The notes below the pieces were generated by a model. It ran no database searches. It saw nothing but the letters and a program-made list of their open reading frames with translations, and had not been told where the DNA came from. This document shows, piece by piece, positions 1 through 64,000 of a DNA stretch of 64,000 nucleotides. Source of the DNA: Mustelus asterias (Eukaryota); NCBI RefSeq assembly GCF_964213995.1, contig NC_135825.1:11904001-11968000 (forward strand). The letters are read 5' to 3'. How positions within the stretch are numbered: position 1 is the stretch's first letter; every line of letters starts with the position of its first letter. The position numbers and the translations under genes were made by a program.

Positions 1-332
1 GTGTGGTGACCCTCAGGTTAAGTCACCAGCGGTCAGGTCTCCTCCTTAAAGGAGGAGCCTCTGGTCATCTGGGACTTTACCTTTGCATTATCTCTGAAAT
101 GGGCATTTAGATTTATGCTGCTCAGCAATTAAAAGCTATTTTCATTTCATGGGATGATTGAGTTGCAATATTTATTCATCTTCTGGCGATACTTTTTGAT
201 CCTGTCATTTTCCATGAAAAATGAAAATCAATGATTTTTCAGATTGACAAAAAAAAATAACTGGCAACCAGTATGGATGGACATTAATCATAAAAATTAT
301 TAACCCCATTGTTAGTTGAAAGAAACACTTAC

Positions 333-650
333 CAATGCTGCTCTGTATCACATAACTGCAATTCCCAGTTGTATCGAAGACCAACACATTAACCATTTCA
401 CTGGATTTTTCTCCCTGGTTATTTGAGGCTGTGCAGTAATATTGATGATGTTGCTGTTTGAAGGATTGACAATGTAGATCCAGTTTATTGGTGTCAGAGA
501 TCTTTGAATCTTCAGGCGGGGTCTTTTCATACCATGTGTACTGAATGGGAAGTGATCCCTGGACAGACTCACAGGAGACGGACACTGAGCCCCCAGAACA
601 TGAGGCATTTGGTGGTGATAGAAATTTAAGTTCAGGAACAGACATTGGTT
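333..650 (-). CDS. Gene A exon 3: C2-type Ig domain (EPMSVPELKFLSPP...VSCESVQGSLPIQYTWY...YYCTASN...SSI); gene continues off the left edge
   Basis: Acceptor ttcttccccacag at 651, donor G|GTAAGT at 332; 318 nt, phase 1-1; C..W..YxC Ig core; paralogous to exons at 22.4, 24.9 and 27.7 kb. Confidence 0.9.
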
Positions 651-1914
651 CTGTGGGGAAGAAACAGACATTCAGACACTTGAGTGAACATCTAAGAATC
701 AAACAATCTGTGATTTTTATCCCTTCAGCATCTCAGCCAGGGGCGGCCATGTTGGAATCTCACCAGCACATCCACGTCTCCACGGGGGCGAATGCTTAAC
801 TGGGGTTTGTACGTGGGAAGTGTGTTTGTGCTGTCCAGAAAGTTAGAAATACCCAGGAAAGTCGAGTTTGTGCTGAATTTAACAGCAAAATCTGACCAGA
901 ACTCTTCCAGAATTGAGAGTCTGGCTGGAGTTTGAGCAGAAAAGTCTGTTGTGTAAGATTTGGAATTGGTGGGAGTGTGAGTTCGGGGGACAGTAGCGAG
1001 GAGGGAATCAGGGAGGCTTTATTGGTTGGGGCAGAGTTGGCCAATCATGGGGGTGGGGGGGGCGGGGGGGCGGTGATTGTACAATATATTTGCCTGGGGG
1101 CCAGGGTGAAGCACTCCTGTGCCCCTGGGACCTGAATCCGTGTTGGAAAAGCTGCTGGACCCATCAAATCCCACCGCCATGAACACATTGGGTCCAGAGT
1201 TTGGTCCTGTACTGCTGTGTTTGCTGAACTCCATTGCTGCTGCCCTAGTTGGCAGCTCAGGTGCAGACATTCCCCTAGCCCATCCTGCACGTCTGCACCC
1301 TTCGCTTGAACCATGAGGCAGACTAACCCAAACCTGAATGTGAATCATGTTGTGCTGAGGTCATGTTGGTGAGGGTAGTATATTCACCGTGTGGGGATGA
1401 TCCCAATGGCAGGCATGATGATAAGGTGCAAATGGATTAAAATTACGTTCTCGCCATTTGACTAAACCAGACTGATTTTTAACCATTCCGCCATATTTTC
1501 CGTTCACGATGCCAAGCGCGCCCATTACCAACTCCGCACAGTTCCTCTTCTGGCCACTGCTGTGTTGTTGCTGCAGGAACTGGATAGTTGTCAGCCAATC
1601 AGATTAGACTCTCCAAGGCAGACTCCCTCCGGAGCGAGGGGCGGATCTCTCACCCAATAAGAATCAGCACACATACGAGCGTTAAATGACATCACGCTAT
1701 CCCAAAAATTCAGGCCCCCGGATCCTGTTAAATTCTGTCGATTGATTCTATTTTATTATATTTGAGGGAATTATACCAGAAGGTACAACTGGCTCTTAAC
1801 TATTTGTCCTTTTGTTTTAATCTAAAAACAAACACCTGACAGTGTGACAAGTTGGTCAGTCCATGAATTGGGTTTGTGGGAGGCAGATTTCCCCAACTTT
1901 GCCCTCTGAGGGGA

Positions 1915-2245
1915 GCTGGTGGCGTGGTGGTATTGTCACTGATCTAGTAATCCAAAAAACCCAGGGTAATGCTCTGGGGACCTGAGTTCGAATCCTGGCA
2001 CGGCAGATGAATTTGAATTCACTAAAAATCTGGAATAAAAAGTCTAATGATGACCAAGGAACAATTGTCATAAAAACCCAACTGGTTCACTAATGCCCTT
2101 TAGAGAAGGAAATCTGCCATCCTTCCCTTATCTGGCCTACATGTGACTCCAGATCCACAGCAATGTGGTTGAATCTTAAAATGCCCTCAGGGATGCTACT
2201 AATAAATGTTGGCCCAGCCAGTGATGCGCACATCCCATGAATCAA
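1915..2245 (+). mobile_element. tRNA-derived SINE (second family; related pieces at ~58376-58430 + and ~61255-61585 -)
   Basis: A-box-like tggcgtggtgg, B-box gttcgaatcc, shared body between copies. Confidence 0.65.
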
Positions 2246-2916
2246 TGAAAAAACAAGCTGCCAGACTCTGCACTGCAGTGGATCCTCGGGATACCGGAGC
2301 TGTCAATGTTTCCTTCCAGAGAAAACCATGGCCTGAATTTTTCGCTCATCATGTGTGTGCACTCAGCGAGTCTGGACGCGGGTACGAAACCTCAGCCCCG
2401 AAGCGCAGTTCCACACTGGCTGTCCAATGAATGGGGGAAGAGCCACTGTGGAGCTGTCTCAGGGAGCTGTTGACCTGTGAAAAATATCAATGTTAAAACG
2501 ATACCGCGAGTGTCAGGGCAGCACGATCACACACACAGCTCAGGCCCCAGACACATTTCTTACTTTAATATGAACCCTGACCTTTCATTCCGCCCTGGAT
2601 CGAGGTTGCAGCTAAAATGTAAAGGTCACCTGGCCAATTGGCCCACCCGCCAACTGTAAAGGCAGACGGGCAACTTAAAGTCCTGGACAATTGGTGTTTA
2701 ATGAATTTAAATTGACTTTTGCATGGCTGGCAGCCGCACTTCCGACTTGCGCATGTGCCTGGCGACTGAAATATTGAGAGAAGGCATATTGCCGTCGGGG
2801 TGTGATTTTACCCACATTCGGGTAGGGCACACGCCTGATCTTTATACATAAAATTCTGGCCATTGATCAGAGATTTCAGTCAAGAGTAATAAAGATAATC
2901 ACTGAGAATAACGCAC

Positions 2917-3228
2917 CGTTAGATATTTGTAGGTTTACGTTATACAATGGATCGAGACCGGATGCTTCAATTCCACAGCTGTACCATCCTGCATCTCCTG
3001 AGCGAAGATCCTTCATGGTGACAACAAATACTCTTCGTGACTTGTTATCTGTGACTGAAATTCTTCCATTTTGCCAATTTGTCTTTGCTACAACATCACA
3101 TTGGCGATTCCAGCCGCGACACCAATATTTCACGTGTGACCGGTACCACACACCATAGTGACAATCGATTGTGATCGATCTTCCCACAATTCCTCTCACT
3201 TCCTCTTTTGCCCACAATGCACCTGAAA
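2917..3228 (-). CDS. Gene A exon 2: CD300/pIgR-like V-type Ig domain
   Basis: Acceptor ctcctcag|TTTCAG, donor G|GTGCGT; 312 nt, phase 1-1; ITIDC..KYWC-x6-C..DAGWYSCG with the extra C-C' cysteine pair typical of CD300/pIgR/TREM V domains. Confidence 0.92.
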
Positions 3229-4183
3229 CTGAGGAGACAACATTTCAGGAATTGAACAGGGAATAATTGCTTCATTCAAACAGACCCATTCTAATGAGTT
3301 AAATTCCATGCAGCTTGTGATGAAAATAAACATTAATATAGACATTTATCACAGTCTCAGAGTGTCAAAAGCATTTCTGTCAATTATTAATTTAAAAAAA
3401 TATTTGATGTATTTTCCTGAACCAATGACAGGGGCTGGGGGAGCAGGGATGGGGGGCGGGGGGGCCTGGAAATTGGGGTTCTGCCTCACATTGTGGGCCT
3501 TCACTCCAGAGTGTGATTGTGAGACATCCTCAAGAGGTTTCAGACCCAGAAACAAACCTAATTGACGGGTCCAACTTGCAGTTAGTTGGGGAGCAGCCCG
3601 GAGGAGATGACAGGAGCAAAGAGGTCCTTGATCTGACCTGAGAGGTGGTGTAGGCAGTAGGGATGGGATGTGACTCACACATTAAATCCTGGCAGGAGGG
3701 GGGTTTTCAGATCTTGGGTGGGTTTGGGATTTCAGGAGGTGAAGATTGCCGACCTTGGTGATGGTGCACGGGATTGGTGGCCTTGGAGGATGGCCGGAGG
3801 TCTTAGGTAACAATTTAGATGCCTGCTGAGAAGGAGACTGGAAACCTGGGGAGGTTTGGATGACTTAGGGGAAATGGAGGCCTGGGTTTGGGCCATGGGT
3901 GGCCTGGGGGGACATGAGACCCCTTGGAAGGATGGCAATGGAACGACGGGTGTATGGACAATTTGAAAGCATGTTTTGTTGGAGGTGATGCAGATTTCAT
4001 GGGGCGGTCAGGTGACAAATTGTAATGATTGGGGCGGTGAATGAGTTTGCATCAAGTGGGAGTTGGGCAGTGTAACAAATCTGCAGAGGCAGAAGTCCCT
4101 TCACCAAAATCCCTTTATTTACAATTCCAACAGCAGTACACAGGGTGCTTTCTGTCAGCAGTCTACCTTCGGGAGTGCCAGAG

Positions 4184-7100
4184 TGATGCGCGATTAAATC
4201 ACTCGGGAGGCTAGATTGTACCTGGGAAATAAAGGCTTCTATTACTGACAAGAATGGAGCACACTATACACAATACAATCCCAGACTAAAGGGTCACCAG
4301 GCAGTGCAGTGACCTTTATACTTCCCCTGGTAGGCGAAGCCAACTGGAGTGTACCACAGAACAATATCAACAGGTAGAACAGTCCAACCCTAACCCCAAC
4401 AGTAACTACAGTAACATATCTACAAACACCCATAGTGCTGACCATCCATGGCTCAGCACTCATAGTGGTAACCAACTATGGTTCACCACATTCACCCCTC
4501 CTTTAAAACAAAGGCCGGCGGGGCTAAAAAAAACAGAACAACTGTTCATATATTCACAAGTTCAGTCGTATTGGAGGACCGCACCGTCTCTGCGACCTCC
4601 TCAACACTGGCGGTAACGTCGGTTCTGGTAACCGTGGTGACCTTCTCTCCAAGGCGGTGTCCAGTGACTCCTCCAGTTCCTCACGGACAGGTGGACCACG
4701 AGGTGGCGACAATCTGCTGGACTCGAGCACGCCTCGAGGTGGTGACAATCTCCTGGACTCAGGCAAGCTGTACACGGGAGTAAGAGGATTAAGTGGTGGT
4801 CCCGATACTGCCCGCGCCGTGTCAGGAGGGGAGATAAGGGTCGGGTGGTCCCTAACTAGGGGTGTGGAAGCGACTGGGGTTTCCAAGTCCCCTGCAGGCG
4901 CCAGATCTCTAATAGAGACCGTGTCTTCTCGCCCGTCAGGATATGCCACATAGGCATATTGAGGGTTGGCGTGGAGGAGATGGACCTGTTCAACCAAAGG
5001 GTCGGACTTGCGGGTCCTAACATGCCGCCGCAGGAGGACAGGTCCTGAGTGCGTCAACCAAGACGGTAATGAGGTCCCAGAGGAAGACTTCCTAGGGAAG
5101 GAAAACATCCTCTCATGTGGAGTAGCGTTGGTTGCCGTACACAGGAGTGAGCGGATAGAATGGAGCGCATCAGAGAGTACCTCTTGCCAACGGGAGACTG
5201 GAAGACCTTTACACCTCAATGCCAGTAAGACAGCCTTCCAGACTGTAGCATTTTCTCGTTCAACCTGTCCGTTACCCCTAGGGTTGTAACTCGTAGTTCT
5301 ATTTGAGGCAATCCCTTTTGAGAGCAGGTATTGCCTCAAGTCGTCACTCATGAATGACGAGCCCCTATCACTGTGGACATAGCTGGGGTAACCGAACAGG
5401 GTGAAAAGATCCCGTAATGCTTTGATAACCGTGGCAGTGGTCGTATCAGAACAGGGAATGACAAAAGGGAATCGTGAGTACTCGTCAATCACATTGAGGA
5501 AGTACACGTTCCGATCTGTCGAAGGAAGGGGGCCCTTGAAGTCCACACTCAGTCTTTCGAAAGGGCGTGTGGCTTTAATGAGGTGTGCCCTGTCAGGTCG
5601 GTAGAAGTGCGGTTTGCATTCAGCACATACCTGGCAGCTTCGGGTTATTGACCTGACATCCTCCACTGAGTAGGGTAGATTCCGGGCCTTTACGAAATGG
5701 AAGAGCCGAGTGACCTCCGGATGGCAGAGATCATTGCGGAGGGCCTGTAATCGATTCTCCTGCACACTTGCACATGTTGCACGCGACAGGGCATCTGAGG
5801 GCTCATTGAGTTTCCCTGGACGGTACATGATATCATAATTGTAGGTGGAGAGTTCGATTCTCCACCTCAAGATTTTATCATTTTTGATCTTACCCCATAA
5901 CGTGTTGTTGAATATGAACGCCACGGACCGCTGGTCCGTGAGCAAGGTGAATCGTTTTCCCGCCAAGTAATGGCGCCAATACCGAACGGCCTCCACAATG
6001 GCCTGAGCCTCTTTTTCCACTGCAGAGTGCCGAATTTCGGGGCCTTGGAGGGTGCGAGAGAAAAAAGCGACGGGCCTGCCCGCCTGGTTAAGTGTGGCGG
6101 CCAGGGCGAAATCAGATGCATCACTCTCCACCTGAAAGGGGATGGACTCATCAACGGCGTGCATCGTGGCTTTCGCAATGTCGGCTTTTATCCCTTCAAA
6201 AGCTAAGCGAGCCTCTGTTGCTAGGGGAAAGGAGGTAGACTTGATGAGCGGACGGGCTTTGTCTGCATAATTGGGAACCCACTGTGCATAGTATGAGAAG
6301 AAGCCTAAGCATCTTCTCAGTGCTTTGATGCTAGTGGGCAGGGGAAGTTCCAGGAGGGGACGCATACGGTCTGGATCAGGGCCAAGGACCCCGTTTTCCA
6401 CCACGTATCCGAAAATTGCTAGGCGGCGCTTGCGAAATACGCACTTCTCCCTGTTGTAGGTCAGATTCAGGCGAGACGCAGTGCGTAAAAATCTAAGGAG
6501 GTTGGCATCGTGGTCCTGCTGGTCATGGCCGCAGATAGTGACATTATCCAGGTACGGGAAGGTAGCCCGCAGCCCGTTCTGGTCCACCATTCAGCCCATT
6601 GCATGCTGGAAGACCGAGACCCCATTCGTGACGCCAAAGGGAACCCTTAAAAAGTGATAAAGACAACCATCCGTCTCAAAGGCCGTGTATTTTTGGTCCT
6701 CTGGATGAATGGGGAGCTGGTGGTAAGCTGACTTCAAGTCAATGGTGGAGAACACCCGGTACTGCGCAATCTGGTTGACCATGTCAGATATGCGCGGGAG
6801 AGGATACGCATCCAGCTGCGTATATCTATTAATGGTCTGACTATAGTCTATGACCATCCAGGGTTTGTTTCCAGTTTTAACCACCACTACTTGCGCTGTC
6901 CATGGACTAGAGCTAGGTTGGATGATCCCTTCCCTGAGGAGCCGCTGAACTTCAGATCGAATAAAGATCCGATCCTCAGCGCTGTAACACCTGCTCTTGG
7001 TTGCGATGGGCTTGCAGCCTGGCACAAGATTCTCGAATAAAGATGGTGGGGTGATTCTGAGTGTCGAGAGGCTACACGTGGAGCGCGCTGGGCAATTTGG

Positions 7101-8115
7101 AGGCTGCTGTGCTTCCACTGAAAGTGGAGGGAGTGGTCCATTGTACTGCAGGGTTACACGCCTCAGGTGGACCATAAAGTCTAGTCCCAGGAGCATCGGA
7201 GCGCAAAGGTGCGGTAACGCAAGGAGCCTGAAGTTCTCGTAAACTGTGCCCCGCACCGTTAGGTTGACCACGCAGCTCCCTAGCACGGTAACAGACCGGG
7301 ACCTCGACGCCATCGAAATTGTCTGTCTGACAGTCCGTACTCGGAGACCGCACCGTTTCACGGTGTCAGGGTGAATGAAGCTCTCCGTGCTCCCGCTGTC
7401 AAACAAACAATGAATTTGGCGTCCATTTACCTCTATGCCCATCATGGACTTGTCGAGTCTGTGAGGCTTGGCCTGGTCCAGGATGATTGACGCCACCATT
7501 GGGTCTTGGGTGCCACTGCAGGCAGCTGAGATGGTTGATGATGATGACCCCTGCTGGTCGTCCGCAGTCGGTGCCGACCAAAATGGCTGCGCCCATGGAT
7601 CGCACGTGGTCGGTGGCGCTAAAAGTGGCGGCCCCTGCAGGTCGCACATGTCTTGCATCTCCGTCGTCAGGAATGGCGGCGCTCTGGAATCGCACATGGT
7701 GGAAGACCTCGAAGACGCTGGAGACAAGGAGGCAGGCTCAGGAGAATCACACGCCGCACTGCTATGTTTGGAGAGTGATTTGGTCCTGCAGACTTTGGCA
7801 TAATGCCCTTTCTTTCCACACGCGGAGCACAATAGCGTTCTAGCTGGACATCGCTGCCGAGGGTGTTTCGCCAATCCACAGAAGTAACACCGTGGGCCTC
7901 CTGGAGCTGCCGCCGTCGTCAGGTCCGAGGTTGGAAACACAATCGTGCAGTTTTTCGGAGCCTCTGGGTAGAGTTGAGTCGGTGGCTGTACTTGCCACGA
8001 TGTTCCCACGTGGTCGGTGGGGTACGTTTCTAGACTTCTGGAGACTGTCTCCATAGCGTCGGCCAATTCTACTGTCTTAGCGAGGTCTAGATTACCTTGC
8101 TCTAGCAGCCGTGGT
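4184..8115 (-). mobile_element. Ty3/Gypsy LTR retrotransposon, 5'-truncated (gag Zn-knuckles, PR, RT, RNase H, IN, PPT, 3' LTR 4184-4490)
   Basis: CCHC knuckles, LFDSGS protease, RT, RNase H (SDASD), IN (HPE..CQVC, DFKG, HSDRG, E); PPT at ~4491-4505; one nonsense codon at 6591-6593; lies in gene A intron 1. Confidence 0.95.
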
Positions 8116-8330
8116 CAACACAGAAACAGTTTGCTAATCCAAAGATGTGCAGGTTAGGTTGATTGGCCATGCTAAAAATTGTCCCTTAGAGTCCTGAGAT
8201 GCGTAGGTTAGAGGGATTAGTGGGTAAATGTGCAGGGATATGGGGATAGGGCCTGGGTGGGATTGTGGTCGGTGCAGACTCGATGGGCCGAATGGCCTCC
8301 TTCTGCACTGTAGGGTTTCTATGATTTCTA

Positions 8331-8790
8331 ATGCCCATCAAACGTTTACTAAAGTTGTTCAAAGAACTGAGGAGATTAAAAGGGACATTAAACTTATCAA
8401 AGTCATCAACTAGTGGGATGATTAATGAAGCAGGGGTACAAATATGCACCTCCATTCATGGATTTGTCTCATGTTACCTGTCCAGTGAGACGTGACCTGA
8501 TACTTTCTGTGTTGACCAAATAAGGATCGTTGTTTGGATGGGTGCAAGATAGACCAGAGCCGCTGATTACTGCCTTACACCATATATGGTGAAGCTACGT
8601 GATTTACACGCAACTTGGTATTAACATTTGGGAGTTATTTATGAGTAACACCATTGGCTCTCACTGAACATTGTGATTAGTTCCCAGTGGTATCATTGGT
8701 TGAGTGTCAGAGAATTTTCTGGAAGGATGTGCAAAGTTTGAGATAAAAAGAGGAACTTTGAGTCATTTCCTCAGCAGAAACTCAAAAATG
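8331..8790 (+). mobile_element. ERV remnant (env 3' end plus LTR piece), paralogous to ~47110-47810
   Basis: TFTKVVQRTEEIKRD matches TFSKVVQRTKEIKRD; LTR segment matches the LTRs at 42.4 and 47.6 kb. Confidence 0.75.
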
Positions 8791-8802
8791 AGTGAAGTAG
8801 AG

Positions 8803-9128
8803 GGGTGGCCCAGTGGCACCGTAGTTAGCACTCCTGCCTCACAGCGTCAGAGCCCTGGGTTCAATTCTGGTCTCGGGTCACTGCCTGTGTGGAGTCCGCA
8901 AGTTCTCCCCGTGTCTGCATGGGTTTCCTCCGGGTGCTCCGGTTTCTTCCCACAGTCCAAAGATGTGTGGGTTAGGTTGATTGGCCATGCAAAATTGACC
9001 CTGGTATTGGGGTGATAAGCAGGGTAAATATGTTGGGTTACAGGAATGGGGCCTGGGTGGGATTGTGGCTGGTGCAGGCTTGATGGGCTGAATGGCCTCC
9101 TCTACACTGTAGGGATTCTATGATTCTA
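8803..9128 (+). mobile_element. HE1/V-SINE family copy (a 3' partial copy at ~8130-8330)
   Basis: tRNA-like head, V-domain ggtttcctccgggtgctccggtttc, CR1-like tail ending ttctatgattcta. Confidence 0.85.
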
Positions 9129-10109
9129 GAGGTTCAGAGAAGATGGGACTGGGAGATTGACATTGCTTTCTAGAAAATAGATCGATTGTAAATGGTGGAG
9201 AGTTGATAATGTTGATCAAAAACTCCATTGCAGTGTAGTATTAGATAATGTTAAAATGGGCAGGAGTGAAAAGTGAAACCTAGTTTAATAAAGTTAATGA
9301 ATTGAAAGAAAAAGAGTGGGAACATGAATATGAACCAATTGTCTACTATAGAGAAACATTGTCTCTGACAGAATCTCATGAAATCATTATCATCAACTGT
9401 ATGTGAAACAACAGAAACAGTTGCAAACGAGAGCCATGTTCTGTTTGTAGGATTATTATCACTGCAGTTTTCAGATTGTATTGCACAACAGATAACATTT
9501 CAGTTACCAATTAAAAACAGCTTCTATTTTTAAAATGATGCTTCCGAGATTTTAAAAAATTAAATTATCCTTAATTTCCCATCCACAATTAATAATGCAG
9601 TTTACTTTATTTGGTGAATGTATGCATGTTGTGCTAATACACAAACGAGGAGATACAATGCATCATAAATATTATTCATTTATATTTGCTAAGTATTTTG
9701 TGCCATTCGACTCAAGAGACTTCCCAAATCTAGAGATACATGAGGCAGACAAAGCAAATGTGTGTGTCTGTTTCCAATAGCTTGTCCTTCCTGAACCTGG
9801 TCACAAGCCTGAAGTCAGAGACTATAGCATGAGGGACATCACTCCACATCAAGACATTGCTGTCTGAGTATCTCTCCCTCTTACCGCCTGCCTTCAGCGC
9901 GTTGGTGCAATTTGCAACCTTGTTAGAATCCACCTTCCATTCCCATCAAGAGCAGGAGCGGGTCTAGAACCTGGAACTTCTGGCTTATGTACAGAGACTC
10001 TACTCACTGCAACACAAAACCGCCTTCTGCGTCGTTACACATCTCCAAATATTTAAACGTCTCTGCCGTATAACCTGTGGACTAGAGTTAAACTAACACT
10101 GTTACTCAC

Positions 10110-10146
10110 CGGGCAGAGAGCAAATGAGGAGAATCAAAATCCACAT
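10110..10146 (-). CDS. Gene A exon 1: signal peptide MWILILLICSLP(V)
   Basis: ATG plus 37-nt hydrophobic exon ending G|GTGAGT (phase 1); joins the V exon to give MWILILLICSLPVSGALW. Confidence 0.88.
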
Positions 10147-10262
10147 CGTTGCGTTGGAGATCAGATCAGTGTTTGTCGTCAGTCCCCCAGCTCCTGTGTC
10201 TCACGCTGAAATAGGTTTTGAATATAAGTTGTCGAAGGAATTTAAAAAGGGGAAGAAGACAG

Positions 10263-10270
10263 CAGGAAGT
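10263..10270 (+). promoter_or_regulatory. ETS/PU.1-type site CAGGAAGT about 120 bp upstream of the gene A ATG (also at 49357-49364 and 50324-50331)
   Basis: Motif kept at the equivalent position in all three leader-exon promoters, including the divergent one. Confidence 0.45.
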
Positions 10271-10508
10271 TATGTCATGAAAGCTCAGTAATCCAGATGA
10301 TGAAATCTGGCCCGTAAGATCTTGAACTTCTGTTAGTCACCTCTAACAAAAGAACTACACCAGCTTGCATTGAAAGAATATAAAATTCTGAACAATAAAA
10401 CAATGTTAAAAAGTTAGAACAGATGGACAATAATGAACAAGCTAATTATTTCCAATGAATTAGGAGGCAAGTTAGAGCCACCCCCCTCCTATTGAGATTG
10501 AATCTCTG

Positions 10509-11458
10509 GTGATGCTAGTGTACCTTCAAGAAATGTTTTTTTTCAATCGTGTTCCCTGCAGTTGTAAGCAGGCCTTTAGGTTTCATTGTTGATGGGCTGT
10601 CTGCGAGAAGTCCTTTTATTGCTGCTGCGATGGCTTATTTTTACTCTGGGCCTTGGGTACTTTCTGGGATTTGTTTTATGGCCCTGCAGTGTTAGGAGGA
10701 AGACTGATTGGCAGGTCATGTGTTTTGGACAGTTTTTTTTCCTAGTGAATTCAAAGGTTAAAGTCAAAGTTTATTTATGAGTCAGAAGGAGGCTTACATT
10801 AACACTGCAATGAAGTTACTTTGAAATTCCCCTAGTCGCCACATTCATTTTCAGTTTGGCTGCTGACTGCAGCTTTAGTTTAGAAGGGAGTGGACATCAC
10901 ACTGAAAAGCAGTGCTTCTCTCTCTCACCCTGGTATTGGAAATTCTGCTGGCTAGCTGGAAGCAAGGTTTCTTGCCTTCCTGGAGTGAAAGTTCTGCTGT
11001 TGGTGTTTTTGTTGGCGAGTATCTAGAGTCTCCCTCTCTCCCTGGTGTTTTGGGAAGCTGTTCTAACTTCAAGCTTGTTGTGTGTGTGTCTCAAGTGAAC
11101 TGCAGCATCCAACCAAAGGACGAAATTCCAACATCATGTGAGCATTTGTATTTTTAAACCTGTGGCAAGGTCTTTGTAAAGGGAAGTTTGATTGGAACAT
11201 TTCATACATTTATTAAGGATTATACAATATCATGGTTGTCTTTTTTTCTTGTTTGTAATTGGTAAAAGTTATTGGTAATTTTCTTTTTATACATGTTAAC
11301 TGTATTCTTAAATGAACTTTGTTTGATTAAAGTGGTTCAGTTGACTCATACCAGAAGTGAAGAATCTCATGCTCACCCTAGCCAGATTCAAATTGCAAAA
11401 CTTATGATGCAGGCAGACTCCATAACACACTTTGGAGTTTCTGACTTGAATTATAACA
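10509..11458 (+). mobile_element. Solo LTR (same family as 58904-59677) with a SINE tail fragment inserted at ~10765-10845
   Basis: Ends ...gaattataaCA; both ends match the reverse complement of the 58904-59677 element; absent from the paralogous promoter at ~50.5 kb. Confidence 0.7.
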
Positions 11459-11918
11459 GTCTGCTGACGTTACCTGGAGACTGACCCAGCAACAACCTGA
11501 TGTGTTCTGTGCTGGGAAATGTGTCTGGTACCCCAAATAAACTCCACTGGAACATGTGGACGCTTTTGGGAATTCAAAGCCCTTACCTCTGTCTAGAACC
11601 TACACCCTCTGCTGCCATAACAACAGAGAATCAGGAGTAGAGTTTGGAATGCCTCTCTGGAGCCTGTACTTGTTTCTTGATCCTGATTTATTGGAATCAT
11701 TGATCTCTCTGTTGCTCCTCCCTCATTCTACTCTATCTCAAAACGAGTCTGTTGGTGTCTTTCATTACCCCAGTTCCGAGAAGGGTCTGAGAAGCTTAAA
11801 TTTGTGTTTTATTCTCCTTGAACCTGTCCCTTTTCTGTGGCTGTGCTCAGATCATGTTGTGTCGAATATTGATTCAAAGGTACTTGGATTGGAGGATCTG
11901 TTCTAACGTCTTTGTTAT

Positions 11919-11998
11919 TCAGGGGTTTGAACAGTTGTTTGAGTGAGATTGAATGTTCTGTATCAGATAATTTGCAGTAAATTTGGAAATATCCAGGT
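11919..11998 (-). CDS. Candidate alternative terminal exon of gene B: (D)LDISKFTANYLIQNIQSHSNNCSNP*
   Basis: Pyrimidine tract plus cag acceptor, phase 1; AATAAA at 11808-11813; needs the 10-nt micro-exon at 13325-13334. Confidence 0.3.
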
Positions 11999-13324
11999 CT
12001 GATGTGCAGAAAGAGGATAACAATGATTAAATCTGAGTGACGGTTTAAGCTGCTTCTCCATTTTCACCAACAGTCACATATTTCACCGGCTGATGGGGAG
12101 TTGTTTCCAAATCGTTTCTTGAGTCCTGTCCAGTTCTAGGTGAGGAACACACGGGGACTCTGTTAAAGTGAATGTGCCAGAGACTGAAGTGGTGCTCAGT
12201 GTGAGAACATTCTAGCAGCAGATCCTGGGGGAGTCACTGGGAGACAGCATCATTCTGGGTCTGGTCATCAATCCCCAGCTTTAGTTTGTGTCAACCTGTG
12301 TCAAAATGATTCGTTGTGTCGACCCCCTAAAACATTCTCAGCCACCCTCAGGTTGTAATCCCCTGATCTCGGGCACTGACAAATCATTGTGCAAGTGTTG
12401 AGCCGAAGATTCACATCTCTCCTTCAGACAGAGTGCTGAGGATGTTGATTAGATTCACAGCTTGAAGCAGCTAATTCGGTTTTTGTTAACAACTCGATGA
12501 ACTTTTGGGGTTAAAAGGATCAAGGGATGTGGGGGAAGGGAGGGATCAGGATATTGAATTTGATGATCAGCCATGATCAAAATGAATGGCAGAGCAGGCT
12601 TGAAGGGCCGAATGGCCTCCTCCTGCTTCTAGTTTCTATGTTACATCTGACCAAATAGTTCAAGTTCCGTAAAGTGTGAAAATGTCTGTGTCTGTGTCAA
12701 AAACCACATTCTGGTGGTTGTGAACTGAGCTGTTTTTTAAATGTCTGTTCCTCTGACACGAACAATGACAAGGCAAGGTCCTGCTGTGGAATTCCTCCCC
12801 CACTGGGATGTTGATCCTATTTGATCTGGAATGGTTCAGTGATCCACCCACAATCTGTAGATCAGCCTGACCCAGGGGTTTACCTTCCCAGGAATTGTGC
12901 TCGGTGGGCGGGCGCTGGGTTAATGATGGTGACATGAGCTCTCAAAATTCCACCCTCACCTTCCTCTACAATGGAGGTCTCAGCTGAATATTACCGTCGC
13001 TGTCTGTGCCAGCTTCATGCTGCCTATTGGGTCCAGTTACCCTTACAACAGATGGCACAGCCCTCTATCTGCCTCCTGTTGACAGTTGCTGCCAGGAGGG
13101 GGTTACGACGGGTGGAATTTTCCCTTCTGGAGTCGAAGGCTGGAAGTTTCTGGCATTATCAAGGTGGGAATCATCGGCGGAGATTCAAAGGTCAAGGCTA
13201 ATGCCAAGGGAACTAAATATAAACTTCCGTGTTTTCTATCTACATATCACACATCAGAACATCGGTCCAGTCAGGTTTTTTTAATTGTGTTTTTGTGAAT
13301 GTGAGCTGAGAATGATGTCCTCAC

Positions 13325-13334
13325 CTTTGGAAAC
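13325..13334 (-). CDS. Candidate 10-nt cytoplasmic micro-exon GTTTCCAAAG (VSK)
   Basis: ttgttttctcag acceptor and AG|GTGAGG donor; phase 0 to 1 fits between the TM exon and the 11998 exon. Confidence 0.3.
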
Positions 13335-14338
13335 CTGAGAAAACAATGAGAAGCAAACAGCTTTGTTCCCTATTTCTGAATGTTATTTAGCCATGTGCAA
13401 GCTTTTGGGAAGCTTCTGTAACATCCTGAGTGTAACAGTTCATGAACAATTTCATTGAGTCCTGAGAAAACTGCCACCCAATTCCAGAAAGGTCCATCAA
13501 TGTTCCCGAGCTGCAGGAACTACAGCCTCATTTCCCAGCACAGTTTAACTGATGACGGTTTCAGGATTTTTGGGAATCGATGGAGATCAATCCATCCATT
13601 TTCACTCAGCTTTGGCCTTTCCTTTTGTTTATGATTCAGAAGACTTCATCCAGCTCAGTAGCGCCTCCCTCTGGGGTAAGTGACTCATGGTGCGATTCCT
13701 ATGAAGCCTGTACACCTGTTCACTGTTTCTCCATCTGTATCACATGGACCATGATGTTTGCCTATAACAAGCCCTGTAACAATGCAAATCCCCTTCTCCC
13801 AATCGCAAACACAACCCTTCATTTAGTACCTAACACCTATTGTACATTCACACGTTTCTGTCACACATCAGCCTTGAGAGCAGCAACACATTTTTCTCGG
13901 GGTTAAACCACCATGAGGTGCAACAAGCTTGAAAACATTTTTTTCAGAGTTCAGCTGTTGGTCGTCAAACATCAACTTATTTGAGGAGAGAATGCATTGT
14001 GGTTAAACTGAGTTTCTGTTCATTTAGGATGGAACATTCACTCGCAGCATTCTATATCAAACAAAACCTTTTCAACTATTGAAACCAAGAAGAAAATCAG
14101 GTCTCGAACAGCAATCTGTTACATATGGAGAAAGGAATTGAATTCTCTGTTACAATACAGTGAGGGGTGGGGTGGTGCTGTGGGGATGTGGGGAAGTTGC
14201 TGCCGTAAAGAGAGAGGAATGCTGGGAATTCAACCCCAGATACATCAACCCCCACACAGATAGACATCAAGGCAAGAGCTCCTGTATAAGCCCCATTCAC
14301 ACTGTGCTATCAGTAATAGTCTGAGTCTTGGGTTTAGT

Positions 14339-14474
14339 CATGATGTGGAGATGCCGGCGTTGGACTGGGGTAAGCACAGTAAGAAGCCTCACAACACCAG
14401 GTTAAAGTCCAACAGGTTTATTTGGTAGCAAATACCATAAGCTTTCGGAGCTTGCTGCTCCTTCGTCAGATGGA
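14339..14474 (-). mobile_element. Penelope-like element terminal fragment
   Basis: Same pseudo-LTR sequence as 18.6, 50.0 and 50.8 kb. Confidence 0.8.
14435..14473 (-). ncRNA. Minimal type I hammerhead ribozyme motif
   Basis: CCAU-CUGACGA-A-GGAGC[AGCAA]GCUCC-GAAA-GC-UU-AUGG. Confidence 0.75.
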
Positions 14475-17349
14475 TCAATTGATGGTTAATTGATGGTCAC
14501 AGAGACCACTCCATCTGCGCACTGAGAGTCTGAGGGAGAGAGAGGCCAAATTCACTCCTGAACCTGTCAGACCCCATTACACATTCAATATCCCAATAAA
14601 GTATCGGTCCCTCCCTGAATCCGAGTACAATTGGTAACAGATGCTAAGGTTCCAGGTGGATTCAGTTGAAAAGTATTGTTGCCAACTCAGCAACTGGGAA
14701 TCTCTATTGGATTCTGATATGTTGAGTAGAATTACCAGTTAATTGACAGCCTCCATTTAAATCCAGCAATGACCATTTCAAAACCAGATCCTGCCAGTCC
14801 AGGGGCAGTTTGATCTTAAAATGGTCTGGCTTGGTTTTTCCCCTCTGGGTAGGGTTGCATAAAGAAGCAATAATTTGCATTCATATAGCAATTTTAACCG
14901 AGTAAAACTGGCAGAAACATTTTGGATGAGCTTAATTTGATGCAGGGTGGAAGGTGCAAGGCACAGGATGGTATTGGAACAGTCGAGTGTGGAGGTACCT
15001 ACAGTGCAGATGAGGACTCTGTTGGACAGGGAGGTAGAACAAGTCTGTTTTTTTCCTTATTCAAACCAGTGTGTCTCCTATTCTGCTGTTATAAATGTTA
15101 CATTGTCCCATCCCTGGCAAATGTGGAACATATCATTGGAGCGATTGGTTTCCTATGAATGAAAAATTCATGTTGCCTGTTCCTGACAGAATTAGTTAGT
15201 CTTTAAATTGACACAGATTAAGAGGAGAATATGAACTAAGAAGTGTAGACATTTAATCAGCAAACAGATCAGTTATTGTCCAGATGTAGATATACAACTT
15301 GAAAGTCCCAGCCATTGTTTAGGTTTTTGATTCCTCCACTAATTTACTGGCCAAAATAATTTAATAACATAAAACACGTTATTATGTCGACTTGTTAAAA
15401 AAAATGTTCAAAGTCGGATGAATCATGAATTTTTGACCAGGATGCAAAATGGATCTCAGTTCACAGAGAGAAGGCTCTGGGTGAAAGGAAACTATGATTG
15501 AGTAACTGGGAGGAGGACTCAATTCCAAATTGAGGATACAACTACTCAACGTCCTGTGACATGGGGCCGTGTATTTCCCATGACATAGTTGGCGATGAGT
15601 GATCCTGGTGAATGACACATTGTTTAAACATTGACCTGAATTTTACGCTCTGGAAGTGGGTGTGTGGTGGTCCAGATCATCCCAGAAATGGCACGCGGTT
15701 ACATTTGGAGGGCAACACCATCGCGTCATCTCTCAATGTTTTGTTCAGCTGGCACTTGCAGAATTTGGAAAAGTATTGTCACAATTAAAGGGGTGCGGAG
15801 CCAATGTTGAGGACACCCAGGGCAACTCCCTCCCGCTGTGCCGCTGCCGCCTCTGCTGGGTCTGCCCGCTGGTGAGACGGGCATACCCAGGGGTGGTGAC
15901 GGCGATCATAGGGACTTACATTTGTGAGTGCGATATGTCGGTGGTTCCCCATTGCTGGCAGTTGGGTTGGAGGCAGCTGGCTGACTCTGATGCCCTGTAG
16001 ACCTCAATTACCTTTGGAGCCTTTCTCTGGCCGGTGGAGTCTGTGCAAGCCCCAACTGGGTGGGAGATTCCACTGCCACAGCTGGGCACTGCTCAGTAAC
16101 AGTGTTCCAATTAGACATGACAGGCACTGGCAACAGGTTGGAGGAGATGCTGCCATCATCCACATCACCCTGAGAGGAGATTGCAGGTGTGAACTACAGA
16201 CAGCCCATCCACCAACATGAGATTGATTTGAACTCCCCAAACCACCATCAACTGATGGGCAGCTAACAGAGTTACTTGGTGCCTCATTCATTAGTTACAA
16301 TCTGCCAGTGCCATGAACTAAATCCAGAAGGGAAACTTGGCAAGCTACCACAACTATTTTCTTTTTGCCTTTTATCACAAGAAGATACATGCACGGAAGA
16401 TAGAAGCCAGAAATTCCAGTAGCTTCTAAATTCCAATAGCTTCACACGCTATTTTCCCAGCTCACCGTGCTGATCGGCAGGTGTGGCAAGGTATTTAAAT
16501 GGCGCTCTTGTGAGGCCAAAGATAACGGCTGCTCTGTTCACAATGTTCAATTGTAATTTTGGATCATCCAGGACTGGCTGTTGGACGAGAAGCTGGAACG
16601 ACTGTCCCACAGCACAGAGACAGTGGGGGAGACAAGAGAGGTGGAGCTCAGACAGGGGGCCAGGCTTCGTGCTTGAAACCGGGCTTGTAGACATTAGGAA
16701 ACAGGGAAACTTTATCAAGTGTAGATTGCATTTGCTAACATAAAGGTAAAATCATAACATAATGAAGTTAAGGTAAAATCAGCTTTCCGAAGTAAAGGGA
16801 AATACATTCTTATTTAACAGTTTGTCTCCAATTCTATTGCTATACACGCACATTGTCCCAACCTTATTCAATGTGGAACATATCATTGGAGCGACTGGTT
16901 TCGAGTAAATGAAAAGATCATGTTGCCTATTTCTTACAAGATGTGTTAGTCTTTAAATTGACACAGACTAAGATAAGAACATAAAATGAGAAGTCTAGAC
17001 ATTGGGCGAGTCTTTCTGGCTGCGCTCGCCCCAAAAGTGGAAAATCTCACCCAAGGCCAATGTATTTTTGCATGGTCCACCCCCACGACTCTTCCCATGG
17101 CAGGCGAGAAGGGAAAATTCAGCCCATTGAGTGAGCAAATAGAGCAATTACTGTCCAGATTTATATTTACAACTTTTAGGTCGCAGCCACTAAATATTTG
17201 GTCAAATTTGTTTAATGACAAAAAACTTCTTATTGTGTACATTGATTAAAAGAAATGTTCAAAGCTGGATAAATAATTAATATTTGACCAGGATGCAAAA
17301 TTCCACCAATGAGGATGTCAGCAGGGAATCTCCATTTTTCCATTTTGGT

Positions 17350-17379
17350 TCAACTTTGAGAATCGGGTTCATTGAGTGG
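17350..17379 (-). CDS. Gene B likely terminal coding exon: PLNEPDSQS*
   Basis: Strong acceptor ttttctttttcag, phase 0 matching the TM exon donor; gives a short tail without tyrosine motifs. Confidence 0.5.
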   Translation of the reverse strand, partial: PLNEPDSQS

Positions 17380-17948
17380 CTGAAAAAGAAAATCATCAGA
17401 TTCGTTGAGACTGGGAGAACAATGCATCAATTGACATTTCAGATTTGAACAGAATTCTGGAAGTGGCAGCAGATTGAGGCAAAGCTTGGGGCAGTTTTGA
17501 GATCACATTGATCACCCATTCCTGGGAAGAACTGTCATTTGTATCCCTCATGAAGACATGTAACATGACTTTCTCATGGGTAACTGATGTTTCCCTGTGG
17601 CTGTGATTAATTCTCTGCCAATAATAATGAAGACCTGTGCTCCAGAACTTGCCGCACCTCGAGGCAAGCTGTTCCAGTACAGCTACAACACTGGCATCTA
17701 CCCGGCAATGTGGAAAATTGCTCAGGTAGGTCTCCATAAAAAGGAGGACAAATCCAACCTGGCCAATTATTGCCCCATCAGTCTAATCTCAATAATCAGT
17801 AAAGTGATGGAAGAAGTTATCAACAGCGCCAGCAAGAGGCATTTGCTCAGCAATAACCTGCTCTTGGATACTCAGTTTGGGTTCAGCCAGGGTCACTCAG
17901 TTCCTGACTCCATTACAGCCTTGGTTAAAACATGGACAAGAGCTGAAT

Positions 17949-18705
17949 ACTCTTGCAACTCGGCCAACATTGTCTACCTGATACGCTGCAGGAAAGGATG
18001 TCCTGAGGCACGGTACATTGGGGAAACCATGCAGACGCTACGACAACGGATGAATGAACACCGCTCGACAATCACCAGGCAAGACTGTTCTCTTCCTGTG
18101 GGGGACCACTTCAGCAGTCACGGGCATTCAGCCTCGGATCTTCAGGTAAGCGTTCTCCAAGGCGGCCTTCACTACACACGACAGCGCAGAGTCGCTGAGC
18201 AGAAACTGATAGCCAAGTTCCGCACACATGAGGACGGCCTAAACCGGGATGTTGGATTTATGTCACAGTATCAGTAACCCCCACAGCTTGCCTCCTGGGC
18301 TTGCAGAATCTCACTAGCTGTTCTGTCTGGAGACAATACACATCTCTTTACCCTGTGTTTAATGTTCACTCCACCCACATTGTCTGTACCTTTAAGACCT
18401 GGCTGGCTGTAGGATCGTAAGAAGTCTCACAACACCAGGTTAAAGTCCAACAGGTTTATTTTGGACTTTAACCTGGTGTTGTGAGACTTCTTACTGTGCT
18501 TACCCCAGTCCAACGCCGGCATCTCCACATCATGGCTGTAGGATTCGCATTCTAATCAGTATTCTGCAACTTGATTTTGTCTGTTTGCACTGTTTGAGAG
18601 CACATTTCCACTCCATCTGATGAAGGAGCAGCGCTCTGAAAGCTTATGGTATTTGCTACCAAATAAACCTGTTGGACTTTACCCTGGTGTTGTGAGACTT
18701 CTTAC
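17949..18705 (+). mobile_element. 5'-truncated Penelope-like element (GIY-YIG endonuclease C-terminus plus pseudo-LTR) with a nested mini-copy at 18416-18532
   Basis: NIVYLIRC..YIGET..RMNEH..GLN; 12-bp TSD; nested insert flanked by tggctgtaggat repeats. Confidence 0.9.
18613..18649 (+). ncRNA. Minimal type I hammerhead ribozyme motif
   Basis: CCAU-CUGAUGA-A-GGAGC[AGC]GCUCU-GAAA-GC-UU-AUGG. Confidence 0.7.
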
Positions 18706-19404
18706 CAAGAGCTGAATGCCAGAGGTGAGGTGAGAGTGACTGCCCTTGAAGTCAAGGCAGCAATTGACCGAGTGTGGCATCAAGGAGCCTGAACAAAACC
18801 AGAGTGAATGGGACTCGGGGGAAAGCCCTCCACTGGTTGGAGTGATACCTGGCATAAAGGAAGGTGGTTGTTGTGGTTGGAGGTCAGCCATCTTAGCTCC
18901 AGGACATCACTACACGAGTTACGGAGGATTCTTGGCCCAATCATCTGCAGCTGCTTCAGCAATGACCTTCCTTCCAACATAAAGTCAGATGCTGGGATGT
19001 TTGCTGTTGACTGCACAATGTTCAGTACGATTTGCGACTCTTCAGATACTGAAGCCATCAACGTCCAATTGCAGCAAGATATGGACAATAGCCAGGCTTG
19101 GGCTGACAAGTAGCAAGTAGCATTTGTGCCACTTGGCTGGGGAAAGTACTAGGCAATGCTGGGAGCAATGTTGGGAGTTGGGGGCGGGGGTGGAGGTGGT
19201 ACTGCATGGTGTTTGAGGTGGGGCGGTGTGGGGGGATGCAGGCATACCTGGGGAGTGAGGTTCCATCTTAACATTCATAAATCTAGCCAGGCTTTAAAAA
19301 TAGCATTTCAATCTTTAGAAAACTATGTTGCTGTCAGGGTGAGCTCAATCACAGCCTGTCCTGCCGGAGTGACACCGTGGGACTCATTCCGAGCAATACG
19401 GTAG

Positions 19405-19640
19405 AACAAAGAGCAGTACAGCACAGGAACAGGCCCACCAAGTCTGTGCCGCCACAGATGCCTCTCTAATCTAATATTATCTTGCCTCTCCGTGGTCCAT
19501 ATCCCTCTATTCCCTGCCTTTTCATGTATGTATCCAGATGCCTCTTGAATGATGTTATAGAATCTGCTTCCACCACCTCCTCTGGCCGTGCATTCACCGC
19601 CCTTTGTGTGAAAAACCTCCCCCTTACATCTCCTTTAAAA
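19405..19640 (-). mobile_element. CR1 LINE 3' end fragment
   Basis: Tail acagcacaggaacaggccc shared with other CR1 3' ends in the window. Confidence 0.7.
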
Positions 19641-19787
19641 AGCCACCATTGGTGCCGATGGCTTTGTTTATCCCTGTGGACATTGATTTCAATGCAACCT
19701 TTTCTTTACAATATCTGCGGTCAATGTTTTTAAAAATAATTGATGGAAAACTTGCAGAATGATTGTTGTAAAGTCCATAATCCTCAC

Positions 19788-19887
19788 CTGAGATTTTCTC
19801 GTGTACCATGTGACCGAAATAACACAAATCACCAGGAGGGTAAAGAGCCCCCAGCGAATCACATTCCAGATGAAGGAACAGAGCAAA
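19788..19887 (-). CDS. Gene B transmembrane exon: (C)LLCSFIWNVIRWGLFTLLVICVISVTWYTRKSQ
   Basis: Acceptor tatttcttccag, donor CAG|GTGAGG; 100 nt, phase 2 to 0; hydrophobic helix followed by basic stop-transfer RK; phase 2 matches the donor at 22111. Confidence 0.85.
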
Positions 19888-22111
19888 CTGGAAGAAATAC
19901 AGAATGATTTGAAGGGAATGAGGCAGCTTCGTGTTTGAAACATTAATCTCCTCTTTACACTGTGACCTATTGTAGCAGCATCGCACAGACAAGGCACGTT
20001 AGCTGGAGCAATCAACTAAAGTTTCACTGATCAACTTCATGATCATTAGATACAGATCAAATGGAGCTGGTTTCATTAACTTTCCTCAGTATATCTGGAA
20101 TGCTGAGTAAAATCTTAGAAGTAAGAATGTTATGAATTGACTGGTCATTGGGACAGAAACATTGTCTGGTGCAACATAACATTGGTGAGATATCTGTTCA
20201 GTGAGTAAGAAACTTCCAATAACATCATCCCACACTGTTCCAAAGTAGAATCATATTCCACTCAATATTAACTCTGCTCCTCTCTCCACAGATGCTGCCG
20301 GACCTGCTGAGATATTCCAGCACTTTCTGTTTTTATCATCCCACAATTCCCTGGTGCACAGGAAATTCGGAACCAGCCCGAAGCAGACGGCCTTTAACCC
20401 TCTCAGTTTGGGAACAATGTATTAAACTGGGCAACTCAGAAGGAGAAGATGACAGTGAATGCAATGTTCCTGTCAGCGATACTCCAGAACACACCGGGTT
20501 AAGGGAATCTGGCATCGCTGGAGTGTGACAAACACAACTCCATGAGATTGGGTTCACGGTGAAGTGATTAACATGAATAATGAAAACTGCACCATCTAAG
20601 GTGTGGCAAACAGAGAAAGCTCACTTCTGAGTCTGAACTTCCACTAACAGAAGCAGCAACTTTGTTAGGAAGCTAACACAATAGCATTATGTAAACACAG
20701 CTGCCGGGTGGGATGGTGAACCCGGGTTGGGGGACCACAGGAATGCTGTTGGGGATTCAATATCTGGCAAAACCTGGAAGGCGCAGGCGACTTAATCAGA
20801 TTCACGGCCATAGTGGGCGAGAACCTGATTTACATACATTTTAATATATTTCCATATCATTAAAGACCCCCCCCCTGCTGATATTGAGCCCTCGCTGTGT
20901 TTTCAAACCGGGGCAACGTGACATCACGTTGGCGCATTGTACAGCAGGTTCACCCAGATGTGATGGGGAACCCCCTTCCTGGGCAAGAGGGATATGGTCA
21001 GGCAGTGGCCTGGCAATGCCCTCTGGCACTCTCCCTTGGTGCAGGTTGGCACTACCAAGTTGGCACCATGCCACCCCAACATTGCCAACCTGGCAGTGCC
21101 AACTTGTACCAGTGGCAGTTCCGGGCTGGACCTCAGTGGGAGTCTGATGGGGGAGGGGTTATTCATTTACAAGTGAGGGTGGGCCGGAGCGGACAGGGGA
21201 GCTGGAGTAGCCGTTTGTGGGAAGGGGCTGGGTTTGTCGGCAATGGCTGTGTGGGTGGAGGGTTGGAGGGAAGGGCTCCAATGTTCGGGGGGGAAGGGGG
21301 GTGGTGCCAGCACTGACTGCTGGAGGGGGGGGAAGGGTCTGATATTCAGGGGAGGGGATTGGTGTCAGCACTGACTGCTGAGGGGTGATGTGGGGGGAGA
21401 ATTGCTGGCTCATAATAAGAGGACTCTGATCGGGGTGTGGTGGGATTTGGGGGGAGCCCCTGAGAGCTCTGTGGTGGGGTGGGGGGGGAGGTTACATTTT
21501 GCTTTGATTGGGCCGCCATGTTTGTGTACTGTCAGCTCAGTGCAGCCAGGATTTGCGTATTGAGGCCCCGCCCCCTACATGACGATGTGAAGCACGCCCA
21601 GCTGTTTTTTTAGTGACAGAGTGTGGTAAGTTCTGGAGAGAAAGCCAACCTGCTTCGAGCCAGAACCAACAGTTTTCAGTCAGATTTCCCTAATATTGTG
21701 TTTTATGTTTACGGGGACTGTTTACAGATTCAGCTTTATTCTGGAGGCAGTCGGTGTGTCTGTAAAACATTTAGCTCAGATGCTGGGAGAGCAGGATAAT
21801 GGCTCATTTTAGCCATGTAGGGGGAAAGCTAAGCAAAAAACGACAGTGTTGTTTCCGGCAAGAAAAATGACAGGTGTCTCTCCAGAGAAACAGATTAGTT
21901 TTCTGTGCAGATCTTTGACTGAGAGAGGAAACCGGAGCACACGGAGGAAACTCACATAGGTTCAAAGAACGTGCAGACTCCAGGCAGACAGTCACCCAAG
22001 GCCAGAATTGAACTTGGGTCCCTGGTGTTGCGAGGCAGCACTGCTAACCACAGTGCCTCTGTGTCACCTGTTGTCATAGCACTGTTACCTCAAAATCCTG
22101 GAATTTCTTAC

Positions 22112-22460
22112 CACTCGCTTTCCGTCCTTGCCACATCAACACTGTTGATCTGTGTCACACAACTGCAATTCTCCCGTGATCTGTGGATCACTGACACTGT
22201 AACCGTTTCACTGGACTTTTCTCCCTGGTGATTTGAGGCTGTGCAGTAATATTGATGATGTTGCTGTGTGAAGGATTGACAATGTAGATCCAGTTTATTG
22301 GTGTCAGAGATCTTTGAATCTTCAGGCGGGGTCTTTTCATACCATGTGTACTGAATGGGAAGTGATCCCTGGACAGACTCACAGGAGACGGACACTGAGC
22401 CCCCAGAACATGAGGCATTTGGTGGTGATAGAAATCTAAGTTCAGGAACAGACACGGGTT
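22112..22460 (-). CDS. Gene B Ig domain 6 (C2, membrane-proximal)
   Basis: Acceptor ttcctttctacag, donor TG|GTAAGA; 349 nt, phase 1 to 2. Confidence 0.85.
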
Positions 22461-23248
22461 CTGTAGAAAGGAACAATCATTGAGATACAGATTGAATAAC
22501 CAAAAAATTAAATACTTTCATGTCACCAATATTTCTACATCTCATCCAGAGTATGAGGAGGAAGGGAGAGTGTTAGCGAGAGAGAGAGAGAGAGCTGGCA
22601 GTGGGAACTTGGCCGATTGCGAGTAGTATCTATTGATTGCTGTCTGGGATTTAATTGTGAGTACTGTTTAACACTATAACTGCAAGTACTGATTGAAGTC
22701 TAAATCTCATCCAAAGGGCATGAGCTGGGAGATAGAAGCTATCCGCTGGCAGCAACTGGAATAGTTAATTGGGGAAACTGGCCTTTTTGTACCGAGTCCC
22801 TTTGTTTATGAACATATAAATTCAGACATTCTCAGTGCAACCAGAACTGGAGTCTGCCTTCAACCGAGTGTGGAGGTTTAATGAGCTGAAGGAATTTACT
22901 ACAGGGGAAGAAGTGAGCTGTTGGTGAGTATCTGGTGAGTATCCGGGAAGTGGTCAAGGTCGATTGTCCAAGCATCGGGAGCAAGGGTGGGGTCCTTGCC
23001 AACTTGTTAACCAGGAGAGCAGGTTCCAAGGTGCAATAAATCTGACGCCATCTCTCTGGATCATTACTCTGGGCCTCTGAATTACAATTCCTCCAACATG
23101 ATCATTGTTCTAACTGCCCTCTCGCTGCCAGACTCTGCACTGCTGCGGAACCTCAGGATATCGGAGCTGTCAATGTCTCCTCCCAGATAAAGCACTGATC
23201 AGACATTTCAGTCGAGAGTAATAAAGATAATCACTGAGAACTATGTAC

Positions 23249-23557
23249 CGTCAGATATTTGTAGCTTGACAGGAAATATTGAAAGGAGGCCGGGCTTATC
23301 AATACCACAGCTGTACCATCCTGCATCTCCTGAGCGAAGATCCTCCATAGTAACAACAAATAATCCTGGTGTCTTGTTATCTGTGATCGACATTCTCCCT
23401 CGCCGTCCATCTGGATCGTCTGATTTTACCAAACCAGAGCACTGACGACTCCAAGATTTCACATGTGACTGGGACAATTTGTCATAGTGACAATCTATAG
23501 TGATCGATCTTCCCAAAACTCCTGTTACTTTATTTTTTGCCCACAATACACTTGGAG
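23249..23557 (-). CDS. Gene B Ig domain 5 (V, lacks the first C-C' cysteine)
   Basis: Acceptor gtcttttcag, donor G|GTACAT; 309 nt, phase 1-1; open frame. Confidence 0.88.
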
Positions 23558-24643
23558 CTGAAAAGACAACAGGTCAAAAACTGAAGTGAAAATAATTGCT
23601 TAATACAAACAGATATATTTCAATAGGATTTACCACTGTGTTCAGAGAAATCTCTCCAGTACATCTTCCAATGCAATTGGATACTTCCTTGTCTGAGATG
23701 TTAGAAACATTAATATAATGGCTGGAATTTTCCAGAAAGAGGCAAGTCGTCAGGTTAGGACTGAAAATTGATGAGTTTCTCTCCAGAAAGACAGCCAGCT
23801 TTTCCCACCAGACCTCCTGACTTTGTCAAAAAAATCAGGGGGAGTGGTTTGTGCTGTCACTTTGTCAGGACGGGGCCTGATTGAGCTGGCAAGGCCGTCT
23901 CCATAGAGATTGGGCACCATTTTTAAAGTTGATATTAAAGTTCCGTTGAAGAACCCTCCCCCCGCACCCCAATGCCCACAGACACCAGGAACCTCAGTGG
24001 ACAAGGAGAAAACCCCTCACCTAGAGGGTAAATCTCCCCTCAACGTCCCACCACTCAAAGATCAGTGTTCTTCAACTACACCATGCAAACATTAGGGTAA
24101 CCCTACACCAGCCTCTCTCCGCCAGCATCATGGCATTCCCACTCCCACCCTCTCAGCAACGACGACCAACCACCCCACCATTCACAGTCTCCACCCCAAT
24201 GCATACACGGCCTCCCCACCCCCTCACAGCCCACAGGCATCAGGCCCCACCCCATGGACATCAGGACCCCCAGTAGACAAGGGGAACAGTATTCCAAAAC
24301 ATATCTGAGGAATTCTCCCCAGTCCTGGGGAAAGCTTATCTCTCAAACAGCAATTGTCAGACAGCAGATTGTCTGCTCATGATCACATTGCTCCTTGAGG
24401 GAGCTTATTGCTCACAAATTGGTGCTGAGCTTCCTACATCACAACAATGGCTCTGAATCAGTTCCAGCATTGACCAGAACGGACTTTAAAACTGTCCTGA
24501 AGTTGTGAAAAGTGCAAAATAAATGCAATTCTATTTTTATTCCAATTGCTTAAAACGAAGGAATGAACTAAACCCGTGAGCAATTCGGACTGACATTAAT
24601 TTAAAAATTAGTTGTAGTTTTTGAAGCTTAAAGTGATATTTAC

Positions 24644-24967
24644 CAATGCTGCTGATTTGTGTTAAATAACTGCAGTCATTCTCTGAAATGTGGATCACTG
24701 ACACCGTAACCATTTCACTGGATTTTTCTCCCTGGTGATTTGAGGCTGTGCAGTAATATTGATGATGTTGCTGTGTGAAGGATTGACAATGTAGATCCAG
24801 TTTATTGGTGTCAGAGATCTTTGAATCTTCAGACGGGGCCTTTTCATACCATGTGTACTGAATGGGAAGTGATCCCTGGACAGACTCACAGGAGACGGAC
24901 ACTGAGCCCCCAGAACATGAGGCATTTGGTGGTGATAGAAATCTAAGTTCAGGAACAGACACGGGTT
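24644..24967 (-). CDS. Gene B Ig domain 4 (C2)
   Basis: Acceptor ttcctttctacag, donor G|GTAAAT; 324 nt, phase 1-1. Confidence 0.88.
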
Positions 24968-25755
24968 CTGTAGAAAGGAACAATCATTTAGATACAGATT
25001 GAATAACCAAAAAATTAAATATTTTCATGTTACCAATATATCATCCAGAGTATGAGGAGGAAGGGAGAGTGTTAGAGAGAGAGAGAGAGAGCTGGCAGTG
25101 GGAACTTGGCCGATTGCGGGTAGTATCTATTGATTGCTGTCTGGGATTTAATTGTGAGTACTGTTTAACACTTTAACTGCAAGTACTGATTGAAGTCTAA
25201 ATCTCATCCAAAGGGCATGAGCTGGGAGATAGAAGCTTTCCGCTGGCAGCAACTGGAATAGTTAATTGGACAAACTGGCTTGAACTGGTCTTTTTGTACC
25301 GAGTCCCTTTGTTTTTGAACATATAAATTCAGACATTCTCAGTGCAACCAGCACTGGAGTCTGCCTTCAACCGAGTGTGGAGGTTTAATGAGCTGAAGGA
25401 ATTTACTGCAGGGGAAGAAGTGAGCTGTTGGTGAGTATCTGGTGAGTATCCGGGAAGTGGTCAAGGTCTATTTTCCAGCCATCGGGAGCATGGGTGGGGT
25501 CCTTGCCAACTTGTTAACCAGGAGAATGGGGTCCAAGGTGCAATAAATCTGACCCCATCTCTCTGGATCATTACTCTGGGCCTCTGAATTACAATTCCTC
25601 CAACATAATCATTGTGCTAACTGCCCTCTCGCTGCAAGACTCTGCACTGCTGCGGAGCCTCGGGATATCGGAGCTGTCAATGTCTCCTCCCTGATAAAGC
25701 ACCGATCAGACATTTCAGTCGAGAGGAATAAAAATAATCACTGAGAACAATGTAC

Positions 25756-26064
25756 CGTCAGATATTTGTAGCTTTACAGGAAATATTGAAAGGGAGCCGT
25801 GCTGATCAATACCACAGCTGTACCATCCTGCATCTCCTGTGCGAAGATCCTCCATAGTAACAACAAATAATCCTTGTGTCTTGTTATCTGTGATCGAAAT
25901 TCTCCCTCGCCGTCCATCTGGATCGTCTGATTTTACCAAAACAGAGCACTGACGACTCCAATATTTCACATGTGACTGGGACAATTTGTCATAGTGACAA
26001 TCTATAGTGATCGATCTTCCCAAAACTCCTGTTACTTTATTTTGTGCCCACAATGCACTTGGAG
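25756..26064 (-). CDS. Gene B Ig domain 3 (V, lacks the first C-C' cysteine)
   Basis: Acceptor gtcttttcag, donor G|GTACAT; 309 nt, phase 1-1. Confidence 0.88.
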
Positions 26065-26535
26065 CTGAAAAGACAACAGGTCAAAAACTGAACTGAAAAT
26101 AATTGCTTAATACAAACAGATATATTTCAATAGGAATTTTCACTGTGTTCGGAGAAATCTCCCCAATACATCTTCTAATGCAATTGAATACCTCCTTGTT
26201 TGAGATGTTGGGAACATTAATATAATGAGTGGACTTTTCCAGAAAAATTTCAAATTGTCAGGTTGGGACTGAAAACCGGTGACTTTCCAGAAAGACAGCC
26301 AGGTTTTCCCACCAGATCCCCTGACATTTTCCCCAAAAAATCAGGGGGCGTGGTTTGTGCTGTCGCTTTGGCAGGACGGGGCCTGATTGAGCTGGCAAGG
26401 CCGTCTCCATAGAGATTGGGCACCATTTTTAAAGTTGATATTAAAGTTCCGTTGAAGAACCCTCCCCCTGCACCCCAATGCCCACAGACATCAGGAACCT
26501 CAGTGGACAAGGAGAAAACCCCTCACCTAGAGGGT

Positions 26536-26775
26536 TGATGCATTATCAATACCCAGAGACGGAATCTGGAATAATAGGCTTTTATTAACAATAAAAGGGA
26601 ACTAACTCTACAGGAAACTCTAACCGAGGGACCGGACCAGAATGAGGCGAAGGGGAGGAGCAGCCACCTTTATACCCCAGTGAACAGGGGAGGAGCCTCA
26701 GGCAGCACCGGTAGGGGTGTGTCCAGTCATCAGAACATAACAGTGGTTATCAGAACATAACAGTGGTTTACCACA
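26536..26775 (-). mobile_element. Gypsy solo LTR, 240 bp
   Basis: Plus-strand termini tgatg...accaca as in the LTRs at 4184 and 30652; 5-bp TSD agggt; empty site in the duplicate at ~24025. Confidence 0.9.
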
Positions 26776-27393
26776 AGGGTCAATCTCCCCTCAACGTCCC
26801 ACCACTCAAAGATCAGTGTTCTTCACCTCCACCATGCAAGCATTAGGGTAACCCTACACCAGCCTCTCTCTGCCAGCATCATGGCATTCCCACTCCCACC
26901 CTCTCAGCAACGACGATCAACCCCCCCACCATTCACAGTCTCCACCCCAATGCATACACGACCTCCCCACCCCCTCACAGCCCACAGGCATCAGGCCCCA
27001 CCCCGTGGACATCGGGACCCACAGTTGACAAGGGAACAGTATTCCAAAAAATATCTGAGGAATTCTCCCCAGTCCTGGGGAAAGCTTATCTCTCAAACAG
27101 CAATTGTCAGACAGCAGATTGTCTGCTCAGGGTCACATTGCTCTTTGAGGGAGCTTATTGCTCAAAGATTGGTGCTGAGCTTCCTACATCACAACAATGG
27201 CTCTGAATCAGTTCCAGCATTGACCAGAACTGACTGTAAAACTGTCCTTAAGTTGTGAAAAGTGCAAAATAAATGCAATTCTATTTTTATTAAAATTGCT
27301 TAGAACGACACAATGAACTAAACCCGTGAGCAATTCAGACAGACATTAATTAAAAAATTAGTTGTAGTTTTTGAAGCTTAAAGTGATATTTAC

Positions 27394-27717
27394 CAATGTT
27401 GCTGATTTGTGTTAAGTAACTGCAGTCATTCTCTGAAATGTGGATCACTGACACTGTAACCATTTCACTGTATTTTTCTCCCTGGTGATTTGAGGCTGTG
27501 CAGTAATATTGATGATGTTGCTGTGTGAAGGATTGACAATGTAGATCCAGTTTATTGGTGTCAGAGATCTTTGAAACTTCAGATGGGGTCTTTTCATACC
27601 ATGTGCACTGAAATGGAAGTGATCCCTGGACAGACTCACAGGAGACGGACACTGAGCCCCCAGAACATGAGGCATTTGGTGGTGATAGAAATCTAAGTTC
27701 AGGAACAGACACAGGTT
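27394..27717 (-). CDS. Gene B Ig domain 2 (C2)
   Basis: Acceptor ttcttccccacag, donor G|GTAAAT; 324 nt, phase 1-1. Confidence 0.88.
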
Positions 27718-29065
27718 CTGTGGGGAAGAAACAAACATTCAGAAACTTGAGTGAACATCTAAGAATCAAACACTCTGTGATTTTCACCCGTTCAGCATCT
27801 CAGCCAGGGGCGGCCATGTTGGAATCTCACCAGCACATCCACGTCTCCATGGGGTCGAATGCTTAACCAGGGTTTGTATGTGGGAAGTGTGTTTGTGTTG
27901 TCCAGAAAGTTAGAAACACCAGGAAAGTTAAAGTTAAAGTTAAAAGTTAAAGCTTATTTATTAGTCACAAGTAAGGCTTATATTAACACTGCAATGAAGT
28001 TATTGTGAAATTCCCCGAGTCACCACAGTCCAGTGCCTGTTCGGGTCAATGCACCTAATCAGCGCGTCTTCACAAAAGTAAAATTTGTGCTGAATTTAAC
28101 AGCAAAATCTGATCAGAACTCTTCCAGAATTGAGAGTCTGGCTGGAGTTTGAGCAGAAAAGTCTGTCGTGTAAGATTTGAAATTGGTGGGGGTGTGAGCT
28201 CGGGGGACAGTCGCGAGGAGGGAATCAGGGAGGCTTTATTGCTCGTTAGCCAATCATGGGGAGGGACAGATTGTACAACGTATTTCCCCGGGGGCTGGGG
28301 TGAAGCACTCCTGTGCCTCCAGGTCCACAATCCGTCCTGGAAAAGCTGCTGGATCCAATCGATCCCACCGCCCTTCAACCTGATGCAGGATGGAGGAGGG
28401 GAGTTAAAATTCCCATTTGGCCAAAAGGAGTAGCCAAAAGTGACCGTTTTCACCAACATTTTAAATGAGGGCTGGTGAGTCTTCATTGCTGCCAGGGCCA
28501 CGAACTGTACTCTGAATCAAACAGGCCAAAGTTCGCCTGGTGACCGAAGAGTGTATTTTTGAAATGTTGCTGGCTGTGAGCTTGCCTCACACACACTCAC
28601 TCACACACCCAGACACACTGTAAAATTAACACTTGATCCAGAACATGGAGCAACGATTTGGCCATTCAGTCCCTCGAGACTGTTCCACACTTCAATTAAA
28701 TCACAAGTGACCTATATCATATACCAAAAGAGAAAATGCTGGAAAATCTCAGCAGGTCTGGCCGCATCTGCAAGGAGAGAAAAGAGCTGACGTTTCGAGT
28801 CCCGATGACCCTTTGTCAAAGCCTGTATCTTGTCTGTATCTTGACCTGTCTCTTATCCCTGTTTACCCACTTTGGCGACTGAAGCAAATCTGTCAATCTC
28901 AGTTTTAACATTTTCAATATATCTCAACAATACTTTTGGGGAAGGAGTTCCAAATTTTCACCACATTTGCGCAAAGACGGTATTTGTCTGTCTGATGGGA
29001 TCTTCATCATTCCATAATTGGACTGTTCAGTGCCTTCCATTGTGCATCAGCGGACACTTGTCATG

Positions 29066-30538
29066 CAGGGGCGTAGCCAGGTTCTAAAGTTAGGGGGAGC
29101 GAGCACATAAAAAAGGCGCCACGACGCATACCAAATAATTTTAAATTCATTATACATTTTTATTTTGTATTTAAAATCAAAGCATAATAAAAACACGAGT
29201 GTTATTTAATTATTTTACATTTTAAACGTAAAATGAAAACAAAATGAAGCAATATGAAAAAGATATGAAGCAACTACAGCAGCCTCTTTCGTCTCGGCTT
29301 CATTCGAGCAAAGTTATCTATTACTTTATTATAATCTACCTCAGTAGCCAACTGTCTTTCAATGGAGACCAAAGCTATCCCAGACAATCTATCCTCGCCC
29401 ATTGTAGAACGAAGGTAGGACTTTAAGTGTTGGAGCCGGCTAAAGGATCGTTCCACAACTGCGCTAGTTATTGGTAAGGTCAGAAAAATGTGCTACAATG
29501 TGGACAGGTTAGGATAAATGGAACACATGTCATTGGCGATCATGAATTTTAGTACATTGTTGATGGTCAGTTTCTCGACACGTGAATCTGCCTCACTGCC
29601 AGTGCTCATCATCTCTTTGAACATGTCTTTGAATGAAAGAAACTCTTGTACGATTTCAGTTTGACTGTCGATGACGTCTGAGTATGCGTCTGCTAAAAAT
29701 TCTAATTTGTTCACATTATCTGCGTGGTCAAAAAGCTTTGGATCTAAACCACTAAATTTGGAAGCCACATTTTTAAAATGCTCAAATCTTTTACTTGTGC
29801 TATTTATAACAGAATCTCAGGACACGAAGTAGGATTCAACTATGAAGCTCTTTCGGGCATCAAATATTCCTTCATCCTCTGCAATTTCTTCATGGAATCT
29901 TTTTCTTTTACGTTCTCTGTGCTGCTTGTCTTAACATCACATTTTCGAGCCAACTCGGTTGCTTCATTCTCAATCTGTTTGAATTGAGATTCATACTCAT
30001 TTTGCATGTTTTTCATATCTTTTTCAAAAAGCTGAATCAAATGAGAAGCCATTACCAGATCTAGACTACTTTTCTGTAAATATATGGATAAATTGAAAGC
30101 CTTGTCTAGCACTTTACTCCAGACTATAAGAAAAACTAAGAATTCGTATGTTGGACTCTGTAGCGGTTTAAATTCTTCAAGTGATAATCACCAAACCTAT
30201 TTACTCACCCAATCTCGGCTGGTGATGTCCGTCGGCGAGGGATGCTTGGTCTCGACTGCCCATTCGTCGCGGTGGCTGCATATTTATGTCCTTCGCAGCC
30301 TCTGCAATTATCCTCGTGATTGGATGCCCTCTTGGGAGATTGCACGCCTTCCGCGCTGCCTGAAGTCCCCACATCCGTATCGCATCCTACGATTGCAGTA
30401 CACGGATCGAGGACTTCAGATCTCAGGAAGAGATCTGAGGGGCCCGTGAGGAACACCCCATTGAAAAGGCGCCACTTTTGAAGAATGTGCTCAGGGGGAG
30501 CGATCACTCCCCCTGCTCCCCCTCTAGCTACGCCACTG
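29066..30538 (-). mobile_element. Internally deleted hAT DNA transposon (Tip100/ZMYM1-like transposase C-terminus)
   Basis: TIRs caggggcgtagccag / cagtggcgtagctag (13/15); perfect 8-bp TSD ttgtcatg; hAT dimerization motif ERSFSRL..LKSYLRSTMGEDRLSGIAL. Confidence 0.93.
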
Positions 30539-30559
30539 TTGTCATGTGACCTGAACTTG

Positions 30560-30650
30560 CGTATGTGTGTATGTGCGTATGTGTATGTATGCGTGCATAT
30601 GTATGTGTGTGTGTGCATGTGTATGGTGCGTGCGTGCATGTGTGTGTGTG
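30560..30650. repeat. Degenerate (GT)n microsatellite; a (CA)n tract lies at ~34250-34357
   Basis: Direct inspection. Confidence 0.85.
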
Positions 30651-30651
30651 C

Positions 30652-33600
30652 TGATGCACGTCAATCGAACTCAAGACACAAGGCTTCGGTAACTGAAGGC
30701 TTTTATTGCCTAACAATGGAACTACTAGAACGTAAGTACACCACCCCAGACTGACGAGGTCCCGCCCGAGCAGGGGGTCTTATACCTCTCCCAGGAGGCG
30801 GAGCCCGACTGGGATGTGCCACAACAGTAACAACCACAGGTGTATTAATCCCACCCTAGCCCAACAACAACATTAGAACAACCCCACAGTGGGAACCAAC
30901 GATGGTTCACCACATTCACCCCTCCTTTGAGAACAAAGGCCGGCGGGGTGCGAAAACAGACTAAAAAAAAGTCAACAGATTATAAGTCCAGACGGTCTGG
31001 AGGACCGCACCGTCGTTGTGACCTCCTCAATACCGGCGGTGACACCGGAGTAGGTGCTTGCGGTGGCGTTCTCTCCAAAACAGCGTCCGGCTGTCCTCTC
31101 GAGGACTCACAGGCTGGTTGACCCTGATGAAGCGGTAGTGCAGGGGATCCCGGTACATTCTGCGATGGCGCCGATCTCCGGGTCTCAGGCAAGCTGTACA
31201 GTGGAGTATAACTGTTATGCACTGGTCCCGGTGCTGACCGCGCCACGTCCGGGGGAGAAATAAGGGATAAGGGATTCGTCACTGGGGGTATAGGAGCGAC
31301 AGGAGTTGCTACGTCCCCTGCGGGCGCCAGGTCTCGGATCGAGACTGTCCTCTCGCCCGTCAGGATATGCCACATAGGCATACTGAGGGTTGGCGTGGAG
31401 GAGGTGGACCTGTTCGACCAAGGGGTCGGACTTGCGGGCCCTTACATATCGCCGCAGAAGGACGGGTCCTGGGTACGTCAACCAGGCTGGTAAAGATATC
31501 CCCGAGGACGACTTCCGAGGGAATGAGAACATCCTCTCGTGGGGAGTAGCATTGGTTGCCGTACACAGGAGGGAGCGAATGGAGTGAAGCGCATTTGGGA
31601 GGACCTCCTGCCAATGGGAGACTGGAAGGCCTTTGGACTTCAGCGCCAATAGGACAGCCTTCCAGACTGTAGCATTCTCTCTCTCCACCTGTCCGTTGCC
31701 CCGAGGGTTGTAACTCGTGGTCCTACTAGAGGCAATCCCGTATGAGAGCAGGAATTGCCTCAAGTCATTACTCATGAACGACGAGCCCCTGTCGCTATGT
31801 ATATAGCAGGGGTACCCGAACAGGGTAAAAAGATCACGGAATGCCTTGATCATCGTGGCAGTCGACGTGTCCGCGCAGGGGACAACAAACGGGAACCGGG
31901 AGTACTCGTCTATGATGTTAAGAAAGTACACGTTCCGATCTGTTGAGGGAAGGGGGCCCTTAAAATCCACACTCAGCCTCTCGAAGGGGCGAGTGGCCTT
32001 GACCAAATGTGCCCGGTCAGGTCGGTAAAAGTGCGGTTTGCATTCCGCGCAAATCCGACAGCTCCTTGTCACTGACCTGACGTCCTCCACCGAGTAAGGC
32101 AGGTTGCGGGCTTTGATAAAGTGGTAGAGCCGAGTGACCCCAGGATGGCACAGGTCATTATGGAGGGCGTTCAAGCGATCCTCCTGCATAGTAGCGCATG
32201 TTCCGCGCGAGAGGGCATCCGAGGGCTCATTGAGTTTCCCTGGACGATACATGATATCGTAATTATAGGTGGAGAGCTCAATTCTCCACCGCAAGATCTT
32301 GTCATTCTTGATCTTGCCCCTCTGCGTGTTGTTGAACATGAACGCCACGGACCGCTGGTCCGTGATCAGGGTGAACCGCTTCCCCGCCAGGTAATGGCGC
32401 CAGTGTCTGACGGCCTCCACAATGGCCTGGGCCTCCTTTTCCACCGCTGAATACCGAATTTCGGGACCTTGGAGGGTGCGGGAAAAAAAACGCGACGGGC
32501 CTGCCTGCCTGGTTTAGTGTGGCGGCCAGGGCGAAATCAGATGCATCGCTTTCCACCTGAAAAGGGATGGATTCGTCTACCGCGTGCATCGTGGCTTTTG
32601 CAATGTCGTGTTTCAATGCCTTGAAGGCCAATTGGGCCTCTGGCGTGAGTGGAAAAGTCGTGGACTTAATAAGCGGACGGGCTTTGTCCGCGTAGTTGGG
32701 GACCCACTGCGCATAATAGGAGAAGAAGCCTAGGCATCTCCTCAGTGCTTTTGCGCGAGTGGGCAAGGGAAGTTCAGCAAGGGGGCGCATACGGTCGGGA
32801 TCAGGGCCAATGACCCTGTTTTCCACTACGTATCCCAGGATGGCTAACCGGCGCGTACGGAATACACACTTCTCCCTGTTGTAGGTCAAATTCAGGCGAG
32901 ATGCAGTGCGTAAAAAGTTCTGGAGATTTGTGTCATGGTCCTGCTGATCACGGCCGCAGGTACGGGAAGGTAGCCCGCAGCCCGTTCTGGTCCACCATTC
33001 GGTCCATAGCACGCTGGAAGACCGAGACCCCATTGGTGACACCAAATGGAACCCTAAGAAACTGATACAGACGACCATCCGCCTCAAAAGCCGTGTAGTG
33101 TTGGTCCTCTGGGCGGATGGGGAGTTGGTGGTAGGCGGACTTAAGGTCTATGGTGGAGAACACCCGGTACTGCGCAATCTGATTGACCATATCAGATATG
33201 CGCGGGAGAGGATACGCATCGAGCTGCGTATATCGATTAATGGTCTGACTGTAATCAATGACCATCCGGGGTTTGTTCCCGCTCTTAACCACCACAACCT
33301 GTGCTCTCCACGGACTAACACTGGGCTGTATGATCCCTTCTTTGAGGAGCCGCTGAACTTCAGATCTGATGAAGATCCGATCTTCAGCGCTGTAACGCCT
33401 ACTTTTAGTAGCGATGGGCTTGCAGCCTGGTACCAGATTCTTGAATAAAGAGGGTGTGGTGATCTTTAATGTAGAAAGATTGCATGCGGGGCGCTTTGGA
33501 CAATTTGGAGACTGCAGCTGGTCCCCTACTGTCAGCGAAGGGAGTGGCCCACCGTACTGTAGGATCACACTCTTCATGTGGACCATAAAGTTTAGTCCGA

Positions 33601-34240
33601 GGAGAATTGGTGCGCAAAGATGCGGCAACACAAGGAGCCTGAATCGCTCGTAAATTGTGCCCTGCACTTTCAGAGTTACCACACAACGTCCTTGAACAGG
33701 GACAGACCAGGACCGTGATGCCATAGAGATTGTCTGTTTGGCAGGTTGAACCTGGAGTCCACACCTCTTTACAGTGTCAGGGTGAATAAAGCTCTCAGTG
33801 CTCCCGCTGTCAAACAGACAATAAATTGCACGACCATTTACCTTTATGTCCATCATTGAACAGTCAAGCCTGTGGTGCTTAGCCTGGTTCAGGGTGATCG
33901 ACGCCACCGTTGGCCCTTGAACGTCACTGCAGGCAGCTGAGGTCGATGCTGAGGACCCCTGCTGGTCGCTCCTGGTCGTCGTCGACCAAAATGGCCGCCC
34001 CCATGAATCGCACATGGTTGAGGGCGCCAAGCGTAGCGACTCCTTGTGGTCATCCTCCTCCGACTCCGTCGACCACAATGGCGTTGTCCTGGACTCGCAC
34101 GTGGACGAACCCCGTGGGTACTTCGACGTCGATGGTGATGATCCACGTTCTGAAGGGTCACAGGCTGCACTGCCGTTCTTGGGCTTTGATCTGCACACCT
34201 TTGCGTAGTGCCCCTTTTTACCGCATTGATTACAGACCAC
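30652..34240 (-). mobile_element. Second Ty3/Gypsy element of the same clade, 5'-truncated and frameshifted; 3' LTR 30652-30914
   Basis: PR-RT-RH-IN highly similar to the 4.5-8 kb copy; PPT next to the LTR; deletion of the RT active-site motif near 32960. Confidence 0.95.
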
Positions 34241-34361
34241 CGCACGGACGGACACACATAAATACCACACACAAAGACACACACACACATATGACCACCG
34301 ACACACAGACACACACACAGACACACACATACACCCCACACACAGCCATACACACATAAAT

Positions 34362-34693
34362 GGGGCAGCACAGTGGAATGGGGCGACACAGTGGTTAGCA
34401 CTGCTGCCTCACAGTGCCCAGAGACCTGGATTCAATTCCAACTTGGGTCACTGTCTGTGTGAAGTTTGCACGTTCTCCCCGTGTCTGCGCGGGGTTTCCT
34501 CCAGGTGCTCCGGTTTCCTCCCACAGTCCAAAGATGTATGGGTTAGGTTGGTTAGCCATGCTAAATTGCCCCTTCGTGTTAGGGGATTAATAGGGTAAAA
34601 AAGGAGGGTTATGGGGATAAGGTCTGGGTGGGATTGTGGTGGGTGCAGACTCAATGGGCCGAATGGCCTCCTTCTGCACTGTAGGATTCTATG
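34362..34693 (+). mobile_element. HE1/V-SINE copy (others: ~21920-22065 -, ~37305-37650 -, ~39405-39708 -, ~41203-41552 -, ~45905-46192 -, ~57270-57402 -)
   Basis: tRNA head and V-domain in each; two different 3' tail types are present. Confidence 0.85.
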
Positions 34694-36212
34694 GAAGTAG
34701 AAAATGATTTTGATCCTGAGCTGCAGGCCTGTTTGGGAAGATAATGAGCTGGATTTTCACCAAATCACATTGAATTGGGAGCCCTCTAAAAATGCCGGTT
34801 GCTCCTAATTCCCGGATTCTCGATCCCATTCCTGGTCTGTGCGATTTAAAGAATTATTTTCAAGGGTCCTAACAATAGCCCACTGCTGCTTCCATTGTTG
34901 AGCAAGGCACCTTCGACTCCGCTGCTATGTTCATGCAATCGGGGTCAGACCTTTAGGGAGCTTTGGTTTATTGACTGCCAGGAGGAGTCACTAACCCCAG
35001 TCTGCATGACGGGGCCTTTCAAAAGTTAAGTTAAAAATGTTATCCCAATGTCCCCTTTGCCAAATCACACCCCCTAACCATGCACTAGGTTTCCTCATGA
35101 ACCTTGTGCCCTTCTATCCAGCTCCATATGTCCTCATGCCTCCTCATTGCCAAGCTCTGCCCTTCCACCCACCCCCAGTGTGGGTTGTGGGGGGTGAAGG
35201 ATTGAGGGGCCTTTGTGTTTTGATTTTAGCTGGGACAAAATCTCGCGACACTGAGCTGGGCATTTACAACAGCCCCCCTCCCCCTTCCCCTGGCAGCCCC
35301 TGTTGCTGCGTCTGCATTTCTTCCTGGGTTGGCAGGCCAAACCCCAGCATGGACCTATCCCTCCACCAGGCCAACATCTCAACATTTCAACAATGAATGA
35401 AGAGGAGAAGAGAGAAAATGCTGGAAAATCTCAGCAGGCCTGGCAGCATCCAGGGTCTCAAAGGGTCGTCTGAACTCAAAACATCAGCTCTTTTCTCTCC
35501 TCACAGATGCTGCCAGACCTGCTGAGATTTTCCAGCATTTCCTCTTTTGGTTTCAGATTCCAGTATCCGCAGTAATTTGCTTTTATATTTTAATTAATGA
35601 AGCGGCTTCTTTTAATCATCAAAACAACTCTTCAGTTCCTGTTTAGTTCTCTTGTAAAGCTGAAATCTGTTCGGCTGACCTAAGCATCTTGGTGAATATG
35701 TGAGTCGCCCATCATATCAGGAAGCCTGTGGACAGATTTTTACACTAACTCCCCTGGCTGTTTTTTATGTAAGGGGGAGTCAAATTGGAGGGACGGGATT
35801 CCCTCTGAATTCCCACCCTTCCCGATCTCGCAGCAATTCTACACTTGGGTAGGAAAGATCTCACATGGAAAGCTGGTTCTTGCCCGACTCCAAGCATGTC
35901 AACTGAGTTGCGAAGAACTGTCTGAGCTGCGGAATAATGCACACCTTATGCAAGCTTTCCTCAAAGTGGGGCTGATTCCCTGTCCCACCACCCACCTCAC
36001 ACATGTGCTTGTGCACTGCCATCAGACCGTGCTGAATCCCTACCCCTCTTGCTCCACCCATAGGGCAGCTCCTGTCCTAGCACCACACAGTCAGCAGCCG
36101 GGACAGAGCAACTCGGCACCACCGCTTACCCCCCCTCCCCGCCCACCCCCGCCTGAATATGTGGCGCCTCTTCCTTCAAGGTGAATGGGCGGCACTCGTG
36201 AACACTGCTTAA

Positions 36213-37110
36213 TATAGAAACATAGAAAAGCTACAGCACAATACAGGCCCTTCAGCCCACACAGTTGTGCCGAACATGTCCCTACCTTAGCGATTACTCG
36301 GCTTACCTATAACCCTCTATCTTACTAAGTTGCATGTACTTATCTAAAAGTGTCTTAAAAGACCCTGTCGAATCCGCCTCCACCACCGTTGCTGGCAGCC
36401 CATTTCACGCACCCACCACCCTCTGAGTGAAAAACTTACCCCTGACATCTCCTCTGTACCTACTCCCCAGCACCTTAAACCTGTGTCCTCTTGTGGCAAC
36501 CATTTCAGCCCTCGGATAAAGCCTCTGACTGTCCACTCGATCAATGCCTCTCAACATCTTATACACCTCTATCAGGTCACCCCTCATCCTTCGTCTCTCC
36601 AAGGAGAGAAGGCCGAGCTCACTCAACCTATCCTCATAAGGCATGCTCCCCAACCCAGGCAACATCCTTGTAAATCTCCTCTGCACCCTTTCTATGGCTT
36701 CCACATCCTTCCTGTAACGAGGCAACCAGAACTGAGCACAGTACTCCAAGTGGGGTCTGACCGGGATCCTATATAGCTGCAACATTATTGCATGACTCCT
36801 AAACTCAATTCCTCGATTGATGAAGGCCAGTACACCATACGCCTTCTTAACCACAGCCTCAACCTGCACAGCTGCTTTGAGCGTCCTATGAACTCAGACC
36901 CCAAGATCCTTCCGATCTTCCACTCTGCCAAGAGTCTTACCATTAATATTATATTCCGCCATCCTATTTGACCTGCCAAAATGAACCACCTCACACTTAT
37001 CTGGGTTAAACTCCATCTGCCACTTCTCCGCCCAGTCTTGCATCCTATCAATGTCTCGCTGCAACTTCTGACATCCCTCCACACTATCCACAACACCTCC
37101 AACCTTTGTG
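36213..37110 (-). mobile_element. 5'-truncated CR1 LINE (RT C-terminus and tail)
   Basis: LQRDID..WAEKWQMEFNPDKC, VRPHLEYC, RRRMRGDLIE; (tttctatg)n-type tail. Confidence 0.92.
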
Positions 37111-38451
37111 TTAATGTTAATCTGCAGTGGAGCAGCTGGAGTAGACCGGGGTGTGGTCTCCGCCATTCTCCGGATGGTGTGGCTGACCCTACGCTATCCC
37201 AATAATTCAGGTCTATGGATCCTGTTAAGTTCTGTGTATTTATTCTATTTTATTATATTCAAGGAATTTACACCATCAGTAGTGACGAGCTATTCAGTGT
37301 TTTAGAATCCCTATAGTGCAGAAAGAGGCCATTCGGCCCATCGAGTCTGCGTGAACTCTCCGAAAGAGCTTCCCACCCAGGCCCACCACCCTGCTCTATC
37401 TCTGTAACCCCACACTTTAACCATGACTAATCCCTCTAACCTACACATCTTGGGGCACTAAGAGGCAATTTAGCATGGCCGACCCACCTAACCGGCACAT
37501 CTTTGGGCTGTGGGAGGAAACCAGAGCACACGGAGGAAACCCATGCAGACACGAGGAGAAAGTGCAAACTCCACACAGTTGTCCAAGGCCGGAATTGAAC
37601 CAGGGTGCCTGGTGCTGTGAGACAGCAGCACCTACCACTGCGCCGCCCACAAATTAAGCACCCAACATGGGGCTTTTTGTCTTTTGTCTTTTAGTTTTAA
37701 TACGAAAGCAAACACCTGACAGTTTGACAAGTTGGAAAGAGCAGGAATTGGGTTTTGTGTGAGTCAGATTTCCCGACTTCTGCCCTCTAGCTGCCAGAGT
37801 CTGCACTGCAGTGGACCCTTGGGATACCGGAGCTGTCAATGTTTCCTCTCAGAGGAAAGCATGGCCTGAACTTTTTGCTCGTAGTGTGTGTGTGCACTCA
37901 GCGAGTCTGGACGTGGGTACGAAACCTCAGCCCCGAAGCGCAGTTCCACACTGGCTGTCCAATGAATGGGGGAAGAGCCACTGTGGAGCTGTCTCAGGGA
38001 GCTGTTGACCCGTGAAAAATATCAATGTTAAAACGATACCGCGAGTGTCAGGGCAGCACGATCACACACACAGCTCAGGCCCCAGACACATTTCTTACTT
38101 TAATATGAACCCTGACCTTTCATTCCGCCCTGGATCGAGGTTGCAGCTAAAATGTAAAGGTCACCTGGCCAATTGGCCCACCCGCCAACTGTAAAGGCAG
38201 ACGGGCAACTTAAAGTCCTGGACAATTGGTGTTTAATGAATTTAAATTGACTTTTGCATGGCTGGCAGCCGCACTTCCGACTTGCGCATGTGCCTGGCGA
38301 CTGAAATATTGAGAGAAGGCATATTGCCGTCGGGGTGTGATTTTACCCACATTCGGGTAGGGCACACGCCTGATTTTTATACATAAAATTCTGGCCATTG
38401 AGCAGAGATTTCAGTCAAAAGTAATAAAGATAATCACTGAGAATAACGCAC

Positions 38452-38763
38452 CGTTAGATATTTGTAGGTTTACGTTATACATTGGATCGAGAACGGATGT
38501 TTCAATTCCACAGCTGTACCATCCTGCATCTCCTGAGCGAAGATCCTTCATAGTGACAACAAATACTCCACGTGACTTGTTATCTGTGATTGATATTCTT
38601 CCATTTTGCTGATTTGTTGTTGCTACAACATCACATTGGCGAGTCGAGCCGCGACACCAATATTTCACGTGTGACCAGTACCACACACCATAGTGACAAT
38701 TGATTGTGATCGCTCTCCCCACAATTCCTCTCGCTTCCTTTTTTGCCCACAATGCACCTGAAA
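38452..38763 (-). CDS. Gene B Ig domain 1 (CD300/pIgR-like V)
   Basis: Same splice sites as 2917-3228; 312 nt, phase 1-1; four-cysteine V domain. Confidence 0.92.
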
Positions 38764-39880
38764 CTGAGGAGACAACATTTCAGGAATTGAACAGGGAATA
38801 ATTGCTTCATTCAAACACAGACATTCTAATGAGTTAAATTCCATGCAGCTTGTGATGAAAATAAACATTAATATAGACATTTATCACAGTCTCATGGTGT
38901 CCCAAAGCATTTCTCTCAAGGATTTATTATTTTAAATATTTGTTGTATTTTCCTGACCCACTGACAGGGGCTGGGGGAGCAGGGATGGGGGGCGGGGGGG
39001 CCTGGAAATTGGGATTCTGCCTCACATCGTGGGCCTTCACTCCAGAGTGTGATTGTGAGACATCATCAAGAGGTTTCAGACCCAGAAACAAACCTAATTG
39101 ACGGGTCCAACTTGCAGTTAGTTGGGGAGCAGCCCGGAGGACATGACAGGAGCAAAGAGGTCCTTGATCTGACCTGTGAGGTGGTGTAGGCAGTAGGGAT
39201 GGGATGTGACTCACACATTAAATCCTGGCAGGAGGGGGGTTTTCAGATCTTGGGTGGGTTTGGGATTTCAGGAGGTGAAGATTGCCGACCTCGGTGATGG
39301 TGCATGGGATTGGTGGCCTTGGAGGATGGCCGGAAGCCTTTGGTAGCAATTTACATGTCTGCCGAGGAGGAGGTTCTGATGACTCAGGGGAATTGTTTGT
39401 TTAATATTTATTTATTAGTGTCACAAGTGGGCTTACATTAACACGGCAATGAAGTTTCTGTGAAAATCCCCCAGTTGCCACACTCCGGCACGTGTTCGGG
39501 TACACTGGGGGAGAATTTAGCATGGCCAATGCACCTAACCAGCACGTCTTTCAGAATGTGGGAGGAAACTGAAGCACCCGGAGGAAACCCACGCAGACAC
39601 GGGGAGAATGTGCAGACTCTGCTCAGACAGTGATCCAAGCCGGGAATCGAACCCGGGTCCCTGGCGCTGTGAGTCAGCAGTGCTAATCGCCGTGCCACCG
39701 TGCTGCCCTTGGAGGCCTGCATTGGGCCACCGCTGATCTGGGGGGGTAATGAAACCACTTGGAAGGGTGGCAGTGGAATGAAGGGAGTGTGGATAGTTTG
39801 AAAGCAGGTTCTGTTGGGGCTGATGCAGATTTCATGGGGAGATCGGGTGCCAAATTGCAATGAAATCATTGCAAATTGCA

Positions 39881-41589
39881 ATCATTAAGGAAGAAATAGC
39901 AGGACACCTGGAAAAGAATGGTTCAATCAAGCAGACGCAGCATGGATTCATGAAGGGAAAGTCATGTTTGACTAATTTACTGTAATTTTTTGGGGATATA
40001 ATGAGTGCGGTTGACAGAGGGGAACCGCTGGATGTGGTGTATTTAGATTTCCAGAAGGCATTCGATAAGGTGCCTCACACAAGGTTGCTGCATAAGATAA
40101 AGGTACACAGAGTTGGGGGTAAAGTGTTAGCATGGATTGGGAATTGGCTATCCAACAGAAAGCAGAGAGTCGGAATAACTGGGTGCTTTTCCGGTTGGCA
40201 ATCAGTGATTAGTGACGTGCCACAGGGATCGGTGCTGGGACCTCAACTATTTACCATATACTTAGACGATCTGGAGGAGGGGATCGAGTGTAGGGTAACA
40301 AAGTTTGCGGATGACACAAAGATGAGTGGGAAAGCAAATTGCGTGGAGGACACAGAGAGACTGCAGAGAGATTTGGATAGGCTAAGTGAGTGGGCAAGGA
40401 TCTGGCAGATGGAGTATGACGTTGATAAGTGTGAGGTTATCCACGTTGGAAGGAATAATAGTAAAATGGACTATTACTTAAACGGTGAAAAATTACAACA
40501 TGCTACTGTGCAGAGGGACCTGGGGGTCCTTGTGCATGAATCACAAAAACTCAGTTTGCAGGTGCAGCAGGTAATCAAGAAGGCAAATGGAATGTTGGCC
40601 TTTATCGCGAAGGGGATGGAGTATAAAAGCAGGGAGGTCATGCTGCAACTGTACAGGGTACTGGTGAGGCCGCACCTAGAGAACTGTGTACAATTTTGGT
40701 CCCCTTATTTAAGAAAGGATATATTAGCTTTGGAGGGGGTACAGAGAAGGTTCACCAGGTTGATTCCGGAGATGAGGGGGTTAGCTTATGAGGAGAGATT
40801 GAGTAGACTGGGCCTGTACTCATTGGAGTTTAGAAGGTTGAGGGGAGATCTTACAGAGACATATAAGATAATGAAGTGGCTAGACAGGGTAGAAGCAGCG
40901 AGGTTATTTCCACTTACAATGGAAACAAGAACTAGGGGGCATAGCCTCAAAATACGGGGGAGTCAGTTTAGAAGAGAGTTGAGGAGGAACTTCTTCTCCC
41001 AGAGGGCAGTGAATCTTTGGAATTCTCTGCCCAATGAAGCAGTAGAGGCTACCTCATTAAATGTGTTTAAGTCACAGATAGATAGATTTTTAACCATTAA
41101 GGGAATTAAGGGTTATGGGGAGCGGGCGGGTAAATGGAACTGAACCCACTATCAGATCAGCCATGATCTTATTGAATGGCGGAGCAGGCTTGAGGGGCTA
41201 GATCATAGAAATCATAGAAACCCTACAGTGCAGAAGGAGGCCATTCGGCCCATCGAGTCTGCACCGACCACAATCCCACCCAGGCCCCACCCACTAATCC
41301 CTTTTTTTTTTAACCCGCTAATCCCTCTAACCTACGCATCCCAGGACTCTAAGGGGCAATTTTTAACCTGGCCAATCAACCTAACCCGCACATCTTTGGA
41401 CTGTGGGAGGAAACCGGAGCACCCGGAGGAAACCCACGCAGACACGAGGAGAATGTGCAAACTCCACACATACCGTGACCCGAGCCGGGAATCGAACCCG
41501 GGACCCTGGAGCTATGAAGCAGCAGTGCTAACCACTGTGCTACCGTGCCGCCATGGCCTATTCCTGCTCCTATTTCTTATGTTCTTATG
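39881..41589 (+). mobile_element. 5'-truncated CR1 LINE (RT ORF 40001-41143) with a SINE in its 3' UTR
   Basis: YLDFQKAFD, VPQGS, FADD; tail ttcttatgttcttatg. Confidence 0.95.
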
Positions 41590-44033
41590 AATGAGGTGGT
41601 GAATGGTTCCGCAGCAAGTGGGAGTTGGGCAGGTAACCATCACGACACTTTCTGCCCTCCCGGGTGGGTGTAAACCTCCCCATGGTGGTATTGTGAAGAG
41701 GAGCAGGTGAATTCTCCAGTGTGTCTTCACCAATATTTATCCTGCTGAAAAAAGAGATTATTCAGTCATTATTATGTTGCTGTTTGAAGGAAAAGATGTT
41801 TTTTTTCTCTCCATTACAACAACGACGCTATGGAAATGCAATTCTTTCTTTCAAACAGAACAACAACTTAATTCAGAGAGTCTTCTCCAATTCAATCAGC
41901 GAAATGTACACAGTCGAGTGAATTTTCAACCTCTTGTCCTTGTTCTCTGCGGCCTGTTCTGAAGGAGGATTTGCAAAGGGAAGGTTCAGGCAACCAAGAA
42001 CATAGAAAGGCAGAGAGCTGAGAAGATTCAGAAACTTGGAGACTGATCACTGAGCAGAACCTGGAGGGGAATAAACACAGAATCATTCCCAGTGTCATGT
42101 GGTGGTCAGGATAAGAATAGTGAGAAAACAAAAGAAATAAGTTTTCAGGCAAGATATGAAAAGTGTCCAAGTTCCTGACGTATTGGTCCGAGGTATGGAA
42201 ATAGCGCAGCCTGAGGAATGTGTGGACTTGACCTGAAGAGATATTAGACCAATGGTCTTTGTGGCTGGGTGGCCAATGGCAACAGCAGCAACAGGAATTG
42301 TTCAGAGCTACAATGAAGCATGCTGGGAATTTTGGCCAAGCTGAGTTGAACTTGACCAAGAGAAGGTTGAAGCAAGTTGTGACCTGTCCAGTGAGATGTG
42401 ACCTGACACTTCCTGTGTTGATCAAATAAGGATGGTGGTTTGGACGGGTGCAAGACAGACCAGAGTCGCTGATAACTGCCTTATAACATATATGATGAGG
42501 CAATGTGACTTACATACAACTTGGTATAGACATTTGGGAGTTGTTTATGAGTAACATCATTGGCTTTCATTGAACACTGTGATTAGTTCCCAGTGGTCTA
42601 ATTGGTTACATGCCAGAGTGCTTTCTGGAAGGATGTGTCAAGTTTAAGATAAAAAGAGGAACATTGAGTCTTTTCCTTCGTGGAAACTCGAGAATCACAT
42701 TCACGATGTGGACCCTGAAGGTCAGCTTCAGAGAAGGACAACGAAGTTCAGAAGAACAAAGAACCTCGAGGAAGATCCATACCCAAGGACGGACCTGGCC
42801 AGTTCATTCAAGTGGGTAGTATTTGTTTCCAGTCAAAGCTTGAAGTCCAATGAGTTAAAGTTAAGTTTGAAGTAAAATGAATTGAATTGACAAAGTTAAA
42901 GTACTTGTTGCAACTAATGTATATTTATGTTGAGTATTTATACCTGAAATGTTAAATAAAGAAGGAGTTTGTTTAAGTGAAACCGTAGTCAATCTGTCTT
43001 TTGTTAGTCACACAGGGTAAAATATCTTAAAGTAGATAAAAGTTTATTTATTACTCACAAGTAGGCTTACGTTAACACTACAATGAAGTTACTGTGATTT
43101 TCATGTTGGCATTAAGCGAGCAGAGCTGGTGATAACCACTGTTGCTGCGGCAAGGCCAACCCAGGCTGGAGGCCACACCAGAACAATGGTGGGGGAGGGG
43201 CGGGGAGTGGGGGGCGCGATAGTCAGGGTCAACACTCTGCCACTGGAGGGTCCAGTCAGAGAAGTGGAGGAGATTGCTTCCCTTTATCAACAACTATGGG
43301 ATTCGAATCGGAGACCATGACTGCGCCCAGCCTCTCCTGTGTGGGTGTGTGATGCCAAGTGGGATGGTGCAGGGAGACCCCTGGTGGAAGCTGGGGTGGG
43401 AGGCCACCCTATCAAATGCCTTTGAGAAACAGGGAGTTCCTGCACTCCCTTAAACACATCCAGAGATATTGGTTTTTCCTGGTGGAAGCAAGGGACAATT
43501 ACTTTGAGTGGGTTTACAGGACATTTCCAAGAAAGATTTGAAATGGAATCGATTGAATTTAATTTGGGGATGCAGTTTATTATCACCCGGCTATTTTAGT
43601 ACGTCTTCCCCGAATGGCAGAGCACATTTTGGGTTCCAATTCTATTAGCAGATGTAATCTGTCTTTTGACCTGTCGCATTGTTGTATCTGGTCGATGGCT
43701 GATGTGAATGAAAAGCCAATACAGATATCCACAGGGACTTATGCAGACAGGGTTTGTAGAGTTGGGGAATTTTGGTTTAAACCTGCCGATATGTCTGATG
43801 ATGGAACAAAACAAGAGATAATTGCTGAACATGCAGCTGCATTTGCGATGTGTAAGCGTGACTGTGGTCGAATGAGAGGAGAAATAATCGTGGAGGGCTC
43901 TGAGCCAAAACCTCAAAGGCAGTGCGGCTTCCCTTAAACAAGCTGGAGGTGAGATTACAAAAGTAATCACGAGTCTGCTACAACAGGGAGCTTTCCGACC
44001 TGTAGCTTCCACAAACAATTCACCAATTTGGCC

Positions 44034-44612
44034 AGCGAATGCAACGGAGCAGATTGGAGGAGGTGCATGTGAAGCGCTGCTTCACCGGAAAGGGGTGTTT
44101 AGGACCTGGGACAGTGAGCGGGGAGGAGGTAAAGGGGCAGGTGTTGCACCTTCTATGATTGCATGGCATGTTGCCGTGGGCAGCGGTGTTGGGTGGGATG
44201 GAGGAGTGGACCAGGGAGTCGCCGGAGTGAGTGGTCCCTGCGGAATGCTGAGGGGGGGCGGGGGTGGTGTGAGGGGAAGATGTGTTGGGTAGTGGCACCA
44301 TGCTGGAAATGGCGGAGGATGGTCCTTTGAATGCGGAGCCTGGTGGGGTGAAAAGTGAGGACGAGGGGGACCCTATCCTGGTTCTGGGAGGGAGGGGAGG
44401 GGGTGAGAGCAGTGGCCCGGGGGATGGGCTGGACATGGTTGAGAGCCCTGTCAACCACAGTGGATGGAAAAACACGATTGAGGAAGAAGGAAGACAAATT
44501 GGCAGCGCTATTTTGGGAAGTGGCATCATCTGAACAGATGTGGCAGAGGTGAAGGAACTGAGAGAATGGGATGGAGTCCTTACAGGATGTGGGGTGTGAA
44601 GAGCTGTAGTCA
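44034..44612 (-). mobile_element. Penelope-like element fragment (RT C-terminus, start of GIY-YIG)
   Basis: DYSSSHP..SIPFSQFL..VPLVLTFHP; CNHRRCNTC. Confidence 0.85.
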
Positions 44613-44618
44613 ACATAG

Positions 44619-45140
44619 AACATAGAACATTACAGCGCAGTACAGGCCCTTCGGCCCTCGATGTTGCGCCAACCAGTGGAACCAATCTAAAGCCCCTCTA
44701 ATCTACACTATTCCAATATCATCCATATGTTTATCCAATAACCATTTAAATGCTCTTAATGTTGACGAGTCCACTGCTGCAGGCAGGGCATTCCACGCCC
44801 TTACTACTCTCTGAGTAAAGAACCTACCTCTAACATCTGTCCTGTATCTCTCACCCCTCAATTTAAAGCTATGTCCCCTCGTGCTAGCTAACACCATCTG
44901 AGGAAAAAAGCTCTCACTATCCACTCTATCTAATCCTCTGATCATCTTGTATGCCTCTATTAAGTCACCTCTTAACCTTCTTCTCTCTAACGAAAACAAC
45001 CTCAAGCCCCTCAGCCTTTCCTCATACGATTTTCCCACCATACCAGGAAACATACCTAGTAAATCTCCTCTGCACACTTTCCAACACTTCCACATCTTTC
45101 CTATAATACAGCGACACTTCCACATCTTTCCTATATAATT
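44619..45140 (-). mobile_element. 5'-truncated CR1 LINE
   Basis: RRRLRGDLIE; (ttctatg)n tail; 8-bp flanking repeat caacatag at 44611 and 45141. Confidence 0.88.
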
Positions 45141-48100
45141 CAACATAGTCTCTCAGTTCCTTTGCCCCATACTCCCATTCAGTTGTTACGATCAGTCCAA
45201 TCTGCATAGCACATTGGACTTTAATGCTTCAGGGTCAAGATATTACAACCAAATGGCCTAAATTGCCCAGTTTCTTAGCTGACAATCTAAATTACAGCGG
45301 TGAGCCTCATGAGTGTCAAATAGTGACAACAACTGATCCCAAGGAACCATTTCTGCCAAAACAAAAGGGGGGAGGATCCGTGAAGCCTGCTTGATCTGGT
45401 ATATATCTGACATACCTGTGCAGAGGACAGACACAAAATGGCCTTTAAATATTCTTGTTTCTGGATCCTCTATTGTGGAGGAATGACAGGATGTGGGATC
45501 TATGTCGAGGTTGACCAAGGAATAGCTCTTGTTGAGTAGGCTGTAAAACTATCAAGTGGGATGAGTGCTCAAGCAACTGAGTTGACTGCTGTGGTTTCTG
45601 TGGTTAGTCACCCTGATAAGTTTCCACGCCAAGCTGATATATATACATTCTGACAGCATGTATGTCTGCAATTGAGGAACTGACTTCCTGCCATTGTGGG
45701 AAGTGAGAGGTTTGGTTTCAGCAGATGGGAAACCTCAACCATCAGCACCTTTGCTGAAATATATTTTTCATATTGCCCAAGGGACCATTAGGGCACATCA
45801 CAGAACCTCTCCCATTGGGAATTCTTGAGCAGATGAATTGGCAAAACAAGGTGCTCGAAAAGGGAGAATCATGGCAGCCTCCAGTGGGTGAACAGATAGT
45901 TAAAGTAAAAAGTTTATTTATTTATTAGTCACAAGCAAGGCTTGCATTAACACAGCAATGAAGGTACTGTGAAATTCCCCCAGTTGCCAAGCTCCGGCGC
46001 CTGTTTGGGTCAATGCACCTAACCCGCACGTCTTTCAGACTGTGGGAGGAAACCGGAGCACTCGGAGGAAGCCCACGCTGACATGGGGAGAACATGCAAG
46101 CTCCACACAGACAGTGACACAAGCTGGGAATCGAACTCGGGTCCCTGGCACTGTTCGGCAGCAGTGCGAACCACTGAGCCACCGTGCCGCCCACGATTGA
46201 TAGATGCTGTTACTGTTTGTCAGGTGAGTATGGAGGCCAGAATTCTCCCATCTCACCCACCACTGGAATTTTAGCGGGCAGGTTGTGGACAATGTGAAAC
46301 CCCATTGACAGACAGGCGGGAATTACTGGCTTTTAGACAAGCATGGCCAGAGAATTCTGCCTGGAAGATCTTAAACAGGTTCAGTATCGTGATGATGATT
46401 CAGAATAGCTGCAGGATGGGGCACGCCCTGCTTCTTATGACAAATGAAAAGATAAGTTTCAACTACAGGATGGGTTTATTCTTAAGAATGGATTGTATGT
46501 GGTACCAACTCAAGATCATAATCAAATCATTTACCAATATCATGATGTTCAGGGTCATCAGGGAGCAGAAACAACTGCTGATTGAATTAAAGGGATGCTG
46601 GTGGCCTAATGTGACTAAAGACATAAAGCATTATGTAAATAATTATTGAGCATGTCTGCAAAATAACCCTGATAGGTGCAGAAGTAAAGGAGAATTGAGG
46701 CTTACTACTTGTGACTAATAAATAAAACTTCATGATATATTCTAGTGAAGAGGCTTTACGTGGTTTTATAACAGATGTGAATTTAAATTGTAGAGTAGAA
46801 ATTAAAAGTCTTGACACAAATATGACAAGGGTAACTCATAAGGCTGGGGGAGAATATTGTGTTACCTCCTCACTGAAGGAATGTCAATCTAGTACATTAA
46901 TATGTAATATGACCAATACTGCTTTTTGCTTTAAACCTCAAATACCAGCTGGAATAGGCTGTATGGAATTCATTGATATATATAAGAGAGAGGATGTTTC
47001 TTTTAATGTTCCAGATGATCTTAAAAGGATGTTGGGCAACTATTTTGAAAAATATGACACTACGATTGAACTTTTACCAGAGAATCTGACAGAAATTAAG
47101 AAACAGTTTGCTAATATCCGTCCAACTTTTAGTAAAGTGGTTCAAAGGACAAAAGAGATTAAAAGGGACCGATCAAAAGAACTAACTGGTGGAACAATTT
47201 ATAGGACTGGCGTATAAATCTGCAGATTCATCCATGGATTTGTCTGTTGTCTCATGTTGCAATGTTAATAACATTGTGTACTTTAATTTATTTAATATTA
47301 TTTATGATTCAGTTTGTCAAATGGAATAGAGAGAAAACCCAACAGTTGAACATGGAATTGATGTTACGTGGGCAAGAATTTAGTTAATTGCAAGGATACA
47401 ATAATGATAATATGTTAATTGTTTAAGACTAACCTGTGGGAAGGAAATTGGTCATAGTTTGTGATCCAATTTGCTTCACATTCCAGGATCAAGAGGAGGG
47501 ATTGTAGCCGGTTGGCCAACAGCAACAACAATGAGAATTGTTAAGAGCTACAATCAAGCATACTGGGAATTTTGGACAAGTTGTGTTGAAACACCGATAA
47601 AGGTCAGAGAAGGCTGAAGCAAGTCGTGACCTGTCCAGTGAGACATCAACTGACACTTGGTGTGTCATTTGGGAGCTGTTTGTGCGTAACTCCATCAAAC
47701 GCTGTGATTAGTTCCCAATGATAGTCATGGTTGAGTTCCAGAGAACATTCTGGGGGGTGTGCAAAGTTTAAAATAAAAAGAGGAACTTTGAGTCATTTCC
47801 TTTGGGAAACTCGAGAAGATGTGACTGAAAGTTTATCAATGCTAGTGAGGAAATGGATCTACTGTAAATGGTGGAGAGTTGATAGTGTTGATCAAAAACT
47901 CCATTGCAGTGTAGTATGAGGTAATGTTAAAATGGGCAGGAGGGAAAAGTGAAATCCAGTTCAATAAAGTTAATGAATTGAAAGAAAAAGAGTGGGAACA
48001 TGAATATGAACCAATTGTCTACTATAGAGGAACATTGTCTCTGACAGAATCTCATGAAATCATTATCATCAACTGTACGTGAAACAACAGAAACAGTTGC

Positions 48101-48873
48101 AAACGAGAGCCATGTTCTGTTTGCAGGATTATTATCACTGCAGTTTTCAGTGTGTATTGCACAACAGATAGTCGGAATTTTACCGTCCCGCCCGCCACGG
48201 GAATCGGAGTGGGCGACGGGCAGACAGTGAGAAGCTCCATTCACCTCGGGTGGGATTTTATAATTTCGGGACAAGTGAGAATGTGAAACCTCCCACCACA
48301 ATTTCAAACAATTACCAATTAAAGGCAGCTTCCATTTTTAAAATGTGGCTTGCCTAGATTTAAAAAAATTAAATTATCCTTAATTTCCCATCCACAATTA
48401 ATCATGCAGTTTACTTTATTTGGTGAATGTATGCATGTTGTGCTAATGCATTCACGAGGAGATACAATACATCATAAATATTATTCATTTATATTTGCTC
48501 AGTATTTTGTGCCATTAGACTTGGGAGACTTCCCAAATCTGGAGATACATGAGGCAGACAAAGCAAATGTGTGTGTCTGTTTCCAATAGCTTGTCCTTCC
48601 TGAACCTGGTCACAAGCCTGAAGTCAGAGACTATAGCATGAGGGACATCACTCCACATCAAGACATTGCTGTCTGAGTATCTCTTACTGTCTGCCTTCAG
48701 CTTGTTGGTGCAATTTGCCACCTGCTTGGCCTTGTTAGAACCCACATTCCATTCCCATCAATAGCAGAAGCAGGACTCGAACCTGGAGCATCAGGCTCAG
48801 ATACAGAGACTCTACCCACTGCAACACAAAACCGCCATTTGTGCCTTTACACATCTCCAAATATTTAAACATC

Positions 48874-49130
48874 TAGAACAAAGAACAAAGAACAATACAG
48901 CACAGGAACAGGCCCTTCGGCCCTCCAAGCCCGTGCCGCTCCCTGGTCCAAACTAGACCATTCTTTTGTATCCCTCCATTCCCACTCCGTTCATATGGCT
49001 ATCTAGATAAGTCTTGAACGTTCCCAGTGTGTCCGCCTCCACCACCTTGCCTGGCAGCGCATTCCAGGCCCCCACCACCCTCTGTGTAAAATATGTCCTT
49101 CTGATATCTGTGTTAAACCTCCCCCCCTTC
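48874..49130 (-). mobile_element. CR1 3' fragment of the same subfamily as the 51-56 kb element
   Basis: Reverse complement of the 55.5-56.07 kb 3' end without the SINE; empty site in gene A at ~10060. Confidence 0.88.
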
Positions 49131-49204
49131 TCTGCCGTATAACCTGTGGACTAGAGTTAAACTAACACTGATTATCTGACTATCCAGCTCTGGCTGTTAC
49201 TCAC

Positions 49205-49241
49205 CAGGCAGAGAGCAAATGAGGAGAATCAAAATCCACAT
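49205..49241 (-). CDS. Gene B leader exon, proximal copy (MWILILLICSLP)
   Basis: 37 nt, G|GTGAGT donor; nearly identical to 10110-10146. Confidence 0.82.
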
Positions 49242-49952
49242 CGTTGCGTTGGAGATCAGATCAGTGCTTGTCGTCAGTCACCCAGCTCCTGTGTCTCACG
49301 CTGAAATAAGTTTTGAATATAAGTTGTAGAAGGAATTTAAAAGGGGAAGAAGACAACAGGAAGTTATGTCATGAAAGCTCAGTAATCCAGATGATGAAAT
49401 CTGGCCCGTAAGATCTTGAACTTCTGTTAGTGTGAGATGGAGAGGGCTGGGAGGAGGCTCAAATGGAGCATAAGACCAGCATCGTGTAGGTGGGCTGAGT
49501 GGCATTTGCCTGCTGTAAATTCTCAGCAAATTCTGTATCATCCAGCTTTGGAAATGTCCAATTATTCATGTTGATATTTATTATCCTTACCAGGTTATCA
49601 TGCGGAGTCTTGTCTCTGCGATGACATAGAATGCCTATTGAGCCTGAAAAATGACAATATAACTTCTGGCTTGGTTACAGATTCCGGAATTTTCCAGCTG
49701 TTCACGTCCTGCCACCGCTGTCAGAGAGGATGGAGAATTTGGCGCTCAGACAAATCTCCATTCACTGCAGCAGGACAGAAGAATCCCGGCTGCAAGCGAG
49801 GTTGAAGAATCTGTCCCAGAGACTCTTCCCACTGTAACACAAAACCTCTTTCTGTGCCTTTATAATATTTAAACGTCTGTGCCGTATAAGCTATAGACTA
49901 GAGTTAAACTAAGACTGATTATCTGACTATCCAGCTCTGGCTATTACTCACC

Positions 49953-50163
49953 TTAAGAAGTTTAACAACGCCAGGTTAAAGTCCAACAGGTTTATTTGGT
50001 AGCAAATGCCACCAGTTTTCGGAGCGCTGCCCCTTCATCAGGAAGGGGCAGCGCTCCGAATGCGAGTGGCATTTGCTACCAAATAAACCTGTTGGACTTT
50101 AACCTGGTGTTGTTAAACTTCTTACTGTGTTTACCCCAGTCCAACGCCAGCATCTCCACATCG
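49953..50163. mobile_element. Inverted-repeat Penelope mini-insertion
   Basis: Two inverted pseudo-LTR arms; 9-bp TSD ttactcacc at 49944-49952 and 50164-50172. Confidence 0.85.
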
Positions 50164-50171
50164 TTACTCAC

Positions 50172-50208
50172 CGGGCAGAGAGCAAATGAGGAGAATCAAA
50201 ATCCACAT
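50172..50208 (-). CDS. Gene B leader exon, distal copy (MWILILLICSLP)
   Basis: 37 nt, intact ATG and G|GTGAGT donor. Confidence 0.7.
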
Positions 50209-50761
50209 TGTTCTGTTGGGGATCAGATCAGTGTTTGTCGTCAGTCACCAAGCTCCTGTGTCTCACAGTAAAATAAGTGTTAAATATAAATTGTATCAGA
50301 AATTTAAATGAGGAAGAAAATAGCAGGAAGTCGGGTCGTGAAACCACAAACAGCCTCTTCACAAAATCTGGCTCCTCAGAACCTGAAGTTTTGTCAGTTA
50401 TATTTAGCAGAAGAATGAAAGTAATTATTGTTGAAAGAATGTAAAATTGTGGAAACAAGGTGTTTGAAAGTCAGAGCCTATGGATAATATTGGCCCAAGC
50501 GAAGCTTTATAATTAATTGTGAGGGGAGTTAGAACATGCCCTCCTCCATTGTTATTAACATCCCATCAACTCCTCAGTGAAACAAATATTTTTTTCCTGA
50601 TGTGAGTTATTTCACTAATGGAACCTGTGCTTAACGCTCCCTCCTCCACTCACATTGTCTGTATCTTTAAGAACTGGTTGGCTGTAGAGATTTGCATTCT
50701 AATCAGTGTTCTGTAACTTGATTTTGTGTCTCTGTGCCCTGTTTGAGAGCAAATTTCCACT

Positions 50762-50798
50762 CCATCTGACGAAGGAGCAGTGCTCCGAAAGCTAATGG
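50762..50798 (+). ncRNA. Minimal type I hammerhead ribozyme within a Penelope pseudo-LTR fragment (~50625-50858)
   Basis: CCAU-CUGACGA-A-GGAGC[AGU]GCUCC-GAAA-GC-UA-AUGG. Confidence 0.78.
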
Positions 50799-51419
50799 TA
50801 TTTGCTACCAAATAAACCTGTTGGACTTTAACCTGGTGTTGTTAAAACTGTTACTGTGCCAAGCTGTGCCAGGGGGCAGTACTGGGATGGACCCCAGTGA
50901 GAACCTCATGGGGGGGAGGCGGAGGTTTTTTCATCTGGTCATAGTGCCGTTTAAACATGGCACCCCGAGCTCAGTGCAACTGGGCGTTGCTGACGGGTTG
51001 AGTGCCGCCCCCCCACCCCTCCCTGCCCCACCGACAGGACAGCATGAAACACGCCCACCTGTTTCTTTTTTGATAAGATCCAGACATTTCTCACTGGAAC
51101 CAAGAATCGGCCAAATTCTGGTGAAATCAGCCCCCCAGTGTCTCTCTCAGTGAGTTTGGGGTTTTCCAGTTGTGTTAATCGCAGAGCTCCAGAGTAATTA
51201 TAAAAAAACAGCATTTACCATTCCTGAATAAAAGTCACCCTTCCTGCTCACAGGTCGGATAAATTAATTCTCTTTACAAAATATCTCAACCAGTATTTTA
51301 CTGTGAAAGTTCCTGTCTTCAGAGAAAGACACTCTGCCTTCAGAGGAAATAAAGTTTCACTCTGAATACTTGTTCAAAGTGGTGCAGGACAGAGGGAGAG
51401 ATTCTCAGCAGGAGTACTG

Positions 51420-54400
51420 AGGGTGAGTAAAGTGCTGTGATTTATTTATTTATTTAATCCGTTTTTTTCGCAGGCTTTTTTCAAGGGTTTAAACTCTGAG
51501 GAAGTGGGAGTAGGCTGCAGGGGATTCTGGGAGATTGTGTTTTTTAGTATAAAAGTCACTCTATACGGCGGTCAGCGTCTGGAGCGGGCAGTAGAGTGAG
51601 TGGGAAGCAGAGTGAAAGCTGTCAGGGCTTTGGCCCACAGGGCTTGGGCGGTAAGGGCGAGGCAGGGTAAGTTATTTTTATCCAGACCTTTCCAGGATAA
51701 GGGTAACTATGAATGATAGGCCAGTTCGGTGCTTCCGGTGTGGGATGTGGGAGTTCCTGGAAACACCTAGCCTCCCGGCGGTTCACATTTGCGCCAGGTG
51801 CGTGGAACTGCAGCTCCTGAGGGACCGCATCACGGAACTGGAGCTGCAGATTGCTGACCTTGGTCTAGTCAGAGAGAATGAGAGAATAATTGACATGAGT
51901 TATAGGGAACTAGTTACACCGGGGCATCGGGAGGAAGACACATGGGTCACAGTTAGGAGGAGTAAAGGTCAGAAGGGTAACGTACCAGAGAGTACTCCAG
52001 TGGCTGTCTCTCATAATAGGAAGGGCTCGGCGACAGGTGTGAGAGGGGAGGGGAGTGAGCAATTAGTGGAGGGGTCACCTGTGGTTGTCCCCCTCCAAAA
52101 CAAGTATATTGTTTTGGATAGTGTGGAGGAGGATGACTCTCCAGGGGTAAGCCACAGTGACCAGGTCACTGGCACAGAGTCAGGCTCTGTGGCCCGGAAA
52201 GGAAAGAGAGGGGTGAGGAGAGCAATAGTGGTGGGGGATGCGTCGGTTAGAGGCACGGACAGGCGATTCTGTGGGTGCGAACGGGACTCCAGGATGGTAG
52301 TCTGCCTACCTGGTGCTGGGGTAATGGATGTCTCCGAGCGGATAGGAGGCATCTTAAAAGGGGAAGATAAAGAAACAGATGTCATTGTACACATTGGTGC
52401 AAATGACGTAGATAGGAAGAGCAGGGGGATCCTATGAGAGCAATTCAGGGAGTTGGGAAATAGGCTAAAATGTAGGGCCTCCAGGGTGGCCATCTCTGGG
52501 CTGCTCCCAATGCCTCGTGCCAGTGAGGCTAAGAATAGGGAGTTAGTACAATTGAATGCTTGGCTAAAGGACTGGTCCAGGAGGGAGGGCTTCATTTTCC
52601 TAGATCAATGGGAAGTTTTCAGGAGAGGATGGCACCTGTACAAGAAGGACGGGTCACAACTAAGTTGGAAGGGCATGAATATCATGGCTGGGAGTTTTGC
52701 TAGTGCAGTTCGGGGGGGTTTAAACTAGTATGGCAGGGGGGTGGGGATCAAAATATTAGGTCTACAAGTGTAGAGGCTGGGGACGAGCTTGGGGCTGGGA
52801 CAAGGCTGGCAAAGAAGAAGAGCACTCTGGGGGAGGATGACCTCACTGGGCCTGGAGGTCTGGAGTGCTTATACTTCAATGCAAGGAGCGTAGCAGGTAA
52901 GACAGACGAACTTAGGGCCTTAATGCTCACGAGGAATTTGGATGTGGTTGCGGTGACAGAGACTTGGTTGAAAGCGGGACAGGACTGGCAGCTGAATATT
53001 CCGGGGTACAAGTGTTTTAGGCGAGACAGAGGAGGGGCCAAAAGAGGTGGGGGAGTAGCAGTATTAGTTGGAGAGCATATTACAGCGGTGCAGAGGGAGG
53101 ACAATTCAGAGGGGTCGTGTAACGAGGCACTCTGGGTGGTGCTTAGAAACAGGAAGGGCGCAGTCACTATGTTGGGGGTATACTACAGGCCCCCCAACAG
53201 CCCAAGGGAAGTGGAAGAACGGATATGTCAGGAGATACTGGATAGGTGCAGGAAAAATAGGGTTGTTGTAGTGGGAGACTTCAATTTCCCTGGTATAGAC
53301 TGGAAATCGCTGCGAGCTGGGACTCTGAATGGGGACGAGTTTGTAAAATCGTACAGGAGGGGTCTTTGGAACAATATGTAGATAGCCCGACTAGAGAGGG
53401 GGCTATACTGGACCTAGTACTGGGGAATGAGCCCGGTCAGGTCTTCAAAGTTTCGGTAGGGGAACATGTAGCAAATAGTGACCACAATTCTGTTAGCTTT
53501 AGGATAGTGATGGAAAAGGATGAGTGGTGTCCCAAGGGTAAGGTGTTGAATTGGGGGAAGGCTAACTTAAGTGGGATTAGGCATAAATTGGCAGCTCTTG
53601 ATTGGGAGAGGCTGTTTGAGGGTAAATCCACATCTGGCATGTGGGAGTCTTTTAAGGAACAGTTGTTAGGGCTACAGGACAGGCATCTGCCTGTAAAAAA
53701 GGATAGGAAGGGTAGGATTCGAGAACCGTGGATAGCCAGGGAAATTGAGGGACTGGTCAAAAAGAAAGGAGAGGCGTATGTCAGGTCCAGGCACCTAAAA
53801 ACAGAGGGAGCTCTGGAGGAGTACAAAGAAAGTAGGAAAGAACTCAAACGGGGAATTAGAAGGGCAAAAAGGGGTCACGAAATGTCCTTGGCAGACAGGA
53901 TTAAGGAGAATCCCAAGGCATTTTATTCATACGTTAGGAACAGAAGGGTTGTCAGGGAAAAAATTGGACCTCTCAGGGACAAAAGTGGGGAATTATGCTT
54001 GGAGCCCAAAGAGGTAGGGGAGATCCTAAATGAATACTTTGCGTCGGTATTCACAAAGGAGAGGGATGTGTTGACTGGGAGTGTCTCGGAGGGGAGTGTT
54101 GAACCGTTGGAGAAAAATCTCCATTACAAGGGAGGAAGTGTTATGTTTGTTAGAGAATATAAAGACTGACAAATCCCCAGGGCCTGATGGAATCTATCCA
54201 AGGCTGCTCAGGGAGACGAGAGATGAAATCGCTGGGCCTCTGACGCAAATCTTTGTCTCGTCACTGGACACAGGTGAGGTCCCAGAGGATTGGAGGATAG
54301 CTAATGTGGTCCCGTTATTTAAGAAGGGTAGGAAGGATAACCCTGGTAATTAGAGGTTGGTGAGCTTGACGTCCGTGGTGGGGAAGTTGTTGGAGGAGAT

Positions 54401-56074
54401 TCTTAGAGATAGGATGTATGCGCATTTAGAAAGGAATCAACTCATTAACGATAGTCAGCATGGTTTTGTGAGAGGGAGGTCATGCCTCACTAACCTGGTG
54501 GAGTTTTTTGAAGAAGTGACTAGAATGGTTGACGAGGGAAGGGCCGTGGATGTCGTCTATATGGACTTTAGTAAAGCGTTTGACAAAGTCCCTCATGGTA
54601 GGCTGGTGAAAAAGGTTGGATCTCATGGGATAAAGGGGGAGGTGGCAAGATGGGTGGAGAACTGGCTTGGTCACAGAAGACAGAGGGTGGTAGTGGAAGG
54701 GTCGTTTTCCAGCTGGAGGCATGTGACTAGTGGTGTTCCGCAGGGCTCTGTATTGGGACCTCTGCTGTTTGTGATTTATATAAACGATCTGGAAGAAGGT
54801 GTAACTGGGGTGATCAGTAAGTTTGCGGACAACACAAAATTGGCAGGACTTGCAGATAGTGAGGAGCATTGTCAGAGGCTACAGAAGGATATAGATAGGC
54901 TGGAAATTAGGGCAAAGAAATGGCAGATGGAGTTCAATCCTGATAAATGCGAAGTGATGCATTTTGGTAGAAATAATGTAGGGAGGAGCTATACGATAAA
55001 TGGTAGAACCATAAAGGGTGTAGATACGCAGAGGGACCTGGGTGTGCAAGTCCACAGATCCTTGAAGGTGACGTCACAGGTGGAGAAGGTGGTGAAGAAG
55101 GTATATGGCATGCTTGCCTTTATAGGACGGGGCATAGAGTATAAAAGTTGGGGTCTGATGTTGCAGATGTATAGAACGTTGGTTCGGCCGCATTTGGAAT
55201 ACTGCGTCCAGTTCTGGTCGCCACACTACCAGAAAGACGTGGAGGCTTTGGAGAGAGTACAGAGGAGGTTTACCAGGATGTTGCCTGGTATGGAGGGGCT
55301 TGGTTATGAGGAGAGATTGGGTAAACTGGGGTTGTTCTCTCTGGAAAGACGGAGGATGAGGGGAGACTTAATAGAGGTGTATAAAATTATGAAAGGCATA
55401 GATAGGGTGAACGGTGGGAAGCTTTTCCCCAGGTCGGTGGTGACGTTCACGAGGGGTCATAGGTTCAAGGTGAAGGGGGGGAGGTTTAACACAGATATCA
55501 GAATGACATATTTTACACAGAGGGTGGTGGGGGCCTGGAATGCGCTGCCAGGCAAGGTGGTGGAGGCGGACACACTGGGAACGTTTAAGACTTATCTAGA
55601 TAGCCATATCATAGAAATCATAGAAACCCTACAGTACAGAAAGAGGCCATTCGGCCCATCGAGTCTACACCGACCACAATCCCATCCAGGCCCTACCCCC
55701 ATATCCCTACATATCTTACCCACTAATCCCTCTAACCTACGCATCTCAGGACACGAAGGGGCAATTTTAGCATGGCCAATCAACCTAACCCGCACATCTT
55801 TGGACTGTGGGAGGAAACCGGAGTACCCGAAGGAAACCCACGCAGACACGAGGAGAATGTGCAAACTCCACACAGACAGTGACCCAAGCCGGGAATCGAA
55901 CCCAGGTCCCTGGAGCTGTGAAGCAGCAGTGCTAACCACTGTGCTACCGTGTCGCCCATATGAACGGAGTGGGAATGGAGGGATACAAAAGAATGGTCTA
56001 GTTTGGACCAGGGAGCAGCATGGGCTTGGAGGGCCGAAGGGCCTGTTCCTGTGCTGTATTGTTCTTTGTTCTTG
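51420..56074 (+). mobile_element. Near full-length, inactivated CR1 LINE: ORF1 (Zn finger, leucine zipper, SGNH esterase) and ORF2 (APE endonuclease plus RT); 5' boundary approximate
   Basis: CxxC..CxxC, IVVGDA, HIGAND; YFNARS, VTETWL, GDFN, SDH; YMDFSKAFD, GVPQGS, FADN; stops near 52437 and 54353, two frameshifts; (ttgttct)n tail. Confidence 0.95.
55610..55955 (-). mobile_element. HE1/V-SINE inserted in the CR1 ORF2 3' end
   Basis: 6-bp TSD ccatat at 55604-55609 and 55956-55961. Confidence 0.92.
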
Positions 56075-58429
56075 TGGATGAATGTACTTTATCAGAGCTG
56101 CATGTTTCACACTGGGAGCTTTATTCTCGATTGTCTAGTTTCACATAGTGATCAAGCTGTTGGCTAAACAGCTTTGACTCTCAGCATTCTTCACTGTAAC
56201 CTTTATTGATGTAGACGTTATCTCGGCCAGTTTGGTGTTCTGTCCAAAATTTATCTCTCCATCAACATTGCCAAGAAACAGATTATCTGGTGATTATGGG
56301 CGTGATTTTCCAGCCGCACTCGCCATGAAATCTGGAAAATCCCACCCTGAGGTCAACGGATCCTCCCATGGTCTGCCCCCCACCCGTTACTATTCCTGTG
56401 GCAGACGGAAGGAGAAAATTCACCAATTTTACTTTGCACTTTGTGGGATCTTGCAGTGCACAAATTGGCTACTGTGCTTCCTGCAGCAAATCTTCCAAAG
56501 TACATTACAGGCAGTAAGGTGCTTGGGGATGTTCTGAGGCGAAGGCACTGATAAATGCAAGCCATTTTTTCCAGTTGTTTAGTGAAGGGTTTTACAGTAT
56601 TCACCGACACCGTTTGACAGCTCCACTGCGTATATGAGTGAAGGTGGAAGGACAAGTTGAGAAGATTGTTAAAGAAAAACACATTTCAGATCCTTGGGTT
56701 TATTGATAGAGGGACAGAGTTACAAAAGCAAAGAAGTTATGCTTCACCTTTATGAAGCATTGGTTAGTCATCCATTGTGTTCAGTTCTGGGCAGGTAAAT
56801 GCACTTTCTAAATACAAGTTATTGTTGTAGTGCTTTGTTTGTTCTCATTATATTGACAAAGTTATAGTTGCTCATATTATCATTGCATTTTATTTGTTTG
56901 TAACATTTAGAGTATAACGTGCCGTGTATCAATCCTCATGAACATACAGATACAGTGAAACTGCAGTTTCAGTTTTAACAGATAAATGCTCAAATTGGAC
57001 AGACATTTAAAATGGTTGAATGAGAATCTCAGACTAAAACAAGTTGTATCTGTTTGAAAAAAAAACTCTGTGATGACAGTGAGTAAAGCTACACGCACTT
57101 AGAAACAACAGCAAGAATTTGAATAGTATTACATGAGAAATACTACACAGAAACAGGCCATTCAGTCCATCTATTTTTATAATCCACAGGAGCCCACTCC
57201 CAATCTATCAACAGGCTGGGATTGGTGTCTATAATTCTGCTTCCTCATTCTAATCAGGAGATTGTTGTGAAGCACCCCGAGGAAACCCACGCAGACACGG
57301 GGAGAACGTGCAGTCTCCACACAGACAGTGACCCAAGCCCAGAATCGAACCCGGGTCCTTGGCGCTGAGGCAGCAGTGCTAACCACTGTGCCACTGTGCA
57401 CCCTCACCTTTCTGTTTCCTTTTCTCTCACAAAATCACCTCCTCCACTCTTAAAAGCATCAAAACTATTTGCCTCAGTCTCTTGTGGTAGAAAGCTCCAC
57501 AGTCTATCATCATTCTCTGAGTAATGTTATTGCTCCTTATTCCCTTGTCGGATGTATTGGTAACTATCTTGTGTTAATCGCCTCCCAAAAATGGGAGTAT
57601 TTTCTTTGCAGGTACCTAATCCAACCGATTCAGCATTTTAAAGACCCCTGTCATGTCTCCACTAAATCTTCCCTTTTCTGATGAAAACTACCCTACCTGT
57701 CCAATATTTCCCTGTGGCTGCACCATCCCCATTCTAAAACATCCTTGTCAATCTTTTTTTGTACTTTCTCCAGTGTTTCTTTGTCATTTTTACAGTCCGG
57801 ACACCAGAGTTGTGCAAGGTGCTGTAAGTGCAGTCTAACTAAGGTTGTACATAACCTGGCTCCTTTTGAATTTGATCCCACTAGAATGAAATCTCAATGC
57901 TTTGTCAACACTTGAATTTTTTTACTGACCAGTTGTATGGCTTCTAATTATTTGTTAACCTGTATCTCTAGATTTTCTTGCCCTTCTAACTCATTTCAGA
58001 AGATTATTGTCTAAGGTAGAGATTGTTTATTATTTCAAAGTGCATCATCTTGCATTTATCTGGAGGAAATTTTATTTGTTACTTACCTGCCCAGTCTGCA
58101 AGTTTTCTAATCGATTTCTGTATTATGTTATACTCTGCCTCAGTGACAGCCACACACTCAATTTTGGCAGAACTTGCACATTTTCATAGGGTTACTTATT
58201 CCCAAGTCCAATTATTTATGTACATCATAATTAACAGTGATTTCCGTCCTGATTCTTGTGGGATATCACTTTCTATCTTCTTCCAATCTGAATAACTGTT
58301 CTTTTCTCAATTCCCCCCACTCTCTGATTTTTATTTTTTTCACCAATTTGCTGTCTTTTCAGCTTTTAGTTGAAAGGCAGTGGCGTTGTGGTATTGTCCC
58401 TGGACTAGTAATCCAGAGACCCTTATCCT

Positions 58430-60420
58430 AAAAACATGACCCCGAGTTCTGGATTCCCTCACCAATGAGAACATTCTTTCCGAATCTACCCTGTCTCACC
58501 CTGTTGGAATTTTATAAGTTTCTATGAGATTCCCTCTCACTCTTCTAAACTCCAATGAATATAATCCTAACGGACTTCGCGTCTCCTCATCCAACAGGAG
58601 TCAGCCTGGTAAACCTTTGTTGTACTCTCTCTATCACAAGCGCATCCTTCCTCAGATAAGGAAACCAGCACTGCACACAATGCTCCAGGTGTGGCCGCAC
58701 CAACGCCCTAGACAATTGCAGCAAAGCATTCACATTCCGAGATTCAAATCCTCTTGCTTTGAAGGCCAACATACCATTTGCCTTCTTTACTGCCTGCTGT
58801 ACCTACGCGCTCACTTTCAGTGACTGATGCACGAGGACACCAAGGTAGTGCTGAGTATCCGCCTCTCTCAATTTACACCCATGTGAATAATAAGCTGCCT
58901 TCCTGTTATAATCCAGGTCAGAAACTCCAAGGTATTTTATGAGGTCGGCTTGGACAATAAGTTTTGGATTTGAATTTGGCGAGTGTAACATGAGATGTTT
59001 CACTTCAAGTATGATTCAAATGACTCCCTCAGGAGCTTTTATTAAACAAAGTTTATTTAAGAATACAGTTAACACATAAAAAGAAAATTAGCAAAAGCTT
59101 TTACCAATTACAAACAAGAAAAAATAAACAACCATGATATTGTATCAATCTTAACAATTAAATGCACTGTTCTAATACAACAAACTCCTTCAAAACATGC
59201 ACCTGCCACAAGTTTAGCACAGAAAATGACAATGCTCACTTGATGCTGGAACTTAGTCCTTTGGTTGGATTCTGCAACTTTCTTGACACAGCACGGGCAA
59301 GCTTGAAGCAAGAACAGCTTCTCAAAACACGAGGGAGAGACAGAGAGAGAGAGAGAGAGAACGCTGCAGCCAGTCTGAAGTAAAACACCTTCTCACCCAA
59401 GACTGAAGGTGAATCCTTGGATTTCTCTGTGGAGGAACCATTTGACTTTTACTTGTCAATCAATCTTCCCACAACACTTCAAAAGATCGTAAAATGCCAG
59501 AAAATGAATTAGACCCAGAGTAAAAATGAACAAAACCTCATTTAACCAACTTACACAGCAATAAAAGGACTTCTAAGCAGGCAGCTGGTGCCACAACAAA
59601 AACAAAAGGCCGGCTCGCAAACTGCAGAGAACGTGATTTTTAAAAAAAACATTTCTTAAAGGTTCTGGAGTGTCACATTTCTATGATTGTTGCTGAAGTG
59701 GATAACCTCAAATTTATCTGCATTATGCTGCATCTGCCATGCCTGTCTAATTACGCTGAAGCATCTCTGCATCCTCCTCACAGCTTACCCTCCCACCCAA
59801 CATTGAATCATTTGCACACTTGGAGATAATATATTTAGTTCCCTCTTCCAAATCGTTAATATATAACATGAATAGTTGCGATTCTCACACAGATGCTTGC
59901 GGTACCCCACTAATCACTGCCTGCCAATTGGAAAAACACCCAATTATGCCAACTGTTTGTTTCTGATCTGCTAACCAGCTTTCTATCCATCACAAGACAC
60001 GACCCTCAATCCCATGTGCCTTAACTTTACACAGTAGTCAGCTATGTGAGACCTTGCCGAAACCCTTCTGAAAGTCGAAATAAACCACATCGACCAGTTC
60101 TCCTTTGTCAACTCTATTAGTTCCACCCTCAAAGAATTCCAATGGATTCGTCAAGTATGATTTCCACTTTGTAAATCCATGCTGACTTTGTCTAATTATA
60201 CCACTGCCTTCCAAATACTGAGCTGTGAAATACTGAGCTGTGAAATGGACTCCAGCAATTTCCCCAGCACTGACATTAGGCTCAGTAGCCTATAGTTCGC
60301 TGTTTTCCCTCTACCTTCCCTTTTGTGGGCTTGCATTAGTTACCCTCCAATCTGTAGGAACCAGTCCAGAGTCCAACTAATTTTGGGAAATGTCCACCAA
60401 TGGATCTATTATTTCCAGGG
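58430..60420 (-). mobile_element. Old CR1 fragment split by a solo LTR
   Basis: ALVRPHLEHCVQCW..ERVQQRFTR; degraded RT sequence continues past 59680. Confidence 0.75.
58904..59677 (-). mobile_element. Solo LTR (TG...CA)
   Basis: tgttataa...tgtcaca termini; internal polyA signals on the minus strand; same family as 10509-11458. Confidence 0.75.
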
Positions 60421-60772
60421 AATCCAAACCAGGAGCTCATTGTTAACTGATGAAATATGACAATAAAACCAAATTGGCAGCAGCAGTAAAACTGGAGGGA
60501 ACAACTCAGAGAGCACAGACGTATTGACAAAATAAGTTTGTGGACAGTTCATCGCGGATGAAGATTAATTGCAAAATAGGAAGGAACAATATTCATCACA
60601 TGCTCTACATGAATACTTTTCTTAATGAGTTATGTTAGTATATATTGCCATTTCAGATTCATCACAGTTTGTGTGTTGTTCTTTGGGAGCTATCATTGAA
60701 CCTTGACACATCCTCATTGTTAAACGAGTGCCTCGACCTCTCACCTCTTCAGGCTGACAATTTCTTTTGAAT

Positions 60773-60907
60773 CTACAGTGTTGCATATGTGACTCCATCC
60801 TCATTGTTAATGAACCGGACAATTTGCTTGCTGCGTGTTTCTGCTGAGTTCCCTCGATTGCGCTTTACACTGGCATACACAATGCTCTCTTCTACAACTG
60901 CCAATTG
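60773..60907 (-). CDS. Gene C terminal cytoplasmic exon with two ITIMs: QLAVVEESIVYASVKRNRGNSAETRSKQIVRFINNEDGVTYATL*
   Basis: Acceptor ttttttatattgcag, phase 0, 135 nt; IVYASV and VTYATL both match (I/V/L/S)xYxx(L/V). Confidence 0.82.
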   Translation of the reverse strand, partial: QLAVVEESIVYASVKRNRGNSAETRSKQIVRFINNEDGVTYATL

Positions 60908-63093
60908 CTGCAATATAAAAAATAAAGATCCAATTTATTTCCACTTAACTTGAATGGTGATTTGTGGAGAAATCGATTTCTAGATCATTGCAAATCAGTT
61001 TACAAGTGATCACAACATGAGATAATCTATCTCCAGCGGTGAAACACATCATTTGTCCCAACTCCACATAAACCTGTCCAGTTTATCTCATCAAAATAAC
61101 ATTCAAATCCTTTCCTTCCCATGTGCTTATCCAGCTTCTGTTTGAATGTATTTCAGCTGTTTGCCGCAACTGTTCCCTGTGGTGGAAAATTCCACATTCT
61201 GAACACTCTGGGTAAAGATGTTTCTCTTGAATTTGCTGTTAGATTCACCTTTTTGATTCACACATGGGATGTGGGTGTCGCTGGCTGGGCCAACATTTGT
61301 TGCCCATCTCTAATTGAACTGAATGGCTTGCTCGGCCATTTCACGGAGCATTTATGAGTCACATGTAGGCCAGGCCAGGTACGGGCAGCGGATTTCCTAA
61401 GGGAAATGTCCCGCAAGGACATTAGTGAACCAAATAGGTTTTTACAACAATCTACAATAGTTTCACGACTTTTAATTCCAGATTTTTATTGAGTTCTGCT
61501 TTGGTGGGATTTGGACCCAGATCCCCAGAGGATGATCCTGGGTCTTTGGATTACTAGCCCAGTGACAATATCACGACACCACTACCTGTTATTAATGACT
61601 ATCCACTATTTATGGCCACTGGTTTTGGTCTTGCCTGCAAGTGGAAACATCTTTGTTATCTCTACCTAAATCTTGAAGATCTCAAACAGATCGTTAATTA
61701 AAGAGAGGCCCAGCTTGCTGAATCTCGCCTTAAGTTTTTAATTTTCCAAGGCAAAATGTGATATGGCATTTTGCTGCCATCTAGCGAAATTATACTTCGC
61801 ACCCTCGACAGACCAGATGAAGATTTTGGGGTTTTAAATCGGCCTTTATTCACCCTTTAGCGAGGAAGTCTGCCTCCCACAAGGTGGCGTACTGGTACAT
61901 GGCATGCACCATTCTATCTTTGTGTATCTTACATATAATTCTCATACACCAATCACAAGTCAACATTTGTTCAGAACTCATTGATATCCAATTACAGCGA
62001 ATAGTTCTGACATTTATGTCAGGTAAATCTAGTTAACCAGTTATAGCCTCTATATGCTTGTCTAATTATAATGATTAATTACTAACAAGGTTTGCCTACA
62101 TGGTTACACCAACCAAACATCCACGCCTGCTGTTATGGCTTGTGATTATCAGAGTTCTCCCCCTCTGTCTCTTGGGCAGCTTGTGTGTGCTGCCCATCTG
62201 TAAGTGTGGGAGCTGCACTGAAACATCTTCACAGCAGTTTCCCAGTGAACCTGTAATTAATTCACAGGGGAACACTACTGCATTCAATGATGCTAATCCC
62301 TTCAGAATGATAGCATCTTTCATATTCCTATCTCACAGTAGAACCAGCAGCGATCCTAAATTAGAATTAGCTACATCCATATTTAACACAAAGAAGTACA
62401 TTTATTTGGAGCCTTCAACATAGTAAAATGCCCCAAGACAGAAACTAAACCAAGGAAGGAGATATTAGTGAAGGTGACCAAAATCTATCAAAGGCTTAAG
62501 GCAGACATTTTAAGGAATGCCATAAAGGGATAATGAAGTGATGAATTAGACAGAGAGGATTCCAGAGCTTAGGGACACGATGGGTGAAGTTACAGCAAAG
62601 CCAACGCTCATCACACAACAGATGGACTTGTTAGCGTTTGATAGCATTTTCTTATTCTGAAGTTTTGTTCTGTTTTGGCAGTAATACCTGAGACATTACA
62701 GGAATATACGAGAGTGTAAACTGAAAAATGTCATCAAATCCAAAGTTGGGATGCAATAATTAACGAGGTCTCATTTCTGACGGTAAAGCCAAGGTCTATC
62801 TCCCTTTATGCATTTCCAATTAGATTAAAGATTGGAGCCAATCCAAGGTGCAGTTCAGTAAAACAGCATCAATACATTTAAGGCAAATCTACAGAAGCAA
62901 ATGTGAGTGAAAGGAACAGAAGCTTATGCTAGTCGGGTTAGATAAAGAGGGATGGGAGGAGGCTTGTGTTGAGCATCAAATCCAGCATGGACTAGTTGGC
63001 CTGAATGGCCTATTTCAGTCCTGTCAATTCTATATCATCCAGGTTTGAAAATTTCCAGACATCAGTCAGAGAATTCATACTTCATCTCCTCAC

Positions 63094-63146
63094 CTGATTG
63101 TCAATAAGATTATCGTTATCTCTTCCATGGCTTATGTCATTTGTAT
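63094..63146 (-). CDS. Gene C penultimate cytoplasmic exon: xTNDISHGRDNDNLIDNQ
   Basis: Acceptor ttttcatttttcag, donor CAG|GTGAGG; 53 nt, phase 1 to 0, in frame with the ITIM exon. Confidence 0.72.
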
Positions 63147-63844
63147 CTGAAAAATGAAAATGTTAACATTGAAAAGGCTTTAATTGGAATGTTAGATATG
63201 CTTAGAATGTCTCAACTGAACATGTGTTGCAGGGTACATGGCCCCACATTGATTAGCATTGAAAGAAAGGCAAATGGGTTGTTATCATTTGCTGCAGAGG
63301 GGTTTGTGTATAAAATGGGGAATTGGTGAGGCCACACCTGGAGTGCAGTTTGTAGGTTTTGGCTCGAGGTAGGACATACCCACCCTCGGTTCACAGCGTT
63401 AATTCCCGATACGGGAAATTGTGTTATGAGGAAAGATTGAGTCGACCAGGTGTAATAATTCGAGGAGACTCGATGTGGTAAGTTACAAACTAAAGGATTT
63501 ATTGATTGAGAAGAACTCAATACAATGAAGGGTTTAACAGCACAACGATACAGGCCTACTCCTAACAATGTCCTGGCTTCAACAATAGCCTCCAGCCCCC
63601 GGGCTGCATGCCCTCACTCCCGATAGGCTCCCTATAGGCTGGTGCACTTGCACTCTATTGGTTACGGCCCAGTCACATGGCCCCTGAAGGATTACGCAAT
63701 AAAGGGGCAATGGTACCACACCAAGCCGATATTCTCTGCTGTTCAGCAGGATGAGCGATGATCACATTGAAAAAAAAAATCTTAATTGACTTCACAGGGC
63801 AGATATTGAGAAAATGTTTCCACTGACTGGAGAATCTAGAACAC

Positions 63845-64000
63845 AGAGTCCATAAGACCATAAGATATAGGAGCAGAATTAGTCCATTCAGCCGATCGAA
63901 TCTGCTCCACCATTCAATCATGGCTGATAAGTTTCTCAACCCCATTCTACCGACTTTTCTCCACAACCTTTGATCCCCTTCCCAATTAAGAATCTATCTA
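63845..64000 (-). mobile_element. CR1 3' end, runs off the window
   Basis: (cataaga)n tail and conserved CR1 3' UTR stem-loop region. Confidence 0.8.

What the first reader, a model, noticed from the sequence alone, without database searches (positions are those of the whole stretch)
333..63146. Paired activating/inhibitory Ig receptor cluster in a cartilaginous fish
Seen: three head-to-tail minus-strand genes. Gene B has a charged-TM, short-tail layout, gene C ends in two ITIMs, and gene A is a close paralog of B. The leader, TM and ITIM exons are short and are missing from or obscured in the ORF track. Known: clustered activating/inhibitory pairs are the hallmark of CD300, LILR/KIR, SIRP and teleost NITR/LITR loci, and a CD300-like modular family (MDIR) was described from skate. 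Inference: this is a shark paired-receptor locus. That gene C has the same ectodomain family cannot be seen, because it lies beyond the right edge.
Basis: partly seen in the sequence, partly recalled or inferred. Interest (0 to 1): 0.85.

Follow-up and report, generated by a model that had tools for sequence, protein, structure and literature searches.

The report
Shark paired activating/inhibitory MDIR receptor genes
This stretch of a smooth-hound shark chromosome carries three neighbouring immune-receptor genes of the known MDIR family, two built to switch cells on and one ending in switch-off motifs, so it is a real but largely expected locus.

Summary
The minus strand carries eight intact Ig exons (four pIgR/CD300-type V, four FCRL-type C2), three copies of a leader exon, an NxxR transmembrane exon and a two-ITIM tail exon. 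Splice sites are canonical and phases fit.

The window is Mustelus asterias. RefSeq model P0163 holds 7 of 12 tested exon translations exactly. It fuses genes B and A and skips B's transmembrane exon.

- Gene B: leader, (V-C2)x3, stalk, Arg transmembrane exon, short tail. The tail exon (17379-17350) is inferred.
- Gene A: a close paralogue (V 87 of 101 residues) that runs off the left edge.
- Gene C: only two cytoplasmic exons lie in the window. They are 94% and 86% identical to the tail of the inhibitory paralogue P0158. Its ectodomain lies outside the window and was not seen.

Skate MDIR3 matches at 52-56% (V) and 67-70% (C2), so this is a new member of a known family.

No RNA evidence could be obtained; the three runs guessed as RNA held unspliced DNA.

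The likely mechanism is NxxR pairing with FcRgamma against ITIM recruitment of SHP phosphatases. This is inferred, not shown.

The scan's unchecked notes record the same family on the left flank and at about +65 kb and +501 kb.

The parts
49205..49241 (-). Gene B leader exon (MWILILLICSLP, then G|GTGAGT, phase 0->1)
   Evidence: Exact match to residues 1-12 of P0163.
50172..50208 (-). Second, orphan copy of the leader exon, with the same peptide and the same donor
   Evidence: The block 50163-50331 is 87.6% identical to 49196-49364. It is not known which copy is used.
38452..38763 (-). Gene B distal V exon (Va, pIgR/CD300 type, with the extra C-C' cysteine pair)
   Evidence: Pfam V-set 37.4 bits. 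PDB: CLM-1/CD300f E 4.6e-17, pIgR E 2.4e-45 over 4 stretches. 100% identical to P0163 residues 13-116, which use the acceptor at 38763.
27394..27717 (-). Gene B C2 exon 1 (intact, with Tyr->Cys in PFQCTW; skipped by the RefSeq model)
25756..26064 (-). Gene B V exon 2 (Vb type, lacks the first Cys of the C-C' pair)
   Evidence: Pfam V-set 45.7 bits. PDB search. Exact match in P0163.
24644..24967 (-). Gene B C2 exon 2
   Evidence: Exact match in P0163.
23249..23557 (-). Gene B V exon 3 (Vb type)
   Evidence: Pfam V-set 41.3 bits. Exact match in P0163.
22112..22460 (-). Gene B C2 exon 3 plus stalk (phase 1->2, donor TG|GTAAGA)
   Evidence: FCRL5 9loc total E 1.4e-41 over six repeats; best single domain i-E 8e-07. 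The first 90 of 115 residues are in P0163.
19788..19887 (-). Gene B transmembrane exon with the NxxR motif (WNVIRW), phase 2->0, donor CAG|GTGAGG
   Evidence: tblastn E 5.4e-09 to P0017 and 1.2e-07 to P0114. 75% identical to gene A's TM. Absent from the RefSeq model.
17350..17379 (-). Gene B terminal coding exon, inferred (PLNEPDSQS*; acceptor tttctttttcag; ATTAAA/AATAAA-like signal at 17216)
   Evidence: It resembles the tails after the TM in relatives, such as LLNESDHHRSANVAR in P0177 and SLSESDAPNATNVGK in gene A. There is no transcript evidence.
10110..10146 (-). Gene A leader exon
   Evidence: P0163 residues 524-551 match 10194-10111 at 100%.
2917..3228 (-). Gene A distal V exon (Va)
   Evidence: Pfam V-set 35.6 bits. 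Exact match in P0163.
333..650 (-). Gene A C2 exon 1 (phase 1->1). The gene runs on beyond the left edge.
   Evidence: Exact match in P0163, which continues V-C2-stalk-NxxR TM-short tail.
63094..63146 (-). Gene C cytoplasmic exon (xTNDISHGRDNDNLIDNQ, phase 1->0)
   Evidence: 94% identical to P0158 residues 1348-1364.
60773..60907 (-). Gene C last coding exon, with two ITIMs (IVYASV and VTYATL, tyrosines 30 residues apart) and a TAG stop
   Evidence: E 4.8e-13 to P0099. 86% identical to P0158.
60625..60772 (-). Decayed remainder of a longer four-motif tail. It holds stop codons; the third motif has lost its Tyr; the fourth motif (AIYTNITH) is out of frame.
   Evidence: The alignment to P0099 runs on past the stop. 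Compare the tail of P0176 and the frames.
12048..12125 (-). Second tail-like piece between genes B and A (DSRNDLETTPHQPVKYVTVGENGEAA*); either a relic or an alternative last exon
   Evidence: The matches are weak (E 0.36 to P0012) and the acceptor is poor.
4554..8066 (-). Ty3/gypsy-type retroelement in gene A intron 1
   Evidence: Pfam protease, RVT_1, RNase H and rve.
30980..34357 (-). Related, more broken gypsy-type element in gene B intron 2
   Evidence: 80.9% identical to 4461-7610.
51709..56081 (+). LINE (endonuclease plus reverse transcriptase) between genes C and B
   Evidence: Pfam Exo_endo_phos and RVT_1.

Best explanation
The window is part of a tandem cluster of MDIR-type immune receptor genes in the starry smooth-hound, Mustelus asterias. 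All three genes lie on the minus strand.

Genes A and B encode type I membrane proteins. Their ectodomains alternate pIgR/CD300-type V domains with FCRL-type C2 domains. Gene B is leader, V-C2-V-C2-V-C2, stalk. Gene A is at least V-C2 inside the window and V-C2-V-C2 in the RefSeq model. Each has a transmembrane helix with Asn-x-x-Arg near its outer end and a tail of about 15 residues without a signalling motif.

Inferred mechanism for A and B: the buried Arg pairs with an ITAM adaptor of the FcRgamma type, so ligand binding activates the cell.

Gene C contributes only its last two cytoplasmic exons to the window. They end in two ITIMs 30 residues apart. Inferred mechanism for C: once phosphorylated, the ITIMs recruit SHP-1/SHP-2-type phosphatases and inhibit the cell.

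Shown here: the exons, their phases, their homology, the species, and membership of the family.

Inferred: the splicing, gene B's last exon, the adaptor, the phosphatases, and that gene C carries the same kind of ectodomain. The ligand is unknown.
For: - Domains: Pfam and PDB typing of the domains.
- Exon structure: canonical splice sites and matching phases, including the unusual phase 2 junction between C2_3 and the TM exon.
- Species and junctions: 7 of 12 exon translations are exact in RefSeq P0163 of Mustelus asterias. Its junctions agree with the exon ends given here.
- Family: skate MDIR3 (P0196) matches at E 1e-34 to 1e-48. All 46 of 46 relatives at E <= 1e-30 are from elasmobranchs.
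- Both signalling types: of 69 V+C2 proteins among 197 fetched, 21 have an NxxR-like TM, 30 have at least two ITIM-like motifs without such a TM, and 4 have both.
- Shared ectodomain modules: gene B's Vb and C2 modules are 88-93% identical to the inhibitory P0158, and Va is 84-88% identical to the third V of the inhibitory P0176. In the V-domain tree, domains of activating and inhibitory proteins mix within a species. The elasmobranch clade has SH-aLRT 98 against bichir, caecilian and turtle pIgR-like domains.
- Gene C tail: 94% and 86% identical to the tail of P0158, whose model carries (V-C2-V-C2)x3.
- Adaptor: TMs with NxxR associate with FcRgamma in Xenopus FcR-like receptors and are homologous to those of LILRA2, PIR-A, NKp46, GPVI, OSCAR and FcalphaR (PMC2413239, passages read).
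Against: - No RNA. None of the 7 runs listed is on record as RNA. The three runs guessed as RNA hold contigs that cross exon-intron borders unspliced, at 90-95% likeness (records 2, 6, 9, 14 and 22). None of the 15 joints listed sits at a predicted splice site; 108 more joints were not shown.
- The RefSeq model joins B to A, skips B's TM exon and skips C2_1.
- Gene B's last exon rests on a short resemblance only, and a second tail-like piece lies at 12125-12048.
- Gene C's TM exon and ectodomain are outside the window. No other Mustelus protein of 802-2551 residues carries its tail.
- Gene C's tail is cut short compared with its relatives.
- Per-domain support for the FCRL label is modest (best i-E 8e-07).
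- The adaptor and phosphatase steps were not tested.
Confidence: 0.8

Rival explanations
1. A and B are one gene, as RefSeq has it. In this reading, a single long transcript encodes a nine-Ig-domain receptor, and B's transmembrane exon is not used.
For: P0163 runs from B's leader through B's Ig exons into A's 5' exon and on to A's TM and tail.
Against: - The model places a translated 5' UTR and a full signal peptide (MWILILLICSLP) in the middle of the ectodomain.
- It needs a donor inside C2_3.
- B has its own intact TM exon in the right phase, and a tail exon like those of its relatives.
- Similar run-ons from a tail into the next leader are visible in the models P0017, P0164 and P0181 of other species. 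Four of the 69 V+C2 proteins carry both signalling types, as fused models of neighbouring genes would. This looks like a habit of automatic annotation in tandem arrays.
Confidence: 0.07
2. Gene C's two exons are a dead remnant of an inhibitory tail and are no longer joined to a working receptor.
For: - The tail stops after motif 2 of an ancestral four-motif tail, with further stops and a frame shift behind it.
- No TM exon lies in 63147-64000.
- No Mustelus protein of 802-2551 residues carries this tail.
Against: - Both exons keep good splice sites, open frames and matching phases.
- Both ITIMs are intact, and two ITIMs suffice in many receptors.
- Unchecked notes of the scan place a V/C2 exon array 10-27 kb to the right.
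- P0005, the neighbour locus of P0158 by number, is an 11-domain model with no TM or tail and could be its ectodomain.
Confidence: 0.15
3. Gene B is not purely activating. In this reading it splices to the piece at 12125-12048, whose tail holds the ITIM-like VKYVTV, which would give a receptor with both an Arg TM and an inhibitory motif.
For: The piece has a phase 0 acceptor (cag|GAC), an open frame ending in a stop, and resembles tails of relatives (RNDLETTPHQPV against RSDQLDPHQPV of P0012, E 0.36).
Against: - The matches are not significant.
- The acceptor is weak and is preceded by another AG 11 bases upstream, which would shift the frame.
- The nearer exon at 17379 has a strong acceptor and fits shark relatives better.
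Confidence: 0.08

Closest known systems
Modular domain immune-type receptors (MDIR) of the clearnose skate
   Same: MDIR3 (P0196) has V-V-C2-V-C2, a TM and a multi-ITIM tail. It matches the window's V exons at 52-56% and its C2 exons at 67-70%. The family is described as a multigene family of activating and inhibitory receptors related to CD300, TREM, FCAR and pIgR (PMC3031540, passages read).
   Different: The window is from a shark, not a skate. The Vb subtype lacks one Cys of the C-C' pair and groups only with shark domains in the tree. The genomic layout, the truncated tail of gene C and the NxxR reading of the TM are described here from the genome. The original 2006 MDIR paper was not available, so its details are recalled, not read.
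CD300 / CMRF35-like molecules and pIgR
   Same: The V domains are of this type. The best single-domain match is CLM-1/CD300f at E 4.6e-17, and pIgR scores E 2.4e-45 summed over 4 stretches. Va has the extra C-C' cysteine pair.
   Different: From recall, CD300 has one V domain and pIgR has V domains only; no call tested this. Here V alternates with C2. The TM is of the NxxR type, not the mid-helix Lys/Glu type recalled for CD300, and the tails are unlike pIgR's.
FCRL / FcR-like receptors (human FCRL5, Xenopus XFL)
   Same: The C2 domains match FCRL5 best (total E 1.4e-41, best single domain 8e-07). The NxxR TM matches the XFL TM1 type, which binds FcRgamma (PMC2413239). ITIM partners exist in both.
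   Different: FCRL ectodomains have no V domains. The FCRL signal peptide is split 30/21 bp over two exons (PMC2413239); here a 37-base leader exon joins the V exon directly.
LILR/KIR, SIRP, teleost NITR/LITR paired receptors
   Same: The logic is the same: clustered genes with near-identical ectodomain modules and opposite signalling ends.
   Different: The Ig domain families are different, and common descent with these families was not tested.

Membership tests
MDIR | Sequence kinship with skate MDIR proteins | tested here: met
   The exons match MDIR3 (P0196) as follows: V 52-56% (E 1e-34 to 1e-39), C2 67-70% (E 1e-44 to 1e-48), ITIM exon 30% (E 8e-04). P0196 was itself found with the Mustelus paralogue P0005 at E 4.9e-182.
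MDIR | Modular ectodomain with a variable number of Ig domains of a few subtypes | tested here: met
   Gene B is Va-C2-Vb-C2-Vb-C2 and gene A starts Va-C2. Relatives range from V-C2 to 18 or more domains.
MDIR | Forms with a charged TM and forms with ITIM tails in one multigene family | tested here: met
   There is an NxxR TM exon at 19887-19788 and an ITIM exon at 60907-60773. Of 69 family proteins, 21 have the TM type and 30 have the ITIM type.
Paired receptors (general concept) | Activating and inhibitory members share closely similar ectodomains | tested here: inconclusive
   The feature is met for gene B against the inhibitory paralogues P0158 (Vb and C2, 88-93%) and P0176 (Va, 84-88%). 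It is not testable for gene C itself, because its ectodomain lies outside the window.
CD300 | A single V-type Ig domain with the C-C' disulfide (the single-domain architecture is recalled, not tested) | tested here: not met
   The V type is met for Va. The proteins, however, have 2-6 or more domains, including C2.
pIgR | Ectodomain of V-type domains only, with a long sorting tail (recalled, not tested) | tested here: not met
   C2 exons alternate with V exons. The tails are either about 15 residues long or carry ITIMs.
FCRL | C2/I-type domains only, with a split 30/21 bp signal peptide | tested here: not met
   V domains are present. The leader is one 37-base exon joined directly to the V exon. 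The rule is taken from PMC2413239.
FcRgamma-associated receptors | NxxR motif at the outer end of the TM | tested here: met
   WNVIRW is at residues 8-13 of the 33-residue TM exon. The motif is defined in PMC2413239.
FcRgamma-associated receptors | Physical association with FcRgamma | not testable with these tools
   This needs co-expression and co-precipitation.

The most novel reading that the evidence does not exclude
These mosaic receptors could be the immunoglobulin receptors of cartilaginous fish.

Each half of the ectodomain comes from a family that binds antibody in other vertebrates. pIgR, Fc alpha/mu R and FCMR use this V type. FcR and FCRL use this C2 type. The activating members also carry the FcRgamma-type TM.

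If that is right, the activating and inhibitory pairs would set thresholds for responses to IgM, IgW or IgNAR complexes.

From recall, not from any call here, no Fc receptor or pIgR has been pinned down in sharks.
Probability: 0.12. Interest if true: 0.8.

Novelty: new member of a known kind. Interest (0 to 1): 0.35.

Why it matters
It gives a clean exon-level picture of an MDIR locus in a shark. Two activating genes and the end of an inhibitory one lie head to tail, with ectodomain modules shared between the two signalling types.

It shows that the public RefSeq model fuses two genes and misses a transmembrane exon. This matters to anyone counting or expressing these receptors.

It also puts a testable idea on the table. 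The NxxR helix points to FcRgamma as the partner, and the pIgR-like plus FCRL-like make-up makes antibody a ligand worth testing.

It does not overturn anything. Paired receptors and the MDIR family have been known in cartilaginous fish since 2006.

Tried and rejected
- RNA evidence. The look-up of sequencing runs gave 7 runs, none on record as RNA. Read laying on 18991-24990 with X1-X4 showed that the three runs guessed as RNA are unspliced DNA of a relative, and X4 is DNA at about 99% likeness. Nothing can be said about expression.
- Gene C's TM exon. A hydrophobicity scan of 56000-64000, open frames of 60500-64000 and tblastn with P0158 found none above 63146.
- Gene C's product. A search with the tail region of P0158 found P0158 itself and two Stegostoma proteins, and no second Mustelus protein (3 hits among 309 candidates, length range 802-2551).
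- Gene B's last exon. A list of 21 acceptor-plus-short-ORF candidates was too loose on its own. Homology narrowed it to 17379 and, less likely, 12125.
- Read-through after the TM donor. It resembles the odd tails of the Hemiscyllium models P0017 and P0038 only at a level expected of DNA conservation. I rejected it as coding.
- The bacterial promoter/terminator scan does not apply to a vertebrate and was ignored.
- Paper searches. One search was swamped by skateboarding papers. (MDIR plus shark; paired receptors plus elasmobranch plus ITIM) found no paper. One search found nothing relevant. The original MDIR paper is not in the library: its title words occur only in 2 other papers. Supplements were not opened.
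- My first C2 signature regex was too strict and was replaced by phmmer domain calls.

Full report
WHAT IS THERE

The window has no N and no soft-masking. On the minus strand there are eight Ig exons. Four are V-set: 38763-38452, 26064-25756, 23557-23249 and 3228-2917. All four pass Pfam's V-set cut-off. Four are C2-like: 27717-27394, 24967-24644, 22460-22112 and 650-333. They hit Ig_3, Ig_2 and Ig_C17orf99 close to the cut-offs; 1 of 4 reaches Ig_3's cut-off and 2 of 4 reach Ig_2's.

Every one of these exons has an AG acceptor and a GT donor. The Ig exons are symmetric phase 1 cassettes, except the last C2 of gene B. That exon carries a stalk and ends in phase 2 (the end of C2_1 was corrected to 27394).

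The next exon, 19887-19788, starts in phase 2 and ends in phase 0. It reads LLCSFIWNVIRWGLFTLLVICVISVTWYTRKSQ: a transmembrane helix with Asn-x-x-Arg near its outer end.

A 37-base leader exon (MWILILLICSLP, donor G|GTGAGT) occurs three times, at 49241, 50208 and 10146.

At the right, 63146-63094 (phase 1->0) and 60907-60773 (phase 0, ending in TAG) encode xTNDISHGRDNDNLIDNQ and QLAVVEESIVYASVKRNRGNSAETRSKQIVRFINNEDGVTYATL*. The second holds two ITIMs with tyrosines 30 residues apart.

SPECIES AND PUBLIC ANNOTATION

A library-wide phmmer search with the distal V exon gave 2494 proteins at E <= 0.001 and 118 at E <= 1e-30. The best hit, P0005, is a RefSeq protein of Mustelus asterias.

A second search with P0005 listed 46 proteins at E <= 1e-30, all 46 from elasmobranchs. 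Five of them come from the same 58.7 Mb Mustelus contig.

One of these, P0163 ('Fc receptor-like protein 5'), contains 7 of my 12 exon translations as exact strings: B leader, B Va, B Vb_2, B C2_2, B Vb_3, A Va and A C2_1. It also holds the first 90 of 115 residues of B C2_3, and A's 5' exon at 100%. So the window is Mustelus asterias (Carcharhiniformes, Triakidae).

The public junctions agree with my exon ends. That includes the upstream acceptor at 38763 and 3228, which gives 'VSGALW'.

The public model is nevertheless wrong in shape. It skips B's first C2 exon, leaves C2_3 early, skips B's TM exon, and reads through A's 5' UTR and signal peptide into gene A. From that model, gene A continues left of the window as V-C2, a stalk, the TM IIWNVIRWGLFALLVICAVTVTWYPGKSK and the tail SLSESDAPNATNVGK.

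Similar run-ons from a tail into the next leader are visible in the models P0017, P0164 and P0181 of other species. Four of the 69 V+C2 proteins carry both an NxxR-like TM and ITIM-like motifs, as fused models would.

GENE B'S END

After the TM donor (CAG|GTGAGG) the best candidate for the last exon is 17379-17350. It has the acceptor tttctttttcag, starts in phase 0 and reads PLNEPDSQS*. It lines up with the tails that follow the TM in relatives: LLNESDHHRSANVAR (Heptranchias P0177/P0178), LLNESARHS... (Pristiophorus P0164) and SLSESDAPNATNVGK (gene A). An ATTAAA/AATAAA-like signal lies at 17216.

This is inference from a short resemblance. A second tail-like piece lies at 12125-12048 (DSRNDLETTPHQPVKYVTVGENGEAA*). 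Its matches are weak (E 0.36-0.37) and its acceptor is poor. I take it for a relic or a minor alternative. Either way the tail is short.

GENE C

Its two exons are 94% (17 residues) and 86% (44 residues, E 1.6e-21) identical to the tail of P0158. P0158 is a Mustelus model with (V-C2-V-C2)x3, an uncharged TM and this tail.

Against Heptranchias P0099 the tblastn alignment (E 4.8e-13) runs on through the stop codon. A fourth motif (AIYTNITH) survives out of frame. Gene C's tail is therefore a shortened version of the four-tyrosine tail seen in P0099 and P0176.

The TM exon and the ectodomain are not in the window. No other Mustelus protein of 802-2551 residues carries this tail. That gene C has the same kind of ectodomain is likely but not shown. 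Unchecked notes of the scan place a V/C2 exon array 10-27 kb to the right. P0005, an 11-domain model without a TM, is numbered next to P0158.

FAMILY

- V domains. They are of the pIgR/CD300 type. PDB phmmer gives pIgR E 2.4e-45 and 1.9e-37 summed over 3-4 domains. CLM-1/CD300f scores 4.6e-17 and 2.5e-14 as single domains. TREM2, NKp44 and FCMR score lower.
- C2 domains. They match FCRL5 best, at 1.4e-41 summed over six repeats. The best single domain has i-E 8e-07, and the next best chain, CD22, scores 7e-05.
- Skate MDIR3. P0196 is V-V-C2-V-C2-TM-ITIMs. It matches the window's V exons at 52-56% and its C2 exons at 67-70%.
- Signalling types. Of 197 proteins fetched, 69 have both domain types. 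Of these, 21 have a WxVxRW-type TM, 30 have at least two ITIM-like motifs behind the last Ig domain and no such TM, and 4 have both.
- V-domain tree. I chose 23 of the 197 proteins; identical domains and hits shorter than 75 profile positions were dropped. With the 4 window exons this gave 80 rows. The elasmobranch domains form a clade (SH-aLRT 98) apart from pIgR-like domains of a bichir, a caecilian and a turtle. MDIR3 sits with skates and rays. Va of A and B groups with the third V of the inhibitory P0176 (support 88, not starred). Vb groups with the Vb domains of P0158, P0159 and P0005. The tree has few columns and many open forks.
- The nearest non-elasmobranch relatives are V-only 'pIgR-like' proteins at 35-42% identity.

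MECHANISM

Shown: two genes with an NxxR TM and a short tail, and one tail with two ITIMs, in one cluster, with ectodomain modules shared at 84-93% between activating and inhibitory Mustelus genes.

Inferred from established knowledge: TMs with NxxR are homologous to those of LILRA2, PIR-A, NKp46, GPVI, OSCAR and FcalphaR. They mediate association with FcRgamma, which was tested for Xenopus XFL (PMC2413239, passages read). Tandem ITIMs about 30 residues apart fit the two SH2 domains of SHP-1/2 (recalled). The ligand is unknown.

TRANSCRIPTS

None could be obtained. Of the 7 runs listed, none is on record as RNA. The three runs guessed as RNA hold short contigs at mostly 90-95% likeness that cross exon-intron borders, for example 23028-23278, 23519-23699 and 19757-19980. 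None of the 15 listed joints is at a predicted splice site; 108 more were not shown. These runs are DNA of a related species. X4 is DNA at about 99% likeness.

COMPARISON AND NOVELTY

[quoted passage not shown] The original 2006 paper was not available; I recall it but did not read it.

Searches for MDIR with shark, and for paired receptors with elasmobranch and ITIM, found no paper in the library.

This is a new member of a known kind.

What is new:
- the exon-level map in a shark;
- the correction of the public model;
- the shortened tail of gene C;
- the explicit pIgR-V / FCRL-C2 / NxxR-TM mosaic.

The same family was noted elsewhere in this genome by the scan, unchecked: on the left flank, at about +65 kb and at about +501 kb.

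LIMITS

All searches used single exons. Supplements of papers were not seen.

Noticed in passing
50172-50208 (block 50163-50331): There is a third, orphan copy of the leader exon, about 1 kb upstream of gene B's leader. It has the same peptide and the same GTGAGT donor, and its block is 87.6% identical. It could be an alternative first exon or what is left of a lost gene.
   Followed up: partly
10099-10337 against 49194-49431: The 239 bases around the leader exons of A and B are 97.1% identical. That is higher than the neighbouring duplicated blocks (83-95%). It suggests a conserved promoter and first exon, or recent gene conversion.
   Followed up: no
27394-27717: Gene B's first C2 exon is intact but has Tyr->Cys in the conserved PIQYTW (here PFQCTW). 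It is the one Ig exon of gene B that the RefSeq model skips. Skipping it would give V-V-C2-V-C2, the layout of skate MDIR3.
   Followed up: partly
25756-26064, 23249-23557 and the C2 exons: Vb domains read KYWS/KSWS where Va reads KYWC, so one Cys of the extra C-C' pair is left alone. Each C2 exon has a fifth Cys (NDCSY, ENCSC or GNCSY) just before its end. In gene A that Cys is followed by a V that has both cysteines, so a simple C2-to-Vb disulfide does not fit every case.
   Followed up: partly
2917-3228 against 38452-38763: Between A and B the distal V exon has 14 amino-acid-changing and 4 silent codon differences. It is 93.6% identical, against 94.6% upstream and 97.4% downstream.
   Followed up: yes
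60625-60772: Behind gene C's stop, the decayed third and fourth tyrosine motifs of the ancestral tail can still be read. This points to a recent shortening of an inhibitory tail from four motifs to two.
   Followed up: yes
12048-12125: A tail-like open piece with an ITIM-like VKYVTV lies between genes B and A. It resembles both the short tails of activating relatives and the last motif of inhibitory tails, but only weakly.
   Followed up: partly
4554-8066 and 30980-34357: Two related gypsy-type elements (80.9% identical over about 3.1 kb) sit in introns of A and B, in the genes' own orientation. The copy in A keeps ORFs of 678 and 491 residues. The copy in B is more broken.
   Followed up: partly
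20690-20827: Intron sequence between gene B's last C2 exon and its TM exon is 93% identical, as translated, to the C-terminal 46 residues of RefSeq P0005. That paralogue's model therefore probably ends in intron sequence instead of its TM exon.
   Followed up: partly
22601 and 24971 (read laying): In the related organism A, one contig in each of X2 and X3 (the 810-letter record 24 in X3) joins 24971 back to 22601. The tandem V-C2 units may therefore be arranged or numbered differently in that species, or the contig may follow a paralogue.
   Followed up: no

Follow-up and report, generated by a model that had tools for sequence, protein, structure and literature searches.

Ordinary divergence of a distal V exon beside a probably converted intron in two tandem shark CD300/pIgR-like receptor genes

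The first V exon of a receptor gene of the shark Mustelus asterias differs from its tandem paralogue at many sites, whilst part of the adjoining intron is nearly identical between the two genes, which raises the question of whether it is the exon or the intron that has evolved unusually. The window analysed here is the whole stretch of 64,000 nucleotides (contig NC_135825.1, positions 11,904,001 to 11,968,000), and all positions below count from its first letter. A preliminary description of this DNA had compared two exons that it took to be membrane-distal, and that holds, each being the distal V exon of one of two tandem genes:

2917..3228, minus strand: V1, V-set exon of the CD300/pIgR-like gene B, first in order and membrane-distal (open reading frame, splice sites, Pfam V-set)
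38452..38763, minus strand: V4, the first V exon of gene A, the paralogue compared with V1

Each exon is 312 nt long, lies on the minus strand, is bounded by AG/GT and is open; the block 2256-3836 is 95% identical to 37789-39372. Global alignment of the exons gives 20 substitutions in 312 nt (6.4%), the number estimated previously, comprising 5 synonymous steps (one more than had been counted) and 15 non-synonymous steps that yield 14 residue changes, including all those named before (R/W, WN/ST, K/T, W/Q and ASGLDPL/TSVLDPM). The intron at 2360-2910 differs from that of gene A at 5 of 551 nt (2379, 2476, 2840, 2867 and 2884), again as described. The exon is more diverged than this intron stretch (Fisher P=7e-6), which had been picked as the quietest part of a patchy block. 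The raw counts behind the proposal that the exon outpaces its flanking intron are correct; the baseline is not, as it is the quiet tract that is unusual and not the exon.

Two-state segmentation divides the block into five parts with 10/93, 5/597, 31/475, 5/330 and 10/81 differences, the middle three being:

2349..2946, no strand assigned: homogenised tract, 5/597 against gene A, which takes in the final 30 nt of the V exon; a putative gene-conversion tract (segmentation, permutation, outgroup)
2947..3425, no strand assigned: unconverted segment, 31/475, holding most of the V exon and 197 bp of upstream intron (segmentation)
3426..3755, no strand assigned: another quiet tract, within the leader-to-V intron, with 5/330 (segmentation)

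The 96 aligned bases immediately left of 2360-2910 carry 10 differences, as do the last 81 bases of the block, and the opposite flanking intron (3229-3836) carries 26 in 604, no different from the exon (P=0.20). On permuting the block's 61 substitutions, some 312-nt window reached at least 20 substitutions in 24% of 20,000 permutations, and the 363-nt identical run seen between the V1 and V4 blocks was reached in 0/20,000.

Homologous 5′ non-coding DNA of genes A and B differs at 27/358 and 45/556 sites, giving a background of 7.9% pooled over these two 5′ segments only. The exon (6.4%) lies at this background (P=0.46) and the tract 2353-2916 (0.9%) far below it (P=1e-10); since 5′ non-coding DNA differs by 7.9%, the intron tract is the outlier. 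Segments excluded as possible repeats or older homology were 8472-8789 (14.8%), 3875-4028 (17.1%) and 1803-1907 (14.4%), and the leader region 10060-10337 (2.2%) was also excluded, the shared background segments ranging from 2.2% (leader region) to 17%. Adding the three diverged in-block patches gives 8.0%, but this is circular. Both block ends and the 5′ flanks show 8-12% divergence, and pS between the gene B C exon and gene A's three C exons is 5.4-8.4%. Against all non-coding sites of the block the exon is higher (20/312 vs 41/1264, P=0.013), because that pool includes the quiet tracts. A second pair of V exons, V2 and V3, served as a control; there the exon (3.8%) does not rise above its introns (4.1% and 8.0%). 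CpG hypermutation was rejected as a cause of exon divergence, with CpG differences at 3/20 in the exon and 9/41 in non-coding DNA. The divergence of the V1/V4 exons is ordinary, at the non-coding background of the duplication, and faster exon evolution is unsupported for this pair.

Diversifying selection, one of the two causes suggested at the outset, finds no support in an exon that is at background divergence and has a dN/dS of 0.93, with non-synonymous changes at 15/236 (6.4%) and synonymous changes at 5/73 (6.8%; P=0.79). It could still be argued, from the contrast with the adjacent intron and from several radical changes in loops, that the true neutral divergence is ~1% and that positive selection has carried the exon beyond it. 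However, the neutral background is ~8%, and exon synonymous sites by themselves exceed the intron divergence (P=0.003); an excess that is as large at synonymous as at non-synonymous sites is not one that selection at the protein level explains, and we regard this account as highly improbable.

The loops of the domain give a weak hint of selection. With loops drawn by hand, non-synonymous changes fall at 9/63 loop sites vs 6/173 elsewhere (P=0.005), the comparison with exon synonymous sites giving P=0.13 and that with background P=0.055; with loops taken from the AlphaFold model the counts are 7/64 vs 8/172 (P=0.13; against background, P=0.23). The enrichment depends on the loop definition. The V2/V3 pair has 11 non-synonymous changes and 1 synonymous change (omega 3.5, P=0.18), the non-synonymous excess of both V pairs pooled has P=0.34, six C-exon pairs have omega 0.39-0.84, and loops are more variable across seven M. 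asterias V lineages (P=0.04). This pattern is compatible with framework constraint and free loops, and also with mild diversifying selection.

We consider it likely that the 6.4% of the exon is old divergence and that the near-identical intron reflects recent gene conversion between the tandem genes. The identity run of 363 nt is longer than chance would give, as conversion would leave it. Patchy gene conversion, the other cause originally put forward, is supported, but it homogenised the intron and did not act on the exon. Genes A and B, with a terminal inverted repeat (TIR) element already in the intron, would predate the split from a related organism, B; a later non-allelic conversion would have copied ~600 bp (2349-2946) between the genes, probably with a second conversion patch of 330 bp (3426-3755), and 2947-3425 would have been left untouched. 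One edge of the tract falls ~20 bp within the TIR element and the other 30 bp within the exon, and 197 bp of the upstream intron belong to the diverged segment; the tract edges disregard function.

Most of the quiet tract is a 532-bp TIR element, found in both genes:

2330..2861, no strand assigned: non-autonomous TIR element in the V-to-C intron of gene B, with 12-nt inverted ends and flanking AT
37863..38396, no strand assigned: the same TIR element in the V-to-C intron of gene A

The element is present at the same site in the V1 and V4 introns and absent from the V2/V3 introns, and its core attracts very many repeat contigs among the reads. ISL2EU DNA transposons, as described in PMC4482050, have TIRs, a transposase and AT target duplication at A-AT-T. 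The intron element has TIRs and flanking AT, in the context C-AT...AT-T and with AC at empty paralogous sites, and is too short for a transposase gene; its fit to the ISL2EU type appears partial. Two separate insertions of a young element, one per gene, were rejected as an explanation, as the site is the same, the element occurs in organism B and the quiet tract extends into the exon. Elsewhere in the window, LTR-retrotransposon-like copies at 4461-7699 and 30885-34104 are 80% identical, occupy non-equivalent gene positions and show integrase-like and CCHC motifs by eye, and an element at 29080-30530 resembles, also by eye, a hAT-like transposase C-terminal remnant.

The timing of the homogenisation was addressed with reads (6 of 22 listed runs compared), the outgroup count omitting runs X3, X4 and X6, which have thin or no tract cover. 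Over 2635-2942 an organism B contig differs from the V1 copy at 15/308 letters, vs 3/308 between V1 and V4 (P=0.007), although organism B's contigs are short and cannot be tied to one copy; of those 15 differences, 3 lie outside the listed sites and may be V4's bases. An organism B contig from a second study has 15 differences in 220 and 9 listed intron sites in common, and at the listed organism B difference sites in the tract V1 has the V4 base at 13/13. The conversion would be placed after the split, as organism B is farther from both copies than the copies are from each other. Organism B also has one contig across the V1-only segment 1708-2056 and a contig across the V4-type joint and TG insertion, the latter with 27 letters on its short side, below the 31-letter threshold. 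Orthology of the organism B flanks is uncertain because its contig of the V1-type flank stands well apart from V1, with 31 differences and 16 gaps in 341. Its exon contigs differ from V1 at 7/106, 10/112, 10/117 and 6/72 sites, approximately V4's distance, and assigning them to either gene is impossible. Both genes probably predate the split from organism B, with the tract homogenised afterwards.

A quiet intron tract could also result from constraint, or from the collapse of two copies during assembly. A divergence of only 0.9% would fit constraint, and a regulatory element is conceivable, but the tract is mostly a TIR element that is ~5% from organism B. As for collapse, run X1 yields a single contig (2603-2902) at depth 88 vs 41-47 for copy-specific flanks, hence one contig at twice the flank depth and not two diverged ones; the twofold depth argues against an assembly artefact, bearing in mind that depth is not copy number and that X1 may be the assembly's own sample. 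We give constraint or collapse very little credence. None of the X1 contigs listed there shows the V1 bases at 3017, 3055 and 3059, which could be allelic or have dropped out when contigs were built; no other M. asterias copy has the Val58 of V1.

V1 matches Pfam V-set and is 100% identical to part of the M. asterias protein P0001. Of 82 candidates in a protein search with V1, 30 were hits, every one of them from a shark or a ray, and the closest solved sequences are pIgR and CD300lf. The AlphaFold model of V1, built from 31 sequences (an 11-sequence run with pLDDT 48 was discarded), has a pLDDT of 94 and a TM-score of 0.94 to CD300lf. Cysteines C22, C36, C43 and C84 of V1 and V4 align with pIgR cysteines, the second disulfide being putative; for CD300C two disulfides are described in PMC12447643. 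After the C-strand Trp, V2 and V3 are four residues short; the C36 equivalent is among those missing and the C43 equivalent is kept, and the C36-less form also occurs in Stegostoma and Rhincodon proteins. With a modelled V-set fold and best matches to CD300 and pIgR, V1 is a CD300/pIgR/TREM-like V domain.

Four V exons and four C-type exons lie in the window. Besides V1 and V4, the two genes comprise:

10110..10146, minus strand: leader coding exon of gene B, MWILILLICSLP
333..650, minus strand: C-type Ig exon belonging to gene B, which continues past the window start
49205..49241, minus strand: predicted leader coding exon of gene A, with a second leader-like exon at ~50172-50208
27394-27717, minus strand: gene A C exon, splicing predicted, phases compatible
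25756-26064, minus strand: gene A V2, splicing predicted, phases compatible
24644-24967, minus strand: gene A C exon, splicing predicted, phases compatible
23249-23557, minus strand: gene A V3, splicing predicted, phases compatible
22112-22460, minus strand: last gene A C exon, with a short extension, splicing predicted, phases compatible
19788..19887, minus strand: gene A transmembrane exon with Arg (IWNVIRWGLF...), predicted activating type
~17350-17380, minus strand: gene A short tail exon

The gene A ectodomain beyond V4 spans 22112..27717 (minus strand), and the order of the gene is leader, V4, C, V2, C, V3, C, transmembrane exon and short tail; that of gene B is leader, V1 and C, continuing beyond the window. 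By tblastn, gene A has no separate stalk exon. Its last C exon lacks the usual donor, and a 25-nt extension (22112-22137) terminates at a phase-2 donor compatible with the transmembrane exon, suggesting a direct C-to-transmembrane splice. The missing donor looks as if most of a stalk exon had been deleted, and the last C domain of P0006 has the same INSVD junction end. A transmembrane Arg with a short tail is a mark of activating receptors, and on these features both genes are predicted to be activating-type, the tail of gene B being known via P0001 only. P0001 spans 49241-333 (minus strand) with the second leader at 10146 inside the model, skips the intact-looking C exon 27394-27717 and the gene A transmembrane exon, and probably fuses genes A and B. 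The NCBI labels for the shark genes are 'pIgR-like' or 'FcRL5'.

The tail exons of an upstream receptor of tyrosine-motif, inhibitory type lie at 63147-60625 (minus strand); its tail stops after TYATL, where P0029 also ends but P0003 and P0008 continue. Between the two leader-like exons, at 49594-49644, lies a stray fragment of a cytoplasmic exon, 88% identical to P0008.

The position of V1 among other copies was examined with 86 V domains cut from 30 proteins, 19 of which entered a tree. The nearest relative of V1 is a domain at residue 763 of P0001 (V1′), one residue apart, and the tree pairs the two with support of 95/90; a V1+V4 clade is rejected (AU p=0.03), a V1+V1′+V4 clade is not (p=0.17). 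V1′ seems to have arisen by duplication within the gene that carries V1. Grouping of the V exon with a third paralogue, a possibility raised from the start, is seen in the V1/V1′ pairing, but the likely same-gene origin of V1′ and the retained three-member clade limit its bearing on V4. The neighbouring models P0003 and P0006 have near-identical V-C-V-C units, three repeats each, which indicates that recent amplification or homogenisation within genes is frequent in this cluster.

Such copies might reverse the argument, with the whole block a recent duplicate (~1% apart) whose exon and neighbouring patches were overwritten from third paralogues. V1 is one residue from a third V domain and 12 from the third V of P0008, vs 14 from V4; at 7/14 changed positions six other M. 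asterias V domains between them show both states, and 52/171 informative site pairs are incompatible. This incompatibility is, however, without distance dependence (a PHI-like amino-acid recombination test was negative, P=0.47) and homoplasy can explain it. The V1+V1′+V4 clade survives, the block ends and 5′ flanks are 8-12% apart, and organism B appears to carry both flank types, all of which count against overwriting, and we think it unlikely. Shuffling of V domains among paralogues is plausible from the sequences, and some exchange with third copies may well have occurred on top of intron conversion.

The V domain aside, these genes are not true pIgR, as their ectodomain alternates V and C-type exons. 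The ectodomain of true pIgR is all-V, and the receptor binds and transports polymeric Ig. Among seven M. asterias proteins, Arg-transmembrane short-tail forms (P0001, P0007, gene A) occur alongside tyrosine-motif tails (P0003, P0008, P0029), their activating or inhibitory signalling being predicted from sequence. By structure these are CD300/pIgR-family paired receptors, with function predicted, and we know of no ligand for the family. The skate MDIRs are said, in work of Cannon et al. from 2006, to combine V and C2 domains in a modular way; the shark genes carry V-C repeats that may be comparable. In clearnose skate, the MDIRs form a cartilaginous-fish multigene CD300/pIgR-like family, as set out in PMC3031540. 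As described there, they share with the shark genes a V domain with a second Cys pair (C36/C43) and short-tail and tyrosine-motif-tail forms side by side, whereas the shark genes are long (V-C)n repeats. No MDIR-named protein is among the 30 V1 hits, ray and skate relatives being labelled otherwise; by description, the shark genes appear to fit skate MDIRs best.

A literature search, thin on subscription journals, found no paper devoted to this shark cluster, but converted introns beside diverged exons are on record. For bovine CEACAM32 and CEACAM1, PMC7042247 places conversion in the leader and in the intron that follows the ligand-binding Ig exon, whose own sequence stays divergent; 23 GENECONV events over five genes support exon exclusion there. 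The likeness is that the intron beside a ligand-binding Ig exon appears converted and the exon still diverged; the shark case differs in being one pair with a non-significant selection signal. For the divergence peak at red/green opsin exon 5, the review PMC3924837 presents the model of Teshima and Innan; there introns are nearer between paralogues than between species and the exon is not, a contrast that the shark pair appears to share. The shark peak is not exon-specific, unlike that of the opsins, because non-coding patches are as diverged as the exon. Between primate CD300A and CD300C, one of them inhibitory and one activating, it is the Ig domain that conversion homogenises, as reported in PMC12447643; fold family and conversion between neighbour genes are common to both cases, whereas the shark V stays diverged and both shark genes look activating-type. 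The conversion mosaic is real but ordinary, its pattern already known.

These precedents bear on a possible addition, and not an alternative, to intron conversion, namely that selection removes conversion tracts that enter the V exon and so keeps distinct ligand-binding faces, producing a divergence peak. The opsin and CEACAM32 cases would be its models (PMC3924837 and PMC7042247), and the exon does lie between two quiet tracts. Sites in the diverged state number 282/312 in the exon vs 367/1264 in non-coding DNA, an excess that selection against conversion would also give. The hand-drawn loop excess (P=0.005; vs background, P=0.055), the V2/V3 omega of 3.5 vs 0.39-0.84 for C-exon pairs and the loop variability across lineages (P=0.04) point the same way, but model-defined loops give P=0.13 (0.23 vs background), the V2/V3 excess has P=0.18 and both pairs pooled P=0.34, framework constraint alone gives a loop excess, and three non-coding stretches of the block have escaped conversion to the same degree. 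A single gene pair counts as one observation, and it cannot decide on selection because the unconverted segment enters the intron for 197 bp and two other patches are equally diverged. We regard this addition as possible but less likely than not.

Were it correct, and we are doubtful, two activating-type genes would keep exchanging intron DNA whilst tracts entering the distal V are purged and a difference from before the split is kept. The candidate determinants of ligand specificity would then, with the same reserve, be residues of the CC′ and FG loops, W39/N40 vs S/T, and A88 and G90 vs T and V.

For the cluster itself, the finding is a caution that an intron beside an exon is no neutral clock where genes convert one another, and that the public model P0001 probably joins two receptor genes. 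If purging of conversion tracts proved true over many pairs, selection would point to the ligand-binding residues of shark innate receptors, and the CEACAM32/opsin pattern would extend to cartilaginous fish.

What the first reader, a model, noticed from the sequence alone, without database searches (positions are those of the whole stretch)
19788..19887. N-x-x-R transmembrane motif (WNVIRW) on a CD300/pIgR-like receptor
Seen: the TM begins N-V-I-R-W-G-L-F with no mid-helix Lys. Known: Arg in an NxxR context at the outer TM end is the FcR-gamma-pairing signature of LRC receptors (FCAR/CD89, GPVI, LILRA, OSCAR, NKp46), whereas activating CD300/TREM members mostly use a central Lys for DAP12. Inference: a CD300-type ectodomain is wired to an LRC-type adaptor interface, relevant to the ancestry of both systems.
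Basis: partly seen in the sequence, partly recalled or inferred. Interest (0 to 1): 0.78.

Follow-up and report, generated by a model that had tools for sequence, protein, structure and literature searches.

The report
Shark paired immune receptor membrane arginine
This is the membrane-spanning exon of a shark immune receptor from a known family, whose conserved arginine probably recruits an activating signalling partner, although the asparagine that made it look like a mammalian LRC motif varies across its relatives.

Summary
The exon is real: 19887-19788 (minus strand) encodes a transmembrane helix with W-N-V-I-R-W and no lysine inside it. It belongs to a shark MDIR gene (CD300/pIgR-type V and C2 repeats; skate MDIR5 and MDIR3 are hits). 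The arginine is invariant in this helix type (49 of 49 with the position left free) and goes with short ITIM-less tails (34 of 36), while uncharged helices carry ITIM tails (52 of 55): a paired activating/inhibitory family. The asparagine is not conserved (6 of 52; Lys 19, Asp 12, Ser 10), so the family motif is WxxxRW, not NxxR. No LRC-type protein was hit by a profile of the helix, and other hallmarks of the LRC helix are missing. Best reading: arginine-based coupling to a zeta/FcR-gamma-type ITAM dimer, inferred, not shown. NxxR helices outside the LRC and FcR-gamma-coupled CD300 members are already published. This copy lacks the family's stalk exon; the 22112-19887 junction keeps the frame but has no transcript support here.

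The parts
49205..49241 (-). Leader exon, coding part (nearest of two identical-coding leader exons; the other is 50172-50208)
   Evidence: 100% match to the N-terminus of P0005, GT donor in phase 1
38452..38763 (-). V-set Ig exon 1, with the W-C...C extra cysteine pair typical of CD300/pIgR
   Evidence: Pfam V-set E 2.5e-9; splice sites
27394..27717 (-). C2-type Ig exon 1 (open frame; skipped in the public model P0005)
25756..26064 (-). V-set Ig exon 2
   Evidence: Pfam V-set E 7e-12; 96 of 103 identical to ITIM-bearing P0081
24644..24967 (-). C2-type Ig exon 2
   Evidence: Pfam Ig_3/Ig_2/Ig_C17orf99
23249..23557 (-). V-set Ig exon 3 (first Cys of the extra pair replaced by Ser)
   Evidence: pIgR and CD300 best among solved structures; 97 of 103 identical to P0081
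22112..22460 (-). C2-type Ig exon 3, membrane-proximal; the donor used by the three other C2 exons of the window is absent at 22137 and the frame runs 25 bases further to a GTAAGA donor in phase 2
   Evidence: 71 of 105 identical to MDIR5, 75 of 105 to MDIR3
19788..19887 (-). Transmembrane exon of the Arg (WxxxRW, MDIR5-like) type; Arg codon 19856-19854, Asn codon 19865-19863
   Evidence: 31 of 33 identical to P0024, 15 of 27 to MDIR5
17350..17379 (-). Last exon: 9-residue tail and stop, no tyrosine motif; ATTAAA at 17216
   Evidence: 7 of 10 identical to the P0024 tail; phase 0 acceptor; six residues shorter than P0024
60773..63146 (-). Two cytoplasmic exons (63146-63094 and from 60907) of the upstream inhibitory paralog, with ITIMs IVYASV and VTYATL followed by a stop
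   Evidence: 93-94% identical to the tail of P0081
333..10146 (-). 5' part of the next family gene (leader 10146-10110, V 3228-2917, C2 650-333), running off the window

Best explanation
The exon is the activating-type membrane module of a shark MDIR (CD300/pIgR-related) paired receptor family. Genes in a tandem array share nearly identical V and C2 ectodomain exons but end in one of two modules: an uncharged helix with a long ITIM tail, or this W-x-x-x-R-W helix with a short tail and no signalling motif. The Arg sits about one turn below the outer membrane face, 19 residues above the cytoplasmic basic residue, and most likely pairs with the two aspartates of a zeta-family ITAM dimer (FcR-gamma if sharks have it, otherwise CD3-zeta). 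Shown: exon, family, Arg invariance, split of tails, shared ectodomains. Inferred: adaptor binding, its identity, activating function. The Asn three residues upstream is one of several polar states at a variable position.
For: MDIR5 (P0069) and MDIR3 (P0072) among 120 listed hits, all named from sharks, skates and rays. Arg in 49 of 49 distinct motifs found with that position free, and in 53 of 53 stretches scoring 20 bits or more against a profile with the column masked. Of the 120 hits, 36 end in an Arg helix (34 without ITIM, median tail 19), 55 in an uncharged helix (52 with ITIM, median tail 113), 29 had no terminal helix by my rule. No central Lys helix found in 146 proteins by pattern. 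V exon 3 is 94% identical to an ITIM-bearing paralog; an ITIM tail lies upstream in the same window. In a quick tree of 82 membrane-proximal C2 domains the two types intermix (21 label changes, at least 11 forced by well-supported branches). Arg near the top of the helix binds both aspartates of gamma or zeta dimers in CD89, TCR-alpha, and by assumption NKp30/NKp46 (PMC13107469 passages).
Against: No binding or signalling data. Charge rules mispredict in fish and CD300s: the Lys of catfish LITR 2.6b is dispensable for FcR-gamma binding (PMC4810170 passages), mouse LMIR8 has Lys yet uses FcR-gamma, human CD300C uses Glu, NKG2D uses Arg with DAP10. PMC4016189 reports no FcR-gamma chain in cartilaginous fish. 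Gene models are automatic and several are fusions of neighbours. This copy lacks the stalk exon and is skipped by its public model.
Confidence: 0.58

Rival explanations
1. The helix is a true homolog of the NxxR module of LRC, Xenopus FCRL and SLAM receptors, joined to a CD300/pIgR ectodomain before sharks and bony vertebrates split; the Asn later drifted in most shark and ray lineages.
For: Tyr or Phe lies 7 residues before the Arg in 44 of 52 motifs, the spacing of the Tyr of the DYT consensus described for LRC helices (motif in PMC6557307; the exact spacing is recalled). Asn occurs in scattered lineages: two Mustelus, Pristiophorus, Stegostoma, Mobula and Amblyraja proteins, and four of the other states (Lys, Asp, Ser, Thr) are one base change from an Asn codon (genetic code). 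The NxxR module has moved between ectodomain families before.
Against: Asn in only 6 of 52, whereas it is described as invariable in LRC helices. Invariant Trp at +1, Phe at +4 and near-invariant Trp at -4 are family-specific; no acidic residue at the C-terminal end; the tail is on a separate exon, whereas Xenopus NxxR helices share an exon with the tail. The profile hit no bony-vertebrate protein among 1.84 billion representatives (17 hits at E 0.001 or better: 15 family members, 2 low-complexity) or among 8000 scored candidates (47 hits, all elasmobranch). This copy has lost the Tyr.
Confidence: 0.17
2. The Arg has another role: an interface anchor between flanking tryptophans, a retention signal, a contact for hetero-oligomers with other family members, or coupling to DAP10/DAP12 rather than zeta/gamma.
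For: Arg is flanked by Trp at -4 and +1 in nearly all members, a layout that lets it reach lipid head groups (inference). Arg-DAP10 pairing exists. From memory, the 2006 MDIR paper listed MDIR5, which has this helix, as lacking signalling motifs (paper not readable here).
Against: Complete invariance across sharks and rays and near-complete segregation with ITIM-less tails fit an adaptor contact better than a passive anchor.
Confidence: 0.25
3. Whatever the family does, this particular copy is damaged: a deletion removed the normal donor and most or all of the stalk exon, so the helix exon may not be spliced and the gene may give a secreted or no product. (Independent of the family-level reading.)
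For: Donor absent at 22137 where three sister C2 exons have it; no [EKR][YF]xC stalk motif in any frame of 22111-19888 and no similarity of the following sequence to sister introns; 36 of 38 C2-to-Arg-helix segments in the family keep a third cysteine from that stalk. The public model P0005 matches the window's exons at 98-100% but skips this exon. Tail six residues shorter than P0024 and Tyr -7 lost. An orphan cytoplasmic exon between two leader exons shows deletions in this array.
Against: All nine exons join into an open frame of 697 codons; a strong GTAAGA donor lies 25 bases on, in the right phase. Those bases may be the end of the old stalk exon (7 mismatches to a back-translation of the P0024 stalk end; 146 of 14125 random stretches do as well, but 13% against the best of all stalks). 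The junction supplies a cysteine, and the distance from the last YYC to the Arg (57) equals the shortest in the family (57-128). Public models often fuse neighbours in this family.
Confidence: 0.35

Closest known systems
MDIR5 / modular domain immune-type receptors of clearnose skate (ABC86800.1; P0069)
   Same: V-C2 repeat ectodomain, same leader type, same WxxxRW helix type, short tail without ITIM; C2 68% and helix 56% identical
   Different: MDIR5 has Lys at -3 and keeps the E-Y-S-C stalk; two V-C2 units against three here
LRC receptors with NxxR helices (FCAR/CD89, GPVI, LILRA, OSCAR, NKp46) and Xenopus XFL TM1
   Same: Arg near the outer end of the helix, short tail, paired with ITIM forms; aromatic residue 7 before the Arg in most family members
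   Different: Asn variable; W...RW..F frame; no C-terminal acidic residue; tail on a separate exon; ectodomain V plus C17orf99-like C2, not LRC C2; no profile hit
Mammalian activating CD300 members (LMIR8/CLM-6, CD300C)
   Same: CD300-type V domain, short tail, paired with ITIM forms, FcR-gamma coupling already shown for these
   Different: Single V domain; charged residue is Lys or Glu, not an outer Arg
Polymeric immunoglobulin receptor
   Same: Best structural relatives of the V domains by sequence
   Different: pIgR has only V domains and a long sorting tail; no evidence here of immunoglobulin transport

Membership tests
MDIR | Modular ectodomain of CD300/pIgR-like V and C2 Ig domains | tested here: met
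   Three V and three C2 exons
MDIR | Sequence similarity to named skate MDIRs | tested here: met
   MDIR5 E 2e-68, MDIR3 E 4e-68 whole-protein scores; C2 68-71%, V 54-62% identical
MDIR | Multigene tandem array with activating-type and ITIM forms | tested here: met
   Three family genes and a relic in 64 kb, ITIM tail upstream
MDIR | Expressed, spliced transcript of this copy | tested here: inconclusive
NxxR (LRC/XFL TM1) helix | Arg near the N-terminal end of the helix | tested here: met
   49 of 49 and 53 of 53
NxxR (LRC/XFL TM1) helix | Invariable Asn three residues before the Arg | tested here: not met
   Present in this copy, but 6 of 52 across the family
NxxR (LRC/XFL TM1) helix | DYT consensus at the N-terminus | tested here: inconclusive
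   Family has Ser at -8 (41 of 52) and Tyr at -7 (33 of 52); this copy has Cys-Ser there
NxxR (LRC/XFL TM1) helix | Acidic residue(s) at the C-terminal end | tested here: not met
   Positions +15 to +19 are T-W-F/Y-T-R; an acidic residue in 1 of 51
NxxR (LRC/XFL TM1) helix | Helix and tail on one exon (as in Xenopus TM1 genes) | tested here: not met
   Phase 0 donor at 19787, tail exon 2.4 kb away; feature from PMC2413239
NxxR (LRC/XFL TM1) helix | Detectable sequence homology to LRC/XFL helices | tested here: inconclusive
   No such hit; a 50-position hydrophobic profile has little reach
NxxR (LRC/XFL TM1) helix | Association with FcR-gamma | not testable with these tools
DAP12-coupled CD300/TREM | Central Lys in the helix | tested here: not met
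   None in this exon; none found by pattern in 146 proteins

The most novel reading that the evidence does not exclude
The shark S-Y-x-x-W-N-V-I-R-W helix exon and the LRC/FCRL/SLAM NxxR helix descend from one Arg module that already coupled receptors to a zeta-family dimer in the ancestor of jawed vertebrates, first on a CD300/pIgR scaffold and, if sharks lack FcR-gamma, through CD3-zeta; Lys/DAP12 coupling of mammalian CD300 and TREM would then be a later replacement.
Probability: 0.17. Interest if true: 0.68.

Novelty: new member of a known kind. Interest (0 to 1): 0.33.

Why it matters
It gives a concrete, testable candidate for how activating innate receptors signal in cartilaginous fish: one invariant arginine shared by a large paired family across sharks and rays, in a lineage where the FcR-gamma chain has been reported missing. 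It does not by itself link the CD300 and LRC families. If the helix proved homologous to the NxxR module, it would push that module back to the base of jawed vertebrates.

Tried and rejected
No whole genome is held for this window, so paralog introns and stalk exons could not be compared as DNA. Transcript check: no RNA holder listed; 22 runs held a part, 18 of them guessed RNA at shares 0.04-0.17. Four were laid on 10500-24000 at 85% likeness; the output was dominated by repeats, 15 joints were shown and 355 were not, none shown was 22112-19887; one contig bridged the V and C2 exons and one covered the helix exon with its flanking introns. This is no evidence for or against expression. Solved structures: no match for the exon, one chance match of a bacterial PTS subunit at E 2.1 for the profile. 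Pfam: no family for the exon. The membrane region of a single-V relative found only 3 shark proteins among 5 candidates. ESM Atlas: helix region best score 0.81, a lead at chance level; the single-V relative falls with CD300/CMRF35 clusters. A 19-base pattern gave two chance matches in metagenomes. Earlier scan findings: nothing in three look-ups. An ITIM-like exon candidate at 12135-12045 had no match in family tails (best E 0.2) and is not included in the gene. Six alternative in-frame exon candidates in the intron 22111-19888 lack family similarity; one (21338-21171, Pro/Ser/Thr-rich) is not excluded. The ancestral residue at -3 was not determined. The original MDIR paper (PubMed 16738934) could not be read. 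No structure or complex prediction was run.

Full report
Observation. The interval 19887-19788 is a 100-base minus-strand exon with a pyrimidine-rich AG acceptor and a GTGAGG donor. It starts in phase 2 and ends in phase 0 and encodes 33 residues containing W-N-V-I-R-W-G-L-F, followed by a hydrophobic run closed by W-Y-T-R-K; there is no Lys in the helix. Of 241 N-x-x-R occurrences in six frames of the window it is the only one followed by a hydrophobic 15-mer.

The gene. Upstream lie a leader (49241-49205) and three V plus three C2 Ig exons between 38763 and 22112; downstream lies a 30-base last exon at 17379-17350 with no tyrosine. The V exon tested matches pIgR, then CD300 members, among solved structures; the C2 exons match Pfam Ig_3, Ig_2 and Ig_C17orf99. 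All nine exons join into 697 open codons with one terminal stop. A search with the last C2 exon gave 126 proteins among 239 candidates; the 120 listed are all named from sharks, skates and rays and include skate MDIR5 and MDIR3. One of them, P0005, labelled Mustelus asterias by its source, matches the window's exons at 98-100%. The gene is therefore an MDIR, a family described as activating/inhibitory multigene receptors similar to CD300, TREM, FCAR and pIgR (PMC3031540, passages).

Conservation of the motif. Among 146 proteins gathered, 65 Arg-type helices in 63 proteins gave 52 distinct motifs. To avoid selecting on the Arg I repeated the search with that position free (Arg in 49 of 49) and with a profile in which the column was masked (Arg in 53 of 53 stretches at 20 bits or more). 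Trp at -4 is found in 49 of 52; Trp +1 and Phe +4 were part of the pattern but are also invariant in the 17-row alignment. Position -3, the N of NxxR, is Lys 19, Asp 12, Ser 10, Asn 6, Thr 3, Gln 1, Glu 1. MDIR5 has Lys. The conserved motif is WxxxRW.

A paired family. Of the first 120 hits, 36 end in an Arg helix (34 without an ITIM, median tail 19 residues; the 2 exceptions have aberrant-looking ends), 55 end in an uncharged helix (52 with an ITIM, median tail 113) and 29 had no terminal helix by my rule, mostly truncated or run-on models. The second and third V exons of this gene are 93-94% identical to the ITIM-bearing P0081, and the window itself holds the ITIM tail of an upstream paralog at 63146-60773. 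A quick tree of 82 membrane-proximal C2 domains (79 different, 105 columns, careful search unfinished, labels set by pattern and so imperfect) groups them largely by lineage with both tail types mixed: 21 label changes, at least 11 forced by well-supported branches, against 27.6 for shuffled labels. That is the pattern of paired receptors whose ectodomains are exchanged or homogenised while two membrane modules persist.

Mechanism. An Arg near the top of the helix binds both aspartates of FcR-gamma in CD89 and of zeta in TCR-alpha, and is assumed to do so in NKp30 and NKp46; the role of the Asn of CD89 has not been tested directly (PMC13107469, passages). Here the Arg lies four residues inside the outer Trp and 19 before the cytoplasmic Arg. 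I infer coupling to a zeta-family ITAM dimer (0.58). This is not shown, and charge rules have exceptions: catfish LITR 2.6b (PMC4810170, passages), mouse LMIR8 (PMC5974347, passages), human CD300C (PMC12447643, passages), NKG2D-DAP10. A 2014 survey found no FcR-gamma chain in cartilaginous fish (PMC4016189, passages); it used early assemblies and also missed pIgR-like genes, and I could not check it, so CD3-zeta is an equal candidate.

Is it the LRC helix? PMC6557307 (passages and Discussion) defines that helix by the Arg, an invariable residue upstream of it (the N of NxxR; the text writes Asp at -2), a DYT consensus and C-terminal acidic residues, and notes its use by Xenopus FCRL and SLAM receptors; PMC2413239 (passages) shows FcR-gamma association and that helix and tail share an exon; PMC4536121 (one passage) counts 49-50 such exons in frogs. 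The shark module meets the Arg, fails the invariant Asn, the acidic end and the one-exon layout, and partly resembles DYT (Ser -8 in 41, Tyr -7 in 33 and Phe in 11 of 52). A profile of 17 helices found 47 proteins among 8000 scored candidates, all elasmobranch, and 17 among 1.84 billion representatives, 15 of them family members and 2 low-complexity sequences. Such a short profile has little reach, so homology is unsupported rather than excluded. In its favour, Asn occurs in scattered shark and ray lineages and is one base change from four of the other states; the ancestral state remains open. I put homology at 0.17.

State of this copy. The three other C2 exons of the window end at a phase 1 GT; here that donor is missing at 22137 and the frame continues 25 bases to a phase 2 GTAAGA donor at 22111. 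The stalk exon with an E-Y-x-C motif, whose cysteine is present in 36 of 38 distinct family segments, was not found between 22111 and 19888. The 25 bases may be the remnant end of that exon (p about 0.01 against the closest paralog, 0.13 against the best of all). The exon's acceptor lies three codons upstream of the usual family position, as in P0024; Tyr -7 is lost; the tail is six residues shorter than in P0024. The public model P0005 skips this exon and fuses the ectodomain to the next gene, a common fault in this family. The frame is intact and the shortened spacer equals the shortest in the family. Transcript data were uninformative. I put decay of this copy at 0.35.

Novelty. The family has been known since 2006 and a deposited member, MDIR5, carries the same helix type. 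From memory, the original paper reported a positively charged membrane residue in MDIR1 and no signalling motif in MDIR4 and MDIR5; I could not read it, so the Arg may already have been noted. Ten searches of the paper library listed no paper on adaptor coupling of shark MDIRs; the library lacks most subscription journals, and I saw no supplements. Papers seen only as listings are not used as evidence; the zebrafish NILT preprint (passages) added nothing on this helix. Verdict: a new member of a known family, with a real, family-wide Arg module worth a direct test, and an NxxR reading that is incidental on present evidence. Interest 0.33.

Noticed in passing
window 63146-63094 and 60907-60773 (-): Cytoplasmic exons of an upstream inhibitory paralog with two ITIMs; a stop follows directly on the second, where P0002 and P0084 continue.
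   Followed up: partly
window 49643-49591 (-), between leader exons 50208 and 49241: Orphan 53-base cytoplasmic exon of the ITIM type (15 of 17 identical to P0011), with no Ig or helix exon before it: a relic of a gene whose middle was deleted.
   Followed up: partly
window 26064-25756 and 23557-23249 (-): V domains of a subtype that has lost the first cysteine of the extra CD300/pIgR pair, leaving one unpaired; the same subtype recurs in P0001-P0003 and P0081.
   Followed up: no
window 22142-27746: Recent internal tandem duplication of the C2-V unit, 91-95% identical at DNA level including introns.
   Followed up: no
window 4461-7699 and 30885-34104: Two related Gypsy-type retrotransposon copies (80% alike) with long pol frames, one in an intron of each gene; LINE and hAT-like fragments elsewhere (types recalled from motifs, not searched).
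   Followed up: no
window 12135-12045 (-): Exon-like stretch with an ITIM consensus (VKYVTV) and a stop, 5 kb downstream of the tail exon; no match in family tails, probably chance.
   Followed up: partly
window 20827-20690 (-): Intronic stretch 93% identical to the C-terminus of public model P0001, which also lacks a helix; probably intron or repeat sequence drawn into that model.
   Followed up: no
proteins P0130, P0131, P0146, P0138: Conserved single-V shark CD300-like proteins with the same WxxxRW helix, three of them with almost no tail; simplest members for an adaptor test.
   Followed up: partly

Follow-up and report, generated by a model that had tools for sequence, protein, structure and literature searches.

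The polymeric immunoglobulin receptor (pIgR) is built of tandem V domains only and has a long tail for transcytosis and binding of polymeric Ig, FCRL proteins consist of C2-type domains only, and the V domains of CD300 and TREM receptors have lipid or microbial-surface ligands. The founding MDIR paper, by Cannon et al. in 2006, is said to predict one to six domains and reportedly does not class MDIR5 as activating, though its transmembrane (TM) segment has the same Arg as the gene described here; the six-domain alternating form may already stand in that paper. PMC3031540 describes MDIRs as receptors of skate and zebrafish that have CD300, TREM, FCAR, and pIgR as relatives, gives CD300 a single V domain with a YWC motif and two disulfides, and treats a charged TM with a short tail as the mark of a stimulatory receptor coupling to an ITAM adaptor. 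Our literature searches for a (V-C2)x3 form or a crossover mechanism at C2 exons turned up MDIRs solely in PMC3031540.

We analyzed 64,000 nt of Mustelus asterias DNA (contig NC_135825.1, positions 11,904,001 to 11,968,000), here called the window. A minus-strand gene could be modelled in it with nine exons, AG acceptors, GT donors, and no stop, in the order leader, V-C2-V-C2-V-C2, TM, and short tail (Table 1). A preliminary description had proposed six open Ig exons alternating V and C2 three times and, with the leader, TM, and 17379 exon, a CDS of 2094 nt (697 aa); the model bears out the first and reproduces the second. The same description took the Ig exons to be symmetric in phase 1, which holds for five of the six (phase 1-1), making their skipping frame-safe, but not for C2c, which as modelled is phase 1-2. 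A second leader exon with the same peptide as the one in Table 1 lies at 50172-50208. We read the locus, with a probability of roughly 0.6, as an open reading frame for an MDIR-family receptor of three V-C2 modules, the middle one likely derived from unequal crossover between two C2 exons, and as a predicted membrane receptor that would signal through an ITAM adaptor.

Table 1. Exons of the modelled gene and repeat features around it (window positions).
Feature	Positions	Strand	Description
Leader exon	49241-49205	-	37 nt = 12 codons + 1 nt
V1 exon	38763-38452	-	312 nt, CD300/pIgR-type V-set, 4 Cys
C2a exon	27717-27394	-	324 nt, FCRL-like C2, 6 Cys, 3' end of 'ISEND' type
V2 exon	26064-25756	-	309 nt, V-set, 3 Cys
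C2b exon	24967-24644	-	324 nt, mosaic junction exon
V3 exon	23557-23249	-	309 nt, V-set
C2c exon	22460-22112	-	349 nt as modelled, ends at displaced donor
TM exon	19887-19788	-	100 nt, Arg near outer end, W-x-V-I-R-W
Last coding exon	17379-17350	-	30 nt = 9 codons + stop, without tyrosine motif
Tandem duplication block	22142-27746		22142-24995 matches 24649-27746
Solo LTR	26536-26775		240 bp, TG...CA, 5-bp target duplication, in one duplicate copy only

The V and C2 assignments come from Pfam and PDB sequence matches. All three V exons lie above the Pfam V-set cutoff, and C2b and C2c lie above the Ig_3/Ig_2 cutoffs, with C2a slightly below. Among solved structures, the best sequence matches of V1 were pIgR (E 2e-45 over several domains), CD300lf (E 4e-17), and TREM, and the best of C2b was FCRL5 (E 1e-42 summed; best domain 2.5e-07). 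V1 is 93.6% identical in nucleotides to the V exon of the neighbour gene. Both V2 and V3 are one Cys short of the CD300-type second disulfide, with Ser in place of the first Cys of the pair in V2; this three-Cys state recurs in 17 of the 275 V domains of the family matches listed, in four shark species.

A protein search with C2c gave 137 matches, and all 120 listed are cartilaginous-fish proteins by name, including skate MDIR3 and MDIR5, to whose domains the window's V domains are 48-61% and its C2 domains 57-74% identical. A full-library search returned no close C2 relatives outside the cartilaginous-fish MDIR group (115 of its 121 new rows were without a strong MDIR-type C2 or V), and proteins outside that group reached only about 21-37% identity. 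The 120 matches listed fall into 24 architectures, among them VC (32), VCVC (30), VCVCVC (16), and longer forms. At least three compact consecutive V-C2 modules, and up to nine, occur in 25 of these 120, from 13 of 24 species, although five of the 25 look fused and nearly all are automatic gene predictions, some of which may be wrong. The compact VCVCVC form accounts for 13 of the matches listed (10 species), and five of the 13 have, by pattern, an Arg-containing TM (Arg-TM) and a short tail. The gene shares with the family a V domain of MDIR type, a C2 domain of MDIR type, variable module number and order, and a charged, short-tailed TM within a multigene cluster; the Cys-bearing stalk typical of members is absent from the model. 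The window also holds a second gene and, at 60.8-63.1 kb, ITIM-type exons of an upstream paralog. In the domain tree, domains group by lineage, and the skate V domains form a clade of their own (support 100/99). Judged by these domain sequences, the gene is a further member of the known cartilaginous-fish MDIR family, with alternating V-C2 as its normal plan. The preliminary description, which had set the architecture against CD300 and pIgR and so implied novelty, overlooked this family, in which MDIR2 is VC with an ITIM-like tail, MDIR3 is VVCVC, MDIR5 is already VCVC with an Arg-TM, and three modules or more are found as counted above.

RefSeq protein XP_078098057.1 of Mustelus asterias matches the window exons at 94-100% by tblastn, with 100% for V2 and V3, and the window is therefore most likely its locus. 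This RefSeq model joins V1 to V2, skipping C2a, leaves C2c early, omits the TM exon at 19887-19788, and is fused to the next gene through that gene's 5' region, giving a chimera with an internal leader peptide. Its V1-V2 joint raises the question whether skipping of C2a leaves the main product with five Ig domains, in the V-V-C2-V-C2 order of MDIR3; VVCVC was found in six of the 120 matches listed, including MDIR3, and C2a lies behind a 10.7-kb intron and carries an additional Cys. However, the C2a frame is open, its AG and GT are intact, its donor is that of C2b, and the RefSeq model is visibly chimeric, so that we regard a five-domain main product as very improbable.

The preliminary description had reported a duplication of about 2.5 kb with breakpoints in the C2 exons. 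We recovered it with a period of 2507 bp (2750 bp where the solo LTR is inserted), copies about 95% identical, and a homology switch inside the middle C2 exon. The LTR is about 77-79% like the LTRs of Gypsy-type elements in the window. With 99 differences among 1859 aligned intron sites, and 7 indels, the duplication is real and not very recent. In their introns the copies, about 5% diverged, fall short of the near-identity that the preliminary description had given to the C2 exons. That the duplication is an assembly artefact had already been called unlikely: although no independent long read spans the block among the public-run contigs examined, the mismatches, the indels, and the presence of the solo LTR, flanked by its target duplication, in just one of the copies largely refute it, and we consider it practically dismissed. 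The contigs, from 4 of 24 public sequencing runs, were short and repeat-swamped, showed fixed differences from the window, and included no exon-exon joints among those shown; no RNA run was listed, and the best share of words among the public runs was 0.38.

The C2 exons were examined together with their flanks. The cores of the four in the window (C2a, C2b, C2c, and that of the neighbour gene) are 90-97% identical. Around these cores, two kinds of upstream intron and three kinds of 3' end occur in four different pairings, whereas the two flanks of a V exon stay with each other. C2a pairs an upstream intron of the neighbour gene's type (93.8%) with a different 3' end. C2b is a mosaic, in which the upstream intron is of C2c type and the 3' end and downstream intron are of C2a type: of 22 informative sites in its upstream flank, all but one agree with C2c, and nearly all those in its downstream flank agree with C2a. 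Inside the exon, C2c is matched at six of seven early sites and C2a at 17 of 20 late ones (Fisher p 0.002, with the early/late split chosen after looking). Because most of the early sites reflect changes found in C2a alone, the C2 exon of the neighbour gene agreeing there with C2b and C2c, the crossover can be placed only somewhere in the exon core. On this pattern, C2b is likely the outcome of unequal crossover in a V-C2-V-C2 gene, one of whose C2 exons paired with the other, in keeping with the earlier proposal that C2 exons act as unequal-crossover sites. Such an ancestor, its two C2 exons (92-97% identical) having paired out of register, would have acquired one C2-V unit, and the same process, acting within and between neighbouring genes, could yield the arrays of one to nine modules seen across the family. 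Across six paralog models from this species, a V2-type domain comes next after the 'ISEND' C2 end in 10 of 12 cases (a C2 in one and the end in another), whichever V precedes it; P0003 has this C2-V unit five times over, and P0002 a four-domain unit three times. The nearest neighbour has the same species label for 193 of 265 C2 domains, as expected from repeated homogenization or recent expansion.

V1 groups with the neighbour gene and with P0024 and P0011, on an unstarred branch of the tree, and V2 and V3 group with internal domains of P0001-P0003 (13 rows, support 100/99). In protein, each of V2 and V3 is nearer to paralog P0085 (93-94%) than to the other (about 90%), and the two are not resolved as sisters. 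From the V1 and V2/V3 groupings we infer that exchange between paralogs, again inside a C2 exon, was likely part of the history of the gene. This could be taken further, with the extra module itself obtained by crossover or conversion with a neighbouring paralog instead of by self-duplication, and the whole gene a patchwork of subfamilies. The split placement of V1 and V2/V3 would agree with such an origin, as would the two-source flanks of C2a, the fivefold unit of P0003, and the absence from the six paralog models of a V1-type domain before an 'ISEND' C2. Yet the two units are adjacent, colinear across all introns, and about 95% identical, which makes a wholesale paralog origin improbable in our judgement; either route leads to the same result and uses the same crossover site, a C2 exon.

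The coding sequence of the duplicated units was compared with their introns. Across 633 duplicated coding sites there are no frameshifts or stops, although intron rates would predict about 4.3 (rough P 0.013). The nonsynonymous rate of the C2 exons lies below the intron rate (p 0.011 and 0.044), and that of V2/V3 equals it (p 0.76). The preserved frames and the lowered C2 rates speak for a functional gene, as do the intact TM and tail exons. V3 is 96.1% identical to V2 in nucleotides, and positive selection on this pair was not shown (11 nonsynonymous versus 1 synonymous change, p 0.31).

At the end of C2c, AT stands where the donor usually lies (after 22137); C2a, C2b, and the C2 exon of the neighbour gene all have GT at this site. 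To reach the TM exon, the model needs a donor 25 nt further on, in phase 2. On a rough scoring matrix this donor ranks above five other donors of Ig exons, and its phase matches the need of the TM exon. The 25-nt extension occurs only once in the window and may be an insertion, a stalk remnant, or old intron. Read-through past the 22112 donor meets TAA one codon later, giving 655 aa without a TM. No stalk exon was found between C2c and TM, either by tblastn or with a stalk profile (no positive-score match in four window stretches), a profile not fully sensitive, as three of its five training proteins scored 18-32 bits. Two Pro/Ser-rich phase 1-2 candidates near 21.3 kb are without family similarity and were set aside. 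The lost donor and the missing stalk had both escaped the preliminary description. A stalk Cys is present in 38 of 39 Arg-TM relatives whose last Ig domain is C2, and the modelled C2c-TM junction supplies a Cys at a similar distance. The TM is 89% like that of paralog XP_078098258.1 and 56% identical to that of MDIR5 over 27 aa. The C2c-TM intron contains a single AATAAA (21740), which is the background frequency (0.9 per kb); an intronic poly(A) switch gains no support from a motif that is no commoner than this.

A different outcome has to be weighed here, namely that an MDIR copy deprived of its stalk exon and usual donor is either read through into a secreted protein of 655 aa and six domains, or in decay. 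It would account for the AT in place of GT, the early TAA, the missing stalk exon against 38 of 39 relatives with a stalk Cys, a RefSeq model that bypasses the TM, and a V2/V3 nonsynonymous rate equal to that of introns; paralog model P0001 also ends without a TM, running into sequence 93% like window 20827-20690. On the other hand, the TM and tail exons are open and have good splice sites, the extension gives exactly the phase of the TM exon, the frames are intact through about 5% divergence, and the AATAAA is at background frequency. We consider this outcome unlikely, if far from negligible, and retain the membrane receptor as the preferred reading.

As a membrane receptor, the protein would be spliced from the 22112 donor to the TM, the 25 extra bases replacing a stalk exon; its V domains would bind ligand, with the C2 domains as spacers, and the TM Arg would recruit an FcR-gamma-type adaptor, in a receptor paired with the ITIM paralogs of the same cluster. 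The Arg near the outer end of the TM and the tyrosine-free tail fit a stimulatory receptor coupled to an ITAM adaptor, by the rule given in PMC3031540, and the ITIM-type exons fit a paired-receptor cluster. Our confidence in the adaptor step is lowered because MDIR5 was reportedly not called activating by its describers. By analogy with CD300 and TREM, the ligands of the V domains may be lipids or microbial surfaces.

As one more MDIR paralog, the single gene adds little. It provides a DNA-level example of how MDIR modularity may arise, by crossover in a conserved C2 exon and with fast-changing V exons, and public annotation misnames and fuses such genes ('FCRL5', 'titin-like', 'pIgR-like'). 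A bolder idea, which we hold to be doubtful, is that the conserved C2 core is a recombination cassette of the whole MDIR cluster, where V modules are exchanged and multiplied inside single genes and from gene to gene, activating and inhibitory alike, with individual sharks differing in the length of their receptors and the order of their V domains through a germline combinatorial system with arrays of up to nine modules, and that this gene also switches between membrane and secreted forms at the 22112 donor. If module number does vary between individuals, the cluster would be a shark counterpart of KIR/LILR haplotype diversity in which domain number, not gene number, is the variable.

Compared with clearnose skate MDIR5 (ABC86800.1), MDIR3 (ABC86797.1), and MDIR2, the gene has the same two domain types in alternation and the same leader type, and it is likewise clustered with ITIM paralogs; with MDIR5 it shares the W-x-V-x-R-W TM and the short tail. 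It differs from the skate MDIRs in having three modules instead of two, V2 and V3 without one second-disulfide Cys, a last C2 with a phase-2 donor, and no stalk exon found. Shark and ray RefSeq models named 'pIgR-like' or 'FCRL5-like' (for example P0016, P0017, P0018, P0023, P0029) have the same VCVCVC, Arg-TM, and short tail, but these are predictions, not described genes, and have a Cys-bearing stalk. The sequence of V1 resembles CD300/CMRF35, pIgR, and TREM, none of which has C2 domains alternating with V: where CD300 has one V domain, the gene has six domains, with four Cys in V1 only and three in V2 and V3, and in contrast to pIgR it interposes C2 domains and ends in a nine-residue exon. 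C2b resembles FCRL5, which is without a CD300-type V, whereas the gene described here has three V-set domains.

Two leader exons lie in tandem at the 5' end of the receptor gene, the residues that they encode being the same in both, and each is preceded by sequence resembling that of the neighbouring MDIR gene (identity blocks of 80% and 98%). The gene could start at either of them. Stranded between the two is a cytoplasmic exon of an ITIM-type paralog, which marks a past exchange between inhibitory and activating genes. The neighbouring gene itself consists of V-C2-V-C2, a stalk and a transmembrane segment bearing Arg (Arg-TM) according to RefSeq model XP_078098057.1, which wrongly fuses it to the gene studied here.

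Features of the receptor locus and its surroundings (window positions)
Feature	Position	Strand	Remark
Leader exon, copy 1	50172-50208	minus	12 residues
Leader exon, copy 2	49205-49241	minus	12 residues
Orphan cytoplasmic exon, ITIM-type paralog	49591-49643	minus	88% like P0011 (related cartilaginous-fish model); AG/GT ends
Neighbour MDIR gene	333-10146	minus	extends past window
Neighbour leader	10146-10110	minus	
Neighbour V	3228-2917	minus	
Neighbour C2	650-333	minus	
Gypsy-type LTR element	4461-7699		
Gypsy-type LTR element	30885-34104		
Upstream ITIM-type paralog, 3' exon	63094-63146	minus	
Upstream ITIM-type paralog, 3' exon	60773-60909	minus	

The two Gypsy-type elements, 80% alike and located in different introns of the two genes (the one studied and its neighbour), are independent insertions; the solo LTR at 26536-26775 belongs to the same family. 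The intron between the first V and C2 exons also holds a DNA-transposon-like insert (about 29060-30550), by eye putatively of hAT type. At 15050-15460, 1.8 kb downstream, lies a diverged second copy of the receptor gene's 3' end region (16800-17310), about 80% identical to it over 368 sites.

In the upstream ITIM-type paralog, the 3' exons hold two tyrosine motifs followed by TAG, past which the frame would otherwise run towards a third such motif near 60625. P0085, a related predicted protein, ends at the same residue as this TAG-ended frame.

Among other cartilaginous-fish models, long arrays occur in P0002, (V-C2-V'-C2)x3 with identical repeats, in P0003, V-C2-(V'-C2)x5, named 'titin-like', and in skate model P0004, which has nine V-C2 modules. 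A second skate model, P0077, named TRIM69-like, carries RING/B-box domains and then C2-V-C2 with an Arg-TM, and is likely a fused annotation.
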